Below the pieces are notes generated by a model, which worked only from the letters and a program-made list of their open reading frames with translations, did no database searches and was not told where the DNA came from. From Vulcanimicrobiota bacterium (GTDB lineage Bacteria; Vulcanimicrobiota; Vulcanimicrobiia; Vulcanimicrobiales; Vulcanimicrobiaceae), in assembly GCA_030041225.1 (NCBI GenBank), contig JASHOG010000040.1, positions 16,243 through 80,242 on the forward strand: DNA of 64,000 nt, written 5' to 3'. The position numbers and the translations under genes are program-made. Positions within the stretch are counted from its first letter, which is position 1, and each line of letters starts with the position of its first letter. Shown one piece after another: positions 1 to 64,000 of this stretch.

Positions 1-166
1 TCATGCTCAAACGGTTATCACCGTACGGCAGCCGCATAACTGAGCGAATGGGTTGGATAGCCTGGTCTCGCGCCGTAAGGATCATTGCCGTTCGCGCCGT
101 TGCAATGCACTCTTGCATCGTCAAGAGCTCGTGAACCAGTCTCTCGCCAATGACCCTCACGCTCAT
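1..166 (-). CDS. ornithine cyclodeaminase/mu-crystallin family protein, N-terminal fragment (gene runs off the left edge)
   Basis: Not in the ORF track (<60 codons in window). Reverse translation from ATG at 166-164 gives MSVRVIGERLVHELLTMQECIATARTAMILTARDQAIQPIRSVMRLPYGDNRLSM..., open to position 1. This fits the usual OCD/mu-crystallin N-terminus (LL-x-M-x-E-x-I ... P-x-R ... MP). By-eye match only. Confidence 0.45.
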   Translation of the reverse strand, partial: MSVRVIGERLVHELLTMQECIATARTAMILTARDQAIQPIRSVMRLPYGDNRLSM

Positions 167-176
167 GGGCACAGCA

Positions 177-650
177 CTAAGGCCGCTGCCCGTAGGCCGC
201 GCTGACGATCTTCCACGTTCCGCCCAGAAGGCGGAGCGTTAGCACCCAGAGCCCCCTTTCGCTCGCCGGTTTGCCTCTTACTGTGTACGTCAGATTTAGC
301 GGGATGACGAGGTACGACTCATCACCGTGAGCATCGATGGTAAAGCTCGTGGGAACACCCCGCACGAGGTGCAAGTGCGCGACATGCCCCGCGGCTAGGG
401 CTCTGTCGACGTCGGCCCACCAGCGGCGCGCGGCGTGGGGAGCGCTCCACAAGAACGGCTCGAAATCGTCCACGACGATACTGGGCGAGGCGAAATGCGC
501 GTCGACTCCGGGGGCGCTGTCGGCATTACACCGCGCGATCATGGCGTCGACGACCGCCAGGACTGCGCTGCGCGGATCGGCGGCCGCCGCCGGTGCGAGC
601 ATCGTCGCTACGAGTGCGGCGCAAAGAGACGAGCGAACATCAACTCGCAT
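177..650 (-). CDS. secreted NTF2-like (SnoaL/DUF4440-like) protein
   Basis: 157-aa ORF with a signal-peptide-like N-terminus (SSLCAALVATMLAPAAAA). The C-terminal ...ERGLWVLTLRLLGGTWKIVSAAY is typical of the NTF2-like fold. Clear paralog of 46617-47087. Confidence 0.6.
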   Translation of the reverse strand: MRVDVRSSLCAALVATMLAPAAAADPRSAVLAVVDAMIARCNADSAPGVDAHFASPSIVVDDFEPFLWSAPHAARRWWADVDRALAAGHVAHLHLVRGVPTSFTIDAHGDESYLVIPLNLTYTVRGKPASERGLWVLTLRLLGGTWKIVSAAYGQRP

Positions 651-656
651 GTCGCG

Positions 657-1844
657 TCAGATCATCGAATGATATGCTTCCGCCAAGCGTTGTATACCAT
701 CTTCGATCTCCTCCGGTGTCGCGCGACTATACGCGATGCGAATGTAACGCGTCGGCGCTGTCTCCGGATCGGCATGCGCCGCTTCTCCGGCGTAGAAAGA
801 GACGCCGGCAATGACCGAGACACCGCCGCGGAACGCGCGCTCCGTCATGATCTCCGTATCGACGCCCGGCGGAAACTTCACCCACAGGTAGTAACCACCG
901 TGAGGGACGGCAAACGACGCCTCCGGCAGCTCGCGCCTGAGCGCCGCGACCGTGAGGTCACGATGCTGCGCGTATGCAGCACGCGCGCGCTCGATGTGCG
1001 CGCGTAACTCGCCCGCGGTGCAGAACTCGAAGACAATTCGCTGCGTGAGCGGGCAGGTTCCGCCGTCGCTCTTCAGGCGCGCGATGCGCTCGAGCAACGC
1101 GCGCGGCCCGGCGATCCAGCCGACGCGCAGGCCCGGCGCCAGGAGCTTCGAGAAGCTCCCGACCTCGAAGACGACGCCGTGCGCGTCGAGAGCCTTGAGC
1201 GACGGCTCGCTTTTGCCCTCATAACGCAGCATTCGATAGGGGCTGTCTTCGAAGATCGCGATGCCGAAACGTGTCGCCAGTGCGACGAGCGCCTCACGCC
1301 GGCGGCGCGAGAGTGTGATGCCAGTCGGGTTGTGAAAGTCGGGAACTTCGTAAATGAACTTCGGCAAAGGGAGCCCCTGATTGACCCGTTCCCTGAGCGC
1401 GCGGTCGAGCGCTTCGACGTCCATGCCTTCGTCGTCTTGCCCGATCTCGATGAACGTGAGACCAAAGCTCTTGAAGATCGGAATCGCCGTGAAATACATG
1501 GGCGCGGTCACGACGATGACGTCGCCTTCCTCCGTCAAGAGGCGGCACAAAAGATCCAGGCCGTTCTTCGCGCCGTTGACGACGATGATCTCATCGGCGG
1601 TCACGGTGCAGCCGTCTTCCTTCATGTACTCGGCGATCCACTCGCGTAACGGCGGAAGCCCGAACGGCCGGCCGTATTGTAGCGACTCGCTGCGATAGGT
1701 GGTGAGCGCGCGGTTTGCCGCTTCCGTCAGATCCGGAAAGATGCCGGGGAACGCATAGCCGGAATTGAGTGAGAGTGCCTCGCTCGAGTCAGGATACGCA
1801 GGACGCGGCACGCATAGGGCTCGTGCAGCCAAGAGTGTCTCCAA
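657..1844 (-). CDS. PLP-dependent aminotransferase, class I/II (aminoadipate/aromatic aminotransferase-like)
   Basis: 395-aa ORF with a TTG start. Contains the PLP-lysine motif GSFSKLLAPGLRVGW and the NP-x-G block (FHNPTGI) of fold-type I aminotransferases. Confidence 0.85.
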   Translation of the reverse strand: METLLAARALCVPRPAYPDSSEALSLNSGYAFPGIFPDLTEAANRALTTYRSESLQYGRPFGLPPLREWIAEYMKEDGCTVTADEIIVVNGAKNGLDLLCRLLTEEGDVIVVTAPMYFTAIPIFKSFGLTFIEIGQDDEGMDVEALDRALRERVNQGLPLPKFIYEVPDFHNPTGITLSRRRREALVALATRFGIAIFEDSPYRMLRYEGKSEPSLKALDAHGVVFEVGSFSKLLAPGLRVGWIAGPRALLERIARLKSDGGTCPLTQRIVFEFCTAGELRAHIERARAAYAQHRDLTVAALRRELPEASFAVPHGGYYLWVKFPPGVDTEIMTERAFRGGVSVIAGVSFYAGEAAHADPETAPTRYIRIAYSRATPEEIEDGIQRLAEAYHSMI

Positions 1845-1893
1845 CGTGCCATTGAGTTACTACAAACGTTGCGTGCTGTCCTCGCTTGCGACA

Positions 1894-1905
1894 GCAATAT
1901 ATTGC
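1894..1905. promoter_or_regulatory. perfect 12-bp palindrome GCAATATATTGC in the AT-richer leader of the aminotransferase gene (candidate operator / -10 region)
   Basis: Read directly and anchored to the frame of track ORF 1869. It lies 50 nt upstream of the start at 1844 and is flanked by the GCTGTC-N9-GACAGC inverted repeat at 1875-1895. Confidence 0.2.
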
Positions 1906-2034
1906 CAAATATCTTAGCAGGAACGAAGATTTCCACTAAGAAGAGCGCGTTGGTTCGAATATCCGTACCACCATTCGCGGTCGTATTGCTCATATCGTGC
2001 GCACCGAAAACGGGTGCAATCCGTCGACATCAAT

Positions 2035-2616
2035 CTAGTCCAGCCTTGCCGTGGCCTCCCGCACGACACTTTCGAGAAGAGGACGCTCGGGCCGAGAACG
2101 TGCCAGCACGCGTATCCCGATGATCACACTCAAGAGCAAACGCGCTAAATCCTGAGGATCCGCACCTCGCGACAACTCGCCCTTTGTCCGAGCCGCCTCC
2201 AGCGCGCTGCGCAGGTAGCCTTCCATCCGTGCGAGATAATGGCGGATCGTCGGCGTGACCTCGTTGTCGCGCGATGTGAGTTCCACCGCCGAGTTTATCA
2301 GGAGGCACCCTCGACGACGCCGGTCGGAAACAGCACGATCGACGAGATCCATCAAAAAAGCGCGTATGGCCTTGCGTGGAGATCGCGCCGTTGCGAGCGT
2401 CTCGAGTCGCGGACGCGTATTTCGGTCGAAATAGCGGGCGAGAGCGGCGCGAAAGAGTCCCGACTTGTCCTCAAACGCGTTGTAGAGACTCGGCAGCGCG
2501 AGCTGCGTGGCATCGGACAGATCGCGGACCGATGCCGATGCGTAGCCAAGATTCCAAAAGCAGTCCACAGCTGCATCGAGCACAGCTGCCGTATCAAACT
2601 CGCGCGGTCTCGCCAT
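2035..2616 (-). CDS. TetR family transcriptional regulator
   Basis: Track ORF 2035-2730. The homologous part starts at internal M39 (MARPREFDTAAVLDAAVDCFWNLGYASASVRDLSDATQLALPSLYNAFEDKSGLF), the TetR N-terminal HTH. ATG confirmed at 2616-2614. Confidence 0.85.
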   Translation of the reverse strand: MARPREFDTAAVLDAAVDCFWNLGYASASVRDLSDATQLALPSLYNAFEDKSGLFRAALARYFDRNTRPRLETLATARSPRKAIRAFLMDLVDRAVSDRRRRGCLLINSAVELTSRDNEVTPTIRHYLARMEGYLRSALEAARTKGELSRGADPQDLARLLLSVIIGIRVLARSRPERPLLESVVREATARLD

Positions 2617-2648
2617 CGTTGCCTTTTGTGATTCTGAAGGAAACCCCT

Positions 2649-2677
2649 CTTGCATTCTAGAGCAAGTGATATAAAAT
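2649..2677 (+). promoter_or_regulatory. candidate promoter with overlapping operator for the A1-B1 genes
   Basis: TTGCAT (2650-2655) and an extended -10 TGaTATAAA (2667-2675; alternatively TAAAAT 2672-2677 with a 16-nt spacer). Overlaps the inverted repeat CTTGC-N8-GCAAG (2649-2666), placed between the divergent TetR gene and ATG 2714. SD AGGAGG at 2704-2709. Confidence 0.3.
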
Positions 2678-2713
2678 AGCAACACTGAAGGACATACTAC
2701 CGTAGGAGGCAGA

Positions 2714-3466
2714 ATGCACACGAAGTCCATCAGGAGGGAATTGCGCTTCCTCCGTTATTACGCGCTCGCGACGACCCTGCTCTCCGGCATCGCGCTGCTT
2801 GGCGCAGCGGGAGCGATCCACGAAGCGGGTAACGCGACGTTTGACACGATCACCGCTCACCGGCTCGTTATCCGCGACAATGAGGACAAGCTCGCGATGG
2901 TGCTCGCGAACCACGATAATCCGATGCCGGGCATTTGGGCCGGCATGAGGACCTATAGGCACGGCGGCGGTGGTAACGAGATCATTTTCTACGACGAGAT
3001 GGGGGATGAGCAGGGCGGTTTCGTCTGGAGCGGCTTGGTCCACGCCAACGGAACGTACGATTCGGGCCTCGTGAACTCATATGACAGCGTCACGACCGAT
3101 CAGTTGCTGCAAGTCCACGACGGCAACAACAACGGCAGGACGTTCTCGTATGTGACCGGCTGGAACGAGCCGAACATACGGACCCCGCTTGCGCTGCAGG
3201 TCCTTCATGACTATGAAAGTGCGATCTACCGGCACGCGAGTCAACAACAGCTGCAGGCAATCGTCGAGCGATATCCGGCGTTCGCGCAAGGTCCGGTCAC
3301 GCGATATCTCGTTGGCTACGACAAGACGAATACGTCGCAGGTCATGCTGGCCGACGCGCAGGGTCATCCCCGCATCAAGATGTTCGTGCGACCTGATGGT
3401 ACCGCGGCCTTGCAGTTCCTGGACGCATCCGGAACGGTCATGGCGCAGTATCCTAGGACGCACTAA
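2714..3466 (+). CDS. membrane-anchored protein of unknown function, 'A' family copy 1
   Basis: 250-aa ORF with a strong SD. Basic N-terminus plus one TM helix (YYALATTLLSGIALLGAAGAI). Shares FDTIT-HR, GDEQGG and TSQVMLAD--GHPRIKMFV--DG---LQFLDA-G blocks with 10860-11585 and 13256-14008. No family recognised. Confidence 0.8.
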   Translation: MHTKSIRRELRFLRYYALATTLLSGIALLGAAGAIHEAGNATFDTITAHRLVIRDNEDKLAMVLANHDNPMPGIWAGMRTYRHGGGGNEIIFYDEMGDEQGGFVWSGLVHANGTYDSGLVNSYDSVTTDQLLQVHDGNNNGRTFSYVTGWNEPNIRTPLALQVLHDYESAIYRHASQQQLQAIVERYPAFAQGPVTRYLVGYDKTNTSQVMLADAQGHPRIKMFVRPDGTAALQFLDASGTVMAQYPRTH

Positions 3467-5194
3467 ATGATGCCGCCGGTCCGTATTCTGGTCGCGGGGA
3501 CCGTCGCCGCAGTTGCGTTCTTCGGAACGCATGCCGCCGCAACGCCCGTTCGTCACGCTCTCGCCTTTCGGATTTCATTTCCGGCACGGGCGCACCAGGC
3601 GCCGATCACCGGCCGCGTCTATGTCATCCTGACAAAGGAAGCACAACCGGATCCGCGCGTACAGGTTCTGTCTCCCGAGTCATCGCCCCCGATCTTCGCG
3701 AGAGACGTCACCGCGTTGCGGCCAGGCGAAGAAGCGGTTGTCGCCGCGAGCGCAGCCGGCTATCCGCTTCGCAGTATCGCCGACCTGCCCACCGGCGACT
3801 ATTATGTCGAAGCGCTGGCAAGCATATACACGCCGTACCTCCGCGCCGACGGCCATACGATTTGGGCGCCTCCACAATGGGGGCCTCAAGCCTTTTCGTT
3901 TGAGCCGGGCAATCTTCACAGCGTCGTTGAACGCGTGCACATTGATCACAACACGGGCGGCACGATCGACCTCGAGTTGAATCACGTCGTCGGCCCGAAC
4001 GAGCTCGGCAATCTCATGGGACAGCAAGGTTATTCCACGGACACTCCGTGGGTCAAGCACGTTCGTCTCGAGAGCGCAATCCTGACGAGGTTCTGGGGCC
4101 GTCCAATCTACCTTGGCGCGACGATTCTCCTACCCAAGGGGTACGCGGCGCATCCTCGCGCGCACTATCCCATTTTCTACCGCCAAGGGCACTTCGAACA
4201 GCCTGTCGCCGGCTACTTTACGACCGACAAGAGCACGGAGACGCCCGAGGCGATCGCGGAAGGAAAGAAGTCGGGAATGGGCACCGGCTACGAGTTCTAC
4301 GAGGCATGGACATCCGCGCACTTTCCGCGCGTGCTAGCGGTAACATTCCAGCATCCTTGCCCTTTCTTCGACGACTCCTACGCGGTCAACTCGGCAAACT
4401 GCGGCCCTTACGGGGACGCAATCATGCACGAATTGATTCCGTATATCGAGACACATTTTCGCGTATTGCGCGAACCGAGGGCGCGGGTTCTTGCCGGCGG
4501 GTCGACCGGCGGCTGGGAGTCGCTCGCGCTGCAAATCAAACATCCAACGTTCTTCGGCGGCGCATGGATCTTCCAACCGGACGAGATCGATTTCCACGCG
4601 TTCCAGCAGATCGATATCTATAGTGATGCGAACGCCTTCTACGCCCCCTCTCCGGCTTGGCATGCTTACGTGCGGCCGTGGGATCGCACCGTGACCGGAC
4701 AGGTACTTTGCACCGAGGAACAGCTGAGCCGATATGAGGAGGTGCTCGGCTCACACGGTCGGTCGGGATACCAGCTCGACGGCTGGTGGGCAATCTTCGA
4801 CCCCGTTGGCTCCGACGGATATCCCGAGCCGCTATGGAACATGCGAACCGGTATCATAAACCGCAGCGTAGCGGCATACGTGCGCGATCATGGCTACGAC
4901 CTTACCGCCTACTTGAAAGCACGCTGGCGTGAGATAGGCTCCGATCTCACTGGCAAACTGCATTTTTTCGTGGGCGACATGGACAACTATTATCTCAATC
5001 TCGCTGTCTACAGGATGCAGGTCTTTTTAAGCGGTGCGACTCGCCCGCGATCGGATGCGACATTCTCGTACGGGCGTCCACTCAAGGGACATGGATGGAT
5101 TCCAATGACTTGGTACGATCTGGTCAAGCAGATGGCGGTGCAAATCCGTAGGAACGCGCCCCGTGGCGAGAGCGACGCACAGTGGAACTATTGA
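3467..5194 (+). CDS. secreted esterase-fold (esterase D / enterochelin-esterase-like alpha/beta hydrolase) protein, 'B' family copy 1
   Basis: 575-aa ORF whose ATG directly follows the A1 TAA. Has a signal peptide (ILVAGTVAAVAFFGTHAAA). Contains the nucleophile elbow LAGGSTGGWESLAL within a WQHPCPFFDDSYAVNSANCGPYGDAIM...FFGGAW block. Paralog of 11586-13244. Confidence 0.8.
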   Translation: MMPPVRILVAGTVAAVAFFGTHAAATPVRHALAFRISFPARAHQAPITGRVYVILTKEAQPDPRVQVLSPESSPPIFARDVTALRPGEEAVVAASAAGYPLRSIADLPTGDYYVEALASIYTPYLRADGHTIWAPPQWGPQAFSFEPGNLHSVVERVHIDHNTGGTIDLELNHVVGPNELGNLMGQQGYSTDTPWVKHVRLESAILTRFWGRPIYLGATILLPKGYAAHPRAHYPIFYRQGHFEQPVAGYFTTDKSTETPEAIAEGKKSGMGTGYEFYEAWTSAHFPRVLAVTFQHPCPFFDDSYAVNSANCGPYGDAIMHELIPYIETHFRVLREPRARVLAGGSTGGWESLALQIKHPTFFGGAWIFQPDEIDFHAFQQIDIYSDANAFYAPSPAWHAYVRPWDRTVTGQVLCTEEQLSRYEEVLGSHGRSGYQLDGWWAIFDPVGSDGYPEPLWNMRTGIINRSVAAYVRDHGYDLTAYLKARWREIGSDLTGKLHFFVGDMDNYYLNLAVYRMQVFLSGATRPRSDATFSYGRPLKGHGWIPMTWYDLVKQMAVQIRRNAPRGESDAQWNY

Positions 5195-5215
5195 GCAAGA
5201 GCGGATTCCTTCGCT

Positions 5216-5695
5216 TCAACGTGCGCTTCGAGCTATTGGGAGGAGCGACGTTTCGCGATCCTTCAGCGTCTCGAGGAGCACGCCCGATTGGATCCCGCGC
5301 ACGCCCGGGATGTTGTAGAGCACGCCGAACAGCAACCTCGAGTACTCGTCGAGATCGTGCGTCACGATCTCGAGCACGACCCCCGACTCCCCGGTAAGCA
5401 CATGGCACGCGATGACCTGCGGCAGCGCTTGGAGATCCTCGCGCAACGATTTCGCGTGCGGCCACTCCACTTGAAGGCGCGCGTATGCGGTGACACCGAG
5501 CCCGAGCGCGCGGCGGTCGAGGATTGCGCGATATCCCTGGATGTAGCCGCTCTTTTCGAGACGGCGAACGCGCCGCAGGCACGGCGACGGCGAGAGGCCG
5601 ACCTTCTTGGCGAGAGCAGCGTTCGATAGGCTGCTATTGCGCTGCAATGCCGAAAGTATCCGCAAATCGATCGAGTCAAGCTTGGTTATTGGCAT
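5216..5695 (-). CDS. Lrp/AsnC family transcriptional regulator
   Basis: Track ORF 5216-5719; likely start at M9 (MPITKLDSIDLRILSALQRNSSLSNAALAKKVGLSPSPCLRRVRRLEKSGYIQGY), which gives the AsnC HTH plus a RAM domain. Confidence 0.85.
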   Translation of the reverse strand: MPITKLDSIDLRILSALQRNSSLSNAALAKKVGLSPSPCLRRVRRLEKSGYIQGYRAILDRRALGLGVTAYARLQVEWPHAKSLREDLQALPQVIACHVLTGESGVVLEIVTHDLDEYSRLLFGVLYNIPGVRGIQSGVLLETLKDRETSLLPIARSAR

Positions 5696-5770
5696 AAATC
5701 CCCCAAAGTGTGCTCGCATTAGCTACGTTATTGCTCGCGCATCGAGGGATTTCCTAGCAAGCCCGCGGAA

Positions 5771-5790
5771 CCCTCCTTGCGAACGGAGGG
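5771..5790 (+). promoter_or_regulatory. hairpin CCCTCC-N8-GGAGGG that pairs the Shine-Dalgarno of the outer-membrane receptor gene
   Basis: Read directly and anchored to the frame of ORF 5607. The 3' arm GGAGGG (5785-5790) sits 8 nt before the TTG at 5799. Confidence 0.3.
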
Positions 5791-5798
5791 AAGTAGGA

Positions 5799-8700
5799 TT
5801 GTTACAGCTCTCAGGACTTTGCACAGCGCGCATCGCGGTCATATCGGCCGCCCTCATCTTCGCGTTTCTCTCAGCGCCCGCGTCGGCGCAATCATCATCC
5901 AGCACCATCGTCGGAACGGTGAGAACGTCGAGCGGCGCTCCCGTCGCGGCTGCGAGCGTTGCACTGCGAGGTGTCGCGAATCAGACGACGACGACGGATG
6001 CGCAGGGAAGGTACCGCTTCAGCTCGATCCCGCCGGGCCTCTATCAGATCGTCGTCACGAAGCCGGGCTTCTTCCAGACGATCGCGGCCGTCGCTGTTGC
6101 CTCTGCCACCACCGTCACCGCCGACATCAGCATCGCGCCGCAATCCTTCGAGTCACTCCGGACGATCGCGCACGTCCAGACGAACGCCCCGGGGCAAGTA
6201 CAAATCAATCAAACAACCTCGGCAATCAACACCATTACGAGTCAGGAGTTTGAGGATCAAGGGCAAGTACAGGTTGGAAAACTCCTCAACGAAACTCCTG
6301 GAATCATTTCATGGAACGTCCCGGGCGAGGCGGCGGCCAACGGTGCCGACGCGTTCAGCCCACAAGAGATCCAGATTCGTGGGGCGCTTTACTATGAGAC
6401 GCAGACGCTCGTCGACGGCCATCCGACGCCGCTTTCTATACTCGGAGAGTTTAATCCGATCTACTTGAACCCGGCGCTGCTTCAGAACGTCGAGGTCGTG
6501 AAGGGGCCGGGGTCAATGCCCACCGACATCAACTACGCGATCGGCGGCACGGTGAACTTCATCACCTTGCAGCCCACGCTCACGCCGGAGGCAACCCTCA
6601 GCGTAGGAACCGACACGTGGGGCGGCGTCACAACGGCAATCCGTGCCACAGGCTCGACGACGTCACATTTCTTGCAATATGCGTTCGGGTACGCGACCGA
6701 CGGCGCACCCGGACCGATGCAGAACTATCAAGAGCCCGGCTCCGCACTCTTCCTCATCGCGGGCGATAACTGGAAGGTGAACGGTCAATCGCTTGCGGGC
6801 GATCCTTACGGTATTACGTTGGCGCCTGAGAGCTACTACAACCGCTACATCGGACAAGCCGGTGAGGTACAGTTCGCCGAGCCGTTCTACATCTGCTGCT
6901 GGGGATTCAACACGGCCTACGACTCGAAGGACGAGCTCGGAAAGATACGCCTCAACTTCTCACAAGTCAGTTCGCTCACGTTCAGTTTCCTTGGAGCTTC
7001 GGAGTTCGGCCCGATCGACAATGTCGGCGTTGCAGCCTCTGAGGCACCGGTCGGTGATCTCCCAAACAGCAGCGGCTCGATATTTGCACCGCCTGCGGGA
7101 TATACGGGCTCCCTACCGGCGGGGACGGCAATTCCTTTTGATAACGGAGCGTTCTTACCGGCAGACGAGTCGACGCAGCAATATCTCTATCAAGCAGAGT
7201 TTCGAACGGTGCTGGGGCCGTGGACGGCACTGCTACGATACTACGACGGCGGCACCAACGACTATGCCTACCTCGATGTCGCAGCGAACGGGTTCTACCA
7301 GTTTGCCGGAAAGACGTATGGCGGCGCCGAGCTTTGTCCGAGCGGCACCACTTTCAACGGGTCGGTATGCAACCCCGGCGGCCTTTCGCCGACGACGACG
7401 TACTTCAACGGTCAGCAGGTGAGCTTCTCCGCTTCCGACGCGACAAACCAAACCCTGACCGACAGTGAGTCGCGAGGAGAATCGATACTCTTGGAGCGGC
7501 CTTTTGGGAACGGCTCGGACCTTTCGCTCGCCGTCGATCGCCAGGGGCTGACGGGCTTCCAGTTCATCAACGTCCCGACGTCGGGCGTGCCTCCGTACTA
7601 CGCACTTTCGCCGGGAGCAAGCCAGCTCTTCACGACCGAGTCCGCCAAGTTCGGTCTCTTCGTCGCACCGAACGTTTACGCAGACGTCTCCGACTACATC
7701 ATCCAGTACGAGAGCCATTTCACCGACGATGGTGGCTCAACGTGGAAGACCGCGACCCGCGGTGACGATGCGCCGCGCATCGGCTTCACGTGGCAGCCGA
7801 ACGACGACGTCTCCTGGCGCTTCGCACTCGGTTCCTCAATTGCGCCTCCGTTTTTGAGCCTCTTATCCTCGCCCGGGTCGACGCCGGCGGAGATCAGTAA
7901 CGGCAACCCGACTGAAGGCTATTCGGAGAACCTCAATAACGGCGGAATTGCGCCGGAGACGGCCTTCGGATACGACATCGGCGTCGACAAGCGCCTCCAC
8001 GGCTCGATGTACGTCTCCTTCGATTCGTACCTCACCGACGTCTTCGACATGTACCTCCCGTCGACGTTCTTGATCAACAACGATTACGTTACATCGGGTT
8101 GCCCGGCAGGCTGTCTGCTGTTCGGGTCGGAGACCGAGAATCTCGGTCACGCTCGATACGAAGGCGTCGAGTATGCCCTCGGCAGTGCACCGGCCTCGGG
8201 CATAGGGTTCAAGATTCAAGGAGATCTCGAGCGTGCGTACGCCTACGATCTACCGCCGGGCTTCTATTGCACGAACGTGCCCGCGAGCCAGTGCACGCCC
8301 CTCAACTACAGCACGAATCTTGGGATCATTCCCGGCGTCAACTTCGAGCAGAGTGGATCCGGTTTCAACGCGATCAACGGAGCCTCCGTGCCGTACGCCA
8401 TGGGCTACGCCGAGCTGAACTATCGCACGCCCTCGGGAAGCTTCTACCAAATCGGCACGACGTATTTCGGCAACAACAACGCCTACAATGAGCCCGCGTT
8501 CTTTGTCCTTTCGGCAGGCATCCACGAGCAACTCGGCAGTCATCTCGCGCTGGTGCTGACGGCAGACAACCTCACCGATGCCGACGGCTCGCTTTGGCCG
8601 AGCATCTATGGGGGCGTTCCCGCGCCGCTCGAGCCCGAGTGCGTCGGCAAGTACGGTTCGTTGGCATACTTGACGGAAGGTGTCTCGTGCGCGGCCCTTG

Positions 8701-8825
8701 TGAATTCCGGGACGGTTCCCCGCAGCGACGTTTCGGTGGTTCCGCAAGAGGGGCTCACGACCGGCATGAACTATGGTCCCACGTCTTTTCGCCTTCAGCT
8801 CATCGACAAGATCGGCGGACCATAG
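5799..8825 (+). CDS. TonB-dependent-receptor-like outer-membrane protein with N-terminal carboxypeptidase-regulatory-like domain
   Basis: Track ORF 5607-8825 overlaps lrp, so I place the start at TTG 5799 (SD GGAGGG). This gives the signal peptide LLQLSGLCTARIAVISAALIFAFLSAPASA/Q, then a CarboxypepD_reg-like segment (TIVGTVRTSSGAPVAAASVALRG...TDAQGRYRFSSIPPGLYQIVVTKPGF), a plug-like region (ITSQEFEDQG...IQIRGA...TLVDGHP) and about 800 aa of barrel-like sequence. Confidence 0.8.
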   Translation: MLQLSGLCTARIAVISAALIFAFLSAPASAQSSSSTIVGTVRTSSGAPVAAASVALRGVANQTTTTDAQGRYRFSSIPPGLYQIVVTKPGFFQTIAAVAVASATTVTADISIAPQSFESLRTIAHVQTNAPGQVQINQTTSAINTITSQEFEDQGQVQVGKLLNETPGIISWNVPGEAAANGADAFSPQEIQIRGALYYETQTLVDGHPTPLSILGEFNPIYLNPALLQNVEVVKGPGSMPTDINYAIGGTVNFITLQPTLTPEATLSVGTDTWGGVTTAIRATGSTTSHFLQYAFGYATDGAPGPMQNYQEPGSALFLIAGDNWKVNGQSLAGDPYGITLAPESYYNRYIGQAGEVQFAEPFYICCWGFNTAYDSKDELGKIRLNFSQVSSLTFSFLGASEFGPIDNVGVAASEAPVGDLPNSSGSIFAPPAGYTGSLPAGTAIPFDNGAFLPADESTQQYLYQAEFRTVLGPWTALLRYYDGGTNDYAYLDVAANGFYQFAGKTYGGAELCPSGTTFNGSVCNPGGLSPTTTYFNGQQVSFSASDATNQTLTDSESRGESILLERPFGNGSDLSLAVDRQGLTGFQFINVPTSGVPPYYALSPGASQLFTTESAKFGLFVAPNVYADVSDYIIQYESHFTDDGGSTWKTATRGDDAPRIGFTWQPNDDVSWRFALGSSIAPPFLSLLSSPGSTPAEISNGNPTEGYSENLNNGGIAPETAFGYDIGVDKRLHGSMYVSFDSYLTDVFDMYLPSTFLINNDYVTSGCPAGCLLFGSETENLGHARYEGVEYALGSAPASGIGFKIQGDLERAYAYDLPPGFYCTNVPASQCTPLNYSTNLGIIPGVNFEQSGSGFNAINGASVPYAMGYAELNYRTPSGSFYQIGTTYFGNNNAYNEPAFFVLSAGIHEQLGSHLALVLTADNLTDADGSLWPSIYGGVPAPLEPECVGKYGSLAYLTEGVSCAALVNSGTVPRSDVSVVPQEGLTTGMNYGPTSFRLQLIDKIGGP

Positions 8826-8828
8826 CGG

Positions 8829-10820
8829 ATGCATCGCCTCCTGGCGGCCTTCGCATGGCTCTGCCTCGCAGCGCCGGCTACGGCATTGGCGCGCCCCTTC
8901 ACGCTCGACGACTACGCTCGCCTCGTCTCCGTAAGCGATCCCGAAATCTCGCCTGACGGCCGCAGCATCGTCGCCGTCGTTGGGCGCTCGGATTATACGA
9001 AGGATCAGACGCACACGGAGCTCGTACTCATCGATGTGGCAAGCGGCGCGCAGCGCGTGCTCACCCTCGGGCGTGATGACGTCGCCTCGCCACGCTGGTC
9101 GCCCGACGGAACGCAGCTCGCCTTCGCCGCGCCATCAGAAGGCGGCGACCACGCGGCGCAGGTCTGGGTGATGCCGATGAACGGTGGCGACGCGAGAACG
9201 GTGACGAACGCGAAGTACGGCGTCGAGGTCTATGCGTGGCGGCCCGATGGGAAAGCGATTGCGTACGTGACGCAGGAGACGCCGCCGAACGAGGCGGCGA
9301 TCGAGCGTCACGAGGACCTCTTCAATGTCGGCGATGAGCCGTTCTCGGCAACGGCGCTCTCCGTCTCGTCGCACCTCTGGCTACAACAGCTCTCCGGTGG
9401 TGCGGCGACGCGCTTGACGCAGGGGAACTGGAGCATTTCTCCCGGCGCGCTCTCGTGGTCGGCGGATGGAAAGTACATTGCATTCGATGAGTTGCCGGAC
9501 GCGCGTTTCGACAGCATCTTCCACTCCCGCGTCGCGGTGCTCGACATCGTAACCGGGCAGATCTCCTTTCCGGACGAGCGCTTTAGCCTCGCTTCCTCGT
9601 CGGCAGTCGTCCTCACGGCGGTCGCGTTCGCGCCGAGTGGAGATCGTCTCGCCTATACCGCCGGATCGCATGGCTCTGTCATTACTCAAGACGACCTCGA
9701 CGTCACGACGGTAGGGGAGCCCGGCGTGCGCGACGCGGCGCCGACACTCGATCGCAACATCGCTTTCTTCGCGTGGAGCCCCGGAGGCGGATTCATTGCC
9801 GCGGGGGATGACGGCGTCTCGCAGGGGCTCTGGCGCATCTCACCGGATGGGACGACGCAACGCGTCGATCTCGGCGATCTGAACTTTAACGGTGGCTCGG
9901 TGGCACAGAATGGCGCCGTCGCCTTCACCGCGTCGAGCGCGCAGCGCCCATCGGAGCTCTACTATCTCGCGCCGGGTTCGGGTTCGCCGCGCCGCCTCAC
10001 CGACGAGAACGCACGCATCGCGGCGCTCGACCTCGCGCCCGCGCAAGAGTTCACGTGGCACAACGACGGCTTCGACGAAGACGGCGTCCTGACGTACCCG
10101 CTCGGATACCACACCGGCGTGAAGTACCCACTCGTCCTCGACATTCACGGCGGGCCCATCCTCGAGGCTTCGACGACTTCGTTCGATCCGCGCGTCCAGT
10201 TGCTCGCAGCACGCGGCTTCGTCGTATTTCAGCCGAACTACCGCGGCAGCGACAATCTCGGGTTTGCGTATGCCGACGCGATCATCGGGCGCAACCCAAT
10301 GGAAGGCGTCGGCACGGATTGCGTTGCCGGCCTCAGAGCGCTCGAAGCGACGGGTGGCATTGACGAGAGCCGCATCGGCGTCTCGGGCTACTCGGCGGGA
10401 GGATGGGCCACTTCGTGGCTTATCACGCACTACGATCTCTGGAGAGCCGCGGTGAGTGGAGCTGCCGTCGACGACGTGGTCATGGAGTCTACGCTGAGCG
10501 AGATCGACTCGTTCATGCCTTTGATCTTCGGCGGGCTGACGCCGTGGTCGTCGCCCGGCGCACTAGAGGCCTATCGCGATGCATCGCCGATCACGTACGT
10601 GCAGAACGTCCACGCAGCCACGCTCATTCTCGTCGACTCGACGGATCCGCGAGCCCCGACGCCTCAGTCGTATGAGTTCTTTAGCGCACTACGAAATCTC
10701 GGCAAGGTCGTGCAGCTCACCGTCGTGCCTGCCTACGGACACCATCCCTCCGACCCGGTGCGAAATCGCGAAATCGACCGCGCATGGGTCGACTGGATGG
10801 TCAAGTATCTCTCGCCATAG
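8829..10820 (+). CDS. secreted S9 family serine peptidase (prolyl oligopeptidase/acylaminoacyl-peptidase type), 'C' copy 1
   Basis: 663-aa ORF with a signal peptide. Has TolB-like propeller repeats (SPDG...IA) and a catalytic domain with GVSGYSAGGW (Ser), VDSTDPRAP (Asp) and PAYGHHP (His). Confidence 0.9.
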   Translation: MHRLLAAFAWLCLAAPATALARPFTLDDYARLVSVSDPEISPDGRSIVAVVGRSDYTKDQTHTELVLIDVASGAQRVLTLGRDDVASPRWSPDGTQLAFAAPSEGGDHAAQVWVMPMNGGDARTVTNAKYGVEVYAWRPDGKAIAYVTQETPPNEAAIERHEDLFNVGDEPFSATALSVSSHLWLQQLSGGAATRLTQGNWSISPGALSWSADGKYIAFDELPDARFDSIFHSRVAVLDIVTGQISFPDERFSLASSSAVVLTAVAFAPSGDRLAYTAGSHGSVITQDDLDVTTVGEPGVRDAAPTLDRNIAFFAWSPGGGFIAAGDDGVSQGLWRISPDGTTQRVDLGDLNFNGGSVAQNGAVAFTASSAQRPSELYYLAPGSGSPRRLTDENARIAALDLAPAQEFTWHNDGFDEDGVLTYPLGYHTGVKYPLVLDIHGGPILEASTTSFDPRVQLLAARGFVVFQPNYRGSDNLGFAYADAIIGRNPMEGVGTDCVAGLRALEATGGIDESRIGVSGYSAGGWATSWLITHYDLWRAAVSGAAVDDVVMESTLSEIDSFMPLIFGGLTPWSSPGALEAYRDASPITYVQNVHAATLILVDSTDPRAPTPQSYEFFSALRNLGKVVQLTVVPAYGHHPSDPVRNREIDRAWVDWMVKYLSP

Positions 10821-10859
10821 CGAACGCGTTGAACGCTTCCTATAGGAAGAAATGAAAAA

Positions 10860-11585
10860 ATGACATCGATTCGCAATGAAATTCGGCTGCTTCGTTACTA
10901 TGCGGTGGGCATGACGCTCTTCGCCGGGATCGTCCTCCTCGGTGCCGTGCACGAGGCAGCGAAGGTCGCAAGCTTCGATACGATCACCGTGCACCGTATC
11001 GATGTGATCGATCGCGAGGGCAAGCTGGCGATGGTGATCACCGATCACGATGACATGCCGCCGCCGATCGTCAACGGAAAAACGCTCCAGCGCCATGGGG
11101 GCGCGAACGCCAACGGCGTCATCTTCTACAATCAGCGCGGCGACGAACAAGGCGGCCTCATCTGGGAAGGACAGCGGTATCCGAATAGGACGTACGAGTC
11201 GGACAATGCGCTGTCATTCGACACCGTGAACACCGACCAGCTGATTCACGTCGAGGATGGCAACGATAGCGGCAGGACCTACTCCGAGGTAATCGGCTGG
11301 AACCAGCCCGATTACAACACGCCCGGATTTCTGAATCTTATCGAGGAGGCCGATCACCTGAAGACGAGAGCACGGGTACGAGCCTTCCTTCAGGCGCACC
11401 CCAACTTCGGTTCGAGGACGCGCTTCCTGCTCGGGTACGATCGGAGCAATACGTCGCAGGTGATGCTCGCCGACGATGAGGGACACCCGCGCATCAAGAT
11501 GTTCGTCACCGCTGACGGTGATGCGCACCTCCAGTTCCTCGACGCCGGCGGCAGAGTCGTCGCCGAGTATCCCGAGGCGCACTAG
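10860..11585 (+). CDS. membrane-anchored protein of unknown function, 'A' family copy 2
   Basis: 241-aa ORF with an N-terminal TM (YYAVGMTLFAGIVLLGAV). Aligns end to end with A1, with roughly half the residues identical by eye. Confidence 0.8.
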   Translation: MTSIRNEIRLLRYYAVGMTLFAGIVLLGAVHEAAKVASFDTITVHRIDVIDREGKLAMVITDHDDMPPPIVNGKTLQRHGGANANGVIFYNQRGDEQGGLIWEGQRYPNRTYESDNALSFDTVNTDQLIHVEDGNDSGRTYSEVIGWNQPDYNTPGFLNLIEEADHLKTRARVRAFLQAHPNFGSRTRFLLGYDRSNTSQVMLADDEGHPRIKMFVTADGDAHLQFLDAGGRVVAEYPEAH

Positions 11586-13244
11586 ATGGTCCATAGCGCT
11601 CCCCCGCCGCCCATCGCAATCCGTCTCTCGCTCGGCGCTTCCGCGCATCGCGCGGTGGCGAACGGGCGCGTCTACGTGATCGTCACAAAGGACCCGAACG
11701 ACCCGCCAATACAACTGCTCGAGCCTTCGACGACCCCTCCGTTCTTTGCAAAGGACGTGAACGATATGCGCCCGGGCGCCGTCGTTACGATCGATGCGAA
11801 GACGCCCGGATTTCCACTGAACAGCCTCGCCGATCTCCCGGCCGGAACCTACTACGTCGAAGGGCTCGTTGAGATCTACACACGATACCATCGAGCTGAC
11901 GGTCACACGATCTGGGCACCGCCGCAGTGGAGCGTTGCGACTGCTTCACACGAGGTGGGGACCCTTCGGAGCGCCATCGAGCGTGTTACACTCGATCCGG
12001 AGCACGGTATCTCGCTCGATTTGAGGCTCGACCGTCCGGTCACAAATCGCATCTTTGAGTCGTTAAAGCGCCCGAGAGTAGCCGGGCCTAATGCGCCGTG
12101 GATACGCAACGTGCGCATCCTGAGCCCGACGTTGACGCGTTGGTGGGGCGCGCCATTCTACCTTGGCGCGACGATCCTTCTTCCAAAAGATTACGCCTCG
12201 CATCCGAACGCGCACTATCCGGTACTCTACAATCAAGACCACTTCGATGACCCCGTGCCTTGGGGTTTCACTGCCGATGCAAGCACCGAGACGCCTGAAG
12301 CGATTGCCAGGGGGAGGCGCGCTGGATACGGCACGGGCTACGAGTTTTACAAGGCGTGGAGCTCGGCGCGCTTCCCTCGCTTCATCATGGTCACCTGGCA
12401 GCACCCGTGTCCGTTCTTCGATGATTCGTACGCCGTCAACTCGGCGAACTGCGGACCATTCGGCGACGCGATCATGAACGATCTCATCCCGTACGTCGAG
12501 TCGCACTTTCGCATCATTCGCAAGGGTTATGCGCGCATCGTTGAGGGCGGCTCGACCGGCGGGTGGGAATCGCTGGCGCTCCAGGTGCAGCACCCGGCGT
12601 TCTTCGGTGGTGCGTGGGTTTTCGACCCGGATCCGATCGACTTCCGTAGTTTCCAGCTCGTCGATCTCTACAACGATGATAATGCTTTCGAGGTACGCTC
12701 CCCCGACGGCTGGCAAACGTACGAACGTCCATGGGAACGAATGCCCAACGGGCAGCCCGTCGGAACGGAACGGCGTATTAGCCAGTACGAGTTGACGCTG
12801 GGGTCGCACGGCCGATCTCTCTATCAGCTCGACGGATGGTGGGCGATCTTCGATCCTGCCGGTCCCGACGGTTATCCCGAGCCAATCTGGAACATGAACA
12901 CCGGAGCGATCGATCGCAGCGTCGTCACGTATGCGCGGGATCACGGCTACGACCTCTCCTATTACATACGCGAACACTGGTCGAGCCTCGGTCCTGCGCT
13001 GGCGGGCAAGCTCCACTTCATCGTCGGCGATATGGATAGCTACTATCTCGACCTCGCCGTCTATCGCATGCAAGACGTTCTCGAAGCGACGACGAGCCCG
13101 CATTCGGATGCAACCTTTATCTATGGCCGGCCGATGAAGGGTCACGGTTGGCATCCGATGACCTGGGCGCAGCTGCTCCAGCAGATCGCACGCCAAGTCA
13201 AGGCAAACGCGCACGGCGATGATACCGCGCAGTGGAGCTATTAA
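11586..13244 (+). CDS. esterase-fold alpha/beta hydrolase, 'B' family copy 2 (no signal peptide)
   Basis: 552-aa ORF whose ATG directly follows the A2 TAG. Contains VEGGSTGGWESLAL and the same conserved blocks as B1. The N-terminus MVHSAPPPPIAIRLSLGASAHRAV aligns with the mature part of B1 and has no hydrophobic h-region. Confidence 0.8.
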   Translation: MVHSAPPPPIAIRLSLGASAHRAVANGRVYVIVTKDPNDPPIQLLEPSTTPPFFAKDVNDMRPGAVVTIDAKTPGFPLNSLADLPAGTYYVEGLVEIYTRYHRADGHTIWAPPQWSVATASHEVGTLRSAIERVTLDPEHGISLDLRLDRPVTNRIFESLKRPRVAGPNAPWIRNVRILSPTLTRWWGAPFYLGATILLPKDYASHPNAHYPVLYNQDHFDDPVPWGFTADASTETPEAIARGRRAGYGTGYEFYKAWSSARFPRFIMVTWQHPCPFFDDSYAVNSANCGPFGDAIMNDLIPYVESHFRIIRKGYARIVEGGSTGGWESLALQVQHPAFFGGAWVFDPDPIDFRSFQLVDLYNDDNAFEVRSPDGWQTYERPWERMPNGQPVGTERRISQYELTLGSHGRSLYQLDGWWAIFDPAGPDGYPEPIWNMNTGAIDRSVVTYARDHGYDLSYYIREHWSSLGPALAGKLHFIVGDMDSYYLDLAVYRMQDVLEATTSPHSDATFIYGRPMKGHGWHPMTWAQLLQQIARQVKANAHGDDTAQWSY

Positions 13245-13255
13245 ATGGAGGGAAC

Positions 13256-14008
13256 ATGGAACTTGAATCGCTCAGGCGAGAGGTTCGCGTATTACGAACG
13301 CTCGTCATCGGGCTGCTTGCAATCGCCGCAGTAGGGGTCACCGTAGCCGCCCGAAGTGATTGGCCGAACGGCCGGTTCGACCAGATTACGGTTCATCGCA
13401 TCAATGTCGTCGATGATAACGGCACGCTGCGCCTTGCCATCTCGAACGCCCAGAATATGCCTCCTCCGACGATGCACGGGAAGCCACTTCCGCTGCCCCG
13501 CAGTCACGTCAACGGAAACCCTTCCTTCATCATCTTCAACGCACTCGGTGACGAACAAGGCGGCTACCTCTGGGGCAGCACGGGATCCTTCCCTGGAAAA
13601 TACCACCAGTTTACGTACATGTCATCCGATCAATTCGAGCAGAATGATGCCTTAGGTCTTGGCTACGACGACTACGGACACGGTGAGCGAACCGCCGGCT
13701 TGGAGGGAGCGGAGCAGAAGACCAGTACGCCCATCGCCATCGTCATCAACGAGATGTTTGCGGCCATGAGTCACGCGAAAACCGCTGCACAGCGAACGGC
13801 AATCGAGCGCCGGTTCGAGAAATCGCATTTCGTTGCTTATAGCCGTTTCTTTGTCGGCTACAGTCCGGAAGGCTCGATGGTCAAGCTCTACGATACGCAG
13901 GGACGGCCGCGTCTGTTGATGATCGTGGGCAACGACGGCACGCCGAAGATCGAGTTCATGGACGCCGGAGGGCGCGTGACCTATCAACTGCCGGCGCCTC
14001 CTCGCTAG
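13256..14008 (+). CDS. membrane-anchored protein of unknown function, 'A' family copy 3 (most diverged)
   Basis: Track ORF 13232-14008; I prefer ATG 13256 after GGAGGG. Has a TM (LVIGLLAIAAVGVTVAA) and the FDQITVHRINVVDDNGTLRLAI, GDEQGG and YDTQGRPRLLMIVGNDGTPKIEFMDAGGRV motifs. Confidence 0.7.
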   Translation: MELESLRREVRVLRTLVIGLLAIAAVGVTVAARSDWPNGRFDQITVHRINVVDDNGTLRLAISNAQNMPPPTMHGKPLPLPRSHVNGNPSFIIFNALGDEQGGYLWGSTGSFPGKYHQFTYMSSDQFEQNDALGLGYDDYGHGERTAGLEGAEQKTSTPIAIVINEMFAAMSHAKTAAQRTAIERRFEKSHFVAYSRFFVGYSPEGSMVKLYDTQGRPRLLMIVGNDGTPKIEFMDAGGRVTYQLPAPPR

Positions 14009-14014
14009 AGAAGC

Positions 14015-16003
14015 ATGTCCTTCATACGGCCTCTCGGCGCATGCCTTGTGCTGACGCTTGCGGTTCAGTCGACAAGCTCCGCTCGAGCCCAAGACATATT
14101 TACGTTTCGTGATTACTACAGGATCGTTAGCGTCAGCGATGCGCGCATCTCGCCCGATGGCCGACAGGTCGTCGTGGTCGTGACGCGCGAGGATGAAGCG
14201 TCGGATCAGAGTGTGAGTGAGCTCGACCTGTTCGACGTCGCCACGCGAAGCACTCGCATCATCACCGAGAACCGCCCAGATGTCTCCTCGCCCCGTTGGT
14301 CACCCGACGGAGACCGGCTCGCCTTCATCGCCTCCGATACCGCCGGCTCGCCGCAAGTGTGGGTGATGCCGATGGACGGTGGCGATGCTCAGCCTGTCAC
14401 GAACGCGCCCACCGGCGTAGAGCTCTTCGCATGGCGGCCGGACGGCAGAGCGATCGCGTACGTCGCGCAGGATTCTCCGTCAGACCGGGTGCGCATCGCA
14501 CACCACGACGATCTCTTCACCGTTGGCAACCAACCCTATCTTTCGCACGCGGCAGCGCTTCCGTCGCATCTTTGGCTCCAGGTCATCGGTGCGACGGGAG
14601 CTCAACGGTTGACCGAAGGAACGTGGAGCGTCTTCCCTGACCCGATCTCCTGGTCACCGGATGCTCGATACATCGCCTTCGACCGGACGCCGTATGCGGG
14701 CTTCGATGCAGAGCTCAGGGATTCGAGAGTAGCCGTACTCGACGTCGGAAGAAGAACGGTCGTCGCACTCGAGCCGGGCTGGAGCTGGAATCCGTCCTTC
14801 GCGCCGTGGGCGGACCGCCTCGCCTACGCCGCCGGCGGATTCGGTGACATCGTTCAAACGCGGCTCGTCGCTTCCGCGGCGGGATCGTTCGCGGCGCACG
14901 ATGTCGCGCCCGCGCTGGACCGGAACGTGACCTATCTTTCGTGGCTCCCGAACGACGAGGGTTTCTTCGTTGCCGCAGACGATCGCGTTACACGCGCGCT
15001 CTGGCGCATTTCGCCGAATGGCGCGATGCGGCGAGTCGACCTCGGTGACCTGAGCTTCCAGGATGTCCAAGGCGGCAGCGTGAGCGCAAGCGGGGCGATC
15101 GCGTTTACGGCTGCGGCTCCGCTACGCCCCTCGGAGGTGTACTATCTTCCGCCTGGTGGAAATCAGCCGGAACGGCTCTCCAGCTATAATGCGCCCATCG
15201 CGCGTCTCAATCTCTCGCCCACGAGGGAGTTCGCATGGAGCAACGGAGCGCTCGAAGAGGATGGTGCTTTGACCTATCCGCTCGGCTACGAGCGCGGAAG
15301 ACGCTACCCCCTCGTGTTGGTGATTCACGGCTGCTGCGGTGCGTCGCAGGACTCGTTCGACCCGCTCGCGCAGCTGCTTGCCGCTCGCGGATTCTTCGTG
15401 CTGCAGCCAAACTATCGCGGCAGCGACAACCTCGGGCGCGCGTACGCGCGCGCAATGGTCGGCGATCCGGTGGATGGCCCTGCATCTGACTGCATGGCGG
15501 CGATCGCGGCGCTCGAGCACGCCGGCATGGTAGACCCTGCACGCGTCGGAGTCTCGGGCTGGTCGATGGGTGGCTGGCTGACCTCGTGGTTGATCACCCA
15601 CGACAAGGGATTTGCCGCGGCGGTGAGCGGGGCGGGGATCTACAACGCAACCATGCAGTATACGCTGAGTCGAGTCGATGGCTTGATGCCATACCTGCTC
15701 CATGGTGCCACGCCCTGGTCGGCACAAGGCGCGAGAGCATATCGTGCGGTCTCGCCCATTGCGTTTGCGCAAAACGTCAGCGTGCCCACACTCATCTTGA
15801 GTGATGCCGACGATCCGAACGTTCCGACGCCGGAGTCGTATGAGTTCTACGCGGCGCTGCGCGATCTCCACAAGAGCGTCCGGTTCGTCGTTGCTCCGGC
15901 GTACGGGCACCACCCGCCCGACCCGGTGCGCAACCTAGCACTCTACCGGACGTGGGTCGACTGGATGGTGCGCTACCTTTCGCCGAAGCCTGCAGCGCAA
16001 TGA
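14015..16003 (+). CDS. secreted S9 family serine peptidase, 'C' copy 2
   Basis: 662-aa ORF with a signal peptide. Motifs GVSGWSMGGW, SDADDPNVP and PAYGHHP. Collinear with 8829-10820. Confidence 0.9.
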   Translation: MSFIRPLGACLVLTLAVQSTSSARAQDIFTFRDYYRIVSVSDARISPDGRQVVVVVTREDEASDQSVSELDLFDVATRSTRIITENRPDVSSPRWSPDGDRLAFIASDTAGSPQVWVMPMDGGDAQPVTNAPTGVELFAWRPDGRAIAYVAQDSPSDRVRIAHHDDLFTVGNQPYLSHAAALPSHLWLQVIGATGAQRLTEGTWSVFPDPISWSPDARYIAFDRTPYAGFDAELRDSRVAVLDVGRRTVVALEPGWSWNPSFAPWADRLAYAAGGFGDIVQTRLVASAAGSFAAHDVAPALDRNVTYLSWLPNDEGFFVAADDRVTRALWRISPNGAMRRVDLGDLSFQDVQGGSVSASGAIAFTAAAPLRPSEVYYLPPGGNQPERLSSYNAPIARLNLSPTREFAWSNGALEEDGALTYPLGYERGRRYPLVLVIHGCCGASQDSFDPLAQLLAARGFFVLQPNYRGSDNLGRAYARAMVGDPVDGPASDCMAAIAALEHAGMVDPARVGVSGWSMGGWLTSWLITHDKGFAAAVSGAGIYNATMQYTLSRVDGLMPYLLHGATPWSAQGARAYRAVSPIAFAQNVSVPTLILSDADDPNVPTPESYEFYAALRDLHKSVRFVVAPAYGHHPPDPVRNLALYRTWVDWMVRYLSPKPAAQ

Positions 16004-18966
16004 TGAAGCGGTCGGTCGCTGTCGTCTTTGCGAGCTCCGTGCTGGCGCTACTTACGATAGGAGCGACGCCCGCTCCGCGCGATCCATTTGCGGCACTGAC
16101 GTTCCGAAGCCTCGGCCCTGACTCCGGCCGCCTCGACGCGGCGGCGGGCGTTCCCGGAGATCCAAGCATCTACTACGTCGGCGGCATCGGCGGTCTCTTC
16201 AAGTCCACGGACGGGGGCGCGACGTTCACATCGATCTTCGACGAGCCCGACGTCGGTGCAGTCGGCGCGATCGCCGTCGCGCCCTCGAGTCCGGACATCG
16301 TGTATATCGGAACGGGCGAGCCGAACCTCCGGAATGACATCGTTGCCGGCGACGGTGTGTGGCGGTCCGATGATGCGGGCAAGACGTGGCGCCACGTCGG
16401 GCTCGACGCGAGCGCGTATATCGCGCAGATCGCTATCGATCCGCACGATCCGGATATCGCGTACGTTGCGGCGATCGGCCCGGTCTTCGGCAGCGGCACG
16501 GTACGCGGCATCTACAAGACGAGCGATGGCGGAAAGACGTGGCAGCACGTGCTCGCTCTCGACGATCGCACCGGAGCGTCGAGTGTCGTCATCGATCCCG
16601 CCGACTCGTCGACAGTCCTTGCCGGCGCCTGGACCGCCTGGCGCAAGCCGTGGATTTTCAGCAGCGGCGGTCCGGACGACGGGCTCTACATCTCGCATGA
16701 CGCCGGAGCGCACTGGAGTCGTGTCGAGGGGAACGGCTTTCCAGACGGACTCACCGGGCGCATTGGCCTCGCCTACGCACCGTCGAACCCCTCGCGGATC
16801 TATGCGCTGATCGAGTCGAAGAGGGGTGTGCTCTGGCGCAGCGATGACAGCGGAGCAACGTGGCGTCTCATCAACGCGGGCCATGCGCTTGCGCAGCGCC
16901 CCTTCTACTTCTCGGAGCTCTCCGTCGATCCGCGCGACCAGAATCACGTCTACTTCCTCTCGTACAATGTCTTGGAGTCGCTCGACGGCGGAAAGACGAC
17001 GCATTCCGTGACCGCTGGTTCGAACGAGATCGACTTCCTCGGCGACAACCACCAGCTGTGGATCGACCCGAGCTTCGGCGCCCGCATGATCCTCGTCGAT
17101 GACCAGGGCGCAGCAATCTCGTTCGACGGCGGCAGAGACTGGATCTACCCGCAGATTCCGGTTTCGGAGATCTACCATCTTACGACGGACGATCGGATCC
17201 CGTACACGATCTGCACGGAAACCCAAGACGAGGGCAGTGCCTGCGGCCCGAACAACTCGAAGAGTGCAGGGATCACAGGTTCCGACTGGTTTAACGCCGC
17301 GGGCGGTGAGAGCGGCTGGATCCTCTTCGATCCAGCGAATCAAGACTGTATCTACGGCAGCGGGTACGAGGGAGTGCTCTCGCGTTTTGACCGGCGCACG
17401 AATCAGGCAATTGACATCTCTCCTTGGCCCTTCATAACGATAGGCTGGGTCACTCGCGACCTGCGCTATAGGTTCCAGTGGACTGCGCCGGTCGCCGTCA
17501 GCGCGCTCGAACCGCACGCACTCTACTTCGGTGGTAACGTCCTCTTCAAGTCGGACGACGAAGGCCTGCGCTGGCACGTCATCAGCCCCGACCTCACGCG
17601 TGACGACAAGAGTAAGCAGCTCGCCAGCGGCGGTCCGATCACGCCCGACGAAACCGGCACCGAGAGGTACGACACGATCTTCACCATCGCGGAGTCTCCG
17701 CTTCGGCGCGGCGAGATCTGGGTGGGCACGGACGACGGACTCGTCTGGCTAACGCGTGACGGCGGCCGTCGTTGGCAGAATCTCACGGCGCACATTCCGG
17801 GTATGCCCGAGTGGGCGCGAGTGAGCGGCCTCGTTCCTTCGCGTTTCGATCCCGCAACGGCGTATCTCACCGTTGACACGCACCTCATCGGCGACCCATC
17901 GCCCCATCTTTGGATGACGAGCGATTATGGTGCACACTGGCGACCGATTGCGGGCGATCTCTCTCATGCGTCGTACTCGCTCGTCTTAAAGGAGGATCCG
18001 TTCCGGCGCGGGTTGCTCTATCTCGGCACGGGGAAGGGGCTCTATCTGAGCTTCGACGACGGGACGCATTGGATGAGGATGCACGGCGGGCTCCCCACCG
18101 TGCCCGTCTATGACCTTGTTGTCCAGCCGCAGTTCGACGATCTGGTCGTGGGGACGCACGGGCGCGGAGTCTACGTGCTCGACGATCTCCATCCGCTGCA
18201 GGAGTATACGAGCGCGCTCGCCGCACGACCGCTCGCGCTCTTCACGGCGCGTACGGCCTATCGTTGGAGCACCGGTCGTAACACGTACGCCATCGACACG
18301 CAGCTCGGCACCGACCCGGCGTACGGTGCACTCGTCGACTTTTGGCTGCGCGACCTCCCGCTCAAGGGCAGGCAGGTCGACGTGCGTATCGACAGTGGCA
18401 CGCAGCGAATCCGAACGATCGTCGTCGCACACCCGCATGCCGGGATGAATCGCGTCGTCTGGGATCTGCGATACACCGGACTTGTGCCGGTGAAGGGCTC
18501 CGATCCCTTGAGCAGATTCGGTTTAGCCGGCTTCGACGGTCCGCGCGTCGTACCTGGTCTCTACCGGATCTCGGTTTCGGCTTCGGGCGTAACACGCAGC
18601 GGCACCGTCCGCGTCGCGGTCGATCCCCAATCACGCACGGCAGCGGCCGCGCTGCGAGCGCAGCTTGCGTTCCTCATGCGAATCCACAACGATCTCGCCC
18701 TCATCGGGGCGACGATCGACGCGCTGCGCGCCCTTCACACACCGCAGGCGGATGCGATCGCAGGGGAACTCTTCCAGCCACGAGCGAGGGAAGGCGAGGA
18801 CGTCCTACGTTACCCGGGTCACGCTTACGAGCTGCTGGGCGGTCTCGCGGCCGACGCGAGCCTCACCGACGCTGCTCCAACCGCTGCCCAGCGCGCCGCC
18901 CTGAGGTATCTCGAATCGCAGATACACGCGGCGCTCGTGCGCGCACAACCGCTCCTATCCCCTTGA
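16000..18966 (+). CDS. secreted BNR/Asp-box repeat beta-propeller protein (sortilin/VPS10- or GH74-like architecture)
   Basis: Track ORF 15952-18966; start at ATG 16000 (an ATGA overlap with the upstream stop) gives the signal peptide MMKRSVAVVFASSVLALLTIGA. At least 11 S-x-D-x-G-x-(T/H)-W Asp-boxes (STDGGATF, SDDAGKTW, TSDGGKTW, SHDAGAHW, SDDSGATW, SFDGGRDW, SDDEGLRW, TRDGGRRW, TSDYGAHW, SFDDGTHW ...). Confidence 0.85.
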   Translation: MMKRSVAVVFASSVLALLTIGATPAPRDPFAALTFRSLGPDSGRLDAAAGVPGDPSIYYVGGIGGLFKSTDGGATFTSIFDEPDVGAVGAIAVAPSSPDIVYIGTGEPNLRNDIVAGDGVWRSDDAGKTWRHVGLDASAYIAQIAIDPHDPDIAYVAAIGPVFGSGTVRGIYKTSDGGKTWQHVLALDDRTGASSVVIDPADSSTVLAGAWTAWRKPWIFSSGGPDDGLYISHDAGAHWSRVEGNGFPDGLTGRIGLAYAPSNPSRIYALIESKRGVLWRSDDSGATWRLINAGHALAQRPFYFSELSVDPRDQNHVYFLSYNVLESLDGGKTTHSVTAGSNEIDFLGDNHQLWIDPSFGARMILVDDQGAAISFDGGRDWIYPQIPVSEIYHLTTDDRIPYTICTETQDEGSACGPNNSKSAGITGSDWFNAAGGESGWILFDPANQDCIYGSGYEGVLSRFDRRTNQAIDISPWPFITIGWVTRDLRYRFQWTAPVAVSALEPHALYFGGNVLFKSDDEGLRWHVISPDLTRDDKSKQLASGGPITPDETGTERYDTIFTIAESPLRRGEIWVGTDDGLVWLTRDGGRRWQNLTAHIPGMPEWARVSGLVPSRFDPATAYLTVDTHLIGDPSPHLWMTSDYGAHWRPIAGDLSHASYSLVLKEDPFRRGLLYLGTGKGLYLSFDDGTHWMRMHGGLPTVPVYDLVVQPQFDDLVVGTHGRGVYVLDDLHPLQEYTSALAARPLALFTARTAYRWSTGRNTYAIDTQLGTDPAYGALVDFWLRDLPLKGRQVDVRIDSGTQRIRTIVVAHPHAGMNRVVWDLRYTGLVPVKGSDPLSRFGLAGFDGPRVVPGLYRISVSASGVTRSGTVRVAVDPQSRTAAAALRAQLAFLMRIHNDLALIGATIDALRALHTPQADAIAGELFQPRAREGEDVLRYPGHAYELLGGLAADASLTDAAPTAAQRAALRYLESQIHAALVRAQPLLSP

Positions 18967-18980
18967 AAGGCAGTATCACG

Positions 18981-19280
18981 ATGCCCGCATACGTCATCGT
19001 TGACGTCGACACAAAATACCCGCAAGAGTACGAGCACTATAAGGAAATGGCGCAGAAAACGGTCGCGCAGTACGGAGGACGCTACCTCGTGCGAGGTGGC
19101 CAGATGAACGTGTTGGAGGGCTCGTGGCAACCCACGCGGATCGTCGTCGTCGAGTTCGATTCATACGAGAAGGCCCACGAGTGGTGGAACTCGGTCGAGT
19201 ATGCTCCGGCAAAGGCGTTGCGCCAGCGGCTGAGTACGACCCACCTTCTCATCGTCGACGGTTACAATACGACGTTCTGA
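18981..19280 (+). CDS. DUF1330 domain protein
   Basis: This is the last 99 codons of track ORF 18342-19280: MPAYVIVDVDTKYPQEYEHYKEMAQKTVAQYGGRYLVRGG...VVVEFDSYEKAHEWWNSVEYAPAKALR, which matches DUF1330. The upstream part of that ORF overlaps the BNR gene and is spurious. Confidence 0.75.
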   Translation: MPAYVIVDVDTKYPQEYEHYKEMAQKTVAQYGGRYLVRGGQMNVLEGSWQPTRIVVVEFDSYEKAHEWWNSVEYAPAKALRQRLSTTHLLIVDGYNTTF

Positions 19281-20593
19281 CGTTGCGCACTCTTTTCCAG
19301 GGACGCGAGTACAGCCGCGCCGAGTGCAGTGCACGCGGTCAGCGCGGCAAGCGAGATGAATGCCTTACCCCAACCGAACTGCAACTCAATGCGTGCGACG
19401 GCAACACCGGCTAACGCGCCACCGAGGTAGCCAACCCCATCGATGATTCCCGCCGTCAGCGCGCCCCCTTTGCGCCCGCCGAAATCGAGCGCCATCGCAC
19501 CGGCGAGATACGAATACGGTCCGGTGTTGAAGAATCCAACCGCGAGGACGAGTGCAACGGTGAGTGCGCCGGCGCCCTTTGGAACGAGGGCAAGCCCACC
19601 GATTGCGCACGCTGCAAGCGTCAAGCCGACGAAGGCAATGCGCGCTCGCGCACCGGCCCCAAGACGATCGCTCAGCCAGCCGGCGGCGAGCACCGAGACG
19701 ATCCCGGCGACGGGAAGGGCCGCACTGTACGCCACCGCCTGCGCAATACTGAAGCCGCCGCTCGAGGCAAAATACACCGGGGTCCAGGTGTTGAAGGTTT
19801 CACGCAGGAGCGTTGTCCCAAACGAGAGCGCGCACACGATCCAAAACGCAGTGCTACTGAGGAGCGGCTGCAAGAGGGCATGAATGCTCGACGGCCTCTC
19901 GTTCGAGCCGCTCTCTCCAAACACGTTCAACGGGCTTACCTCGGGCGGCGCGAACCCGACGGCGGTTCTCGAGTCCTTGAGCAGGAAGAGGTTGAGCAGA
20001 AAAATGACGATGAGCGCCGCCGCTCCGACGAAAAAGAGCGCGCGCCACCCGAATCCGATGCCGATGAACGCACTCATGCCGAGCCGCGTGATCGCGTCGC
20101 CTACCAAGAAACTGAGGCTGAGGATTGCCATCACGCCGCCGTACGACGTGTAAGAAAACCAATTCGCGCTCACCTTGACGAGGCCGGGCCATCCAATCGA
20201 TTGAAGCAGCCGATTGCCGATCCACGCGAGGAGGAGGATCGGCGGCCCGATAGCGCTCGCAAAGAGTAGCGTGCAGGCGATCACGCCAACCATCGCCAGG
20301 AGCAGACTGCGCTTCCCCCCGAAAAAGTCGCCGATCCCTGACAGGAAAAATTTGCCGAACGCGTATGCAAGCGAACCGAGCGAGAAGAGCGTGCCGAGCT
20401 CAAGGGTTGCGTCCTTCACGCTCATGCCGCGGGAATGGAGATCCACGATCAAGAGCGGCGCTGCGACGACCAGGGTCACGCGACACGAATACATGCCGGC
20501 ATAGGCGGCAAAAAGCATAGCGACGACAGCGGCTTGCCAGAGCAACTCGACTCGTGGGCGTCCTTCGCGTTCGGTTCGCAGCGGCGTTTTCAC
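19262..20593 (-). CDS. MFS transporter (possibly organophosphate:phosphate antiporter-like)
   Basis: 443-aa ORF with about 12 predicted TM segments and MFS loop motifs (GDFFGGKRSLLL). Substrate not assignable. Confidence 0.8.
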   Translation of the reverse strand: MKTPLRTEREGRPRVELLWQAAVVAMLFAAYAGMYSCRVTLVVAAPLLIVDLHSRGMSVKDATLELGTLFSLGSLAYAFGKFFLSGIGDFFGGKRSLLLAMVGVIACTLLFASAIGPPILLLAWIGNRLLQSIGWPGLVKVSANWFSYTSYGGVMAILSLSFLVGDAITRLGMSAFIGIGFGWRALFFVGAAALIVIFLLNLFLLKDSRTAVGFAPPEVSPLNVFGESGSNERPSSIHALLQPLLSSTAFWIVCALSFGTTLLRETFNTWTPVYFASSGGFSIAQAVAYSAALPVAGIVSVLAAGWLSDRLGAGARARIAFVGLTLAACAIGGLALVPKGAGALTVALVLAVGFFNTGPYSYLAGAMALDFGGRKGGALTAGIIDGVGYLGGALAGVAVARIELQFGWGKAFISLAALTACTALGAAVLASLEKSAQRQNVVL

Positions 20594-20612
20594 ATGACGA
20601 CGGTGCTCGCCA

Positions 20613-21689
20613 TCACGAGCTCAAGAGCTCTCCGAGAACCTCGAAGTTTCGCTCGGCGAGCTCCCGCAGTTTGGGAAGCCGTTCGAGCAGGTGTGCGCGC
20701 AGCTCGTCGTGGCGTGCAACGACCGCGTCGGCGAGAGCCTGGGCGTTCGCTGCGCCGTCTCGCCGCGCGGCGCGAAGCGGCTCGAGCGGGTACCCGAGAT
20801 CGTCGAGCAACGCATCGACCTTCGGATCGTACGGGACGGCGAGGAAGGGCACCCCGGCGCGCGCCGCGAGGATGAGCGCGTGGAGCCGCATCCCAATGAC
20901 GATGCGCGCGCTTGCCAGTACCGCAGCCGCCTTCGGCAACGACGGCTCGGGAAGGAGCACCGGCGCGCTCTTGCACGCGCGAATCACCCTGGTCGATGCC
21001 GCCGCGTCGCTCGCACCGCCCAGCGGAAGAAACGCGACGCGAATCCCGTTCTGCTCGTTCAGCCGATCGACCGCGTGCGCAAGTGGTTCGATGAGCGCAC
21101 GAAGAGCCGCACACTCGCGCACGCAGACGACTGCGTACGGCTGTGACTCCTCTCCTAAGCCCTCGTACGTGAGATCGCCGCCTGCAGTAGGCTCGTACAA
21201 GAAGACCGGATCCGCCGTCAGCTCGACGGGCGTACCGGGGAGCAACGAGGAGAGGAGCGCACGCGATCGTTCGTCACGCACAGTCGCACGGTCGACGCCG
21301 CGGCACAGGCGCCGCACGAACATCGTGCCGAGCGCATCGAGAGGCCCGATCGATTGCGCGAAGATCATCGTTTTGCGGCCTGCGCGAACCGCGTCGCGCA
21401 GAATGCCGGCGTAGTAGAAGAGACTGCGCAGCGACGTCGCGTTCTGCAGCAAGCCGCCGCCGCCGGAGACGACGGCGTCGGCGCTCGCGATCGCCGTGCG
21501 CACGTCGCGCATGTCCCATCGCTGCGTCGCCTCCACGCCGAAGCGCTGCGCCGTTGCCTGCGGCGTCGCGGAGAGTACGTCGAGCCGCACGTGCGGAAAG
21601 CGCAGTTTGACGCGCTCGACGATCACCTCGAGCAGCGCCTCGTCGCCGAGGTTACCGAAACCGTAGTAGCCGGAGAGCAGCACCCGCAT
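20613..21689 (-). CDS. csaB: polysaccharide pyruvyl transferase CsaB
   Basis: 358-aa ORF. The N-terminus MRVLLSGYYGFGNLGDEALLEVIV and the overall layout are typical of CsaB, the secondary cell wall polymer pyruvyltransferase. Confidence 0.8.
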   Translation of the reverse strand: MRVLLSGYYGFGNLGDEALLEVIVERVKLRFPHVRLDVLSATPQATAQRFGVEATQRWDMRDVRTAIASADAVVSGGGGLLQNATSLRSLFYYAGILRDAVRAGRKTMIFAQSIGPLDALGTMFVRRLCRGVDRATVRDERSRALLSSLLPGTPVELTADPVFLYEPTAGGDLTYEGLGEESQPYAVVCVRECAALRALIEPLAHAVDRLNEQNGIRVAFLPLGGASDAAASTRVIRACKSAPVLLPEPSLPKAAAVLASARIVIGMRLHALILAARAGVPFLAVPYDPKVDALLDDLGYPLEPLRAARRDGAANAQALADAVVARHDELRAHLLERLPKLRELAERNFEVLGELLSS

Positions 21690-21695
21690 CGAGCC

Positions 21696-23708
21696 CTACA
21701 CCCGCGCGAAGCGGCGGTAGAGCCAAATGACGGCGGCCCCGATAAGCGCGCCGATCCAGAGTCCGTTGAAGATGCGCAGGATCGAGATCAACAGAGGCGT
21801 GTGGAGGTGCGAGAACGTGTCGACGATGTCGCCGATTCCAACACCGGCACCGAGCGCGAAGATCCATCCGATCGCGCGTCGATGCGCCGGAACGAGTGCG
21901 GCGATGAGCATCATCGACGGATAGCCGACGAGAAACTCCTTGAAACGCGGGCGCACGGACAGCACCGCTTCCAAGATGTGGCGCGCCACGAGCTCGGCGT
22001 GCGACGGCGCAATCTCGCTCTCGTTGCCGCTGCGCATGACGAGGATCACGCCCGCCCCGATGATGACGAGCCCCGCCAGGAGTTGATAGAGCTCGATCGG
22101 CGCGAGAAAGACGTCGCGCGCGCGCCGCGATCCTATCGGAAACTTTCCACTAAAGAGGTAGAGCAGGAGGCCCGCGAGCGGCGGGAACGTCAGGACGGCT
22201 CGCACGCCGCGGAAGCGCTCGATCTCCTCCATGACGAGCGGCGAGCTCAAGAGGCCGACGATCACGAGCGCGCCGACCAGCGCGACGCTCGTCGCAATGA
22301 GCGTCCATTTCAGCGAACGCAGGATCTGCGCTCCGGTTCGCGCCTGAGGCGCATCGGCGAAGGCCGGCGCGAGCGCGAGAAACGCGGCGATCTCGAAGAG
22401 CAACGCGCCTGCGAGCGCGATGACGGAACGCGCGAAGATGTCGTGATGCACCGCGAGTCCGGCGGCGTAGAGGAGCACGGTGAGCACGTACGCAGCGACG
22501 ACGAGGTCGCGCCGGTACCAGCCGAGCACGAGCAAGAGCAGTGCAAACACCGACGGAACGCAGAGCGCGACGAGTCCGACGAGCACGCGGTTGTCGCCGT
22601 GGTAGAGCGGGATCGGCGTTGCACGTCCGAGGACAAAACCGTGCGCCTTCAACTGTTGCGCGATATCGCGCACCATTTCGACGTTCGTCTGCTCGATCGA
22701 GAGATCTCCGTCCTGGTGCTGCCACGTGCGAAGATAAACAACGCGCACGTTACGCTCGCGCACGCCGAGCACGTAGCGGTCGATCACGTCATCGAGCGAG
22801 AGCTTCTCGAGCTCGGTGCGTGCAATCGCTTGGACGCGTACCGTGCGGCCCGCAATGAGCTTCCCGAGCGTGTCGTTGCCTTTCTGCACTTGGCTCGGGT
22901 CGTACGTTTCGATGGAGCCGAAGGAGAAGAGATGACCGCGCTCGCGAAAGATTCGCGCGGCGTCGTCGAGATGGTCGGGGTAGCCCCAGACTTCGTTACG
23001 CAAACCGAAGAACACGATCGTCGAAACCTTCGGATCGAAGCGAAGGACATCGTCGATCTGCTCGTCCATCTGCGTTGCGGTGAAGTGCTCGTCGTTCTGG
23101 AAGCGCGGAATCACGAGCAACCCCAAGCGCTTGGCGAGCAGGATTTGATCCGTAGGAATTCCGAGCGACTCTGCGTTGAAGTAGTCGAGCTGCGTGCGCA
23201 CCTCGATGAGCCACGGAAAGCGCTGACGCAGAATGCGCACGCTGTCCGGCATGAAGTGAAGAGGGAGCTGCGTCCGATACCGCTCGTACGTCGCGCGGTC
23301 GGTAACGATGAGGTAGATCGCGTCGGGGTCGATGTTTCCGCTTCGTGCCAGAGAGGCGAGCAGCGGGTCGCGCAGCGGCGTCAGTTCCGACTGCGAGAGC
23401 AGCGCGCCGCCGGTGAGCGCGTACGCCTTCCCGTTGGTCCCGATGTCCGAGCCGAGCTCCTCGGTAAGGGCGAGCGAGGTCAGCCCGGCGCGGCGTAGGG
23501 CGATGAGAAATGCGGCAGGATTGTAGTCGTAGGCGCGCGCGAGCTGGACGAAGTCCTGGTAATCCATCGCAATCTCGACACGCTGAGCATGCGCCTCCGT
23601 GCGCAGCCGGAAGCCTGCAACGGCGAGAGCAGCCACGAGGCCGATGAGCAAAATAAGCGCGGGAAACCGCGCGCGTGGCTCCGTCGTCAGCACCAGTCGC
23701 CCTTTCAA
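21696..23708 (-). CDS. large polytopic membrane protein, DUF5693-like (commonly adjacent to csaB)
   Basis: 670-aa ORF with an N-terminal TM, about 330 aa of extracytoplasmic domain, then a multi-TM C-terminal half. Family assignment is from memory of csaB neighbourhoods. GTG 23693 (SD GAAAGGG, 6-nt spacer) is a plausible alternative start to TTG 23708. Confidence 0.65.
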   Translation of the reverse strand: MKGRLVLTTEPRARFPALILLIGLVAALAVAGFRLRTEAHAQRVEIAMDYQDFVQLARAYDYNPAAFLIALRRAGLTSLALTEELGSDIGTNGKAYALTGGALLSQSELTPLRDPLLASLARSGNIDPDAIYLIVTDRATYERYRTQLPLHFMPDSVRILRQRFPWLIEVRTQLDYFNAESLGIPTDQILLAKRLGLLVIPRFQNDEHFTATQMDEQIDDVLRFDPKVSTIVFFGLRNEVWGYPDHLDDAARIFRERGHLFSFGSIETYDPSQVQKGNDTLGKLIAGRTVRVQAIARTELEKLSLDDVIDRYVLGVRERNVRVVYLRTWQHQDGDLSIEQTNVEMVRDIAQQLKAHGFVLGRATPIPLYHGDNRVLVGLVALCVPSVFALLLLVLGWYRRDLVVAAYVLTVLLYAAGLAVHHDIFARSVIALAGALLFEIAAFLALAPAFADAPQARTGAQILRSLKWTLIATSVALVGALVIVGLLSSPLVMEEIERFRGVRAVLTFPPLAGLLLYLFSGKFPIGSRRARDVFLAPIELYQLLAGLVIIGAGVILVMRSGNESEIAPSHAELVARHILEAVLSVRPRFKEFLVGYPSMMLIAALVPAHRRAIGWIFALGAGVGIGDIVDTFSHLHTPLLISILRIFNGLWIGALIGAAVIWLYRRFARV

Positions 23709-23713
23709 TCCCG

Positions 23714-23748
23714 GAAAACAAGAGGCCTCGCCGTAGGCGAGGCTCTTG
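23714..23748 (-). terminator. GC-rich hairpin plus U-tract (intrinsic terminator or attenuator) between the crotonase/hicB unit and the DUF5693-csaB-MFS unit
   Basis: Minus-strand RNA reads CAAGAGCCUCGCC-UAC-GGCGAGGCCUCUUG-UUUUCC, a 13-bp stem with one bulged G. Coordinates anchored to track ORFs 21696-23708 and 23705-23935. Confidence 0.4.
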
Positions 23749-23867
23749 CCGTCGCGTATGCGGTTTCCCGCATACCGGGTGTGGGCGACGTCTTTTTCCC
23801 TTCTCCGGCGGTGCCCACGTGTCCGCTCCGGAGAGCTCGGGAGGCGTCCTCTTCGGTGCCCCCAACC

Positions 23868-24644
23868 CTACCCCTTCCAGCGGGGCGGCCTCTTTTCAAG
23901 GAACGCGCTGATCCCCTCTTGAGCAGCATCCTCAAGGGCGTTGCGCGTCATGATCTCTTTCGTGTACGCGTAGGCAGCGTCGTCATCGCGACTTATTTGC
24001 CCATAGAAGGCTCCCTTCCCGATGCCCACTACGAGGCCGCTTGCCTCGCCGATCCGGCGGCATAACGAAAGCACTGTCGCCCGCAGTTGGTCGCGTGGAA
24101 CGACCCTGTTGACGAGGCCCCATGCACACGCCGTTGCTGCGTCGATCGACTCTCCGGTCAGCAGCATCTCCATCGCGCGTTTGCGACCTACCGCGCGCGT
24201 CAGCGCAACCATCGGCGTACTGCAAAAGAGGCCGATGCGAACGCCCGGCGTTGCGAACGTCGCTTCCTCAGAGGCAACGGCAAGATCGCACGCCGCGACG
24301 AGTTGGCAGCCTGCCGCCGTCGCAATGCCGCCGACCTCGGCGATGACCGGTTGTGGCACCGTGCGAATCGCTTCCATCAGCAGGACGCAGGCATCGAAGA
24401 TCTCGCGATATGCCTGCGCCTCGCGTCCGCGAAGCTCCGTCAAATCGTGCCCGGCAGAGAACGCCGGCCCCTCAGCCGCGATCACGATCGCGCGAACCTC
24501 ACGATCCGCTCCGAGGGCGCGCAGCTGCTCCGTCATCTCTTGCATCATTGTAAGAGAAAGCGCATTGCGTCGCTGTGGGCGCTGCATCATGAGAATCGCC
24601 GTACCCTCGACGCGCTGGACTGACGTCAAGCGTTCACCGATCAT
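23868..24644 (-). CDS. enoyl-CoA hydratase/isomerase (crotonase) family protein
   Basis: 258-aa ORF with the crotonase fold signature (VIAAEGPAFSAGHDL ... IAEVGGIATAAGCQLVAACDLAVAS). Confidence 0.85.
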   Translation of the reverse strand: MIGERLTSVQRVEGTAILMMQRPQRRNALSLTMMQEMTEQLRALGADREVRAIVIAAEGPAFSAGHDLTELRGREAQAYREIFDACVLLMEAIRTVPQPVIAEVGGIATAAGCQLVAACDLAVASEEATFATPGVRIGLFCSTPMVALTRAVGRKRAMEMLLTGESIDAATACAWGLVNRVVPRDQLRATVLSLCRRIGEASGLVVGIGKGAFYGQISRDDDAAYAYTKEIMTRNALEDAAQEGISAFLEKRPPRWKG

Positions 24645-24877
24645 CGCGTTGAGCGTTCCGGCATGCGCACGTCAATCAATTTGGCCACCGATTCAGGCCG
24701 TGGGATACGGTGGCCGTCTTCCACGATGCCTTCGACGTGCAATTCAAGCCCTTCACGAATTAGCTGTTCAGCTTTCGCAAGAGTCTCAGCCGTGGCAACG
24801 CAGCCTGGCATATCAGGAACGTACGCGCTATACCCGTTCTCTGCTTTTTCAAAAACCACGAGGTACTTAGATGTCAT
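24641..24877 (-). CDS. HicB-like (UPF0150) antitoxin-fold protein, no HicA partner seen
   Basis: 78-aa ORF: MTSKYLVVFEKAENGYSAYVPDMPGCVATAETLAKAEQLIREGLELHVEGIVEDGHRIP. Strong SD (AAGGAGGG). Its stop overlaps the crotonase start by 4 nt. Confidence 0.7.
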   Translation of the reverse strand: MTSKYLVVFEKAENGYSAYVPDMPGCVATAETLAKAEQLIREGLELHVEGIVEDGHRIPRPESVAKLIDVRMPERSTR

Positions 24878-25057
24878 GCTTACCCTCCTTGTCCCAACCC
24901 GCTTGTCGCCGTATCGAACGCCACGTACCGATTCTCGAAGTGTCTCCGTCGGCTCCCGCTATTGTAACACGCCCCGGCTCGCGGTTTTTCGGCGGCACAT
25001 AGCTCTTCTGCTACGAGCAGAGGCAATAGCTAGGGTCGATGCTGAAGCTCCAAGGCT

Positions 25058-25483
25058 GTGGCCGGCTACTCGAAGCGCGCACTGGCCGAGAAGCTCGGCA
25101 TCAAGTCCGGGATGCGCTGCCTCATACGCAATGCACCGAAGCACTTCCGTGGATTGCTCAGGCCGCTACCCGACGACGTCGCGTTCGTGACGCGCGCTGC
25201 CGGAAGGTTCGACTTCATCCACCTCTTCGCGACTCAGCGCGCTGCCTTACAGCGTGAGCTGCCGCGGTTACGTGGCGCGCTCGCGCCGGACGGCATGCTT
25301 TGGATTTCCTGGCCGAAAGGCGGGCGCAAGGCGAGCCCGCCGACGGATCTTACCGGCACCATCGTACGCGATGCGGGACTTGACGCAGGCCTCGTCGACG
25401 TGAAGGTTGCGGCCATCGACGAACGGTGGTCCGGGCTGAAGTTCGTCTATCGCCTCTCAGACCGCCCCCGTATATACCGATAA
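25058..25483 (+). CDS. DUF3052 domain protein
   Basis: 141-aa ORF with a GTG start. The N-terminus MAGYSKRALAEKLGIKSGMRCLIRNAPKHF is typical of DUF3052. Confidence 0.7.
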   Translation: MAGYSKRALAEKLGIKSGMRCLIRNAPKHFRGLLRPLPDDVAFVTRAAGRFDFIHLFATQRAALQRELPRLRGALAPDGMLWISWPKGGRKASPPTDLTGTIVRDAGLDAGLVDVKVAAIDERWSGLKFVYRLSDRPRIYR

Positions 25484-25484
25484 G

Positions 25485-25560
25485 TGGTGGGCGATGCAGG
25501 GCTCGAACCTGCGACTTCCTCCGTGTAAGGGAGGCGCTCTCCCAGCTGAGCTAATCGCCC
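25485..25560 (-). tRNA. tRNA-Val (anticodon TAC), CCA encoded
   Basis: The reverse complement GGGCGAT-TA-GCTC-AGCTGGGA-GAGC-G-CCTCC-CTTACAC-GGAGG-AAGTC-GCAGG-TTCGAGC-CCTGC-ATCGCCC-A-CCA folds into a perfect 76-nt cloverleaf with a 7-nt anticodon loop C-T-TAC-A-C. Confidence 0.95.
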
Positions 25561-25633
25561 CCGCGTGCGCAACATCTTTGCGGTTGCTCGACGCTTAGCC
25601 TTCGCTCACGCACCGCATTGCCCGATACGCCGG

Positions 25634-26971
25634 CTAGCGCGTTACGGCGATCTTCTTCTCGAGATACGTAATGGCGGCGCGGAGCTGCGCATCTTCGTCG
25701 GGCTCGCCGAGGCGCGCGTCGCGGTTCTCGTCGACGGCGAGATCCGGATCGAGACCGCGCAGGTTGATGTCGCGGTTGTGCGGAGTCAGGTAGTGCGCGG
25801 TCGTGATCTTGATCGCCGCTCCGTCCGCAAGCTCGGTAAGGGTCTGCATAACGCCCTTCCCGAACGTTTTCGTGCCGATGAGCGTCGCCGCGCCGTCATC
25901 TTGCAGCGCGCCTGCAGTGATCTCCGACGCGGATGCCGTGAAGCCGTTGACGAGAACCGTCATGGGAAGACTCGCCTGCCACTCGCCGTCGTCGGCGGGA
26001 ATCGTCGTGTCGCGATTGTCGCGCTCCTCGATCGTCAGGATTGACTGATCGCCGACGAAATGCGAGCTGATGTCGAGTGCGGAGTCGACGTAGCCGCCGG
26101 TGTCGTTGCGAAGATCGAGCACGAGCGCCTGTACGCCCTGCTCGTGCAGCCGCTCCATCGCGACGTCGAACTCGTCGGGAGTCGTCCTGCCGAAATCGAG
26201 CACCCATATGTACCCGATCTTCCCGGGGAACATCTTGAAGACGACCGTGGGCGGCTGAACCTCCGAGCGCGTCACCGAAACAAAGCGCGGCGTCGCCGTC
26301 GCACTGGCCGCAACCTCGACGGTGACGACCGACCCCGCCTTGCCGCGAAGGAGCCCGCTGACCGCGTCGATGCTCATCCCTTTCGTCGAGGTTCCCTCAA
26401 CCGCGATGAGCAGATCGCCTTGCGTAAGGCCGGCGCGCTCCGCAGGCGTGTTCGGAAGCACGTACGCGAACCGGATGTACTGCGATACCGGGTCCTGCTC
26501 GACGAGAACGCCGATGCCCGAGATGCGCCCGGGGTCGAGCGACTCGTTGAAGTCGCGGTACTCTTCGGGAGTCATGAACTCGGTGTAACGGTCGTCGAAC
26601 GCACTTGCCATTCCGATGATCGCGGCGTACGCATACTCGGTCGCGTCGCCGCGCGCCGCAGCGGCGGCACTCACGACCGCAGCGTCGAGAGCGTCAAGTG
26701 CCCGAGCATCGTCGCCGGTATCGCGGATCGCCGGCACCGCAATGGTGACGTCGTGCTTGCGCGCGTACTCAACGAGCGCCGCCCTTGCGGCATCAAAGAG
26801 CTGCTGCGGATCGATCTGCTCGTACGCGGTCGACTCGAGAAGATGGAAGCTCTGCGCAATATCCTCCGCGGTCTTCGCTGGGAGTGCCGTTTGCGCACCG
26901 GCGGGATTGAGCACGAGCGCGAAGAGTAGGAGGAAAAAGCTGCCGAGAAGGCGCGGGGAACGCTCGGACAT
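25634..26971 (-). CDS. ctpA: S41 family carboxyl-terminal processing peptidase (Ctp/Prc type)
   Basis: Track ORF 25634-27202; start at M78 gives the signal peptide MSERSPRLLGSFFLLLFALVLNPAGAQ. Contains a PDZ domain (PAERAGLTQGDLLIAVEG) and the catalytic motifs LVNGFTASASEI and TFGKG. Confidence 0.85.
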   Translation of the reverse strand: MSERSPRLLGSFFLLLFALVLNPAGAQTALPAKTAEDIAQSFHLLESTAYEQIDPQQLFDAARAALVEYARKHDVTIAVPAIRDTGDDARALDALDAAVVSAAAAARGDATEYAYAAIIGMASAFDDRYTEFMTPEEYRDFNESLDPGRISGIGVLVEQDPVSQYIRFAYVLPNTPAERAGLTQGDLLIAVEGTSTKGMSIDAVSGLLRGKAGSVVTVEVAASATATPRFVSVTRSEVQPPTVVFKMFPGKIGYIWVLDFGRTTPDEFDVAMERLHEQGVQALVLDLRNDTGGYVDSALDISSHFVGDQSILTIEERDNRDTTIPADDGEWQASLPMTVLVNGFTASASEITAGALQDDGAATLIGTKTFGKGVMQTLTELADGAAIKITTAHYLTPHNRDINLRGLDPDLAVDENRDARLGEPDEDAQLRAAITYLEKKIAVTR

Positions 26972-26994
26972 GGTTCTGTGGGTATTGGTGTTGC

Positions 26995-27948
26995 TCACGC
27001 GCCGGCCCTGCGAAGACGGTCCATGATCGCCAGGCCGAGACCGTGCTCCGGAACCGGCTCGGCGTCGATCCGCTCGAGGCCGAGAGCGTCCAGCTCGTGG
27101 AGTGACTCGAAGAGATGCGCGGCCGCCTCGCGCACGTCCGAGCTCGTCGAGAGCACGCGCGCGGCTGCGTATCCCTGCGGGGCAATCGAGAAGGCAAGAC
27201 ACCCCGCTCCGGCGCGCCGTTCTAGCGGTACGCGCTCGAGGTCCGCGATTCGCAGCGGCGTTCTCGGCGCGTAGTGCTGCGCCAGGCGCCCCGGAGCGAG
27301 CGGCGCCGCTGCATCTTCCTTCACCTCGCGCTGCACGGGTCCGATCACCGCTTCTATCTCCTCTACGGGAAGTGCCCCGGGGCGAAGCAATGCGGCCGTG
27401 GGCTCGAGCCGCAGGATCGTGGACTCCACGCCGAGCTGCGTCGGGCCGTCGTCGAGGATGAGCTCGACCTCCGCGCCGAGCATGTGCTCGACATGCTGCG
27501 CGCGCGTGGCGCTCAAGCCGCCGAAGCGGTTTGCGCTCGGCGCTGCAATCGGTGCTCCGGTTTCGCGCAAGAGCGCACGCGCGACGGGATGCGAAGGCAT
27601 GCGTACGGCAACCGTCGGCAGCCCCGCCGTTACGATCAACGGCACGTCCGGCTGCCGCTCGAAGACGAGCGTCAGCGGGCCGGGCCAGAATCGCTCGATG
27701 AGCGCGCGAGCGCGTGCGGAAACGGCACGTGCAACCTGCGCGAGCATCGCGTCGTCACCGACGTGAACGATCAGGGGATCGAACTGCGGACGATGTTTGA
27801 TCTCGAAGATGCGCGCAACCGCGCCGGCATCGAGCGCGACGGCACCCAACCCATAGACCGTCTCCGTCGGAAAGGCGACGACGCCTCCGCGCTTCAAGAT
27901 GTGCGCGGCATCAGCAACCGCAGCCGGATGTGCGCGAACGATCGCCAT
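26995..27948 (-). CDS. tsaC: L-threonylcarbamoyladenylate synthase (Sua5/YwlC/TsaC family, with Sua5 C-terminal domain)
   Basis: 317-aa ORF. Contains ILKRGGVVAFPTETVYGLGA and SANRFG blocks plus a C-terminal extension of about 110 aa. Confidence 0.85.
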   Translation of the reverse strand: MAIVRAHPAAVADAAHILKRGGVVAFPTETVYGLGAVALDAGAVARIFEIKHRPQFDPLIVHVGDDAMLAQVARAVSARARALIERFWPGPLTLVFERQPDVPLIVTAGLPTVAVRMPSHPVARALLRETGAPIAAPSANRFGGLSATRAQHVEHMLGAEVELILDDGPTQLGVESTILRLEPTAALLRPGALPVEEIEAVIGPVQREVKEDAAAPLAPGRLAQHYAPRTPLRIADLERVPLERRAGAGCLAFSIAPQGYAAARVLSTSSDVREAAAHLFESLHELDALGLERIDAEPVPEHGLGLAIMDRLRRAGA

Positions 27949-27955
27949 GCTCGCT

Positions 27956-28459
27956 CTATTCCGGCGTGGGCGAAAGCGCCGCCTCTTCGACGCGTATTCG
28001 CCACGCCAGCGCGGCGGCGTTCAACGCCGTGAAGAGCGCCGCAATCCAATAGGCTCCGAATGCCGCCGGAAGAACGGCAATCTCGAGTGCGACGATGGCG
28101 TAGTTGGGATGACGCAAGAACCGGTACGGCCCCCCGTTCACCAGCGGCGCCCGCGGCAGCACGATGATCCGCGTCGTCCACCGCGTACGCAGCGTGCATA
28201 TGACCCACAATCGCAACGGCTGAAGGAGCACGTAGAGGCCGAGCAGATACCAGTTGACCGGCGCAGCCGGAGAGATACCCACAAACATCGTCAGGAACCA
28301 GGCGACATGAACGGCGATGAAGAGTGGGTAGTGTGCCGCACCCACCTCGTAGGCGCCGCGAGCGCGCAGCGCACGCGTATTGTGCGCCGCATAGAGCAAC
28401 TCCGCGAGGCGCTGTGCTGCGACCAATGCGAACACGAGGTCCGGGACGGGAACCCTCAT
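27956..28459 (-). CDS. isoprenylcysteine carboxyl methyltransferase (ICMT) family membrane methyltransferase (BpsB/SrsB-like)
   Basis: Track ORF 27956-28837; the real start is at M127 (MRVPVPDLVFALVAAQRL...), an ATGA overlap with the PKS stop. Contains the motif GPYRFLRHPNY and 4-5 TM segments. Confidence 0.8.
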   Translation of the reverse strand: MRVPVPDLVFALVAAQRLAELLYAAHNTRALRARGAYEVGAAHYPLFIAVHVAWFLTMFVGISPAAPVNWYLLGLYVLLQPLRLWVICTLRTRWTTRIIVLPRAPLVNGGPYRFLRHPNYAIVALEIAVLPAAFGAYWIAALFTALNAAALAWRIRVEEAALSPTPE

Positions 28460-29511
28460 CGTTCCAACGTGACGAATCCGGCGCTGAAACCCGGCCCCAT
28501 CGCGCTGACGAGCGCGCGCGACCACGTGCCGTCGCTCAACGCGCCGCCGGAGAGTGCGCGCGCGAGCACGAACATCACCGTTGCCGCCGACATGTTGCCG
28601 TACTCGCGAAGGGTCGCGCGCGCGTCTTCGAGGCTTCCCGGAGAAAGCTCGAAGACGTGCTCCAGGGCATCGAGCACTTTTACGCCACCCGGGTGCGGAA
28701 TGAACCGATCGAGATCGTGTAGCGTCAGGCCGCTCTCGGAGAGATACGCATCGAGGACGCTGCGAAAGCGTTGCTCGACGATCGCGGGAATGTCTTTGGA
28801 GAAGACGGCGCGCAGACCATCCGCGGCGACGTCCCAACCCATGACGTCGAGCGTCCGCTCGAAGAGGTGCTCGCCCGAGGCAACGACAGCAGGGCCGGGC
28901 CGGTCATCGCAGGCGAGCAACGCCGCTGCCGCGCCGTCGCCGAAGAGTGCGGTCGCGACGATGTTGCTCTTGCTGACATCGTCGCGCCGAAAGGATAGCG
29001 CGCAGAGCTCGACGACGAGGAACAGCACGAGCGCGCCCTTCATCTCCGCGGCGATGCTCGCCGCACGCGCAAGCCCGAGCGCTCCTCCCGCGCATCCGAG
29101 GCCGAAGATTGGAAGGCGCCGGACTGTGCGTTTGAAGCCCATCCGTTCGACGAGGAGCGCGTCGAGGCTCGGCGTCGCAATGCCGGTCGTGGAGACGACC
29201 ACGATTGCGTCCACATCCTCGACGCGTGCGCCGGCGAGCGTCAGCGCTTCTTGCGTTCCCTGCCCGAGCAGCTGCAGGGCGGCCTCGAGATAGACGGCGT
29301 TACGATCGCGCCAGTCGTGTTGCTCGTAGTACCACTCGATGGGAACGCACGAGTAGCGGCGCTCGATGCCGCTGTTCTGAAAAACCGGCAGGAGGTGCTG
29401 CACGACCGCCTCGTTGCTGAACATCGCACGAACGCGACGCTCGATGTCGTGCTGCTCCAGCACGTACGGCGGGACGACTTTGGCAATCGCTGCCAGACGC
29501 GGAGCCGTCAC
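28456..29511 (-). CDS. type III polyketide synthase (chalcone-synthase superfamily)
   Basis: 351-aa ORF with the Cys-His-Asn triad contexts PIFGLGCAGGA, FIPHPGGVKVL and EYGNMSAATV. Confidence 0.9.
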   Translation of the reverse strand: MTAPRLAAIAKVVPPYVLEQHDIERRVRAMFSNEAVVQHLLPVFQNSGIERRYSCVPIEWYYEQHDWRDRNAVYLEAALQLLGQGTQEALTLAGARVEDVDAIVVVSTTGIATPSLDALLVERMGFKRTVRRLPIFGLGCAGGALGLARAASIAAEMKGALVLFLVVELCALSFRRDDVSKSNIVATALFGDGAAAALLACDDRPGPAVVASGEHLFERTLDVMGWDVAADGLRAVFSKDIPAIVEQRFRSVLDAYLSESGLTLHDLDRFIPHPGGVKVLDALEHVFELSPGSLEDARATLREYGNMSAATVMFVLARALSGGALSDGTWSRALVSAMGPGFSAGFVTLER

Positions 29512-29586
29512 GAGTCTTGCCTGGGAACCGGAATTGTGGGATAGTATGAACGGCCAACGCTATTCCAATTCGAAGGGGAGTGAACC

Positions 29587-29889
29587 ATAGCCCGACCCAA
29601 CACCCGACGCAGAGACGCCGAACCGCGCCCGCCCAAGCCGCAATCGCAGGATACAAAAGAGGCGCCGCTCGAGGTCTTCGGGACCATCAAGCAGGTCTTC
29701 CCAAGCACGACGTTCGCCGTCGAGCTGGATAACGGGCACACGATCCTCGCGCACATCGCCGGGCGATTGCGCCGCCATCGTATCAAGATACTTCCCGGCG
29801 ATCGCGTCGATGTCGAGATATCGCCCTACGATCTGACGAAAGGACGCATCGTCTATCGTTACCGCGCCGGGGAGCCGCGACGAACGTAG
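29587..29889 (+). CDS. infA: translation initiation factor IF-1 homolog; start codon unresolved (no ATG/GTG/TTG in frame)
   Basis: Absent from the ORF track. The frame is open from 29584 to TAG 29887-29889. Residues [70 protein letters not shown] are collinear with bacterial IF-1. The 5' boundary is given as ATA 29587 (SD GAAGGGGAG at 29572-29580) and is tentative. Confidence 0.7.
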
Positions 29890-29912
29890 GCTCTTCAGCC
29901 GCGAAAGGCTTT

Positions 29913-30458
29913 GTGCTCGGCATCATCGTGACCATTCTGGTCGCGGTCATTGTTGCCTATGCGGGCGTCGAGCTGGGTTTCGTTCCGGCCAACGCCGACG
30001 TGCGCCCGGGGTTTCTGGAACGCTGGTTGGCACGGACGTCGTTGCAAGCCACACTCGCGCGCCAGTCGCGCGGCTTGACGGACCCGCTGCCCGATAACAC
30101 GCAGACGTTGCTCGCCGGCATCAAAATCTACGGCGAGAACTGCGCCTTCTGCCACGGCGACGCAAGCGGGCGCCCGACGGTTGCCGGATTCGGTTTCTAC
30201 CAGCATGCGCCCACACTCGGGCGGCACGGCGTCGAAGACGATCCCGAAGGGGAAACCTACTGGAAGGTCACGCACGGCATTCGGCTTACCGCCATGCCGT
30301 CGTTCGGGCGGACGCTCTCCGATACTGAGCGCTGGCAGGTGACCGCCTTCTTGAAGCACATGGATGCGCTTCCGCCCGTCGCGCAGCGCGCATGGAAGCA
30401 GCTCAGCGTTCGATCCGTTCCCGCGTCGCTGCTCCTTAAGCGACCGCCTCTTCGTTAA
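29913..30458 (+). CDS. membrane-anchored c-type cytochrome (single haem)
   Basis: 181-aa ORF with a GTG start. Has an N-terminal TM (LGIIVTILVAVIVAYAGV), the haem motif CAFCH and a distal Met context (IRLTAMPSF). Confidence 0.75.
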   Translation: MLGIIVTILVAVIVAYAGVELGFVPANADVRPGFLERWLARTSLQATLARQSRGLTDPLPDNTQTLLAGIKIYGENCAFCHGDASGRPTVAGFGFYQHAPTLGRHGVEDDPEGETYWKVTHGIRLTAMPSFGRTLSDTERWQVTAFLKHMDALPPVAQRAWKQLSVRSVPASLLLKRPPLR

Positions 30459-30533
30459 TCACGCGGCGCGTGGGTATATAGGCCCACATGTGGATTCTCC
30501 TAGCCATCCTCGTCGGCATACTCATCGCGAAAG

Positions 30534-32159
30534 TTATCCTCTAGACGCCGACATCGTTACAACGTGCTCGGTCAAAGCATCGAGCGTCATGCTGCCCTGG
30601 CCTATGACCCACGCGTGAAACTCCTTGAGGTCGAACGCGTCGCCCAGGGCTCTCTCACATCGCTCACGCAACGCGAGGATCGTCGTTTCGCCGGTTTTAT
30701 AGGCAAGGGCCTGAGCGGGAATGTCCGCTGAATAGCGCAGCGACTCGCTGGCGAGCTGATCCTCGCTGAGCGTGAGATGATCGCGCATGAAACCCATCGC
30801 ACGCTCTCTGCTCCACCCGAACGCATTCATTCCGGTATCGACGACGAGTCGTACCGAGACCATCATGTCCTGCATGAACCGTCCCGCACGGTCGAATGGA
30901 TCGTCGTAGGCACCAAGCTCAAAACCGAGCTGGGCGGCGTACTCGGCCCATCCTTCGACGAAGCCGGCCTCCGCGAAGCCGTAACGGCGCACGCTCGGGA
31001 GCGCGGTGTTCTCTTGCTGGAGGCAAATCTGAAAATGATGGCCGGGGATGAGCTCGTGCAAGATGAGCGAGGCCGTGCTCAGCGTCGTCGTCTTCTCGGG
31101 ATTCCACGCATTATAAAGGTACGTGCCCTTCGGCTTCTCCGGTGTCGGCGGCTCGTAGTAGCCGAACGTCTGCGAACCGGCGAGCTCCTTCGGCAACGGC
31201 GCGACGCCGTACGGTGCTTTCGGCATCCGTGAAAAGAAGCGCAAAACGTTCGCGGCCGCACATTCGACGTGACGCTCCAACCGTTCTCCGTACGCCGTGT
31301 GCGTCTCGGCGAAGAAGCGCCGGTCCGTCGCGAGAAAGCGCCGAAAGGCGGCGGCGTCACCGTCGAAACGTACTTCACGGCGAACCTCATCCAACGCGCC
31401 CTCGAGCTTTTCGACTTCGTGCAGACCTCGCTCGTGAAGCTCGTGTGGGCCAACGTCGAGCGTGGTCCTCTGCTTCACGAGATGCGCGTAGTACTCTTCA
31501 CCCCCGGGGTACTGCGCCAAGCCGACGCCCTCCGGAGCCCCCGTTCGATACTCGCCGTCGACGAATGCAATCAACTCGGCGAACGCGCCGCGAACCTCTC
31601 GGGTGATGACGTCGTGACCCGCCGCGCCGGCCTGCTCGCGCTCGAGGCTCGCCGCTCCGGCAGCGTAGCCGTGCAGCGTCGCGGAAACCGCTTCGATCTC
31701 GGCGCGCGGTAAGATGATCCCGCGTGCGTGCTGTCCCCGCAGAAAGACGAGCAACGAGCGCACGAGCCGCGCGTAGTCACGCAGCAACTTCACGTAGCGC
31801 ACCGTGTCCGCCGGCGTCTCGAACCGAAATCCTTTGAAGAGCTGGGGCAGGAAGAGCAACGGGCAGGAATAGGGCGTGATGTGTGATTGGAGCCAAAAGT
31901 ACGTGTGCGCGGCAATCTCGCCCCGCGCGTAGAACTCGAGCGCGCGGTACGTGAGGCGCTCGTCCGAATCGAGCGTCTCGAACGGAATGCCGTTCAGCTC
32001 TTCGAGGACGGCGCGGCAGAAACGAGCGCCGGCATCCGCGTTCTCCTCCGACACCGCTCTAATCTCTTCGACGGGAAAGCCTGCCTGCATACACAGGTAC
32101 CATTCCGTCTCCGTTTGATGGCGCCGGTAGCGCTCCGCAGCCGCGGCGATCGCGCTCAT
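30534..32159 (-). CDS. DUF885 family protein (putative metallopeptidase-like)
   Basis: 541-aa ORF with the characteristic ILHELIPGHHFQ block and W-x-E-Y motifs of DUF885. Confidence 0.8.
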   Translation of the reverse strand: MSAIAAAAERYRRHQTETEWYLCMQAGFPVEEIRAVSEENADAGARFCRAVLEELNGIPFETLDSDERLTYRALEFYARGEIAAHTYFWLQSHITPYSCPLLFLPQLFKGFRFETPADTVRYVKLLRDYARLVRSLLVFLRGQHARGIILPRAEIEAVSATLHGYAAGAASLEREQAGAAGHDVITREVRGAFAELIAFVDGEYRTGAPEGVGLAQYPGGEEYYAHLVKQRTTLDVGPHELHERGLHEVEKLEGALDEVRREVRFDGDAAAFRRFLATDRRFFAETHTAYGERLERHVECAAANVLRFFSRMPKAPYGVAPLPKELAGSQTFGYYEPPTPEKPKGTYLYNAWNPEKTTTLSTASLILHELIPGHHFQICLQQENTALPSVRRYGFAEAGFVEGWAEYAAQLGFELGAYDDPFDRAGRFMQDMMVSVRLVVDTGMNAFGWSRERAMGFMRDHLTLSEDQLASESLRYSADIPAQALAYKTGETTILALRERCERALGDAFDLKEFHAWVIGQGSMTLDALTEHVVTMSASRG

Positions 32160-33661
32160 GAGTGATGCACGCTGATGGTTCCGGAATCGATCAGCGCGAG
32201 AAGCTCGCGGCGCGAGACGACGCCGGCGGCGGCGTAGAGCTCGCTGATTCGATACTTCACCGTTCGCGGCGAAACGCCGAGCCGGTCGGCGATCGCGACG
32301 TTCGTCGCGCCGCCGGCAATCATTCGAAGAATCTCCTGGCGCTGCCGTCTGATCTCGTATCCGCGGCGCGGCCGCCCCGTGCGAGCGCGAGCGCGCCGTA
32401 GGCGAGCCGTTTCCTCGAATGCGCCCATTGCTATGTAACGCCGTCGAGCATCACCGATTCGCCCAGCCATTTCGGCGCACCGCGCGGCCGTCATCATCCA
32501 TTTGCACTCCTCGAATGCACCCTGCGCCTCGCCCGCCATCCGCTCGGCATTCGCCCGTTCTCCCCTGCGAGCGGAGGCCAACGCATCGAAGAGCAGGCGA
32601 TATGCCGCTGCCACGGGATGCTGCCGTGGGAACATCGCGATGAGCTTCATCGCCTTCGCAATGTCGCGCGCGTCACCGCGCAGCGCAGCGGCTTGGAGCA
32701 GCTGCCAGCCGCAGTCGGGTGACGGCAGCCTCATCACGCCGCGATGTAGTATCTGGGCCGCCGCCTCTTTGTTCCCAAAGGCGTGATAGTATGCGTGGTA
32801 CGCGGCGGCGACGGGGCCGATCGAGTATGCATCGGCCGACGCGAACGCATACGCCGGAACGCGCTCGTCGAACGCGCGCCTCTGCAGTGTCTCGTCTCCG
32901 GTGGCCAGCCCGATCAAGAGGCCGACAGCCGAACGGAAGACGTACATCCAGCGCTGCTGCGCATCGTACGTCAACGCTTCTTCTATCAGCGCGCTCGCCT
33001 GCGATAACCGTCCCAACAAGAACATGAGAAATGCCGCGCGCGAGAGCGTGAGCGCAACCTCCCATGTCAGGTTCAGGCGCCGAGCGACCGCGAGCGCCTC
33101 GAAGAGGCTCTCGAGCGAGCTTTCGGGTTGTCCGGAGGCGTGAAGCACCCATCCGAGATAGACGAGCTTGATCCAGAGCGAGTAACGATCGGGTCTCTTG
33201 CGCGCGATCTCGACGCCGAGCTTGACGTGATGCACGGCGACGTCGGTCTCGCCGAGCGCCGCAAGCACGTCACCCTTTACCGTGAGGTATGCCGAGAACG
33301 CATCGATGTCGGCGATTCGGCTGACGTTCTCCGCCTCGTCGAGCAAGAGTTGCGCGCCGCGTGCGTCACCCAGCTGCAGCGTACGCGTCGCTCGGCGGAT
33401 GTAGATGCAGAATGCCTCGCGTGAGGATTGCGGAAGCCCTGTCTCGAGCAAGCTCTTCGCATACTCGCGCATGCGCTTCCCGTCGAGCTCGATCCACGCG
33501 AGCCAGCAGAGCCGGTCGAGCGCGTCGGCCGCCGCTTCCAGATTTCCCTCGGCGGTCGCGCGTTGTGCCGCGCGTTCGAGTTCACAGACGGCCTCGTCGC
33601 TGCGGCCGGCGATCGTCAGCGCCTTTCCGCGCATGAGCAGCGCGCCGGCCGGAGGACTCAA
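32156..33661 (-). CDS. LuxR family transcriptional regulator with long TPR-like N-terminal region
   Basis: 501-aa ORF with a C-terminal LuxR HTH (RQRQEILRMIAGGATNVAIADRLGVSPRTVKYRISELYAAAGV). 4-nt overlaps with both neighbours. Confidence 0.8.
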   Translation of the reverse strand: MSPPAGALLMRGKALTIAGRSDEAVCELERAAQRATAEGNLEAAADALDRLCWLAWIELDGKRMREYAKSLLETGLPQSSREAFCIYIRRATRTLQLGDARGAQLLLDEAENVSRIADIDAFSAYLTVKGDVLAALGETDVAVHHVKLGVEIARKRPDRYSLWIKLVYLGWVLHASGQPESSLESLFEALAVARRLNLTWEVALTLSRAAFLMFLLGRLSQASALIEEALTYDAQQRWMYVFRSAVGLLIGLATGDETLQRRAFDERVPAYAFASADAYSIGPVAAAYHAYYHAFGNKEAAAQILHRGVMRLPSPDCGWQLLQAAALRGDARDIAKAMKLIAMFPRQHPVAAAYRLLFDALASARRGERANAERMAGEAQGAFEECKWMMTAARCAEMAGRIGDARRRYIAMGAFEETARLRRARARTGRPRRGYEIRRQRQEILRMIAGGATNVAIADRLGVSPRTVKYRISELYAAAGVVSRRELLALIDSGTISVHHS

Positions 33662-33664
33662 TGC

Positions 33665-35356
33665 CTAGCGAATTCCCGCGGCGTATCCACACCGCCGCAG
33701 GTCGGCGCAGGCCCCGAGCTTGCCGGACGTCTCACGCCACGCGACCTGAAACGAACCCATGTGGAAGTCGTATGCGACCTCGGATTGCAACCGAATGCCG
33801 AGCGCCGTGAGCGCCTTCAGCGTCGCCTCGGAGAGACGCGCTTCTACGGTCAGGCTATAATCCTCGCCCAGCGGCAGCATGCGTGGCGCTTCGACGGCAT
33901 CGACAAAGTCCATGCCGCGGTCGATGACGTTCGCGAGAACCTGTGGGACCGTGCAGTGCACGTTTCCCGGCGAGCCGAGCGAGAACACCGGCTTGCCGGC
34001 CTTCAGCACGATCGTGTTCCCGATGACCGAACGCATCTTCGCACCGGGTGCGAGCCACGTGTCGATGGCGGAACTCATGTTACCGGTGGTCGCGTGAGAG
34101 CCGACCATCGGTACGCCGTCAACGACCTGCCCCGGTATGCCGCCGCTCTGGAGCGTGTTCATCATCTGCACCCAGTTACCGTCCGCATCGACGATGGCGA
34201 GCTCGCAGCTTCCTGCGGGTTGTTTCGCGGGCGGTTCTTTGCCGAGGGGAAGGCCCGCCGCCGCCATCTTCGTCCGTCCCCACGTCATCTCGACGTGCTT
34301 CGTAAGATCGACCTTCGGCTGACTGTGCGCCACGAGCGTCGCGAGCTGCGCGTGCAGCGCGGGATCGAGCAGCGTCTCGGCGGGAACGTCAAAAATCTCC
34401 GGGTCGTTCACGAATCCGCAGATGTGCGAGGCGAGGCGCAGCGCATGCGCCATTGCCCACACGCTCTCCGCAGAGTCGGCGGGCCCGTCGCCGCCGGGAA
34501 CGTTCTCGATGATGCCGAGCGCAACCGCGCAAAAAATTCCTTGGCGCTGCGGGAGAGGCAGGTGCGCGATCTCATGCCCTTTGTGCGTGTACCGCACCGG
34601 TTCTCCCCAACGCGGCGGCGTCGCGGTCATGTGGTTCGGTGTGATCGCCCAGCCGAGAGCATTCGCCCTTTCGATGAAATGCTTCGCCCAAAGGCCGCTG
34701 ATGAAGTAGTCCGGACCCTCCTTTGCGAGTGCCGTGAGCGTCTTTGCCAGATCCGGATTGCGAAAGCGGCTCCCGACGACCGGAAGGAATCCGTCCTGCA
34801 TGTAGAGCGCTCGGCCTTCCGGGAAGTACGTAATGAAATCGAACGCGTACATGTTCACGAGATGCTCGAAGGATGAGACGGGATGCCCCTCCTCGGCCCA
34901 ATAGATCGCTTCCTCGACGAGCGACTCCCACGGTCTGGTGCCGAACTTTTCGTAGATGGCTTTCATGCCCGGCATGAACGCCGGGATTGCTCCCGACGGC
35001 TGCATCTCCGGACGAGAGTATCCTGAGGCAAGCGGCGGCACCGGCTTGAACGGTGCGAGATCGCTTGGAATCGTACCATGGCTATCGAGCCCGTACAGCT
35101 TCCCGCTCTTCGCATCGAAGTAGAGAAACGTCACGGTGCCGGTGTGATTCGTCATGAAGGGCTCGATCGTCGCTTGCACGATGCAGCCGGCAATCGCCGC
35201 ATCCGCGGCATTTCCCCCGGCCGCAAGCACGCGCGTGATCGCGTTCGAGACGATGAGATTGTCGGTGCTCGCGACAGCCTTCTGCTCCCGCACGAACGAG
35301 GTGACGCCCGGGTTTCGTATGAGCTCGGCGTCGGGAAGACTCGGCTTAAAGGGCAT
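33665..35356 (-). CDS. gamma-glutamyltransferase family (Ntn hydrolase) protein, cytoplasmic type
   Basis: 563-aa ORF. Contains AAGGNAADAAIA, a processing-site region ...PAGSCELAIVDADGNWV... and GSPGN blocks, collinear with GGT. Confidence 0.8.
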   Translation of the reverse strand: MPFKPSLPDAELIRNPGVTSFVREQKAVASTDNLIVSNAITRVLAAGGNAADAAIAGCIVQATIEPFMTNHTGTVTFLYFDAKSGKLYGLDSHGTIPSDLAPFKPVPPLASGYSRPEMQPSGAIPAFMPGMKAIYEKFGTRPWESLVEEAIYWAEEGHPVSSFEHLVNMYAFDFITYFPEGRALYMQDGFLPVVGSRFRNPDLAKTLTALAKEGPDYFISGLWAKHFIERANALGWAITPNHMTATPPRWGEPVRYTHKGHEIAHLPLPQRQGIFCAVALGIIENVPGGDGPADSAESVWAMAHALRLASHICGFVNDPEIFDVPAETLLDPALHAQLATLVAHSQPKVDLTKHVEMTWGRTKMAAAGLPLGKEPPAKQPAGSCELAIVDADGNWVQMMNTLQSGGIPGQVVDGVPMVGSHATTGNMSSAIDTWLAPGAKMRSVIGNTIVLKAGKPVFSLGSPGNVHCTVPQVLANVIDRGMDFVDAVEAPRMLPLGEDYSLTVEARLSEATLKALTALGIRLQSEVAYDFHMGSFQVAWRETSGKLGACADLRRCGYAAGIR

Positions 35357-36689
35357 GCGCGTTCCTTTCTTTCAGAGCGGTGGATCGTCGGTCGTTGAGT
35401 GGGGAGAACCAGATGCAGGCGATTCCTGCGGCTGCAAAGAGCACCGGCAGCGCGAACTCGTCGAAGTAGAGTCCGAAGTACGCGAGCGGAGTGTTCGGCG
35501 CGTCCATATGATATTGGAAGAACGCGAGAACATAGAAGCCGAGCGCGCCGGCGATGGCGCTTTGGAAACGAATGATCAAGAGCGTCACGGCGGCGTAGTT
35601 GGCAGCGTGATTTCTTCCTGTGCGCTCCTCGTCGTAGTCGATGATGTCGGCCATCACGGAGTACGGGAGTGAGGCAGTCATGTAGGCTGCCGGCGCGGCC
35701 GCGATGACGGTTGACGCGAGGAGCGCTACGAACGGACCGAATATCGCGGCGAGCGGAAAGTACACGACGCTTCCGGACGCGGTCAAGGCGAGCAGGAGCG
35801 CCCACGAGCGTGCCTTGCCGACGCGGTACGTGATCGCGAGCCAGAGCGGCATCAGGACAATGCCTGCCGCGATGCCGATCATCGTCATACCCTGAAACCA
35901 GTTCGTGAGCCGTAGCGACTCCATGAACGGAATCGCTACGCTCGCGGGCTGCAGGTTCGCGAGGAACGTGAAAATGATCGCACCGGCAAACCACCACATC
36001 GGGACGTTGGTGAGGATCCCTCGCAGGACGCGCAGCAGCTCGCCGCGGGGAGGCGCGTCCTCAGCCGCCTCGGCGCCCCTTGGAACGAACGCAAGCGCGA
36101 TGAGAACCGTGACGATGATCGTCACAGCCGCGACGTATCCGAGCCGGTTGATGACGGTCGTTTGCAAGACGTTATGTCCGCCGAACGCCGGAAAGAGCAG
36201 CGGGAGGCCGAGGAATGCGAACGTCGCCCCGGTTGCGAGCGCGGCGCGGTAGGTGGTGATGCGCGTCCTCATCGCGGTGTCGCGAGTGATCTCGGCTCCC
36301 CATGCGATGTACGGCACGTCGATGACGCTGAACGAGAAGAGCGCAAGTGACGAGGCAACGCAGAAGTACCACGCGCTCGCGCCTCTCGGCGGGAGGAAGA
36401 GCATGAGCGCAGCGACGACCGCGATTGCGAGCCCGACGAGCATCCATGGCTTGCGCCGCCCCCATGGCGTGTTGAAGCGATCGCTCAAGTACCCGATGAC
36501 CGGTCCGCTGCACGAGTAGACGATCCTCGAGATCAAGACCGCCGTTCCGAACAGAGCGAACGAGCCCGTCCCGTGCGCGATGTAGTACGACGGAAGCACG
36601 ATGAGGATCGGCACGATGATGAACTCGATACCGAAAATCGGCAGAGAGTATGCGATGAGCTGGAGGGACGAGAGGCGCACCTCGCTCAC
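35346..36689 (-). CDS. MFS transporter, glycoside-pentoside-hexuronide (GPH) cation symporter family
   Basis: 447-aa ORF with the GPH signature DRFNTPWGRRKPWML after TM2 and about 12 TM segments. Confidence 0.8.
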   Translation of the reverse strand: MSEVRLSSLQLIAYSLPIFGIEFIIVPILIVLPSYYIAHGTGSFALFGTAVLISRIVYSCSGPVIGYLSDRFNTPWGRRKPWMLVGLAIAVVAALMLFLPPRGASAWYFCVASSLALFSFSVIDVPYIAWGAEITRDTAMRTRITTYRAALATGATFAFLGLPLLFPAFGGHNVLQTTVINRLGYVAAVTIIVTVLIALAFVPRGAEAAEDAPPRGELLRVLRGILTNVPMWWFAGAIIFTFLANLQPASVAIPFMESLRLTNWFQGMTMIGIAAGIVLMPLWLAITYRVGKARSWALLLALTASGSVVYFPLAAIFGPFVALLASTVIAAAPAAYMTASLPYSVMADIIDYDEERTGRNHAANYAAVTLLIIRFQSAIAGALGFYVLAFFQYHMDAPNTPLAYFGLYFDEFALPVLFAAAGIACIWFSPLNDRRSTALKERNAHAL

Positions 36690-37828
36690 CGTGCCGCGCC
36701 CTCGAAGCGTTGCGGAGAAAGAAAGCCGATGTCGAATGCGGTCTCGCCGTCGAGAACGAGATCGGCGATGATCTCTCCGATGACGGGGGTGAACTTGAAG
36801 CCGTGGCCGGAGAAGCCGCCTGCGATAATCGCGCGCGACTCGCCCGGATATGGACCGAGGATGAAATGCTCGTCCGGCGTCATCGTGTACATGCAGGCCT
36901 TCCCATACAGGTAGCGCCCTGCCGCGCCCGGCATCCAGTCGTCGAGCAGCGCGCGTACGGGCTCGACGTCGCTCTCATGGATCGAGCGGTCGAGCTCGTC
37001 GGCGTGCGTCGTCTTTCCCCAAGCGTGAAACGCGGCTTTGACGCCATGACCGTAATCCGGAAAGCCGTAGAGGCGCTTGGGTTGATCCGGACGGTCAACG
37101 AAGAATCCAGGACACCGCTCGACCGAAAACCTGTCGTCGACGGGCTCGAACCAGTGTTGTACGTTCCGCTGCACGACGAGCGGAACTCCGAGGTCGCGAG
37201 CGAGCACTTCGGTCCACGGCCCAGCGCAGAGCGCGACACGCGAGGCTTCGATACTCGAGCCGTCGTCGATCTCGATCGTGATCCGATCGCTCGATGCCTT
37301 CGGATACCACCGCGTCACTCGCGTTTCGAAGAACGTCTCCGCGCCCGCCGCCTGCGCGCGGCGCAGCTGCGCGGCGACGGCGGCCTCGGGAATGACGAAG
37401 CCTCCATCCGGTTCGAAGACGCCGCATTCGTCGTCATGCGGCGCGAACATCGGAAAACGGCGGCGTATCTCGCGTGGGTCGAGCTCCTCAACGGCAAGAT
37501 CGTGCAGACGCGCGCTCTCGACGGTTCGCACGATGATCTCGTTCGTAGGATGCGCCACGGTGAGCAGGCCCGTGATATGAAGGATGCGCGTCCCGTCGTC
37601 ACGCTCGAGCTCGCGCCACGCGTCGTACGCGCGATGCAGCATCGGCACGTACGCGGGATGCTCGAAGTACGCCTTACGAATCATGCGCGATCGCCCGCTC
37701 GAGGCACCGAGATCGTGATCGGGGGTAAACTGCTCAATGCCGAGCACCTTCACGCCACGCCGCGCAAGCTCGGCGAGCGTTGCGCTTCCCATGCCTCCAA
37801 GCCCGACGACGACGGCGTCGTACTTCAT
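36686..37828 (-). CDS. FAD-dependent monomeric sarcosine oxidase / N-methyl-L-tryptophan oxidase-like enzyme
   Basis: Track ORF 36686-38008; start at M61 (MKYDAVVVGLGGMGSATLAELARRG, a dinucleotide-binding motif). C-terminal GGFSGHGFKF block. ATGA overlap with the upstream peptidase stop. Confidence 0.85.
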   Translation of the reverse strand: MKYDAVVVGLGGMGSATLAELARRGVKVLGIEQFTPDHDLGASSGRSRMIRKAYFEHPAYVPMLHRAYDAWRELERDDGTRILHITGLLTVAHPTNEIIVRTVESARLHDLAVEELDPREIRRRFPMFAPHDDECGVFEPDGGFVIPEAAVAAQLRRAQAAGAETFFETRVTRWYPKASSDRITIEIDDGSSIEASRVALCAGPWTEVLARDLGVPLVVQRNVQHWFEPVDDRFSVERCPGFFVDRPDQPKRLYGFPDYGHGVKAAFHAWGKTTHADELDRSIHESDVEPVRALLDDWMPGAAGRYLYGKACMYTMTPDEHFILGPYPGESRAIIAGGFSGHGFKFTPVIGEIIADLVLDGETAFDIGFLSPQRFEGAAR

Positions 37829-39810
37829 GTCGCTCTCGGCGCTCCGACGTAACGGTCGAGCCACGTAAGCACTCGCGTACACAGATCGATGCGCGTTTCC
37901 AACCGATCGACGTGGTGCCCCTCTTCGGGGTAGATGACGAGCTCGGAAGGCACGCCGTTCTCGACGAGCGCTCGGTGGAACTCCATCGCCTGTCCGGGCG
38001 GCGTGCAACGGTCGAGCGCTCCCGCGACGTGCAGCGTCGGCGTCACGGCGCTGCGCGCGAACATGACCGCGCTGCGCGCGAGGTACGCTCCACGCGCGTC
38101 GTACGGCGAGGCGGCGAGAAAGCGGCGCAAGAAGTCCGGGATGTTCGTCGTGAAGTGCGCGGAGAGGTTGTCCGTGAGGGGTGCCATCGGAATCGCGGCC
38201 GCAAAGCGATTGGTTTGCGTGACGAGCCAGCTCGACATCTGGCCGCCGTAACTGCGCCCCATGACGGCGAGTCGCTTTCGGTCGGCTATGCCGCGCGCAA
38301 CGAGCGTGTCGATGCCTGCGAGGATGTCATATGCGTCCTCGCCCAGCAGATCGCCGCGTACGCGCCGCGCGAACTCCTGGCCTCGCCCGCCGCTTCCGCG
38401 CGGATTCGGATGGAAAACCGCGTAGCCGTGCTTGACGAGCAGCGGCGTGAACACATACGACATCGACCATGCGTTTCTAAATGCCCACACCGGACCGCCG
38501 TGCACGAGAACGACGAGCGGATGATGATCGCCGCCGTCGGGAACGGCGACGTACCCGCCGATGTCGAGCCCGTCGCGGCCCTTCCACGTGCACTCTTCGA
38601 GGTTGCCCCCGACACTGCGAATGTATGCAGCTCCCGCATGCGCCGGATCGTGAACGATGCGGGCCTTGCCGTTGCATACGAGCGCGATTGCGGGGAATCG
38701 TTCGTACGAGTGCAGGATCGCTGCGAAGCGGCCGTCCGCGGCGAACGCCGCGTCGGGGTACATGCGCCCGCCCGTCGTCTCGCGCGTCACCCAGCGCAGC
38801 GTGGAGCTGCCTTTCGCCGCGTCGGCCTCTCCGGCAGCGCATTCGAAGCCGCGCGAGCCTATGAAGCAGAGCGTTCTATCGTCGCGCCATGCAAGCGCCG
38901 AGACATCGACGCCGCTCGTATCGAGGCGCCGCGCATGCGCATTCGAAACGTCGATCACCCAGATGTCACCTGCGACCACCATGCGATCGCTGCAGCACGC
39001 TTGCACGACCGCGACATGCTTGCCGGAGGGAGAGCCGCACGCAAGAGCGACCTGGTCTTCGCGCGGCGCGAGCAAGACGCGTCGCGCTCCGGTTCGCCGC
39101 TCGATATGCTCCAGCCGCGCTCCGTACCATGCGCTTTCGCGCGGATCGCCGGAGACGACGGCAACGACCGCGTCGTTCCCGCACCACGCCGCCTCCCACG
39201 CGGTGAACGCGTCCGCAGTCAGCGCGGTGGCCGCCGTTGCACCGATCTCCCAGATCCAGATCGCTCGCCACGAGTCGGCTGGTATCGCCTCCTCCACGTA
39301 CGGCATCCACGAGGGGAGCGCGCCCCCTGACGCGCGCGCTCCGGATCCTTGCATCCCGGAGAGATCCGCACCCAGTCCTGCAACGAGGAGAAGAATCGCC
39401 GTTCCATCGGGAGACCATGCAAACGACTCGACGACGCCGTCGATCGTGGGCGCAGCGGTGATGCTTTGCGGATGCTCCGGATCGAGGAGGTAGAGCTGAA
39501 ACCGCCCGCTGCGATCGGAGAGAAACGCGAGCAGTCGTGAGTCCGGCGAGAACCGCGCGTTGCAATCGCTGCGCGGTCCGAACGTCACGCGCTCGCAGGA
39601 GCCGCTCGTTGTGTCGATCAGCTCGATGCGCGTGACCGGGACGCCGGAAAACTCCTCGTACACGATTGCAGTGAAGGCGATGCGTGTGCCGTCCGGCGAG
39701 AGCGCGATGTCGTCGATGCCGTCCGCGCGGCCGAGCGCAGGCTCCGCTGCCAGACGAAAGTGCTCGGCAACGTCGTGGTATCGCGGCTCGTGACGGACGT
39801 CTCGCCGCAT
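37825..39810 (-). CDS. S9 family serine peptidase, cytoplasmic (no signal peptide)
   Basis: Track ORF 37825-40122; probable start at M105 (MRRDVRHEPRYHDV...). Has propeller repeats (SPDG-RIAF) and the catalytic motifs GRSYGGQMS, HVAGALDRCTP and PEEGHH. Confidence 0.85.
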   Translation of the reverse strand: MRRDVRHEPRYHDVAEHFRLAAEPALGRADGIDDIALSPDGTRIAFTAIVYEEFSGVPVTRIELIDTTSGSCERVTFGPRSDCNARFSPDSRLLAFLSDRSGRFQLYLLDPEHPQSITAAPTIDGVVESFAWSPDGTAILLLVAGLGADLSGMQGSGARASGGALPSWMPYVEEAIPADSWRAIWIWEIGATAATALTADAFTAWEAAWCGNDAVVAVVSGDPRESAWYGARLEHIERRTGARRVLLAPREDQVALACGSPSGKHVAVVQACCSDRMVVAGDIWVIDVSNAHARRLDTSGVDVSALAWRDDRTLCFIGSRGFECAAGEADAAKGSSTLRWVTRETTGGRMYPDAAFAADGRFAAILHSYERFPAIALVCNGKARIVHDPAHAGAAYIRSVGGNLEECTWKGRDGLDIGGYVAVPDGGDHHPLVVLVHGGPVWAFRNAWSMSYVFTPLLVKHGYAVFHPNPRGSGGRGQEFARRVRGDLLGEDAYDILAGIDTLVARGIADRKRLAVMGRSYGGQMSSWLVTQTNRFAAAIPMAPLTDNLSAHFTTNIPDFLRRFLAASPYDARGAYLARSAVMFARSAVTPTLHVAGALDRCTPPGQAMEFHRALVENGVPSELVIYPEEGHHVDRLETRIDLCTRVLTWLDRYVGAPRAT

Positions 39811-39989
39811 CAGACCTCCACTATAAGGTGTCGTGCGTGCGGAAACCATGCCCAGCGAAGGGGCAAGAAATTGTGCTTGCATGCATTCGGTGGGAGACAT
39901 CGTACTGAACCTGTGTGAGCGGCCGTACGTCCGAAGCCGATCGTCTTTTTTGGGGATTCGAAGACAATCCTCCGACCGAGATTGCAACG

Positions 39990-41561
39990 ATGCTCTCCAA
40001 GATCGGCACGATGGGCATTGCGCGACACGCGATGATCGCAGCCTGTCACAACCTCTCCGCACACATCGGTTTCGGCGTGCTGCGCTCCGGAGGCTCCGCC
40101 GCGGATGCGTTCGTCGCAACAACGTTCAACGATTGGGTGATCAATCCGGGAGCGTCGTCATTCGCGGGACCTCTCGGAGCAATGGTGTACGATCCGAAAC
40201 GCGGGGAGGTTGCGAGCCTCTTCGGAGGGATGAAGAACGTCGCATCTCCGAAAGGGCGGTGGAGCCCGAGCGACACGGCGATCGGAAAGCTCGTCATGGT
40301 CCCCGGCGCAGTTCCTGCGCTCGAGGCCCTGCACCGGCGCTACGGTCGCCTTGCATGGAGCGAGTGTCTCCAGCCTGCCATCGACACCGCGGAACACGGC
40401 TTCACCGTTCCGACGCTCTATGCACGTCTCGTCGCGTCGCGTCTCTCGCTCTTGCAAACCTCGGAGTACGCGCGCGCGACGCTGCTTCCGCACGGTGAGC
40501 CCATTGCCGCCGGTGCGCTGCTTCGCTTCCCGCTCGTCGCGCAGACGTTGCGCGAGATCGCGCGCGAAGGTGCGGCATACGTCCAGCGCGGCGCATGGGC
40601 GAAAGAGATGGTCGCAACGGTTCGTGCCGCCGGCGGAGCGATGACGCTCGCGGATCTCGCTACGTACCGGCCGCTCTGGACGCAGCCGCTGCGCGCCGAG
40701 TATCGCGGCTACGACATCGCTGCTCCCGGCGCGCCGGACACGGGCGGCGCGCGCCTATTGATGGCGATGCTCGCGCTATCGGAGTTCGACGTCGTGCGCC
40801 TCGGGCATTGGTCGAAGCACGCGGCGGCGCTCGAGCTGATGACGAAAGTCTTCCGCGGCATCATGGCGGAGTCGTGGCTCGACGATCACGCGACAATGAT
40901 GAACGCGGAGCGCGTTGCCGAGCTCGTCGTTTCAAGCGCGAGGCGCGTTGCCGCGAGCGCCGCTGCGCCGGATATTCCTCGCGTCGAGCGCTCCGGTCAC
41001 CACAGCTACCACGTCATCGCCGTCGATCCCGACGGGTTGGTCGTCAGCGGAACGCATACGATCGAGTCGCTTCCGTGGGGAAACACCGCGCTCTTCGTCG
41101 GCGGCATTCCGCTCAACGGCAGCGCGAGCATCAATCTCGCGACGCCCCCGGGAGAATACGAGCTCGCACCGCTGAGCGCGTCGATCGTTCTGCGCGGCGG
41201 CAGGTTCGTCGCGGCGAGCGGGGCCTTCTCCTCGTCGCTCTTTCCGGCCGATTATCAGGTGCTCTGCAACGCGCTCGACTTTAAGATGCTTCCGGAGGAA
41301 GCGCTGTTGCAACCGCGCTTCGGATACTTCGCGGTCGATCTCGCAAAGCTCACGGTCGATGCGCACAAGATCATGCTCGACCCGCGGTACCCGCGCAAGC
41401 TCGTCGCAGAGGTTGCGGCCGCTACGGATATCGGGTTCGACCAGGGACCCGGGTACGTCGACGTTGGAATGCCGGTGCTCGTGACGCGCGATGAGGATTC
41501 CGGCCTGTTGCGCGGGATGACGCCGGAAGTACTTCCGGAAGGGGCGGCACTGGGGTTTTGA
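39990..41561 (+). CDS. gamma-glutamyltransferase family (Ntn hydrolase) protein, second divergent copy
   Basis: Track ORF 39915-41561; start probably at M26 (MLSKIGTMGIARHAMIAACHNLSAHIGFGVLRSGGSAADAFVA). Processing-site region SGHHSYHVIAVDPDGLVVSGTHTIES. Confidence 0.75.
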   Translation: MLSKIGTMGIARHAMIAACHNLSAHIGFGVLRSGGSAADAFVATTFNDWVINPGASSFAGPLGAMVYDPKRGEVASLFGGMKNVASPKGRWSPSDTAIGKLVMVPGAVPALEALHRRYGRLAWSECLQPAIDTAEHGFTVPTLYARLVASRLSLLQTSEYARATLLPHGEPIAAGALLRFPLVAQTLREIAREGAAYVQRGAWAKEMVATVRAAGGAMTLADLATYRPLWTQPLRAEYRGYDIAAPGAPDTGGARLLMAMLALSEFDVVRLGHWSKHAAALELMTKVFRGIMAESWLDDHATMMNAERVAELVVSSARRVAASAAAPDIPRVERSGHHSYHVIAVDPDGLVVSGTHTIESLPWGNTALFVGGIPLNGSASINLATPPGEYELAPLSASIVLRGGRFVAASGAFSSSLFPADYQVLCNALDFKMLPEEALLQPRFGYFAVDLAKLTVDAHKIMLDPRYPRKLVAEVAAATDIGFDQGPGYVDVGMPVLVTRDEDSGLLRGMTPEVLPEGAALGF

Positions 41562-41708
41562 GCTCTTCCATGCGGCGAGGCCGATTCTTGACGCTGCTGG
41601 CATTGCTCTGCGCGACGTTGACGATGCGGATCCCGCCCGGAGCGTTGCGCGCCGCAGGTTCGTCGCCGCGCCTGCTGGACCCGAGCATGCTTCACGTGTT
41701 TACGCCGA

Positions 41709-42509
41709 TCAGCCGGGCCAGCGCGGAATGAGAAACTCTTTAGGACACGTATCCTGATTCGTCGGCGCGTTAACGAGCGAGGGGCTCGCCGGAAATGCGC
41801 CGATCTTCTGCGCCTTCACCGTGATCCACAACTGCGTGAGCACGATGCGCCCCGCGGCATCGCGCTCGCACTGCAGTTGCAGCGATGCGCTCGCGTGTGT
41901 TGAGAACGCGGCGTCGAAGTGCACGATAAGCGATTCGTGCGTAACGCCGAGCCCCGACTGAGCCGCGAGATACTTCCCAAAGGCGCTCCGGACCACTGCC
42001 TCACGCATCTCGAGCTCCGTCGAGAAAAAGCGCGTCGGGTCGAAGCCGAAGCACTGCACGTGCTTGTCGTATTCGTGGGTGAGCAGGCTGCGTTTGAAAT
42101 GGGGCATGACGGCGTCGAGCCTGCTGCGCAGCGATGCGCCGAGTGCGGGCGCGGCGCTGCTGTGCACGTAGTAATCGCAGCCCCTCGACCACCATTGTGG
42201 GTCGGTGATGCCGCGCTCGATCAGCTCGCGCGGGCGCGACGCCCAGAGCCCATGCAAGCCGATGAGCGACGACCTAGCTTGGTTGGGTAAACAGCCGCCG
42301 TCCGTCGAGCAGATGCCGGGTTGCCACGTGAGCGCGAAGGTGTAGTGATCGAAATCCCCGTGGACCGCCGGTTTCAGCGGCTGCGTAACGCCGGCAGCGA
42401 CGAGGACGAAGGCTAAAACGATGATTAAAGGTCGGTTGCCCTGCCCACAAGCCTGATGACGATCGCGAGGCCCGACTCGTTGCCCAGTACATATGACCTC
42501 CCGCGTCAT
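41709..42509 (-). CDS. ribonuclease T2 family protein (secreted)
   Basis: Track ORF 41709-42596. CAS I-like LIGLHGLWASRP and CAS II-like LLTHEYDKHVQCF motifs, with a hydrophobic leader PLIIVLAFVLVAAGV. The start is uncertain: M30 is used because it is the nearest canonical start to the leader. Confidence 0.7.
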   Translation of the reverse strand: MTREVICTGQRVGPRDRHQACGQGNRPLIIVLAFVLVAAGVTQPLKPAVHGDFDHYTFALTWQPGICSTDGGCLPNQARSSLIGLHGLWASRPRELIERGITDPQWWSRGCDYYVHSSAAPALGASLRSRLDAVMPHFKRSLLTHEYDKHVQCFGFDPTRFFSTELEMREAVVRSAFGKYLAAQSGLGVTHESLIVHFDAAFSTHASASLQLQCERDAAGRIVLTQLWITVKAQKIGAFPASPSLVNAPTNQDTCPKEFLIPRWPG

Positions 42510-42531
42510 CGAACTCAAGGAGAAATCACGC

Positions 42532-42705
42532 ATGAAGTACGTGGCATTATTCGCATTCGTCCTCACGATGTTCGGAGCGATGGCCGTTCCCTCCACGCAG
42601 GCATTGGCATGGGGTGGGGGCTGCGGTTGGCACCAGCGCTGGATACCGGGCCACTGGGCGTGGCGATGGAACCATCGCGTCTGGATCCCCGGCCACTGCG
42701 TCTAG
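42532..42705 (+). CDS. small secreted Trp/His-rich peptide with two W-x-x-G-x-W-type repeats bracketed by Cys
   Basis: Track ORF 42493-42705; ATG 42532 follows AAGGAG. Sequence: MKYVALFAFVLTMFGAMAVPSTQALA / WGGGCGWHQRWIPGHWAWRWNHRVWIPGHCV. Confidence 0.55.
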   Translation: MKYVALFAFVLTMFGAMAVPSTQALAWGGGCGWHQRWIPGHWAWRWNHRVWIPGHCV

Positions 42706-43673
42706 CTTGCTCGGGCGACGAGCACGATCGCGAGCACGTAGAAGGCGAACATCAACGCGAGGGAGAGAATCGCTCTGCGGTTCGCTCCCTCAAACTCCTT
42801 GAACGCAAGGACGCCCCATAGCGCCGCGATCATCGGTGAGGACTGGCCGATCGCGTACGAGATCGCAACACCCGTGTAGCTCGCGGCGACGAGATCGAAG
42901 GTCATTCCCGTCGACCAAATGCAGCCGCCGAGACATCCGAGCAGCCGGTCTCGCACGCTTCCGCGGAAGAGTTCGAGCAGAGGAATCGGCTCGCCGACGA
43001 GCGGCCGTCGCATGAAGTAGATATTCCAGACGAGGCACGAGAGCAGCGCGCCGAGCGTCAGAAAGACGACGGCGCCGTACGGCGTCAGCGGATGCCCATG
43101 CGTGAGCGCGCGTGTCGAAAACGGTGCCCACAGCCCCATGAGGATACCGGAAACGATGCACACGACGATGCTCTTGCTCGAGACCCGGCGCGCACCGCCA
43201 AGCTCGCCATACGCACGCCCATCGAAAAATACCGCGATGAGCGCGCATGCGACACCGCCGCCGAGCATCGCGATGCTCCCAAGCGGCTGCAGTACGTAGC
43301 TGAGGATGACGCCGACGACGAGCGCGATGCCGATCGAAATCGGGAAGGCGATAGCGAGCCCAGCCATGTCGATCCCGGCGATGAGCAGGATGTTTGCGAG
43401 ATTGAAGATGACGCCGGCAAGCAGCGCCCAACCGACGTTCGACGCATCGGCGCTGCGAAGATTTTCGAGAAAGCTCGAGCCGTTATGCCCGCTGCTGCCG
43501 AGCGTGAACGCGTAGATCAGCGCCATGACGAAGATGCCGACCGCGTAATCCCAATAGTAGAGCTCCCAGCGGCGGTGCCGGATGCCTTTGAACGTGTTGG
43601 CAAACGATCCCCAGCAGACCGCCGCCGCAATCATCATCGCGATTGCGAGGCCGAAGCTATGCGGAAGGAACAT
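42702..43673 (-). CDS. DMT-superfamily sugar transporter (GRP / RhaT-like)
   Basis: Track ORF 42702-43889; start at M73 (MFLPHSFGLAIAMMIAAAVCWGSFANTFK). About 10 TM segments. Overlaps the end of the upstream PfkB kinase gene by 17 nt. Confidence 0.7.
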   Translation of the reverse strand: MFLPHSFGLAIAMMIAAAVCWGSFANTFKGIRHRRWELYYWDYAVGIFVMALIYAFTLGSSGHNGSSFLENLRSADASNVGWALLAGVIFNLANILLIAGIDMAGLAIAFPISIGIALVVGVILSYVLQPLGSIAMLGGGVACALIAVFFDGRAYGELGGARRVSSKSIVVCIVSGILMGLWAPFSTRALTHGHPLTPYGAVVFLTLGALLSCLVWNIYFMRRPLVGEPIPLLELFRGSVRDRLLGCLGGCIWSTGMTFDLVAASYTGVAISYAIGQSSPMIAALWGVLAFKEFEGANRRAILSLALMFAFYVLAIVLVARAS

Positions 43674-44616
43674 GCTTCTCGACGAACGCCTCGACCTCGG
43701 CGCGTTTGGACATTGCACGAGCGCCGACTGCGGTGCAACAGAGCGCCGCACAGGCGTTCGCAAAGCGCCCGACGCGCTCGAAATCCCAGCCTTGGAGCAG
43801 CGCAAAGGAGAGGCCCCCCATGAACGCATCGCCGGCTCCCGTCGTATCGATGACGTGCACCTTGAAGGCATCGACCGCGCGGTGCTCATCGCGGCTCGCG
43901 ATGAGGCACCCGTCTGCGCCGAGCGTCACCGCAACGACGCGCGGCCCGAGTTCGAGCAGTTTCTTCGCCGTCGCGCGCGGATCGCTCTCGCCCGTCAGCT
44001 CGAGCGCCGCAGCTTTACATGGCTTGAGAACGTCGACGAGGCGCAACGCGGCGATGAGCTCCTCATGCGTCCCCAACTTCGACTCGACGAAGAAGCTCGG
44101 TGGAACGTCGAGATCGAAGAAGACGCGAACGCCTGCATCGCGTGCAATCGCCATGGCCTGTGCGCACGGCGAGATCGGAAACTGCGAGGCTTCCGTATGG
44201 AAGTGTTTGGCGGCGCGGATATGCGGCGCAAAACGCGTTCGAACCTGCTCGGCGGTTATGAGGCCGCTCGAGTTCGGGAACATGTAGATGCAACGTTCGC
44301 CTCGCGCATCAACGGGAATCCACGTCTGCGACGAGCGCCCGCCCTTGACCGTCTCGATGCCCGAGAGGTCCATGCCGTCTTGCACGAACGCCTCGGCAAT
44401 GGTGCGAGCGTCCTCGTCGTCGCCGAGTAGCCCCAGCCATCCCGCGCTCGCTCCGAGCCGAGCGACTTGGGTAAGGTTGTTCGCAGTGACGCCGCCCGCA
44501 TGGATCTCGGTCTGCGTGACGTTGACCTTCTCTTCGTTGCCCAGCAGGCGCGGCACGATCGCGAAGTAATCAACGGTGCAACTGCCGATGCCAACGACGT
44601 CGACGGGCTTCTTCAC
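43657..44616 (-). CDS. PfkB family carbohydrate kinase (ribokinase superfamily)
   Basis: 319-aa ORF with N-terminal VVGIGSCTVDY and C-terminal DTTGAGDAFMGG motifs. Confidence 0.85.
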   Translation of the reverse strand: MKKPVDVVGIGSCTVDYFAIVPRLLGNEEKVNVTQTEIHAGGVTANNLTQVARLGASAGWLGLLGDDEDARTIAEAFVQDGMDLSGIETVKGGRSSQTWIPVDARGERCIYMFPNSSGLITAEQVRTRFAPHIRAAKHFHTEASQFPISPCAQAMAIARDAGVRVFFDLDVPPSFFVESKLGTHEELIAALRLVDVLKPCKAAALELTGESDPRATAKKLLELGPRVVAVTLGADGCLIASRDEHRAVDAFKVHVIDTTGAGDAFMGGLSFALLQGWDFERVGRFANACAALCCTAVGARAMSKRAEVEAFVEKHVPSA

Positions 44617-44690
44617 GCTGGTCGTAGTTGCCGCTACGTGAGAGCGCTCCTTCGGCAGGCCGCAGCGGTGAGACCGTCGGACTCGTCGGC

Positions 44691-45926
44691 ATGAGCGAGA
44701 CCCTCGCGATCCTCGTCGGCGGCGGCCCGGCTCCCGGCATCAACGGTGTCATTGCGGCGGCCGCAATGGAGGCCTTCAAGTGCGGGCTGCGCGTGATCGG
44801 CGTCTATGACGGGTACCGTGATCTCGCGGCGGGACGCGAACCCAAGACGATCGAGCTCACCTTCGATCACGTCTCGCGCATCCATACCGCGGGCGGATCG
44901 ATCCTGCGAACGTCACGGACGAATCCCGCCGAGGACGATGCGACGCTCGACCGTTGCATCGAATCTCTCGCATCTTTAGATATCCGGTATCTCGTCTGCG
45001 TCGGCGGCGACGACACGACGTTTGGTGCGGCGAAGATCGCGCAGCGTATGCACGGGCGCATCGGCGTCGCAACCGTTCCCAAGACAATCGACAACGATCT
45101 CCCGCTTCCCGATAATGCGCCGACCTTCGGTTTCGAGACGGCGCGCTCGGTCGGCGCCGGTATCCTCGAGAGCCTCATGGAGGATGCCCGCACGACCGCA
45201 CGCTGGTATATCGTCGTCTGCATGGGGCGCAAATCGGGCGCGCTCGCGCTGGGAATGTGCAAGGCAGCCGGTTCGACGCTCGCCGTGCTTCCGGAAGAGT
45301 TTCCGCAGCGCGTCGATCTCCAGAGCGTCATCGACACCATCGTCGGCGCGATCATCAAACGCCGCGCGGTCGGCCGCCCCCACGGCGTCGCGGTCGTCGC
45401 CGAAGGCATCGTCGAATCGCTCGAGCAGGATGCCTTCACCGCCCCAGTCGAGCGCGATTCCTTCGGCAACGTTCGTCTTGCCGACGTTCCTTTGGGAAGC
45501 GTGCTACGCGACGGGACGCGCGAACGACTCGAAGAGATCGGCGTTGACTCGATCGTCCATGCAAAGGACATCGGCTACGAGCTGCGCTGCGCCAAGCCCG
45601 TGCCCTTTGACGTCGACTACACGCGGACGCTCGGCTACGGCGCGGTGCGCTATCTTGTCGAGGGCGGCAGCGGTGCCCTCATCGCGCTCTCCGGGGGCAA
45701 CGTGCGGCCGGTTGCGCTCGCCGATCTGCTCGATCCGCGCACCGGGCGCATTCGCACCCGGCGTGTCGACACGACGACCGAAGCCTACCGCGTCGCGCGC
45801 GATTACATGGTGCGACTCGAGCCGATCGACTTTAGCGAGGAGTCCCGCCTGCGCACGTTGAGCGCGCAGACGAACCTACAGCCCGATGAGTTTCGCGCGA
45901 TCTTCGAACGCGTTGCATTGCCGTAA
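44691..45926 (+). CDS. pfkA: 6-phosphofructokinase (PfkA family; ATP- or PPi-dependent not resolvable)
   Basis: Track ORF 44628-45926; start at M22 (MSETLAILVGGGPAPGINGVI). Contains the GGDDT, PKTIDNDL and MGRKSG motifs. Confidence 0.85.
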   Translation: MSETLAILVGGGPAPGINGVIAAAAMEAFKCGLRVIGVYDGYRDLAAGREPKTIELTFDHVSRIHTAGGSILRTSRTNPAEDDATLDRCIESLASLDIRYLVCVGGDDTTFGAAKIAQRMHGRIGVATVPKTIDNDLPLPDNAPTFGFETARSVGAGILESLMEDARTTARWYIVVCMGRKSGALALGMCKAAGSTLAVLPEEFPQRVDLQSVIDTIVGAIIKRRAVGRPHGVAVVAEGIVESLEQDAFTAPVERDSFGNVRLADVPLGSVLRDGTRERLEEIGVDSIVHAKDIGYELRCAKPVPFDVDYTRTLGYGAVRYLVEGGSGALIALSGGNVRPVALADLLDPRTGRIRTRRVDTTTEAYRVARDYMVRLEPIDFSEESRLRTLSAQTNLQPDEFRAIFERVALP

Positions 45927-45937
45927 AAAGGAAATCC

Positions 45938-46615
45938 ATGAAATCCAGCATTCCGGCTATACTTTTCGACCTCGACGGAACGCTCGTCGATAGCGTCTAT
46001 CAACACGTCTCCGCCTGGCACGAGGCGCTGCTCGAAGAGGGCATCGACTTGCCGATTTGGCGCATCCACCGACGCATCGGCATGAGCGGCGGCCTCTTCG
46101 TTCGCGCGCTGGCGCGCGAGATCGGACGAACGGTTGACGCCGCAACGCAAGAGCGCCTCGTGCGCGCGCACTCGCAAGCATATCTCCGCAGAATCGCACA
46201 CGTGCGGCCGCTTCCCGGCGCACACGAGCTGCTCGCCGAGCTGACACGCATGAAGGTGCCGTGGGCGATCGCAACGAGCGGCGGCAGAACGATCGCCGAG
46301 CGCACCATCTCGCTCCTGCAGATGCCGCCGGGCGTTCCCGTCATCACGCGCGACGAGGTTTCCTTTGCGAAACCGAATCCAGATCTTTTCTTGCTCGCGG
46401 CTGAGCGCCTCGGCGCCGAGATCGAAATCTCGTTCGTCGTCGGCGACAGCATCTGGGATCTGCTCGCCGCGCAACGCGCGAGGGCACTGGGCATCGGGGT
46501 GCTCTCGGGCGGTTACGGGCGCAACGAGCTCGAGCTCGCCGGCGCCTATCGTGTCTATAGCGAGCCTGCCGAGATGCTTCGCCGTCTCGACGAGCTCGGG
46601 ATTCGCGAGTCTTAG
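45938..46615 (+). CDS. HAD superfamily hydrolase (phosphoglycolate phosphatase-like)
   Basis: 225-aa ORF with HAD motifs I (ILFDLDGTLVDS), II (IATSG) and IV (VVGDSIWDLLAA). Confidence 0.85.
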   Translation: MKSSIPAILFDLDGTLVDSVYQHVSAWHEALLEEGIDLPIWRIHRRIGMSGGLFVRALAREIGRTVDAATQERLVRAHSQAYLRRIAHVRPLPGAHELLAELTRMKVPWAIATSGGRTIAERTISLLQMPPGVPVITRDEVSFAKPNPDLFLLAAERLGAEIEISFVVGDSIWDLLAAQRARALGIGVLSGGYGRNELELAGAYRVYSEPAEMLRRLDELGIRES

Positions 46616-46616
46616 A

Positions 46617-47087
46617 CTACGGCGTCCCGGTCGCCCAGGCGGCGGTGGAGATCCTCCATATCCCGCCGGTGCGACGCAGCGTCAGCGCCCACAGCCCCGT
46701 CTGCCGGTGTCGCTTGCCATGTGCCTCCAGCGTGATCGTCAACGGCACGACGACGTAGGCGTCGTCCATGGAGACGTTGACGACGTCGATCGTGCCTACA
46801 GTCGCTCGCAGCGTCGTGTGGTGAGCGGAGTCGTACGTCGCAACGTCACCCCACCAGCGGCCTCCGGCATTTGTTCCTTTCCACACGTACGGCGGAAACG
46901 CGTCAATGACGATTGATTCCGGCTCGAAGTAGGAGCCGACTTTGGCTGCATTGTTTGCATTCGCCGCCGCGATGACGCCGCGAATAATCGACCCGAGCGC
47001 GCTCGGTGGTGCGGCCGATGCCGCGCTCGAGAAGACCGGCAATACGGCGAGGCAGACCGCCAAGGGCAGGAACAGACGAAGCTTCAT
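46617..47087 (-). CDS. secreted NTF2-like (SnoaL/DUF4440-like) protein, paralog of 177-650
   Basis: Track ORF 46617-47573; start at M163 gives the signal peptide MKLRLFLPLAVCLAVLPVFSSAASA. Shares ...FPPYVWKG--AGGRWW-DV...GLWALTLRRTGGIWRI with 177-650. Confidence 0.6.
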   Translation of the reverse strand: MKLRLFLPLAVCLAVLPVFSSAASAAPPSALGSIIRGVIAAANANNAAKVGSYFEPESIVIDAFPPYVWKGTNAGGRWWGDVATYDSAHHTTLRATVGTIDVVNVSMDDAYVVVPLTITLEAHGKRHRQTGLWALTLRRTGGIWRISTAAWATGTP

Positions 47088-47230
47088 CCCGTCGGCGCTT
47101 CGTGGCGAGGGCTCGCCGTCCTCGGGGGCCCAGGAAGCGGAGGTAGCGGCCAGAAGGGGCCGAAGGCTCGATAGGACGCTCTGTGAATGAGCGTCCCTAA
47201 TGACGCGCTTTTGCGCAGATTGGAGAACCC

Positions 47231-47485
47231 ATGCTACGGAAGTTCGGAACCATCGCCTTTGCGAGCGCGGTCCTGCTCGCGGCGGCGACCCAATCGACAT
47301 TCGCTTCGGCAGGATTGCAGCCGGCGAAGGCGGCGCCGGTGATTGCGCGGCAGGCTGCTCCGGCGGCATTGCTTCGCGTACATACGAAGAGGCAGCTCGC
47401 GCTCGTGCCGCTCTGCTACTACGAGTACGCGTACGAATGCGTCGGCGGACGCTGCGTTTGGGCGTACGAGTGGTATTGCCCGTGA
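47231..47485 (+). CDS. small secreted protein ending in an aromatic C-x7-C-x4-C-x7-C module
   Basis: 84-aa ORF with GGAG 5 nt upstream of the ATG. Signal peptide MLRKFGTIAFASAVLLAAATQSTFASA. The C-terminus is LCYYEYAYECVGGRCVWAYEWYCP. Confidence 0.5.
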   Translation: MLRKFGTIAFASAVLLAAATQSTFASAGLQPAKAAPVIARQAAPAALLRVHTKRQLALVPLCYYEYAYECVGGRCVWAYEWYCP

Positions 47486-47499
47486 TGAGGATGCAAGAG

Positions 47500-48021
47500 A
47501 TGAATAGGAAGATCATTGGCTTCGCGTGCACCTTCGCGATACTGACCGCCGCAATCGCGAGTGCGGCATCCATGCCGTCGATGAGCTCGAACGCCTCGCA
47601 GATGGCGAGCCTTCACGCTCTTGCCGGCACGTGGAGCTGCACGGTGACCTTCACGAGCGCCGGAAAATCCGTTACTGCAAACGAGAGCGAGACCTTCGCA
47701 CCTTTTGGAATGGGCTGGATGCACGGCACTGCGACGATCTCGAGAGGCGGCCATCAGGTGAGCAGGCAGGACTCGTATTGGGGGTACAATGCGCGCCACG
47801 GTCATTGGGTCGTCATAACGATCGACTCTTCGAGCAACTACCAGGTAGAGACGAGCAGCTCGGCATCGCTCAACGGATCATCCTGGATGGTCGCGTATCC
47901 GGGGCGTGCACACGCAACGAGCACGCTCCACCTCACGGGCGGTAAGTACACGATCAGCAGCGGCTGGACGTCGCCGCGTAGCGGGAAGATGATGTCATCG
48001 AGCGAGGTGTGCTCGAAGTAA
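47500..48021 (+). CDS. secreted hypothetical protein (beta-rich; lipocalin/DUF1579-like is only a guess)
   Basis: Track ORF 47200-48021; the usable start is around M101 (MNRKIIGFACTFAILTAAIASAAS, signal-like). Contains a GTWSCTVTF motif. Sits 14 nt after the small Cys-peptide gene. Confidence 0.6.
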   Translation: MNRKIIGFACTFAILTAAIASAASMPSMSSNASQMASLHALAGTWSCTVTFTSAGKSVTANESETFAPFGMGWMHGTATISRGGHQVSRQDSYWGYNARHGHWVVITIDSSSNYQVETSSSASLNGSSWMVAYPGRAHATSTLHLTGGKYTISSGWTSPRSGKMMSSSEVCSK

Positions 48022-48044
48022 GAGCTCTGCGCTCTTATGCGTTC

Positions 48045-48085
48045 GCCGCCGTCCCTGCGCTCGCCGGGACGGCGGCCGCTGTTTT
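48045..48085 (+). terminator. possible intrinsic terminator after 47500-48021
   Basis: GCCGCCGTCCC-N10-GGGACGGCGGC (11-bp stem) followed 5 nt later by TTTT (48082-48085). Position anchored between the stops at 48021 and 48086. The T-tract is short and offset. Confidence 0.35.
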
Positions 48086-48877
48086 CTAGTGAAGGTGGGC
48101 TTGGAAGAAGGCCTTCATGCGCGCGTCCGCGTCGGCGGTCGCTTGAGGATCGTAGGTGAGCGTATGCCCGTTCACCATCCGCGACCCGTGCCGCTCGGGT
48201 TGATTGAACGCGTGCGTCGCCCCGGGATAGGTGACGATCTGCACCGGTTTGCCCGCCGCATGCGCGTTCTGTGCAAGCGTCTGGCATGGACCAGGAGGAA
48301 TCCAGTCATCCGCGCTTCCGTCGAGAATGAGCAGTGGAACATTGATGTCGGTGTTGTGCGTACTACACGCCGGATAGTATGCGACCACGGCGCGCAAGCC
48401 GGGAATCGAGGGTGACGGTCCGCCGGGGGGATTGATGACGTCGAGGGCCGCCATGGCGCCCATCGAGTACCCTACGATGCCGAGACGGTTCCCGACGACG
48501 TACGACTGTTGGCTCAGCCATTGCAGCGCGGCGACGGCGTACTGCGCCGCGTTGTGCACGGGTGTTGCGCCGGCACCACACGCGTTGCGCAGCCCCTGCG
48601 GCTGCAGCGTGTTGATTGCGAGAGCGATGTAACCCGCACTCGCGAGATCGCTGATGGTCGAGGCTTCGAGCGCCCCAGGGCCTTCGCATCCGTGAAGCAC
48701 CAGCACCGCCGGGAAGGGTCCCATGCCGCTCGGCCGCGCAAGCTGACCGGTGATCGTCACTCCGTCGGCTTGAAAAGAAACGTCTTCCGCAAGTGCCGCC
48801 GCTCCGGCAACGCAAAAGAGCGCGACGCTCAGAGCAGCAATACGAGCAGCCAAAATCATGGTAGCCTCCTTATACAC
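48086..48877 (-). CDS. dienelactone hydrolase family alpha/beta hydrolase (secreted)
   Basis: 263-aa ORF with a signal peptide. Contains the VLVLHGCEGPG and GIVGYSMGA (G-x-S-x-G) motifs. Confidence 0.8.
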   Translation of the reverse strand: MYKEATMILAARIAALSVALFCVAGAAALAEDVSFQADGVTITGQLARPSGMGPFPAVLVLHGCEGPGALEASTISDLASAGYIALAINTLQPQGLRNACGAGATPVHNAAQYAVAALQWLSQQSYVVGNRLGIVGYSMGAMAALDVINPPGGPSPSIPGLRAVVAYYPACSTHNTDINVPLLILDGSADDWIPPGPCQTLAQNAHAAGKPVQIVTYPGATHAFNQPERHGSRMVNGHTLTYDPQATADADARMKAFFQAHLH

Positions 48878-48917
48878 CGAGGGAGCAACTTCACTGCCAG
48901 CGAAGCGGCATCCTGCG

Positions 48918-51900
48918 ATGCTCAGGTTTGCATCCCCTGCTGTTGCGCTCGCTCTCGCATGGGTTGTTTACGCACCCTGCTCCGCGCAGGTCGAAGCTCC
49001 GGCGTGGGCACGCGTCGCAAGGAGCGTCGTTGTCGTCGGGTACACGAAGCCGGACGGCACGTTCGCCGAGTGGGGTACCGGCTTTTGCATCACCTCGACG
49101 GGATCGTCTTCGCAGTTTCTTACCGATGCGCACGTCGTCGCACAACCGTCCTCGCCCGAGCCGTTGCAGTTCGTCGTACTCTTTCCGAACTCTCAAACGG
49201 CTGCGCCGGCTACCATCGTCCGCTCGAACGCAAACGTTGACTTAGCGATCGTTTCCGTAACCGTCGGCAACGTGCCGGTGATGCGCATCAGCCCGGCGAT
49301 GCCGGAGGCGACGCAACGCATCGCTCTCGGCGGCTATCCATACGTCGAGGGGCGCTTCGGCGGGCTCTTGGGGAGCGCGCAACAACTTGGGCAGGCTCCC
49401 GACTTGAGCCCATCCGTTCATCTCGGCGACGTGAGCGACGTGCACGGCACGTTCATCGAGTTCGACGGAACGGTCGATCACGGTAACAGTGGAGGCCCGC
49501 TCTTCGATCCCGTCAGCGGCGTCGTTTACGGCGTCATCGAGGGGTACGTTCCGGGAGCGCCGGTCGATCCAAACGGGACTCAGGTCGTCTCGTCGGCGTA
49601 TGCAAATCTCGCAACGTCCCGTCAGGTGGTCGCCGATTTCCTCAACGGCGGCACGAGCAGCCGGAACAACGCAAGCGGTGTCGTGCAGACGAGCGCCGGC
49701 GGCGCCGCGCAGCCGTTTGCAGTCGCGGCGGCACGCGGCGATGCTGAGTCCGAGAACACGCTCGGATTGATGTATCGCGACGGAACCGACGGTGTGCAGC
49801 GCGATTATGCCCAAGCGGTTCATTATTTTCACCTCGCTGCCGATCAAGGCAATGCCGACGGTGAGGCAAATCTTGCGGTGGCGTACCTCTTCGGTCATGG
49901 CGTGAGCGCGGATGCCGCACAGGCGCTGCGCTACTTCCAACTCTCGGCGGCGCAAGGTAACGGAAGCGCCGAGGCGGGTCTCGGTTTCATGGAGGAGCTC
50001 GGCGACGGCGTTCCGCCCGATGCTGCGCAGGCGCTACGTCACTACGAGCGCTCCGCGCACCTGGGCGATTCCTACGGACAGGCGGGTCTTGGCTTCCTGT
50101 ACGAAATCGGCGACGGCGTTACACGCAACTACCTCACGGCGCTGCACTATTTTCAGCTCTCGGCGGCGCAGGGAAACTCGTACGGCGAGAACGACGCAGG
50201 GACGCTTTACGAATACGGTTTGGGCGTGACGAAGAGCTACGCGACGGCGCTGCGCGATTTTCAGCTCTCCGCGCAACAGGGCAACTCATACGGTGAGAGC
50301 AACCTCGCGACGATGTTCACCTTCGGCTGGGGCGTGCCGCAAGACTATACTATCGCGCTGCGCTACTACACGCTCTCGGCCTCCGACGAGAATCCGTACG
50401 GCGAGGCCGGTCTCGGGTATCTCTACGAGAACGGCAAGGGCGTTGCCGTAGATTACGCGCAGGCACTCCAAGATTTTCAACGCTCCGCAGCGCGCGGAAA
50501 CTCGTTCGGCGAGTTCGGCCTGGGCTATGCGTACGCAACCGGGCATGGCGTGTCGCAAGACCTCGCGGCAGCCGTGCGATACTATCGACTCTCCGCCGCA
50601 AAGTCGAATCCATTCGCCGAGGCGGCGCTGGGGTACATGTACGAAAACGGTTACGGCGTGCCGAGGGACGACGCGCAAGCGTTGCAGTGGTACGAGCTGT
50701 CCGTATCACACGGTTACGACGCGGCTTCCTCAAGCGTGCAGAGGCTCGAGGCGCACGGGAGTCCACCACCCTCGGACCCGCCGGATCCGCCCGATCTGTC
50801 ACGCGTTTCGCAGCTCGTGCGTGTCGGCAATCTCTATGAAGACGTCACGCAGCACTTCACGGGAACGCTCGAACCTTCATGGACGACGCTCGAGGTCAAC
50901 GGCAAGACCGTCGTCTTCGCGGATCTGCGCGCGAGCGCCCCGATCGACGGATACTTCTACGACGTGCTCTTCTTCGACGGCAACGGCGCCTGGCTCGGAA
51001 GTCAGCTCTCTCCGGCGCGACCGACCGTCGACTCGAAGAACGGATTTCTCGACGTTCGCTATTCGGCGGATGGAGGGCCGCCGCAGGCGCTCTGCTGCAA
51101 AGGCGACTATGCCGACCTCGTCATCAGTGTCTCGAGCGGTCGAGCCGAGGTCGAGGCACGCGGATACGGACCCTACTTGAACGCCTCGAGCGCGGGCGGG
51201 GGCGCCTCCATCATCGGCACGTCGGCGGGAGTTGCGAACGCAGACATTCTCGCGACAGGGCTCGCACACGTCGATCATCTCGTCTTCGACCAAACCGGCG
51301 GACTCTGGGCCTCGGACCTGCACGAGATTATCTTCGTGAACGCCGACGACCGGCGCGTCGCCGCTCGTCATATGTTTGCGCCGCCATGCTCGATTCTCGA
51401 CGTCGCGGGAACGACAAACGAGGCCGCCGTTCTGCTCTCCTGCGGGCGGGTCGTCATCGTCTCGCGCGGCGGATCGGTGCGCGGCGCCGGCAGTGTGCCG
51501 GCCGGAACGCGTTTCGTCGTTGCGTCCGGAGATCGCATTCGTGCCGTTTCACAGAACGCAGGAGTCGTTCGCGTTGAGGACGTTCTCGAGGGCGGTCCTG
51601 CACGGACGATTGCGCAAAGGATACCGTGGCGCATAGGCTGGGCGGGGGCTACCGGTGACGAGCTCCTTCTCTACGACGCGACGAGCGAACGACTCTACGC
51701 ACTCGGCAGAGATGCGATGGCTCCCGTATGCGGGTCCGCGCCGGTGAGCGCCGCTTCGGTCGGAGGGTACGGTGACAGCGTCGCCGTCGCCGCGAAGGGG
51801 CACCTCGAGATCGTCGGTACGGCGTCCTGCGTCTCACTCGGAGCCTTTCCCGCGCTGCACCCCGCGGCGTTTGCTCTCAGCAACACGCTGCTCGTCATCG

Positions 51901-51947
51901 CCTTCGCCGATTCGAACATCGTCTTTACGGCAGCTTCGCCTCCGTGA
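48918..51947 (+). CDS. secreted multidomain protein: trypsin-like serine protease + nine Sel1 repeats + about 390-aa uncharacterised C-terminal region
   Basis: Track ORF 48858-51947; start at M21 (MLRFASPAVALALAWVVYAPCSAQ). S1 triad contexts TDAHVV, NVDLAIV and HGNSGGPLFD. Nine consecutive 36-aa Sel1 units follow. Confidence 0.85.
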   Translation: MLRFASPAVALALAWVVYAPCSAQVEAPAWARVARSVVVVGYTKPDGTFAEWGTGFCITSTGSSSQFLTDAHVVAQPSSPEPLQFVVLFPNSQTAAPATIVRSNANVDLAIVSVTVGNVPVMRISPAMPEATQRIALGGYPYVEGRFGGLLGSAQQLGQAPDLSPSVHLGDVSDVHGTFIEFDGTVDHGNSGGPLFDPVSGVVYGVIEGYVPGAPVDPNGTQVVSSAYANLATSRQVVADFLNGGTSSRNNASGVVQTSAGGAAQPFAVAAARGDAESENTLGLMYRDGTDGVQRDYAQAVHYFHLAADQGNADGEANLAVAYLFGHGVSADAAQALRYFQLSAAQGNGSAEAGLGFMEELGDGVPPDAAQALRHYERSAHLGDSYGQAGLGFLYEIGDGVTRNYLTALHYFQLSAAQGNSYGENDAGTLYEYGLGVTKSYATALRDFQLSAQQGNSYGESNLATMFTFGWGVPQDYTIALRYYTLSASDENPYGEAGLGYLYENGKGVAVDYAQALQDFQRSAARGNSFGEFGLGYAYATGHGVSQDLAAAVRYYRLSAAKSNPFAEAALGYMYENGYGVPRDDAQALQWYELSVSHGYDAASSSVQRLEAHGSPPPSDPPDPPDLSRVSQLVRVGNLYEDVTQHFTGTLEPSWTTLEVNGKTVVFADLRASAPIDGYFYDVLFFDGNGAWLGSQLSPARPTVDSKNGFLDVRYSADGGPPQALCCKGDYADLVISVSSGRAEVEARGYGPYLNASSAGGGASIIGTSAGVANADILATGLAHVDHLVFDQTGGLWASDLHEIIFVNADDRRVAARHMFAPPCSILDVAGTTNEAAVLLSCGRVVIVSRGGSVRGAGSVPAGTRFVVASGDRIRAVSQNAGVVRVEDVLEGGPARTIAQRIPWRIGWAGATGDELLLYDATSERLYALGRDAMAPVCGSAPVSAASVGGYGDSVAVAAKGHLEIVGTASCVSLGAFPALHPAAFALSNTLLVIAFADSNIVFTAASPP
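49728..50699 (+). repeat. in-frame tandem array of nine 108-bp (36-aa) Sel1 repeats inside 48918-51947
   Basis: The units run from AARGDAESENTLGLMYRDGTDGVQRDYAQAVHYFHL to SAAKSNPFAEAALGYMYENGYGVPRDDAQALQWYEL. They are diverged at the DNA level. Coordinates computed from residue indices 291-614 of the track ORF. Confidence 0.85.
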
Positions 51948-52363
51948 AAGCGCGTATCGCTACGGCGCTCTTCATCATCGCATCGACCGCTGTCGCACGC
52001 GCGCAGACGCTGGATCTCAGTTGCACGGTGGCGAGCGAAACGATGAATGAAGTTTCGCAGAGAGCGTGCACGCAGTATTGCCGGACCGACGTCGCCATCG
52101 ACGTCCAACACGGGCGCGCCCGAGTAGGCGATCCCATCTGGGCGAACTGGGTGAGGGCGACGGTGACGAGCTCCGACGTCACGTGGCAGGAGCCCGGCTA
52201 CGTTGACGACTCGGGCACCTACGGCACTCAGTACTATCGCTTCGATCGTTCTAGCGCGGCGCTCTCCGAGAGCAATACCTTTCGGCTCGGCACGTGGTAC
52301 AACAGAGGACCGGGAGGCTCTTCAGAGACCGATTGGCGCTGCACCGTGAGCTCCAACCGCTAG
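51944..52363 (+). CDS. small secreted hypothetical protein (4 Cys)
   Basis: 139-aa ORF whose GTG start overlaps the upstream stop (GTGA). Signal peptide MKARIATALFIIASTAVARAQ. No family recognised. Confidence 0.55.
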   Translation: MKARIATALFIIASTAVARAQTLDLSCTVASETMNEVSQRACTQYCRTDVAIDVQHGRARVGDPIWANWVRATVTSSDVTWQEPGYVDDSGTYGTQYYRFDRSSAALSESNTFRLGTWYNRGPGGSSETDWRCTVSSNR

Positions 52364-52430
52364 TTTCGCCACAGCATCGGCGGTTGCGGCGATCACCAGG
52401 TATTACGTCGTGCGGCGCTAAGGCAAGCAC

Positions 52431-55400
52431 ATGCCGATCCTGCGCTCAGCGTTCCTGACGGGTGCGCTTCTCTGTGCCTGCTTCACGGCAGCGTTTGCCG
52501 CTCCCCTTATCCTTCAATCGCCGACGATTAGCCGTAGCGAGATTGCCTTTGTGTACGGCGGCGATATCTGGACGGTGCCGCGATCCGGCGGTGAGGCGAG
52601 GCGGCTCGTCACGGGCTACGGCATCGCGAGCGCGCCGTTCTTCTCGCCGGACGGCGAGACGATCGCGTTCAGCGCAGACTACGACGGCAACACCAACGTG
52701 TACACCGTTCCGTCGGTCGGCGGTGAGCCGCATCGCTTGACTTACCACCCCGGTGCCGACGTCGTCATCGGTTGGACTCGGGACGGCAGAGACGTGATCT
52801 TCGACTCGCTCCGAAACAGCCCGACCGACGCCCCGCAAGCGTACGAGATCTCGACGGAAGGCGGCATGGCGCGCATGCTGCCGTTACCGGACGTCAACGG
52901 CGGCTCGTTCTCGCCCGACGGAACGCACTTCGCGTACGTTCCCAACGATCAGTGGGAGCCGTTCTGGCAAGGCTATCGCGGCGGCCAGACGACACCGATC
53001 TGGATCGCCGACATGGCAGACTCCTCGATCGTCGCGATCCCGCGCAACAACTCGAACGATCGCTACCCGATGTGGATCGGTGACACCATCTACTTCGTAT
53101 CGGACCGAGACGGCTCATACGCGCTCTACGGATACGACACGCGCACCGGCGCCGTCCGTCGGCTCGTCAGCAACGATCACGGCTTCGACATCGTCTCCGC
53201 TTCCTCCAATGACGGCGTCGTCGTCTATTCGCAGTTCGATGCAATTCACGTCTACGACCCTGCGACCGGCAGCGAGCACGCAGTTTCGATCTCGATTCAC
53301 GCCGACATGCCGGAGGTACAACCGCACTGGGAACCGGCGGGCGATCAGATCGTGAATGCGAACATCTCGCCGAGCGGCGTTCGTGCAGTCTTCGAAGCAC
53401 ACGGAGACATCTTTACGGTGCCTGCCGAGCACGGGTCGATCAGAAACCTGACGCAGACGCCCGGCGTCGAGGAGCGAGACCCGGCGTGGTCGCCGAACGG
53501 GAAGTGGGTTGCGTACTTCTCCGATGCCGGCGGCGAGTACACGCTGCGCATCCGCGACCAGTTCGGCTTGCAGCCGGAGCGCGTCTATCGGCTCGAGCCC
53601 TATCCCTCATTCTATTACTCGCCGATCTGGTCGCCCGACAGCACGAAGATCGCCTACGCCGACAAGCACCTCGGGATCTACTACATCGATCTCTCCGAGC
53701 CTCATCCGCAGGCGGTCAAGATCGATGAACAGCCATACGAGGATTTCGCGGCGACCCGGCTCGACGCCGCGTGGTCGCCGGACAGCCGTTACCTCGCGTA
53801 CGCGCGCCAGTTGCCGAACTTCCTCCATGCGATTTTCTCCTACGACACGGACGATCACACGATACACCAGATCACTGATGGGATGAGCGACGCGACGAGC
53901 CCGGCCTTCGATCGCAGCGATAAGTACCTGTACTTCCTCGCAAGCACCGACACGGGCCTCACCGCGTACGGGCTCGACATGGAATCAGATCAGCGCCCCG
54001 TGGCAAGCAGCGTGTACGCGGCGGTGCTGCATGCCTCGACCGCGTCTCCTATTGCGCCGCAGAGCGATGACGAGAGCGCAAGCGGCGACGAGCCGCAGAC
54101 ACCTGCCTCGCCCCGACCGGAGAGCCGGCACGTACCTGTTTTTGCTCCGATCGATTTCGAGGGCATCGGACAGCGCATCGTCTCGCTGCCGTTGCCGGCG
54201 GCTAACTACGTTTCGGTGCAGGCAGCCGATGCGGGAACGATCTTCATCTCGCAGGCACCGCTTGTCTCGGTCGCGCCCGCAGAGCCGCAGTTGACCCTTC
54301 TGCGCTTTGACGTTGCCTCGCAACGGACGACACCGTGGGCACAAGGCATCACAACCTTCGTCGTGAGCGCAAACGGCAAGAACATGCTGATCGAGCGCCC
54401 CGGTACGCAACCGCGTCAGTCGGCGTGGGCGATCGTTTCGACTGTGGTGCCTTCGAAGCCAGACGAGGGCACGTTGCCGACGGGGCAGATGCAGATCTTC
54501 GTCAATCCCCACGACGAGTGGGCGCAAATGTATCACGAGACGTGGCGCATCGAGCGTGATTTCTTCTACGATCCACATCACCACGGGCTCGACATTGCCG
54601 CAGCAGAGCGACGCTTCTCCGTCTTCCTTCCGGGTCTCGCCTCACGCGACGACTTCAGCTACCTCACGCATGAGATGCTGAGCTATCTCTCCGTCGGGCA
54701 TCTTTGGGTGTACGGGCCTCCGTCGCAGCTTCCGCACAACGTCAGCATCGGATTGCTCGGCGCCGATTACACGATCGAAAACGGGCATTGGCGTTTCACG
54801 AAGATCTACAACGGTGAGAACTGGAATCCGGATCTGCATGCGCCGCTCACGCAACCCGGGGTCGCCGTCGGCGCCGGTGAGTATCTCTTCTCGGTCAACG
54901 GCAGGGCCGTCACGACCGATCGAGAGATATACTCGTTCTTTCAAGATACGGCCGGGCAGCAGACGACGATCCGGGTCGGTCCAAACGCGGACGGTAGCGA
55001 CGCACGCGATGTCACCGTCGTTCCGATCGCGAGCGAAGCGAACCTTCGTAAGTTCGCGTGGATCGAGCACAACCGGGAGCTCGTCGATCGCCTGAGCGGT
55101 GGGCGGCTCGCCTACGTGTATATGCCCGACACGGGTTTCGGCGGCTTCACGAACTTCAACCGCTACTTCTTCGCGCAAGTGAACCGCGAGGGCGTCATCC
55201 TTGACGAGCGTTACAATCACGGCGGACAAATTGCCGACTACGTCATCGATCTCTTGAGCCGCAGAGCGCACGCGATCATCAAAGCGCGCGACGGCAACAC
55301 CTTCCTCGATCCGCCTCTCGCAATCTACGGCCCGAAAGTGATGCTCATCAACCAGTACGCCGGCTCGGGCGGCGACGCGATGCCGTGGCTCTTCAAGAAG

Positions 55401-55742
55401 GCAGGGCTCGGGCCGCTCGTCGGTGTGCGCACCTGGGGCGGGCTCGTCGGCATCGGCGGCTATCCGACGCTCATGGACGGCGGGAGCGTGATGGCGCCGC
55501 GTATTGCGATCGGCGGTTTGGAAGGAGCGTGGGAAGTCGAAGGACACGGCATCTCGCCGAATATCGAGGTCGTTCAAGATCCCAAGCTCGTGCGCGAAGG
55601 ACGCGATCCGCAGTTGGAGGCCGCTGTCGAGACGGCGCTGCGCATGTTGCGCGAGCACCCGCTTCCGCAGTACGCGCCGCCGCCTTACCCGAACCATCAT
55701 CCGGTGCTGCCGCCGGAGGGCGCACGCTTCACTGAACCATAG
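52431..55742 (+). CDS. tricorn protease homolog (S41B; tandem beta-propellers + PDZ + S41 catalytic domain), secreted
   Basis: 1103-aa ORF with a signal peptide. The N-terminus PTISRSEIAFVYGGDIWTVPRSGGEARRLT...FSPDGETIAFSADYDGNTNVY is typical of tricorn-type proteases. The C-terminal block YAGSGGDAMPW...RTWGG is S41-like. Confidence 0.85.
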   Translation: MPILRSAFLTGALLCACFTAAFAAPLILQSPTISRSEIAFVYGGDIWTVPRSGGEARRLVTGYGIASAPFFSPDGETIAFSADYDGNTNVYTVPSVGGEPHRLTYHPGADVVIGWTRDGRDVIFDSLRNSPTDAPQAYEISTEGGMARMLPLPDVNGGSFSPDGTHFAYVPNDQWEPFWQGYRGGQTTPIWIADMADSSIVAIPRNNSNDRYPMWIGDTIYFVSDRDGSYALYGYDTRTGAVRRLVSNDHGFDIVSASSNDGVVVYSQFDAIHVYDPATGSEHAVSISIHADMPEVQPHWEPAGDQIVNANISPSGVRAVFEAHGDIFTVPAEHGSIRNLTQTPGVEERDPAWSPNGKWVAYFSDAGGEYTLRIRDQFGLQPERVYRLEPYPSFYYSPIWSPDSTKIAYADKHLGIYYIDLSEPHPQAVKIDEQPYEDFAATRLDAAWSPDSRYLAYARQLPNFLHAIFSYDTDDHTIHQITDGMSDATSPAFDRSDKYLYFLASTDTGLTAYGLDMESDQRPVASSVYAAVLHASTASPIAPQSDDESASGDEPQTPASPRPESRHVPVFAPIDFEGIGQRIVSLPLPAANYVSVQAADAGTIFISQAPLVSVAPAEPQLTLLRFDVASQRTTPWAQGITTFVVSANGKNMLIERPGTQPRQSAWAIVSTVVPSKPDEGTLPTGQMQIFVNPHDEWAQMYHETWRIERDFFYDPHHHGLDIAAAERRFSVFLPGLASRDDFSYLTHEMLSYLSVGHLWVYGPPSQLPHNVSIGLLGADYTIENGHWRFTKIYNGENWNPDLHAPLTQPGVAVGAGEYLFSVNGRAVTTDREIYSFFQDTAGQQTTIRVGPNADGSDARDVTVVPIASEANLRKFAWIEHNRELVDRLSGGRLAYVYMPDTGFGGFTNFNRYFFAQVNREGVILDERYNHGGQIADYVIDLLSRRAHAIIKARDGNTFLDPPLAIYGPKVMLINQYAGSGGDAMPWLFKKAGLGPLVGVRTWGGLVGIGGYPTLMDGGSVMAPRIAIGGLEGAWEVEGHGISPNIEVVQDPKLVREGRDPQLEAAVETALRMLREHPLPQYAPPPYPNHHPVLPPEGARFTEP

Positions 55743-55839
55743 TTAAGCCTGTCCTCGATACTTGCGGGCGCGGAGCGAGCACGCTATGCTCTCTGTCACA
55801 AACCTGTCATACGGCCGGAGAGACGGTTGGAGGTGGAGC

Positions 55840-57003
55840 GTGCGCGTAAAGGTCTACCCTGAAGCGATCGGATGTACCGTCTTTCTCATAACAGCGGTTC
55901 TCCTGGCAGCGTGCGGCGGAGGTGGAGCTTCGAGCACGCCTAGCATGAGCGGTGGTATGGGCGGCTCGTCGGCAGCAACTTCCGTAGCGACCCAGCGCAA
56001 CGTCGCCGGCTCCGCACTTGCCTCCGTGAGCGACGGCGTCGATTTCGATGAATGGGGTCCCTCGGGCGGCATCTCGTCGCTGGCGCTTCAGGATGCGGTT
56101 TCGGTCGAGAGCGTTCACACGCAGAGCACTGGCGGAACGTGCCAAAACGGCGTCGAGTTCTCGCAATCTTCTACCGGAGAGGGTCAGGTCACGCAGACGA
56201 TCGAGATCTTCTACGACCAGAGCTGCACCGAGCCGTTCAAGTTGATCACCCAGACGATTACGTTCTCCAGCTCGGGTGGCTCGGTGCAAGGCAGCGAAGA
56301 GGTGTGGGATCAAGCCGGAAGCGTCGTTGCGTACAAGACGTATTCGCTTGCGTTCACGTTGAGTAGCGGCCACGTGACGTCGATTGTCGCGCAGAAGAGC
56401 GTTGCCCCCGCACCAAGCGCCTCGCCGCTCTTCCAAGTCGGCGAGAGTTGTGTCTTTGGAACGTCAAATCCCATCGATTGCGGCGCGGGAAACGTCTTGA
56501 CGATCTCACAGCCGTCGGCGTCGCCCTCACCTCTGGACGAGAGCATCGGCTTCGCCGGCACAGCGACGGGAACGTTCGTCACGCCATCGCCTTCGCCGTC
56601 GGCAACGCCGCCGAGCTGGGGTCAACCGAATGAACTCCAGATCGACCTGAACGGCACCGGGTACACCGGCGCTGTCGGTGCGCTGACGCTCGCATCTTCA
56701 ACGCTCCCGGCGTGGACGATCTCGGGAGGCACACAAGTACTCACGCTTACGGGGACCGTGACGCTCGGTTTCGGCGGACCCGAGTGGGGTGGCGGCGCGA
56801 TGTCGAGCATCAGTCTCGACGAGAGTGCTCTGGGCCTGACCGTGACGCTCACCTCTTCGAAGGGCGGCAAGCTCAGCGGGAACGTCACGAACGCGAGCGG
56901 AACGGTTGTCGCAACGATGAGCTTGGATTACTCCGGCACCGGAACGATCACATATTCGAACGGGACGACGGCTCAAGTCATCGACTGGATCATCTTAGGT
57001 TAG
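55840..57003 (+). CDS. Ser/Thr/Gly-rich lipoprotein of unknown function
   Basis: Track ORF 55762-57003. GTG 55840 (SD GGAGG at 55829-55833, 6-nt spacer) yields MRVKVYPEAIGCTVFLITAVLLAAC with the lipobox LLAAC. Confidence 0.6.
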   Translation: MRVKVYPEAIGCTVFLITAVLLAACGGGGASSTPSMSGGMGGSSAATSVATQRNVAGSALASVSDGVDFDEWGPSGGISSLALQDAVSVESVHTQSTGGTCQNGVEFSQSSTGEGQVTQTIEIFYDQSCTEPFKLITQTITFSSSGGSVQGSEEVWDQAGSVVAYKTYSLAFTLSSGHVTSIVAQKSVAPAPSASPLFQVGESCVFGTSNPIDCGAGNVLTISQPSASPSPLDESIGFAGTATGTFVTPSPSPSATPPSWGQPNELQIDLNGTGYTGAVGALTLASSTLPAWTISGGTQVLTLTGTVTLGFGGPEWGGGAMSSISLDESALGLTVTLTSSKGGKLSGNVTNASGTVVATMSLDYSGTGTITYSNGTTAQVIDWIILG

Positions 57004-57009
57004 AGGCGC

Positions 57010-58431
57010 CTGCACCCGCTCAGGCGCGTTCTCGGACTCTGGTCGGTCGTTGCGTTCGGCGTAACCAACGAGATCGCCGCCGGTCTCTTCTTCGTATCGA
57101 CGCAGGTTCAGTGGACGGCTCCCGGCGTTGGGGATCTCGTTCCGTGGCTCATGCTCGCCGGCGGCGCGATGACGTTGCTGACGGTGATCGCCTATCGCTA
57201 CTTCTTCGCCGCCGGCTTGATCGGCGCCGGCGGCGAGTACGTCATCATCCGTGATGCCGTTGGTCCGCGTAGCGCGTTCCTGGCGACGCTTCTCGCGTGG
57301 TTCGGCGTAACCGGAGCGCTCGGGACTCTCGCCTACGTTGCACCGCAGTTTCTTGCGAACGCGTGCTCGTCGCTTGGGCTCGTGCGAGCCGCTCACGCAC
57401 TTACGTCGAGCTCCGGAACGCTGCTCGTCGGGCTTGCGCTCATCTGGCTCGTGTGGCTCGCGCACGTTCGCGGCGTTCGCCTGGCGGCGACGCTTGCGAT
57501 CGTTGCGATGGCGTTCGTCCTGCTTGTTGCCGCAACGATGGTCGGCTTCGGCTTTGCCACATCGCCGGGGCGTTTCGAAGCGGCACTCCTCATGCATCTG
57601 CACCTCGCCGCTGCGCACGTGCGTGCGCTCGCTCCAACCCAGAGGGTGAGTTTCGCGGCGGCGTTCGGCACGGCGCTTCCCCTGCTGTTCTTCGGATACC
57701 TCGGCCTCTCGACGTCGACCCAGACGGGAGGCGAAGCCGTGGATGCTCGGCACTCTCTCTCGCGCGGCGTGCTCATCGCGGTCCTTCTCGTTACCGCCGT
57801 GTACACGACGTTTGCGTTTGCAATCTACCATGCCGTACCGTGGCAAGTGATCGCCGGTCTCGAGGCCATGAAGGAGACGACGTACACGACGTCCACCGGA
57901 CTGCTCGGACTCGTCATGCCTGCATGGCTTGCTTCGACGATGAACGTCTTCGTTGCCGTCATCATCGTCAAGACGCTCCTGCCGCTCTTTCTTGCGCAGT
58001 CGCGCTGGATTTATGCTTGGGCGCAAGACGGAGTGCTGCCCAACCGTTTTGCCGTCACGCATTCGCGGTTCGGGACGCCGGTCGCTGCGCTGACGATCAG
58101 CGCGCTCTTCGGTTCTCTCAGCTTGTTGGAGTCGTTGTGGACCGGTTACGTTTTCGGCGTGAGTCTGCGCGTGCTTTCCGTAATGATCGTCTTCTTCTTG
58201 ATCGGGATCGGATTGCTGCGGTATGGTCGGCCCGTACCCTTGCAGCGCACGGCGTTAGGCGTCGCGATCATGGCCTTTTCGCTCTGGTTTACCATCTCGC
58301 TCATTGCAACCTCGGCTCGTGAGGCATTGTGGGTGCAGCCCGCGGTGCAGGCTCTGGTGGTAGCAGTCGTGGCTCTCTTCATCTATCGCCCGTCGGTGCA
58401 GCGGCGGCTTTCAGCGCGCTCCCCGTATTGA
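57010..58431 (+). CDS. APC superfamily amino-acid permease; true start upstream of the first canonical start codon
   Basis: Track ORF 57151-58431. The in-frame sequence 57004-57150 (RRLHPLRRVLGLWSVVAFGVTNEIAAGLFFVS...) encodes the conserved APC TM1 yet contains no ATG/GTG/TTG. The 5' end is given as CTG 57010 and is tentative. Confidence 0.75.
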   Translation: MHPLRRVLGLWSVVAFGVTNEIAAGLFFVSTQVQWTAPGVGDLVPWLMLAGGAMTLLTVIAYRYFFAAGLIGAGGEYVIIRDAVGPRSAFLATLLAWFGVTGALGTLAYVAPQFLANACSSLGLVRAAHALTSSSGTLLVGLALIWLVWLAHVRGVRLAATLAIVAMAFVLLVAATMVGFGFATSPGRFEAALLMHLHLAAAHVRALAPTQRVSFAAAFGTALPLLFFGYLGLSTSTQTGGEAVDARHSLSRGVLIAVLLVTAVYTTFAFAIYHAVPWQVIAGLEAMKETTYTTSTGLLGLVMPAWLASTMNVFVAVIIVKTLLPLFLAQSRWIYAWAQDGVLPNRFAVTHSRFGTPVAALTISALFGSLSLLESLWTGYVFGVSLRVLSVMIVFFLIGIGLLRYGRPVPLQRTALGVAIMAFSLWFTISLIATSAREALWVQPAVQALVVAVVALFIYRPSVQRRLSARSPY

Positions 58432-59554
58432 TCGCGAGCACGCGTTCGCCGCGCTCTATCCATCCGCTCTCACGCAGCCTCCCGGCAGCAACGAGCGTTG
58501 CCGCACCCTCTGCACACACGAACAGTCCTTCGCGCGACGCGATCGATCGCTGCATCTCGAGCAGCTCAGCATCACTCACCGCGACGGCCATGCCATCCGT
58601 CCGGTAGAGCGCATCGAGCACGAGGAAGTCTCCAATGGCCTTCGGCACGGCGATGCCGAAGGCGACCGTGTGCGTCTTTTCCCACGGTGTCGAGACCGTA
58701 CGGTGCTCCTTCCACGCCTCGACGATCGGCGCGCAGCCTTCGGCTTGCACGGCGACGAAGCGCGGCATGCGCTCGGCGATGAGCCCGATCTCTTGCAACT
58801 CGCGCAGCGCCTTGTCGATACCGATGAGCCCGACGCCGCCGCCGGTCGGGTAGAGAATCACGTCGGGAACCGACCACCCGAACTGTTCGACGAGCTCGAA
58901 GCCCATCGTCTTCTTGCCCTCGATACGGTATGGCTCTTTGAGCGTCGATGCGTCGTAGATTCCTTCTTTTGCAACTTCGTCGGCAACGATGCGGCCCGCA
59001 TCGCCGATAAAACCATCGACGAGGCTGAGTCGCGCGCCGACCGTCTCGCATTCCCAGCGGTGAATCGCCGGCGCGTCTTTCGGCATCACGATGCGCGCCT
59101 CGATGCCCGCTCGCGCCGCGTACGCAGCCCATGCCACACCGGCGTTGCCGTTCGTCGGCATCGCGAAGGCACGAACGCCGAGCTCCTTTGCACGCGAGAC
59201 GCCGATTGCGGCGCCTCGCGCCTTGAAGCTGCCCGTCGGCAACAGCCCCTCGTCTTTGACGAAGAGCGCATCGAAGCCAAGCTCCGGCCCGAGCCGGCGT
59301 AAGGGCACGACCGGCGTCATTCTCTCCTCGAGCGAGACTCGGCCGGCATGATCGCGAAGCGGCAGCAGCTCGCCGTAGCGCCATAGTGCCGGCTCGCGTC
59401 CGCCGAGCGCATCTCGCGTGAGCGTTCTCGCTGCCTTTTCGAGATCGTACCGCGCGAGCAGCGGCGCTCCGCACGCGCACAGCTGCACGATCTCATCCGC
59501 GTCGTAGCGCGCGCCGCACCTGGAGCACGCGACATGCGACAGCGCGGATGTCAT
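58379..59554 (-). CDS. thrC: threonine synthase-like fold-type II PLP enzyme with N-terminal Zn-ribbon
   Basis: 391-aa ORF. Contains CSRCGARYDADEIVQLCACGAPLL, the PLP-lysine motif PTGSFKARGA and the NGNAG block. Confidence 0.65.
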   Translation of the reverse strand: MTSALSHVACSRCGARYDADEIVQLCACGAPLLARYDLEKAARTLTRDALGGREPALWRYGELLPLRDHAGRVSLEERMTPVVPLRRLGPELGFDALFVKDEGLLPTGSFKARGAAIGVSRAKELGVRAFAMPTNGNAGVAWAAYAARAGIEARIVMPKDAPAIHRWECETVGARLSLVDGFIGDAGRIVADEVAKEGIYDASTLKEPYRIEGKKTMGFELVEQFGWSVPDVILYPTGGGVGLIGIDKALRELQEIGLIAERMPRFVAVQAEGCAPIVEAWKEHRTVSTPWEKTHTVAFGIAVPKAIGDFLVLDALYRTDGMAVAVSDAELLEMQRSIASREGLFVCAEGAATLVAAGRLRESGWIERGERVLAINTGSALKAAAAPTGDR

Positions 59555-59566
59555 GGGACGTACGCC

Positions 59567-59935
59567 TTAATGCGGGACGGTAACCTGATGGAGGGAGACC
59601 TTGTTTCCCTCGAGATCGTTGAGGGACGCCACCTTGCAAACCGGCGTGGCGTAAGGATCCTCTACCTCGAGTCCCTTCCCGCGAAGATCGGCAACCGTTT
59701 TGTCGATGTCGTCGACCTCGAAGACGATGCCCGAAGCGCTTCCAGGCTCGCGACCGATCCACTCGCTTGTCATAACGCTGAAATAACTACTACCGACTTT
59801 TGCTTCGTTGTACTGTTCGACGCCGTTCTCGAGCAGCGGCTCGCCGAACGCGATCCCGAGTTTCTCCTCGTACCATCTGCGAAGCGCGCCCACGTTTTTT
59901 GCCGGATAGGCGGTAAATGCGACCTCTTTGATCAC
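59567..59935 (-). CDS. VOC (glyoxalase/bleomycin-resistance/dioxygenase) family protein
   Basis: 122-aa ORF with a typical single VOC module (...FEVDDIDKTVADLRGKGLEV...). Confidence 0.8.
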   Translation of the reverse strand: MIKEVAFTAYPAKNVGALRRWYEEKLGIAFGEPLLENGVEQYNEAKVGSSYFSVMTSEWIGREPGSASGIVFEVDDIDKTVADLRGKGLEVEDPYATPVCKVASLNDLEGNKVSLHQVTVPH

Positions 59936-59947
59936 CGTACGACTCCT

Positions 59948-60637
59948 TTATATAGCTCTGCCGTCCCGTGTTTCCTCGTGCAGCGCAGCGAGGAACGCTT
60001 GCAGTTCCGCCGCGCGTTGCCGGCCAAGGCGCCGTGCGCTGCGCGTCACGAGCCTCGACGGTATGACCTTGACGAACATCTGCAGGGTGTGCACCGCGGG
60101 CGCAAACGATGCGGCTGTCGCTCCGGTGAGCGAAATCATGCGCGCGGCTCCGATCGCCCCGAGGAAGTCGAGCGAATCGGCATCATGCAAGACGATCGCC
60201 GCCGGGTCCGTGCTCGGCGTCATGTAGTACATGTGCGTTCGTTCCGCGGCCTGCACGGCGGGTATCTTCGCGACGGGGAAGCCGTCGGCGCGCAGGATCG
60301 CCGGGCTCTGAAGCGCGGCGCATGCACCGTGCTCGAGGTGCCTGCCCTTGCACGGCATGAACGCCGCCATATCATGGAGGAAGGCTGCGGCAAAGAGGAC
60401 GTCCGCATCGACGTGCAGCCCGTCTGCGCGAGCGAGCTCCATACCCACGTCGTAGTCGCGCTCGGAATGCTGCCAGCCCCAAGCGGGGTGAATGAACGTC
60501 GTGCGCGCCAGCTCATAGACGCGAACCTTCCACGGCGCGTCGAGAGGGATGCCCGTCGCAGTCCGGGCGGGCACGGAGGCTGGTGTCGTCGTCGCGCCCA
60601 CGAGCCCAAAGGCGAGTATAAGGAAGGCACACTTCAT
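59948..60637 (-). CDS. HD domain phosphohydrolase-like protein with signal-peptide-like N-terminus
   Basis: 229-aa ORF: MKCAFLILAFGLVGATTTPA..., then H...HD context (HPAWGWQHSERD ... AAAFLHDMAAF ... VLHDADSLDFLG). Confidence 0.7.
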   Translation of the reverse strand: MKCAFLILAFGLVGATTTPASVPARTATGIPLDAPWKVRVYELARTTFIHPAWGWQHSERDYDVGMELARADGLHVDADVLFAAAFLHDMAAFMPCKGRHLEHGACAALQSPAILRADGFPVAKIPAVQAAERTHMYYMTPSTDPAAIVLHDADSLDFLGAIGAARMISLTGATAASFAPAVHTLQMFVKVIPSRLVTRSARRLGRQRAAELQAFLAALHEETRDGRAI

Positions 60638-60674
60638 ACAGGCTTCTCCTCTCTTCTCTTGCGAAGACCTTCAG

Positions 60675-61508
60675 ATGCCCAACGTTGAGCCGGCGGCGGC
60701 ATACGCGCGCGAGCGCGGCCTCCATGCGCTCGTCGTCGCCGATCGCGAGCGCATTCTGTACGAGGAGTACGCCGGCGGTTACTCAGTTGAACGCCCGCAC
60801 GCGCTCTACAGCGGGACGAAGAGCTTCTGGGGAACCGCTGCGATCGAAGCCGCGAGAGAAGGGCTCTTTGCGCTCGATGATCCCGTAGCGGGAACCCTTA
60901 CCGAGTTTCGCAACGACGAGAGGGCCTCGATAACGCCGCGGATGCTTTTGCAGCTCACCGCCGGTTACGGGTTCGGCGGTTTGGGGAGCGCCGTACCGAC
61001 GTACGAGAAAGCTCTCGCGACGCCGCTGAAGAGCACGCCGGGTTCGCGCTTCACGTACGGCGGCGTTCCCTTGCAAGTGTTCGGCGCGTACTTCGTGCGC
61101 GCGTGCTCTGCGTCCGGCACGACGCCGCACGAGTTTCTCACTGCAAACGTCTTGCAGCCGGCCGGCGTGAGCATCGCTTCATGGCGCACGCTGAGCGACG
61201 GAACACATCCCCTTCCAACCGGAGTGCAGCTGACTGCGTCGAGCTGGCTCGCGTACGGACGATGGATGCTGCGTCACTGCGATCGCTATGCCGACACGTT
61301 CGCCGGTTCGGTCGCCAACCCGCGGTACGGCCTGGGATGGTGGCTCGCATTCACGTCGACGCCTCGCGATCTCTTCTATGCGAGCGGCTCGGGAGGTCAG
61401 GCGCTCTACGTCATCCCGTCGCTCGACCTTCTCGTCGTTCACTTCAGCAATAGCTCGAGCTACAAGCACGAGGCCTTTCTCAAGCGCCTGCTTAGCGAGG
61501 GACCGTGA
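60675..61508 (+). CDS. serine hydrolase, beta-lactamase/transpeptidase-like family
   Basis: Track ORF 60549-61508; start at M43 (MPNVEPAAAYARERG...). S-x-x-K motif in LYSGTKSFWG. Confidence 0.8.
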   Translation: MPNVEPAAAYARERGLHALVVADRERILYEEYAGGYSVERPHALYSGTKSFWGTAAIEAAREGLFALDDPVAGTLTEFRNDERASITPRMLLQLTAGYGFGGLGSAVPTYEKALATPLKSTPGSRFTYGGVPLQVFGAYFVRACSASGTTPHEFLTANVLQPAGVSIASWRTLSDGTHPLPTGVQLTASSWLAYGRWMLRHCDRYADTFAGSVANPRYGLGWWLAFTSTPRDLFYASGSGGQALYVIPSLDLLVVHFSNSSSYKHEAFLKRLLSEGP

Positions 61509-62376
61509 TGTTGAACGATTGTGCGTTGATCGTCTCGGGATCCGAGCCGGCGCGTTTACCGGTATCGAGTCCGTCGATCGCCGCGATTTCGTCGGCCGTC
61601 AACACGAAGTCGAAGACGGCGAAGTTCTCCGCGATGCGCTCCGGCCGTACGGATTTCGGAATCGCCGAGAGCCCGTGGTCGAGGTGCCAGCGCAGCACGA
61701 CCTGAGCCGGGGTCTTGCCATATTTCTCCGCGAGCCCGATGACGACCGGATGCACGAGCGGACTTGCCGCTCCAGCCGGCGCCGCTTGCGGCTTTCGGTT
61801 GTACACGCCGCCGATCGGCGACCACGACTGCGTCACGATGCCGTGGTGCTCGTCGAAGTTTCGCAGCTCGCGCTGAATGAAGAACGGATGCAACTCCACT
61901 TGATTGACCGCCGGCACGACATCGGTTCGCCCGATAAGCGCCTCTAGGTGCCGCGCACTGAAGTTCGACACGCCAATTGCTCGAGCACGACCGTCGCCGA
62001 GCAGTTTTTCGGCAGCCCGATACGCACCCACAGTCGCATCGAAGTCCGTGGGAACCGGCCAGTGGAGCAGGTAGAGGTCCACGTAGTCGAAGCCCAGCCG
62101 GCGTAAGCTCGCCTCGCACGCACGCAGCGCGGATTCGTAGCCATAATCCGTCACCCAGAGTTTCGTCGTAACGAAGATCTCCGAGCGATCGATCCCGGTG
62201 CGCGCGATCCCTTCGGCGACCTCCCGTTCGTTGCGATACGCCGCGGCCGTGTCGATCAGCCGATAGCCGTCGGTCACCGCGGCCTCGACGGCACGCGCCG
62301 TCTCTTCAGGCGGCGTCAAGAAGACGCCGAGCCCCAGGGCCGGCATCTCGACGCCGTTGTTCAACGTGATGAGCAT
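61492..62376 (-). CDS. aldo/keto reductase (2,5-diketo-D-gluconate reductase-like)
   Basis: 294-aa ORF with the IDTAAAYRNE, LHWP and NQVELHP motifs of the AKR family. Confidence 0.9.
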   Translation of the reverse strand: MLITLNNGVEMPALGLGVFLTPPEETARAVEAAVTDGYRLIDTAAAYRNEREVAEGIARTGIDRSEIFVTTKLWVTDYGYESALRACEASLRRLGFDYVDLYLLHWPVPTDFDATVGAYRAAEKLLGDGRARAIGVSNFSARHLEALIGRTDVVPAVNQVELHPFFIQRELRNFDEHHGIVTQSWSPIGGVYNRKPQAAPAGAASPLVHPVVIGLAEKYGKTPAQVVLRWHLDHGLSAIPKSVRPERIAENFAVFDFVLTADEIAAIDGLDTGKRAGSDPETINAQSFNITVPR

Positions 62377-62467
62377 TGCGCGTTACGGAGCTTCTCTGGT
62401 CGGAGCGCAAACCATTGCTAACCCCTTGCCGTTTTGCTGCGGCGGGGGGTACGATGGGAATGTGGCT

Positions 62468-62923
62468 ATGACGATCTCACAGCTGGCCAAGAGCGCCGGA
62501 GTCAAAGCGGAGACGGTGCGTTACTATCAGCGAATCGGATTACTACCGATCCCACAACGTCCTAGACATGGCTTTCGTTCATACGACGATCGGGACGCGC
62601 GACGCCTACACTTCGTTCGACAGACCCAAAGGCTCGGCTTCACGCTCGATGAGATCGCAGTTCTGCTTCGCCTATCGTCGGCCGATTGCGAGGAAGTCGA
62701 GCATCTTGCGCGGGAACGCCTCTCGAGCGTTACGTCGAAGATCGAAGAGTTGCGCCGGCTTGAAGCCGCCTTGCAGGCAACGATTACCGACTGCGAACGT
62801 CGTCAGCCCTTCGCGGGCTGTCCGCTCATCGAGGCCCTCACCGCAGGCTACGGCGGTACCTCCCCAATAAGCACTCCGGAAGACAGCACAGCAGCACGGC
62901 GCCTGCAAGAGCAACGAGGCTGA
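62468..62923 (+). CDS. merR: MerR family regulator with the Hg(II)-type cysteine triad
   Basis: Track ORF 62357-62923; start at M38 (MTISQLAKSAGVKAETVRYYQRIGLLP...). LRLSSADCEEVEHLA...TDCERRQPFAGCPLIEAL is collinear with Tn501 MerR (C-x35-C-x8-CP). Confidence 0.75.
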   Translation: MTISQLAKSAGVKAETVRYYQRIGLLPIPQRPRHGFRSYDDRDARRLHFVRQTQRLGFTLDEIAVLLRLSSADCEEVEHLARERLSSVTSKIEELRRLEAALQATITDCERRQPFAGCPLIEALTAGYGGTSPISTPEDSTAARRLQEQRG

Positions 62924-63230
62924 TCCTGCTCCATCCGAACGCCCCGAGATGAACGACGCCCAAACCGTAGAGTACCGTGAATGCCGCCATCGCCAAGAAG
63001 AACGGCCCCGTTAGGTAGCAATGTACGCGGCCGCAGCGTAGGGCGTTCACAATGCATCCAATACCCATCGTGCTGAACGATGCTGCCCAGATCGCCGTCC
63101 GCCAGCCTACGCCGATGTTCACCGAGCCGCTTGCGCTAAGCGCGATGATCGGGAGCACGAATACCATACCCGTGACGAACCAGTTGCGCAGGATGTCACG
63201 CTCTTCGTTCATCGCGTCGTGAGTACTCAT
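62838..63230 (-). CDS. small Cys-rich integral membrane protein (4 TM), unknown family
   Basis: Track ORF 62838-63389; start at M54 (MSTHDAMNEERD...), an ATGA overlap with the upstream gene. Cys motifs GCIVNALRCGRVHCYLTGP and LLCCLPEC. Confidence 0.55.
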   Translation of the reverse strand: MSTHDAMNEERDILRNWFVTGMVFVLPIIALSASGSVNIGVGWRTAIWAASFSTMGIGCIVNALRCGRVHCYLTGPFFLAMAAFTVLYGLGVVHLGAFGWSRISLVALAGAVLLCCLPECLLGRYRRSLR

Positions 63231-64000
63231 CGTTCGAGAGCGAGCAACGCGCGGGCGCGCTGCGCAAACACGGCGGCGTCGAGACGAGGCGCGTTCGTGA
63301 TTGGCAGCTGATGCATCCAGAATGAAGGCGTGGGCGGAGCCGAGCCGCTCCACACGATGCCCGGAGCGTAGAGCATGTACACGTCCCATGCCGGGCCGCC
63401 GGGTACCGGAAGCACTCGCTCGTACGAGACTCCAAGATCATTGCTCTCGTCCCAGTAATGCAGGATGCGAGGATCGGGCGCGAGGCTCATCGCTTCCGGA
63501 ACGTTGCCGGCCCTTCCGCCCAGCATCGGCACCCAGACCACGAAGCCGGCTAGGTTCTTACTCGGCACCTCGGCAAAGAGCGCATGTTCGACGCTCGACA
63601 CACCCGCAAGACAGATCGGACATGTCGGACTGACGAGTTCGACGACACGGACGCGGTCGCGCTGACGGTTGAAGGCGTCACGAAGCGGCTCGTCCATCGA
63701 GCTCAATGCGATGAATCCGCTCGTACCGGCATCCGCACGGGCCCAAAGTATAGCGCCGAAAGATGCGAGCCACACAAAGACGGAGAGCCACAGCAGCCAG
63801 CGTACCCGGTGCGCTCTCAGTCGGAATGATGCGCCGATCACGAACGCTGAGAGGACGAGCAGCGCGAGCGTGTAGGGGCGTAGCCCCTCCAAGGCGACGG
63901 CTCCGCTCGCGCCTAGTAGGGAGATGACGAGCGGCCCGACGGCCGGTCCCGCACAGCAAGCCGAAACCGCTGCGGCGGTGCCGGCTCCGCCAAGACCTAG
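63227..64000 (-). CDS. MerT-like membrane segment fused to a thioredoxin-like CxxC domain (5' end beyond the window)
   Basis: Track ORF 63227-63892, but the frame stays open to 64000: LGLGGAGTAAAVSACCAGPAVGPLVISLLGASGAVALEGLRPYTLALLVL resembles MerT TM1-TM2 (TCCLGPLV...LEPYRP). The downstream soluble part has VELVSPTCPICLAG. Confidence 0.6.
   Translation of the reverse strand, partial: LGLGGAGTAAAVSACCAGPAVGPLVISLLGASGAVALEGLRPYTLALLVLSAFVIGASFRLRAHRVRWLLWLSVFVWLASFGAILWARADAGTSGFIALSSMDEPLRDAFNRQRDRVRVVELVSPTCPICLAGVSSVEHALFAEVPSKNLAGFVVWVPMLGGRAGNVPEAMSLAPDPRILHYWDESNDLGVSYERVLPVPGGPAWDVYMLYAPGIVWSGSAPPTPSFWMHQLPITNAPRLDAAVFAQRARALLALER

Follow-up and report, generated by a model that had tools for sequence, protein, structure and literature searches.

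The region spanning positions 2,714 to 19,280 of the window (the whole 64,000-nucleotide stretch of Vulcanimicrobiota bacterium DNA analysed here) is a lineage-specific, locally duplicated form of an operon conserved in the uncultured soil phylum Eremiobacterota; it most likely comes from that phylum (Baltobacteraceae-like), and its most likely function is to import and digest peptides. The canonical operon encompassed an Oar-type TonB-dependent transporter (TBDT), an S9 peptidase (C), a protein of the uncharacterised A family, an esterase-fold serine hydrolase (B) and a BNR/sortilin-like double propeller, in this order, with an lrp gene on the opposite strand. Gene content, paralogy, conservation of gene order, intactness of catalytic residues and fold classes were computed.

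All open reading frames of the initial annotation were found at the positions it had given. A class I/II (aspartate-type) aminotransferase (657..1844; Pfam Aminotran_1_2, 131 bits) and a TetR-family regulator (2035..2730; TetR_N and TetR_C_13) were encoded on the minus strand, followed on the plus strand by A1 (2714..3466), a beta-hairpin-repeat protein with a helix, or membrane anchor, at its N-terminus, and by the serine hydrolase B1 (3467..5194, predicted exported). The 5' end of the TetR reading frame overlapped A1 by 17 nt, so its true start is probably internal. The Lrp/AsnC-family regulator (5216..5719, minus strand) diverged from the operon, which was encoded on the plus strand by the Oar-subclass TBDT (5799..8825), the S9C-like peptidase C1 (8829..10820, predicted exported), equivalent to the C of the canonical operon, A2 (10860..11585), equivalent to its A, the B-family hydrolase B2 (11586..13244), the divergent paralog A3 (13256..14008), paired with a second S9 peptidase, C2 (14015..16003, predicted exported), and a sortilin-Vps10-like BNR/Asp-box multi-propeller protein with a C-terminal domain (16000..18966, predicted exported). 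A DUF1330 gene (18981..19280, plus strand; PF07045, 114.6 bits), whose product was predicted to be cytoplasmic, started 14 nt after the operon in this genome only. Successive gaps from 5799 onward amounted to 3, 39, 0, 11, 6, -4 and 14 nt, in agreement with the 0 to 39 nt or overlaps first reported, and the prior domain calls (CarboxypepD_reg and Plug, Peptidase_S9 with N-terminal propeller, PF00756, Sortilin-Vps10/BNR, Lrp/AsnC, TetR, DUF1330) all stood. By the hydropathy heuristic used for export calls, B2 lacked a signal peptide, as annotated, but so did Lrp and DUF1330, and the N-termini of the A proteins resembled signal anchors rather than ordinary cleaved signals; the claim of an export signal on every product except B2 thus held only in part. 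A scan of the region for sigma-70 promoters and intrinsic terminators gave no signal above shuffled controls. The remainder of the window encoded many exported peptidases.

The canonical operon was complete at 13 other loci, mostly from Eremiobacterota, and partial at five contig-truncated loci, with the five-gene order and the divergent lrp kept at 44 to 78% protein identity, including in MAGs labelled Acidobacteriota. The proposal of an A/B/C unit depended on these homologs co-localising elsewhere; because TBDT-C-A-B-propeller recurs at these 13 and five loci, the objection of non-co-localisation fails, and this arrangement with its divergent lrp is a genuine functional unit. Orthologs of the window lrp (57 to 78% identity) occupied the same divergent position at 14 loci, and those of the aminotransferase (60 to 64%) were located upstream of lrp at nine loci, corresponding to 13 and eight distinct loci, respectively, since L003 and L019 are one contig. 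Within related loci, A2 orthologs (56 to 71%) were placed between C and B, and propeller orthologs (44 to 72%) were the last gene of the operon. An OppA-like substrate-binding protein gene (SBP_bac_5) lay immediately upstream of lrp in at least 10 canonical loci; in front of it stood an aminotransferase gene at eight of these loci and a Met-zincin gene at three. The aminotransferase of the window was oriented opposite to its orthologs near the operon elsewhere. Lrp and TetR had both been taken as regulators of the cluster and DUF1330 as one of its members; Lrp proved to be a conserved partner, whereas neither TetR nor DUF1330 had orthologs in any related locus. In Acidobacteriaceae, two adjacent B genes and a propeller gene adjoined genes for Peptidase_S10, Peptidase_M1, an amidohydrolase, AstE/AspA and an aminotransferase. 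Literature searches on Eremiobacterota with TonB and peptidases, on VPS10-domain proteins with TonB and on PDB entry 8Z91 returned nothing relevant.

Amino acid identity reached 51 to 54% between A1 and A2 (E 4e-85), 59 to 60% between B1 and B2 (E 0) and 54 to 56% between C1 and C2 (E 0), similarities far beyond chance that bore out the suggested paralogy, except that A3 was only a distant paralog (31 to 35% identity to A1/A2; A1/A3 31%, A2/A3 33%, E 1e-29 to 1e-34). Only 46 to 50% of identical residues shared the same codon in the A1/A2, B1/B2 and C1/C2 pairs (37 to 47% in pairs involving A3), and nucleotide identity between paralogs was 47 to 63%; as had been proposed, the duplications are therefore old ones and do not reflect an assembly artefact. 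The locus did not, however, consist of an A/B/C hydrolase module in triplicate: it contained three A, two B and two C genes, while the ancestral unit has one of each. The window holds this ancestral unit together with lineage-specific extras, the A1-B1 pair outside the operon and the A3-C2 pair inserted into it. The A3-C2 pair was common to the window and locus L039, whose A3 ortholog was 71% identical. The A1-B1 pair would have been added separately under a TetR-type neighbour, and both extra pairs presumably broaden the substrate range.

Both C proteins belonged to the S9 family (Peptidase_S9, 132.4 bits for C1 and 134.5 bits for C2, cutoff 22.6) and carried an N-terminal propeller (PD40, 43 and 46 bits; DPPIV_N, 30.6 and 29.8 bits). 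Nucleophile motifs were GYSAG at residue 520 in C1 and GWSMG at residue 515 in C2, and the catalytic triad, in the order Ser-Asp-His (S522, D606 and H638), was invariant across six sequences comprising paralogs and orthologs. The best PDB matches of C1 were the S9 peptidase 8wt1 and a Deinococcus acyl-peptide hydrolase (5yzm), and the best NCBIfam similarity was to Dpp5 (NF053518; 154.1 and 169.6 bits for C1 and C2, under the cutoff of 900). C is a true S9 peptidase whose closest relatives are acyl-peptide hydrolases and Dpp5. Enzymes of this family that have a gating propeller act on short peptides.

The B hydrolases (roughly 575 residues, more than 7,800 homologs) passed the PF00756 membership threshold (31.9 bits for B1 and 30.1 bits for B2, cutoff 22) with a GxSxG nucleophile, an Asp and a His. 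B1 combined an N-terminal beta-sandwich with an esterase-D/CE1-type alpha/beta hydrolase domain; its nucleophile motif was GGSTGG, that of B2 was GGSTG at residue 321, and S346, D504/D506 and H542 were invariant in 30 sequences. The B1 model (pLDDT 83) had 8z91 and CE1 feruloyl esterases as its best Foldseek matches. CE1/esterase-D esterases with an N-terminal beta-sandwich (8z91, 7b5v, 5vol) resemble B in fold, in domain order and in how Ser, Asp and His are arranged, but B exceeds them by about 200 residues and contains additional insertions, and its genomic partners are peptidases instead of glycoside hydrolases. The nearest structural relatives of B are carbohydrate and other esterases, not peptidases, an observation that goes against the uptake reading. 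A role of B as siderophore esterase was rejected on genomic context and on its score against enterochelin esterase (NF007758), for which a stretch of about 50 residues surrounding the nucleophile scored 16.7 bits, the cutoff being 222. The N-terminus of B1 was signal-like, while the start of B2 abutted the A2 stop codon and its reading frame cannot extend upstream. B copies from L004, L008-L010 and L039 displayed a signal-less N-terminus as in B2, which poorly fits a purely periplasmic pathway, and some B orthologs carried lipobox-like LAGC signals, suggestive of membrane tethering rather than release.

The transporter displayed a signal peptide, a CarboxypepD_reg N-terminal extension (PF13620, 57.2 bits, cutoff 32.3, residues 36-111), a plug (PF07715, 48.3 bits, cutoff 23.9, residues 137-240) and a presumed barrel region of about 750 residues, the combination of extension and plug being the definition of the Oar subclass (PMC6434023). 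It started with a TTG codon preceded by a GGAGGG Shine-Dalgarno sequence and ended in KIGGP, not in an aromatic residue. No TonB box was identified in it, and no Pfam barrel matched the approximately 750 residues after its plug, although orthologs from L003 and L039 matched PF00593. Its score against the SusC/RagA-type model TIGR04056 was 37.2 bits for a cutoff of 368, and no operon gene encoded a SusD-like domain. The propeller protein matched Sortilin-Vps10 in four stretches (97 bits) and the F510_1955 family glycosylhydrolase model NF045728 in three (115.9 bits, under the cutoff of 175), with no PDB match by phmmer. Its only solved relatives were GH74 glycosidases, DAIP and sortilin; assignment to GH74 was rejected, as matches were not colinear and the catalytic Asp of the DIGG motif aligned to Gly (GLGG) in a low-confidence alignment. 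The divergent regulator matched HTH_24 and, above cutoff, an AsnC-type HTH (66.6 bits) and the AsnC_trans_reg (RAM) domain (53.7 bits). Lrp/AsnC regulators are classically amino-acid responsive.

The A family (about 240 residues, at least 3,375 cluster representatives) shares a probable N-terminal anchor with a conserved RxLRxY motif and a presumably periplasmic beta-hairpin-repeat domain with invariant Glu, Asp and Arg. Neither A1-A3 nor ten distant members had a Pfam match at gathering score or matched an NCBIfam model; the best sub-cutoff Pfam match of A1 was AMP_N (16.7 bits, cutoff 24.6), and no PDB sequence matched at E <=10. The AlphaFold model of A1 (pLDDT 86) comprised one helix spanning residues 3-39, and Foldseek against solved and viral predicted folds retrieved only beta-hairpin sheets of the OspA, Rhs and MORN/YwqK types (TM about 0.2-0.33). 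A had initially been presented as a hydrolase, a view that no test sustained, and no hydrolase signature was detected; a hidden hydrolase, e.g., a glutamic peptidase, is unlikely, invariant Glu, Asp and Gln being present while the fold matches were non-catalytic beta-hairpin repeats. The N-termini, with 17 to 20 hydrophobic residues behind a conserved basic motif (R11, L13, R14, Y16), are probably membrane (signal) anchors rather than cleaved signals. The motif resembles S-x-R-R-x-L, but is not a Tat signal because the twin arginines are not conserved (R-N in A2), and Tat hitch-hiking of the signal-less B2 on A was discarded. Homology of A to TonB, ExbD, LptC or anti-sigma factors was also discarded, in view of the lack of any sequence or fold match and of a cytoplasmic tail of only about 16 residues.

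In other phyla, A genes often adjoined those of exported peptidases and TonB-receptor-like proteins. Distant homologs neighboured M19, M1, S9, tricorn-S41, S15 and M55 peptidases as well as TBDT-like proteins, in clusters such as TBDT-M19-M1-A-aminotransferase-ABC, OMP-A-tricorn protease-S15 and S9-A, and about half of the A genes outside the operon were found in unrelated contexts. It is conceivable, albeit unlikely, that the A family represents a widespread, previously unrecognised envelope component that, in diderm phyla other than Bacteroidota, physically couples outer-membrane TBDTs to peptidases of the periplasm. It would then define a 'peptide utilisation locus' of a new type, and might in addition bring signal-less hydrolases of the B2 type to the envelope.

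We estimate at about an even chance that the operon, under Lrp control, takes up oligopeptides or peptide-like oligomers in a TonB-dependent manner and breaks them down in the periplasm; transport direction, substrate, co-transcription and the roles of A and of the propeller are what we infer in this reading. Substrates too large for porins would cross the outer membrane through the Oar-type TBDT and be cut in the periplasm by two kinds of exported serine hydrolases, the propeller-gated S9 oligopeptidases (C) and the esterase-D/CE1-fold B. A would be tethered to the inner membrane, most likely as a non-catalytic binding or scaffold partner, and the propeller protein is most likely a binding protein or a non-classical hydrolase. 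The products would then be taken over by peptide-binding SBP and ABC systems and be transaminated, while the divergent Lrp/AsnC regulator would link expression to amino-acid status. The original interpretation as a candidate protein or peptide utilisation locus gained independent support from the SBP_bac_5, aminotransferase and Met-zincin genes upstream of lrp, from the S10 and M1 peptidases beside the B-B and propeller genes and from the peptidases beside distant A genes. Other observations go against uptake: the solved relatives of the propeller, the role of Oar in PopC export, the unrelated contexts of half of the A genes outside the operon, the absence of TonB/ExbBD genes and of an inner-membrane peptide permease from the operon, and the absence of an SBP_bac_5 gene from the window.

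A precedent for importing peptides through a TBDT and then processing them with periplasmic S9 dipeptidyl peptidases exists in Porphyromonas gingivalis RagAB (10.1101/755678; PMC8048996), where oligopeptides taken up by the TBDT are trimmed by exported S9 exopeptidases (DPP4, DPP5, PTP-A, AOP) before inner-membrane uptake, the same logic as proposed here. RagA, however, is of the SusC type with a SusD-like lid lipoprotein, RagB, whereas the present TBDT is of the Oar type without SusD, and the P. gingivalis peptidases are scattered rather than in one operon, without A, B and propeller partners. Bacteroidota SusC/SusD PULs likewise gather in one regulated locus an outer-membrane TBDT and exported enzymes for one substrate class, with paralog expansion, but differ in phylum, regulator (Lrp/AsnC here) and predicted substrate, and neither a SusC/SusD pair nor CAZymes were present here. 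The likeness to these PULs drawn at the outset therefore applies to functional logic only, as no SusC-type match above cutoff and no SusD were found.

Operation in the reverse direction is improbable, with an Oar-type TBDT releasing the co-encoded C, B and propeller proteins out of the periplasm as extracellular depolymerases. The TBDT has the defining Oar architecture. Oar of Myxococcus xanthus, which matches it in domain organisation (signal peptide, CarboxypepD_reg extension, plug, presumed large barrel) and is likewise linked genetically or functionally to a protease, is needed to secrete the protease PopC (PMC6434023); PopC lacks a signal peptide, as do B2-type hydrolases. This precedent is nevertheless the single experimental one, and Oar is encoded with its own TonB-ExbBD, while the window TBDT lies in a hydrolase operon with uptake-type neighbours. 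Propeller-gated S9 peptidases acting on short peptides suit a periplasmic role after import, the OppA-like SBP and the aminotransferase of the canonical locus fit uptake, and the LAGC signals of some B orthologs suggest tethering. That the substrate is a non-protein polymer carrying ester groups (e.g., feruloylated or acetylated plant glycan, xyloglucan or polyester), with B working like a CE1 esterase and the propeller like a GH74 glycosidase, appears similarly improbable. The best fold matches of B were a soil esterase and CE1 feruloyl or acetyl-xylan esterases, also with an N-terminal beta-sandwich, yet B was only 11 to 16% identical to CE1 enzymes; the propeller profile matched GH74 xyloglucanases (E 6e-20 to 1e-12), but in scattered blades only and, in a low-confidence alignment, with Gly facing the catalytic Asp. 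The cluster conserved neither a recognised glycoside hydrolase nor any transporter or regulator for sugars; its conserved partners were the S9 peptidase, Lrp, the aminotransferase and the OppA-like SBP.

Another unlikely reading is that the cluster catabolises or detoxifies one particular peptidic natural product (e.g., a lasso peptide, cyclic depsipeptide, lipopeptide or catecholate-ester siderophore), which would enter by a TBDT of its own before an isopeptidase-like S9 peptidase and an esterase open it. Clusters combining a TBDT with an isopeptidase are known in Proteobacteria, and the Atxe2-type lasso-peptide isopeptidase clusters of Alphaproteobacteria similarly place an S9 propeller peptidase beside a TBDT. 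C1 and C2 scored 145.3 and 158.4 bits on the Atxe2 model (NF033523), AtxE2 structures were among the PDB matches of C, and the Pfam family of B includes enterochelin esterases; these scores were nonetheless far under the curated cutoffs (400 for Atxe2), and Dpp5 scored equally well or better. No lasso, NRPS or Fur-type genes were seen, neither lasso biosynthesis nor FecIR-type regulation was found nearby, unlike in Atxe2 clusters, which also lack the extra B, A and propeller genes, and Lrp regulation with an SBP_bac_5/aminotransferase context points to bulk nutrition. The cluster could also have no joint function, with exported enzymes that are widespread among soil bacteria having come together by accident and multiplied through local duplication. 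A also occurs alone, and B, the S9 peptidases, the Oar-type TBDTs and the BNR propellers all belong to abundant families, but this explanation is already contradicted by synteny across many genomes, together with tight gene spacing, and is highly improbable.

Peat, boreal and Antarctic soils harbour abundant Eremiobacterota, nearly all of them uncultured, and to our knowledge their acquisition of organic nitrogen is poorly known. An Lrp-linked operon of an Oar-type TBDT and S9 peptidases would constitute a testable route of oligopeptide scavenging outside Bacteroidota. Oar-type transporters are hugely expanded in Acidobacteriota and Myxococcota with one characterised member, and the operon bears on whether they import or export. 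Finally, A, which has no database model, and B, both large families without functional annotation, gain a genomic context that suggests assays.

The window operon belonged to an arrangement conserved in related genomes, with lrp on the reverse strand followed by genes for a TonB-dependent transporter (TBDT), an S9 peptidase (C), an A-family protein, an esterase-fold hydrolase (B) and a propeller protein. A scan with an A-family profile, using one genome per species, yielded 31 loci, and synteny was established by mapping the window proteins onto all fetched loci and three direct look-ups. Thirteen distinct loci carried the full arrangement, and in 5 others it was cut short by contig ends, which establishes the co-occurrence of A with B, C and a TBDT-like gene in related genomes. 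Operon proteins of these loci shared 44 to 78% identity with those of the window. Carriers were mostly Eremiobacterota/Vulcanimicrobiota (Baltobacteraceae, Tyrphobacter, Aquilonibacter), and two were MAGs labelled Acidoferrum/Acidiferrales. In one Eremiobacterota MAG (MFD09603.bin.2.186), TBDT, C, A, B and propeller genes were all partial (locus L034, 4300-15400), suggesting either decay of the locus or a long-read assembly rich in indels; a solo A gene (L022) was present in this MAG as well.

Variants of the operon included TBDT-A-C-A-B-propeller, TBDT-C-A-A-B-B-propeller and, in the closest relative found (locus L039), TBDT-TBDT-C-A-B-B-A3-C-propeller, the A3-C2 pair being common to this locus and the window. 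The window is thus an expanded derivative of one C-A-B unit, A3-C2 (13256-14008 and 14015-16003) being inserted before the propeller gene (16000-18966) and an extra A1-B1 pair (2714-3466 and 3467-5194) lying outside the operon. In at least ten canonical loci, a 567-aa SBP_bac_5 protein (OppA/DppA type) was encoded directly upstream of lrp, with an aminotransferase gene ahead of it in eight of these loci and a Met-zincin gene in three. This SBP gene was absent from the window, whose corresponding interval was occupied by a TetR gene (2035-2730, reverse strand) and A1-B1, and the aminotransferase (657-1844, reverse strand) was inverted compared to canonical loci. Neither TetR, proposed in the initial annotation as a regulator of the unit, nor DUF1330 (18981-19280), proposed as a member, had orthologs in the other loci, and neither belongs to the conserved cluster.

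All ORFs of the initial annotation were recovered with unchanged coordinates, and the identities of the Lrp/AsnC (5216-5719, reverse strand), TetR, DUF1330 and aspartate-type aminotransferase genes were retained. As listed, the TetR ORF shared 17 nt (2714-2730) with the start of the divergent A1 gene, and its HTH began no earlier than residue 51, which makes an internal codon the probable true start. A 79-nt intergenic region separated lrp from the transporter gene (5799-8825), and from the latter onward gaps were 3, 39, 0, 11, 6, -4 and 14 nt. The description as three copies of an A/B/C module overstated the regularity of the locus, which comprised three genes for A, two for B and two for C. 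Among window products, BLASTP gave 51% identity for A1/A2 (A2, 10860-11585; E 4e-85), 59% for B1/B2 (B2, 11586-13244; E 0) and 54% for C1/C2 (C1, 8829-10820; E 0), while A3 was a distant third A copy (31-33%, E 1e-29 to 1e-34). In codon-threaded global alignments, paralog pairs showed 47-63% nucleotide identity and used the same codon at 46-50% of identical residues in A1/A2, B1/B2 and C1/C2, and at 37-47% in pairs involving A3. With so low a nucleotide identity, and shared codons at no more than 50% of identical residues, the duplications are old, as originally proposed, and an assembly artefact is impossible.

A1, A2 and A3 had no Pfam match over cutoff and no NCBIfam or PDB sequence match, and ten distant members likewise had no significant Pfam or NCBIfam match. 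Word-indexed search retrieved only 46 relatives; exhaustive profile search retrieved 3,375 cluster representatives at E <=1e-3 (395 at <=1e-30), which makes A a member of a large, unannotated family. The structural model (pLDDT 86) displayed a single long N-terminal helix (residues 3-39), spanning a conserved basic RxLRxY motif and then about 20 hydrophobic residues, followed by beta-hairpins broken by a helical insert (residues 158-192). The only Foldseek matches were beta-sheets of single-layer or repeat type (OspA, Rhs, MORN, YwqK-like; TM <=0.33). The Glu of GxExGG, the Asp of FDQ, and an Arg, an Asp and several Gly of the C-terminal hairpins were invariant in distant members. These features suggest that A is tethered to the inner membrane and serves for binding or as a scaffold, probably without catalysis. 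Some distant members (P0231, P0255, P0280, P0312) carried, in place of the hydrophobic anchor, about 75 residues of soluble helix resembling a coiled coil, thus membrane anchoring is not uniform across the family.

C1 and C2 were S9 serine peptidases (Pfam Peptidase_S9, 132 and 134 bits) carrying a PD40/DPPIV_N propeller at the N-terminus, and Ser522, Asp606 and His638 were invariant in all six paralogs and orthologs compared. Their nearest solved relatives were the S9 peptidase 8wt1 and the Deinococcus acyl-peptide hydrolase. B1 and B2 matched PF00756 barely over the cutoff, within a very large family (more than 7,800 matches, chiefly Terriglobia and Eremiobacterota). The AlphaFold model of B (pLDDT 83) combined an N-terminal beta-sandwich with an alpha/beta-hydrolase domain, and the GGSTGG serine, D504/D506 and H542 were invariant across 30 homologs. 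B2 had been reported without export signal, and its N-terminus (11586-11700) indeed starts without a recognisable signal peptide, as do its orthologs in loci L004, L008, L009, L010 and L039; other B orthologs carried Sec or lipobox-like (LAGC) signals. In this signal-less subclade the start coincided with the mature N-terminus M-x-H-A-P-P-P-I-x-V-R-L-S-F-P, and its genes always lay immediately 3' of an A gene.

In the transporter, a predicted signal peptide was followed by an N-terminal CarboxypepD_reg extension and then a Plug domain, an architecture by which the Oar subclass of TonB-dependent transporters is defined (PMC6434023). With 37 bits against the SusC-type model TIGR04056 (cutoff 368), it is not of SusC type; it matched no Pfam barrel model, although its orthologs matched PF00593. 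Its C-terminus (8790-8825; ...RLQLIDKIGGP) lacked the aromatic last residue that is typical of outer-membrane barrels. The last operon gene encoded a 988-aa BNR/Asp-box, sortilin-Vps10-like multi-propeller, and a profile of five orthologs reached GH74 xyloglucanases, dispase-autolysis-inducing protein and sortilin only blade by blade. Assignment to GH74 was rejected on these scattered matches and on the catalytic Asp of the DIGG motif, which aligned, at low confidence, to Gly.

Pairing of B with the propeller extended past Eremiobacterota: in Acidobacteriaceae (L005/L006, 2595-13467), tandem B genes pointed away from the gene of a 1,080-aa sortilin/BNR propeller protein and adjoined Peptidase_S10, Peptidase_M1, amidohydrolase, AstE/AspA and same-type aminotransferase genes, with no A, S9 or TBDT gene in the locus. 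Distant A homologs occupied several peptidase contexts: a Steroidobacteraceae cluster (TBDT - DUF885/amidohydrolase - M19 - M1-like - A - aminotransferase - ABC transporter), an interval flanked by an OMP_b-brl_4 protein and a tricorn-type S41 protease and close to S15, a site downstream of S9 peptidase and BNR genes and close to M55, and a site immediately 5' of a 1,303-aa CarboxypepD_reg outer-membrane protein. One solo A gene of Eremiobacterota followed a Met-zincin and one an M23 peptidase, and about half of solo A genes stood in unrelated contexts. The association is recurrent and not obligatory, and the neighbourhood statistics of the family, drawn from 12 context look-ups, are anecdotal.

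Elsewhere in the window, a second cluster putatively devoted to the catabolism of peptides or amino acids (30534-40122, reverse strand) encoded DUF885 (30534-32159), a LuxR/GerE-TPR regulator (32156-33661), gamma-glutamyltranspeptidase (33665-35356), an MFS_2 transporter (35346-36689), a DAO-type FAD oxidoreductase (36686-38008) and a third S9 peptidase (765 aa, 37825-40122). Two very large proteases were encoded on the forward strand, one of 1,029 aa fusing Trypsin_2 to many Sel1 repeats (48858-51947), the other tricorn-like, of 1,103 aa (PD40, Tricorn_C1, PDZ_Tricorn, Peptidase_S41; 52431-55742) and followed by an ORF of 413 aa that matched no Pfam model (55762-57003). A CsaB-like polysaccharide pyruvyl transferase adjoined a 670-aa DUF5693 protein (20613-23708, reverse strand), a pair for modifying glycans of the cell envelope that bears no relation to the operon.

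TonB-dependent peptide acquisition was the best-supported reading of the operon, held at about even confidence. It is weakened by the best Foldseek matches of B, which were esterases (soil-metagenome esterase 8z91 and CE1 feruloyl or acetyl-xylan esterases, 11-16% identity), and by the glycosidases among the only solved relatives of the propeller. An ester or glycan substrate is improbable. Export of the enzymes by the TBDT is equally improbable, and the sole characterised Oar-type transporter, being needed for protease export (PMC6434023), also counts against peptide import. Missing signal peptides in B2 and its orthologs, and the lack of TonB/ExbBD or permease genes in the operon, further weaken peptide acquisition. 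Catabolism of peptidic natural products is slightly less improbable, though still unlikely; C1 and C2 scored far under the curated cutoffs of the Dpp5 and Atxe2 lasso-peptide isopeptidase models. That these recurrently syntenic genes form no functional unit is very improbable.

Regulated loci in which a TonB-dependent transporter is combined with exported degradation enzymes are of a well-known kind, and the literature searched yielded no match for this gene combination, its phylum, an Oar-type transporter in such a role or the unannotated A family. The closest functional precedent for peptide acquisition was RagAB of Porphyromonas gingivalis with its periplasmic S9 dipeptidyl peptidases (10.1101/755678; PMC8048996), a likeness of function between parts that are not homologous in defining respects. 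In TonB-dependent peptide utilisation systems at large, A may serve as an unrecognised coupling component, although this is improbable. Under peptide acquisition, the Oar-type transporter would import peptides across the outer membrane, propeller-gated S9 oligopeptidases and the B hydrolase would cleave them in the periplasm, A and the big propeller may provide accessory binding or scaffolding, and the products would be handed to SBP/ABC uptake and then transamination, the whole operon being placed under Lrp-type control.

Follow-up and report, generated by a model that had tools for sequence, protein, structure and literature searches.

The question raised by this locus is how translation of an initiation factor gene begins when its reading frame holds no usable canonical start codon, and whether such a gene is functional. 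The DNA analysed, a stretch of 64 000 nucleotides referred to here as the window, belongs to a soil bacterium with the family label Baltobacteraceae in the phylum Eremiobacterota (Vulcanimicrobiota, WPS-2), whose closest relatives with a name are Candidatus Tyrphobacter. Inspection of the forward strand showed a frame homologous to translation initiation factor IF-1 (gene infA) that is open from 29584 to 29886 (101 codons) and stops at a TAG (29887–29889). The earliest in-frame ATG, GTG or TTG is a TTG at codon 61 (29767), within the OB fold, and a canonical start farther upstream is ruled out because an in-frame TGA (29581–29583) closes the frame. This TGA is located two codons 5′ of an ATA at 29587–29589. 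The ATA is preceded by a Shine–Dalgarno (SD) region, GAAGGGGAG (29572–29580), with its core GGGGAG at 29575–29580, and a 6 nt spacer, TGAACC, separates the two. A first-pass annotation of the locus had reported the lack of ATG, GTG or TTG before codon 61, the position of the TGA and an SD 6 nt before the ATA, and all of these sequence statements were borne out. It had proposed the ATA as the start codon or, alternatively, that the frame is a decaying second copy of infA.

The best overall explanation, to which we assign a probability of roughly 0.7, is that this frame is the sole infA of its genome, that translation would start at the AUA under the direction of the SD, that this weak start is maintained by selection and that it likely brings IF-1 under feedback from IF-3 and IF-1.

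Identity of the encoded protein

The product of the frame was matched over the full length of the IF-1 equivalog profile TIGR00008 (105.3 bits, cut-off 61.15; profile positions 1–69 of 69), the match spanning residues 24–92 (29656–29862, forward strand), and by PF01176 (88.9 bits, cut-off 30.2). Four solved IF-1 structures (3i4o, 2n8n, 1ah9 and 1hr0) aligned over residues 20–93 with E values of 6e-24 to 7e-20, and the NGH, AHI-G-R, ILPGD and SPYDL-GRI motifs were kept in this alignment. Since the full-length TIGR00008 match occupies residues 24–92 of this S1/OB-fold core, a start downstream of approximately residue 24 would cut into the fold. The core opens with KEAPLEVFG and is preceded by a basic, Arg/Pro-rich N-terminal extension of 22 codons (29590–29655). 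It is followed by a C-terminal tail, RAGEPRRT, which together with the stop codon occupies 29863–29889 and is typical of a paralogue termed type 2 here. An IF-1 copy was classed as type 2 when it shared at least 77 % identity with the core of the window gene, and RYRAGE(A/P)RR is kept in all type-2 copies.

The extension was predicted in the first-pass annotation from the position of the ATA, and its pattern of variation is that of coding sequence, which supports its translation. Among eight sequences of the genus with equal extension length, pairwise differences at codon positions 1, 2 and 3 numbered 217, 171 and 332, and codon pairs with a single difference were synonymous in 192 cases and non-synonymous in 83 (the pairs are not independent of each other). 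The proposed complete coding sequence therefore sums to 100 codons and a stop (29587–29889, forward strand) and, judged by its sequence, is a genuine, working infA.

A sole infA rather than a decaying duplicate

A second possibility is that the frame is a pseudogene or a decaying duplicate and that the true infA lies at another site or within the 5 % of the genome missing from the assembly. The state of the assembly leaves some room for this, as the genome is a 2.38 Mb draft in 138 contigs and is 94.7 % complete. A profile search with PF01176, however, gave a single match in this genome, and exactly one IF-1 match, of the same type, was present in each of the 10 same-genus draft genomes sampled. 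The usual map–infA–rpmJ slot was also inspected. The genes secY, adk, map, rpmJ and rpsM are contiguous on one contig (C107), and no infA was found between map and rpmJ on this contig. Only 73–99 nt lie between the C-terminal match of Map and rpmJ, both here and in the nine genomes of the genus in which rpmJ was found, so that the slot has no room for infA. In relatives from other genera the same site is occupied by a canonical, ATG-started infA, termed type 1, which indicates from gene order that the canonical infA is the copy lost in this genus.

Two further observations argue against decay. The core is 96–100 % identical between members of the genus and shows synonymous differences, and in another 51 Baltobacteraceae genomes, each with a completeness of 90 % or more, type 2 was the only IF-1 match. 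A count of infA copies that included the adk–map cluster, as suggested with the first-pass annotation, thus returned a single copy and an empty map–rpmJ slot, and the notion of a decaying second copy was refuted in favour of a sole IF-1 gene under purifying selection. The chance that a different, functional infA serves this genome is considered negligible.

Distribution of type-2 infA and conservation of its start

To place the window gene among its relatives, 201 genomes of the phylum, each at least 90 % complete, were searched. Type-2 infA was present in 107 of 131 Baltobacteraceae genomes, and none was found outside this family among the 201. It was the only IF-1 match in 51 of the 107 carriers, and in the genome of the window, while 22 Baltobacteraceae genomes had other IF-1 types only (canonical or a 65–66 %-identical variant). 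The gene stands alone and, in the genus of the window, is divergent from a type III polyketide synthase (PKS) gene. Two or three type-2 copies were present in some Baltobacteraceae genomes (G093, G129, G077, G111, G145, G158 and G122), and one copy in the last of these (G122:C2:1949678–1949899) is interrupted by an in-frame TAG.

Start codons were assigned at 88 distinct type-2 loci and comprised ATC (42), ATA (35), ATT (8), ATG (2) and GTG (1). In 49 of the 88, not one in-frame ATG, GTG or TTG lies between the upstream stop and the fold. The isoleucine codon taken as the start was positioned 17–25 codons ahead of KEAPLE in nearly all loci and 9–10 codons ahead in three (L027, L124 and L040), and some loci have tandem isoleucine codons among which the choice of start is ambiguous. 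Across the 88 loci the start codon is followed by alanine and a basic stretch with the consensus A-x-R-N-R. The consensus of 84 loci placed an A/G-rich, AAAGGAG-like SD at −14 to −9. An alignment of orthologues, proposed with the first-pass annotation, hence recovered the arrangement of an SD followed by ATA, ATC or ATT in 85 of 88 loci; the 14-codon upstream ORF (uORF) that had also been noted at the window locus recurred only in the closest relative among nine other loci of the genus. The assignment of the start, in that annotation, to the ATA at 29587 behind the SD is backed by this recurrence of AUA, AUC or AUU (AUH) at a position that has no canonical alternative. We consider it very probable, on this comparative evidence, that SD-directed initiation takes place at AUA 29587 in vivo.

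At least 19 changes of start codon state were reconstructed on the gene tree, which was built from core DNA only and is short and weakly resolved, and almost all of these were changes among ATA, ATC and ATT. A G at the third position is only one mutation away and would create the best start codon, yet it is almost never seen, which argues that selection favours a start other than AUG, as it does in infC. That the weak AUH start is kept by selection is strongly supported by this pattern of substitution. The three loci with canonical starts (L036, L041 and L059) are all from genomes without a functional type 1, which suggests that lineages with type 2 alone sometimes revert to a canonical start. 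Since ATG or GTG has replaced the weak start in these three lineages, with type 2 as their sole working IF-1, an AUH codon is not indispensable. One of the genomes (G023) keeps a broken type 1. This remnant (L043, in the map–rpmJ slot of G023:C1) matches type-1 infA over its C-terminal half only and is pseudogene-like; the type-2 copy of the same genome (L041) starts with ATG.

Decoding of the proposed AUA start

Other routes into the frame were also considered, namely a sequencing error that hides an ATG, a +1 frameshift from a GTG at 29580, reassignment of AUA to methionine or a special initiator tRNA. A GTG does lie just upstream at 29580, in a different frame. Against these routes, the start-less arrangement occurs in approximately 85 independently assembled genomes, the GTG is absent in relatives, and sister loci have ATC or ATT in place of the ATA. 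The genome of the window encodes three tRNAs with a CAU anticodon, of which one is a textbook initiator (C1–A72 mismatch and three G–C pairs in the anticodon stem), and its tRNA set was found to hold no UAU tRNA. A partial tilS is located at a contig end, and conserved isoleucine positions inside IF-1 itself are encoded by ATA. The frameshift was rejected on the non-conservation of the GTG, and a special initiator tRNA or AUA-to-Met reassignment on the standard tRNA set, the partial tilS and the use of ATA at conserved isoleucine positions. Any of these routes is highly improbable. Given this ordinary decoding machinery, initiation at the AUA would have to use fMet-tRNA with a mismatch at the third position.

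Promoter, leader and neighbouring genes

A putative −35 hexamer, TTGCCT (29517–29522, forward strand), is conserved in 10 loci of the genus and is positioned 17 nt 5′ of the hexamer GATAGT (29540–29545), which with a preceding TGG forms a putative extended −10 element (29537–29545). This element lies in GGGATAGT, which is nearly invariant across the genus, and the block TTGCCT-17 nt-TGG-GATAGT is the best-conserved upstream non-coding block in the genus. It resembles the promoter of infC in the same genome, TTGACA-18-TGG-TATAGT. A consensus scan of 29400–30000 for promoters and terminators returned nothing, with TTGCCT falling below the scan threshold, and the infA promoter is accordingly a putative one, called from conservation. 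From its position, transcription is predicted to start at approximately 29551–29554, giving a leader of approximately 35 nt. The predicted leader showed no excess of structure over shuffled sequence (z=+1.3), and no known leader or riboswitch was detected in 29300–30000 by Rfam.

The divergent type III PKS gene starts with a GTG at 29511 on the minus strand, 75 nt (29512–29586) from the ATA of infA. With only this distance between the two starts, the promoters of both genes must overlap or sit back to back; the −35 hexamer of infA is 5 nt from the PKS start codon. A cytochrome c gene (29913–30458) is located downstream of infA in the window. In another genus, a gene for a small double CxxC zinc-ribbon protein, MYSDETLNCVDCGRSF...VYCRDCF, is encoded directly 3′ of type-2 infA (L027:1015–1332, minus strand); the window has the cytochrome c gene in this place and no zinc-ribbon gene.

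The upstream ORF and a sister clade

The uORF comprises 14 codons from an ATG at 29546 to a TAG at 29588–29590 (29546–29590, forward strand), and the TAG overlaps the ATA as ATAG. The first-pass annotation had proposed that this geometry suits termination and reinitiation, such that ribosomes would translate the uORF, terminate at the UAG and reinitiate at the overlapping AUA. The geometry itself is present at the window locus, but the remaining evidence speaks against its use here. The ATG directly follows the conserved −10 hexamer (29540–29545) and should therefore lie upstream of the transcription start, and a read-through transcript is not expected because the upstream gene is divergent. 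Among nine other loci of the genus examined, the same uORF was shared only by the closest relative (L025, identical to L045); at the equivalent spot, two loci (L031 and L034) carry an ATG in other frames and the remainder have none. All other strong-SD loci with ATAG across the family are likewise without an ATG in the TAG frame, and the overlap with TAG follows simply from an ATA followed by a GCN alanine codon. The locus also has its own well-placed SD. The uORF is therefore probably untranslated here, and reinitiation at this locus is regarded as improbable.

A different picture was obtained for nine loci with a weak SD or none before the ATA of infA (L037, L039, L042, L070, L076, L079, L080, L114 and L121). 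These form essentially one clade, with two state changes on the tree. In eight of the nine, an ATG-started ORF of 8–9 codons (five in L121) ends in a TAG over the ATA, and in six the ATG is located 6–7 nt after a TATAAT, TATAGT or TATACT box. The presence of an SD and that of a uORF are almost mutually exclusive. The ORF and its position after the box suggest that the sister clade may use a leaderless mini-uORF with reinitiation at the AUA, and this uORF/AUAG arrangement makes reinitiation at AUA a plausible device within the gene family, as opposed to the SD-directed start favoured for the window gene.

AUH starts elsewhere in the genome

The analogy drawn in the first-pass annotation to the non-AUG start of infC proved apt. 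The infC of the same genome, which is outside the window, starts at an ATA (L044:1483–1485, corresponding to C84:34722–34724), a plausible canonical start being absent. The sequence around this start is GGGAG-TAACGCC-ATA-GCT-CGA-CCG, which encodes (M)ARPLRVNDQIRIR, and the corresponding context of infA is GGGAG-TGAACC-ATA-GCC-CGA-CCC, so that the residues after the start, A-R-P, are the same in both. Among the infC loci examined, the start was ATA in 17 of 17 from Baltobacteraceae, ATC in four from a sister family and ATT in nine at the class level.

A crude and noisy genome-wide screen was made for ATA, ATC or ATT codons behind an SD that open a long frame without a canonical start. The counts for these codons (39, 75 and 34) showed no excess over those for the comparable non-start codons ACA, ACC and ACT (57, 101 and 45), and widespread use of AUH starts in this genome is therefore not indicated. 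Besides infA, the screen yielded one additional convincing gene, with an ATC start. A candidate AUH start was seen at C82:33811 (minus strand), where a gene whose Rossmann-fold product, (M)ARVVVVGAGAIGG..., resembles 2-dehydropantoate reductase is located directly after tRNA-Cys; its apparent ATC start is 5 nt after GGAG, and no in-frame canonical start is present upstream.

Feedback or a fixed level of translation

In the proposed mechanism, a promoter dedicated to infA (TTGCCT, 17 nt, GATAGT) would give a transcript with a leader of approximately 35 nt and little predicted structure. The 30S subunit would bind the GGGGAG of the SD, and the ordinary initiator tRNA (anticodon CAU) would start at AUA 29587 with a third-position mismatch, yielding an IF-1 of 100 residues whose N-terminal tail is basic. 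Selection would preserve the AUH codon as a weak start, one subject to discrimination by IF-3. With the help of IF-1, IF-3 rejects such codons, and the infC of the same genome also starts at AUA; synthesis of IF-1 and IF-3 may therefore increase jointly when proofreading capacity is short and decrease jointly when it is ample, constituting a shared negative feedback. IF-3, supported by IF-1, is known to destabilize 30S initiation complexes on AUU, AUC and AUA, and infC autoregulation exploits this (PMC5499595). Engineered infA mRNAs with AUA or AUU starts were translatable, but both ppGpp and the use of extracts from cells short of nutrients inhibited them preferentially (He et al. 2017, PMC5499595). 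That the weak start links the output of IF-1 to the proofreading capacity of IF-3 and IF-1 and to growth state, in step with infC, would have about an even chance of being correct.

The main rival is that the AUH start merely holds translation at a low, constant level, the promoter and SD of the gene being strong, in which case no feedback from IF-3 or IF-1 would operate. Weak start codons widely serve as simple attenuators, and at least one other gene of this genome seems to start with ATC. In E. coli extracts, added IF-3 lowered the engineered AUA-infA mRNA by 20–25 % at most, as against more than 60 % for the AUU version, and in rich-medium extracts the AUA version was nearly insensitive (PMC5499595). 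However, infC in the same genomes uses the same class of codon, and a weaker SD could serve equally to lower translation, yet the SD is strong and conserved. Some coupling is also hard to avoid because the product belongs to the machinery that rejects such codons. A fixed level of translation is therefore rated as rather unlikely. Within the favoured reading of a start subject to feedback, AUA may be a weaker sensor of IF-3 than AUU, since added IF-3 lowered AUA-infA only slightly, and regulation by IF-3 is more secure than autoregulation by IF-1 because the contribution of IF-1 to discrimination is indirect.

A wider proposal, and a more tentative one that falls short of an even chance, is that IF-1 and IF-3 are co-regulated across the family through AUH-started infA. 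Two interchangeable builds would achieve this, an SD-directed AUH start or a leaderless mini-uORF with AUAG, and the gene would be the only source of this essential factor in approximately half of the carriers.

Comparison with known systems

The closest parallel is infC, in which an AUU, AUC or AUA start is associated with autoregulation by IF-3 (for E. coli, Butler et al. 1987 and Brombach & Pon 1987, cited in PMC9845219 and PMC5499595). Both are initiation factor genes with an AUH codon, conserved in relatives, behind a normal SD, and in both AUG is avoided though one mutation away. The two differ in that the gene here is infA, whose product is only accessory to start codon discrimination, and in that the feedback on infA is a predicted one. 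The AUH start of infA is moreover restricted to a single paralogue within a single bacterial family, unlike the nearly universal trait of infC.

Two other cases concern infA itself. In chloroplast infA a UUG is the functional start (Hirose et al. 1999, cited in PMC9845219), so that this is likewise a natural infA whose non-AUG start limits translation. UUG is nonetheless a canonical bacterial start to IF-3, whereas AUA, AUC and AUU belong to the class that is discriminated against. The AUA- and AUU-infA mRNAs of He et al. (2017, PMC5499595) share the gene and the start codons with the type-2 loci; these constructs are artificial, unlike the window gene. The survey of natural non-AUG starts in the accessible text of that paper names no infA case, and full-text searches of the published literature likewise returned no report of an AUH start on a natural infA. 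The arrangement at this locus would thus represent weak-start control of the infC type, new on infA, with a proposed feedback component.

A parallel in principle is provided by eukaryotes. The eukaryotic homologue of IF-1 is eIF1A, for which we know of no such autoregulatory loop. For eIF1, autoregulation through a poor start-site context has reportedly been described (Ivanov et al. 2010). Autoregulation of eIF5 operates via poor start-site context or uORFs (PMC3326321). As in the eIF1 and eIF5 systems, factors for start codon stringency would control their own synthesis via a deliberately sub-optimal start site; those systems rely on scanning and AUG context, whereas infA in the window would use an SD-directed non-AUG codon.

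The infC gene is the textbook case of a translation factor sensing its own activity via a non-AUG start, and a clade-wide AUH infA would extend this principle. The extension would weigh more since type-2 infA is often the only infA present. The gene also offers a natural system for asking what share IF-1 has in start codon discrimination in vivo.

Representation in protein collections

The product of the frame started at the ATA was absent from a collection of 15 billion proteins, as was the 40-residue product started at the TTG. The absence of the exact product indicates that gene callers miss this gene. Because standard gene callers either miss infA or assign it a wrong start, completeness estimates and annotation for Eremiobacterota will be slightly wrong; in the same collection, the infA copy of a relative was entered from an internal GTG.
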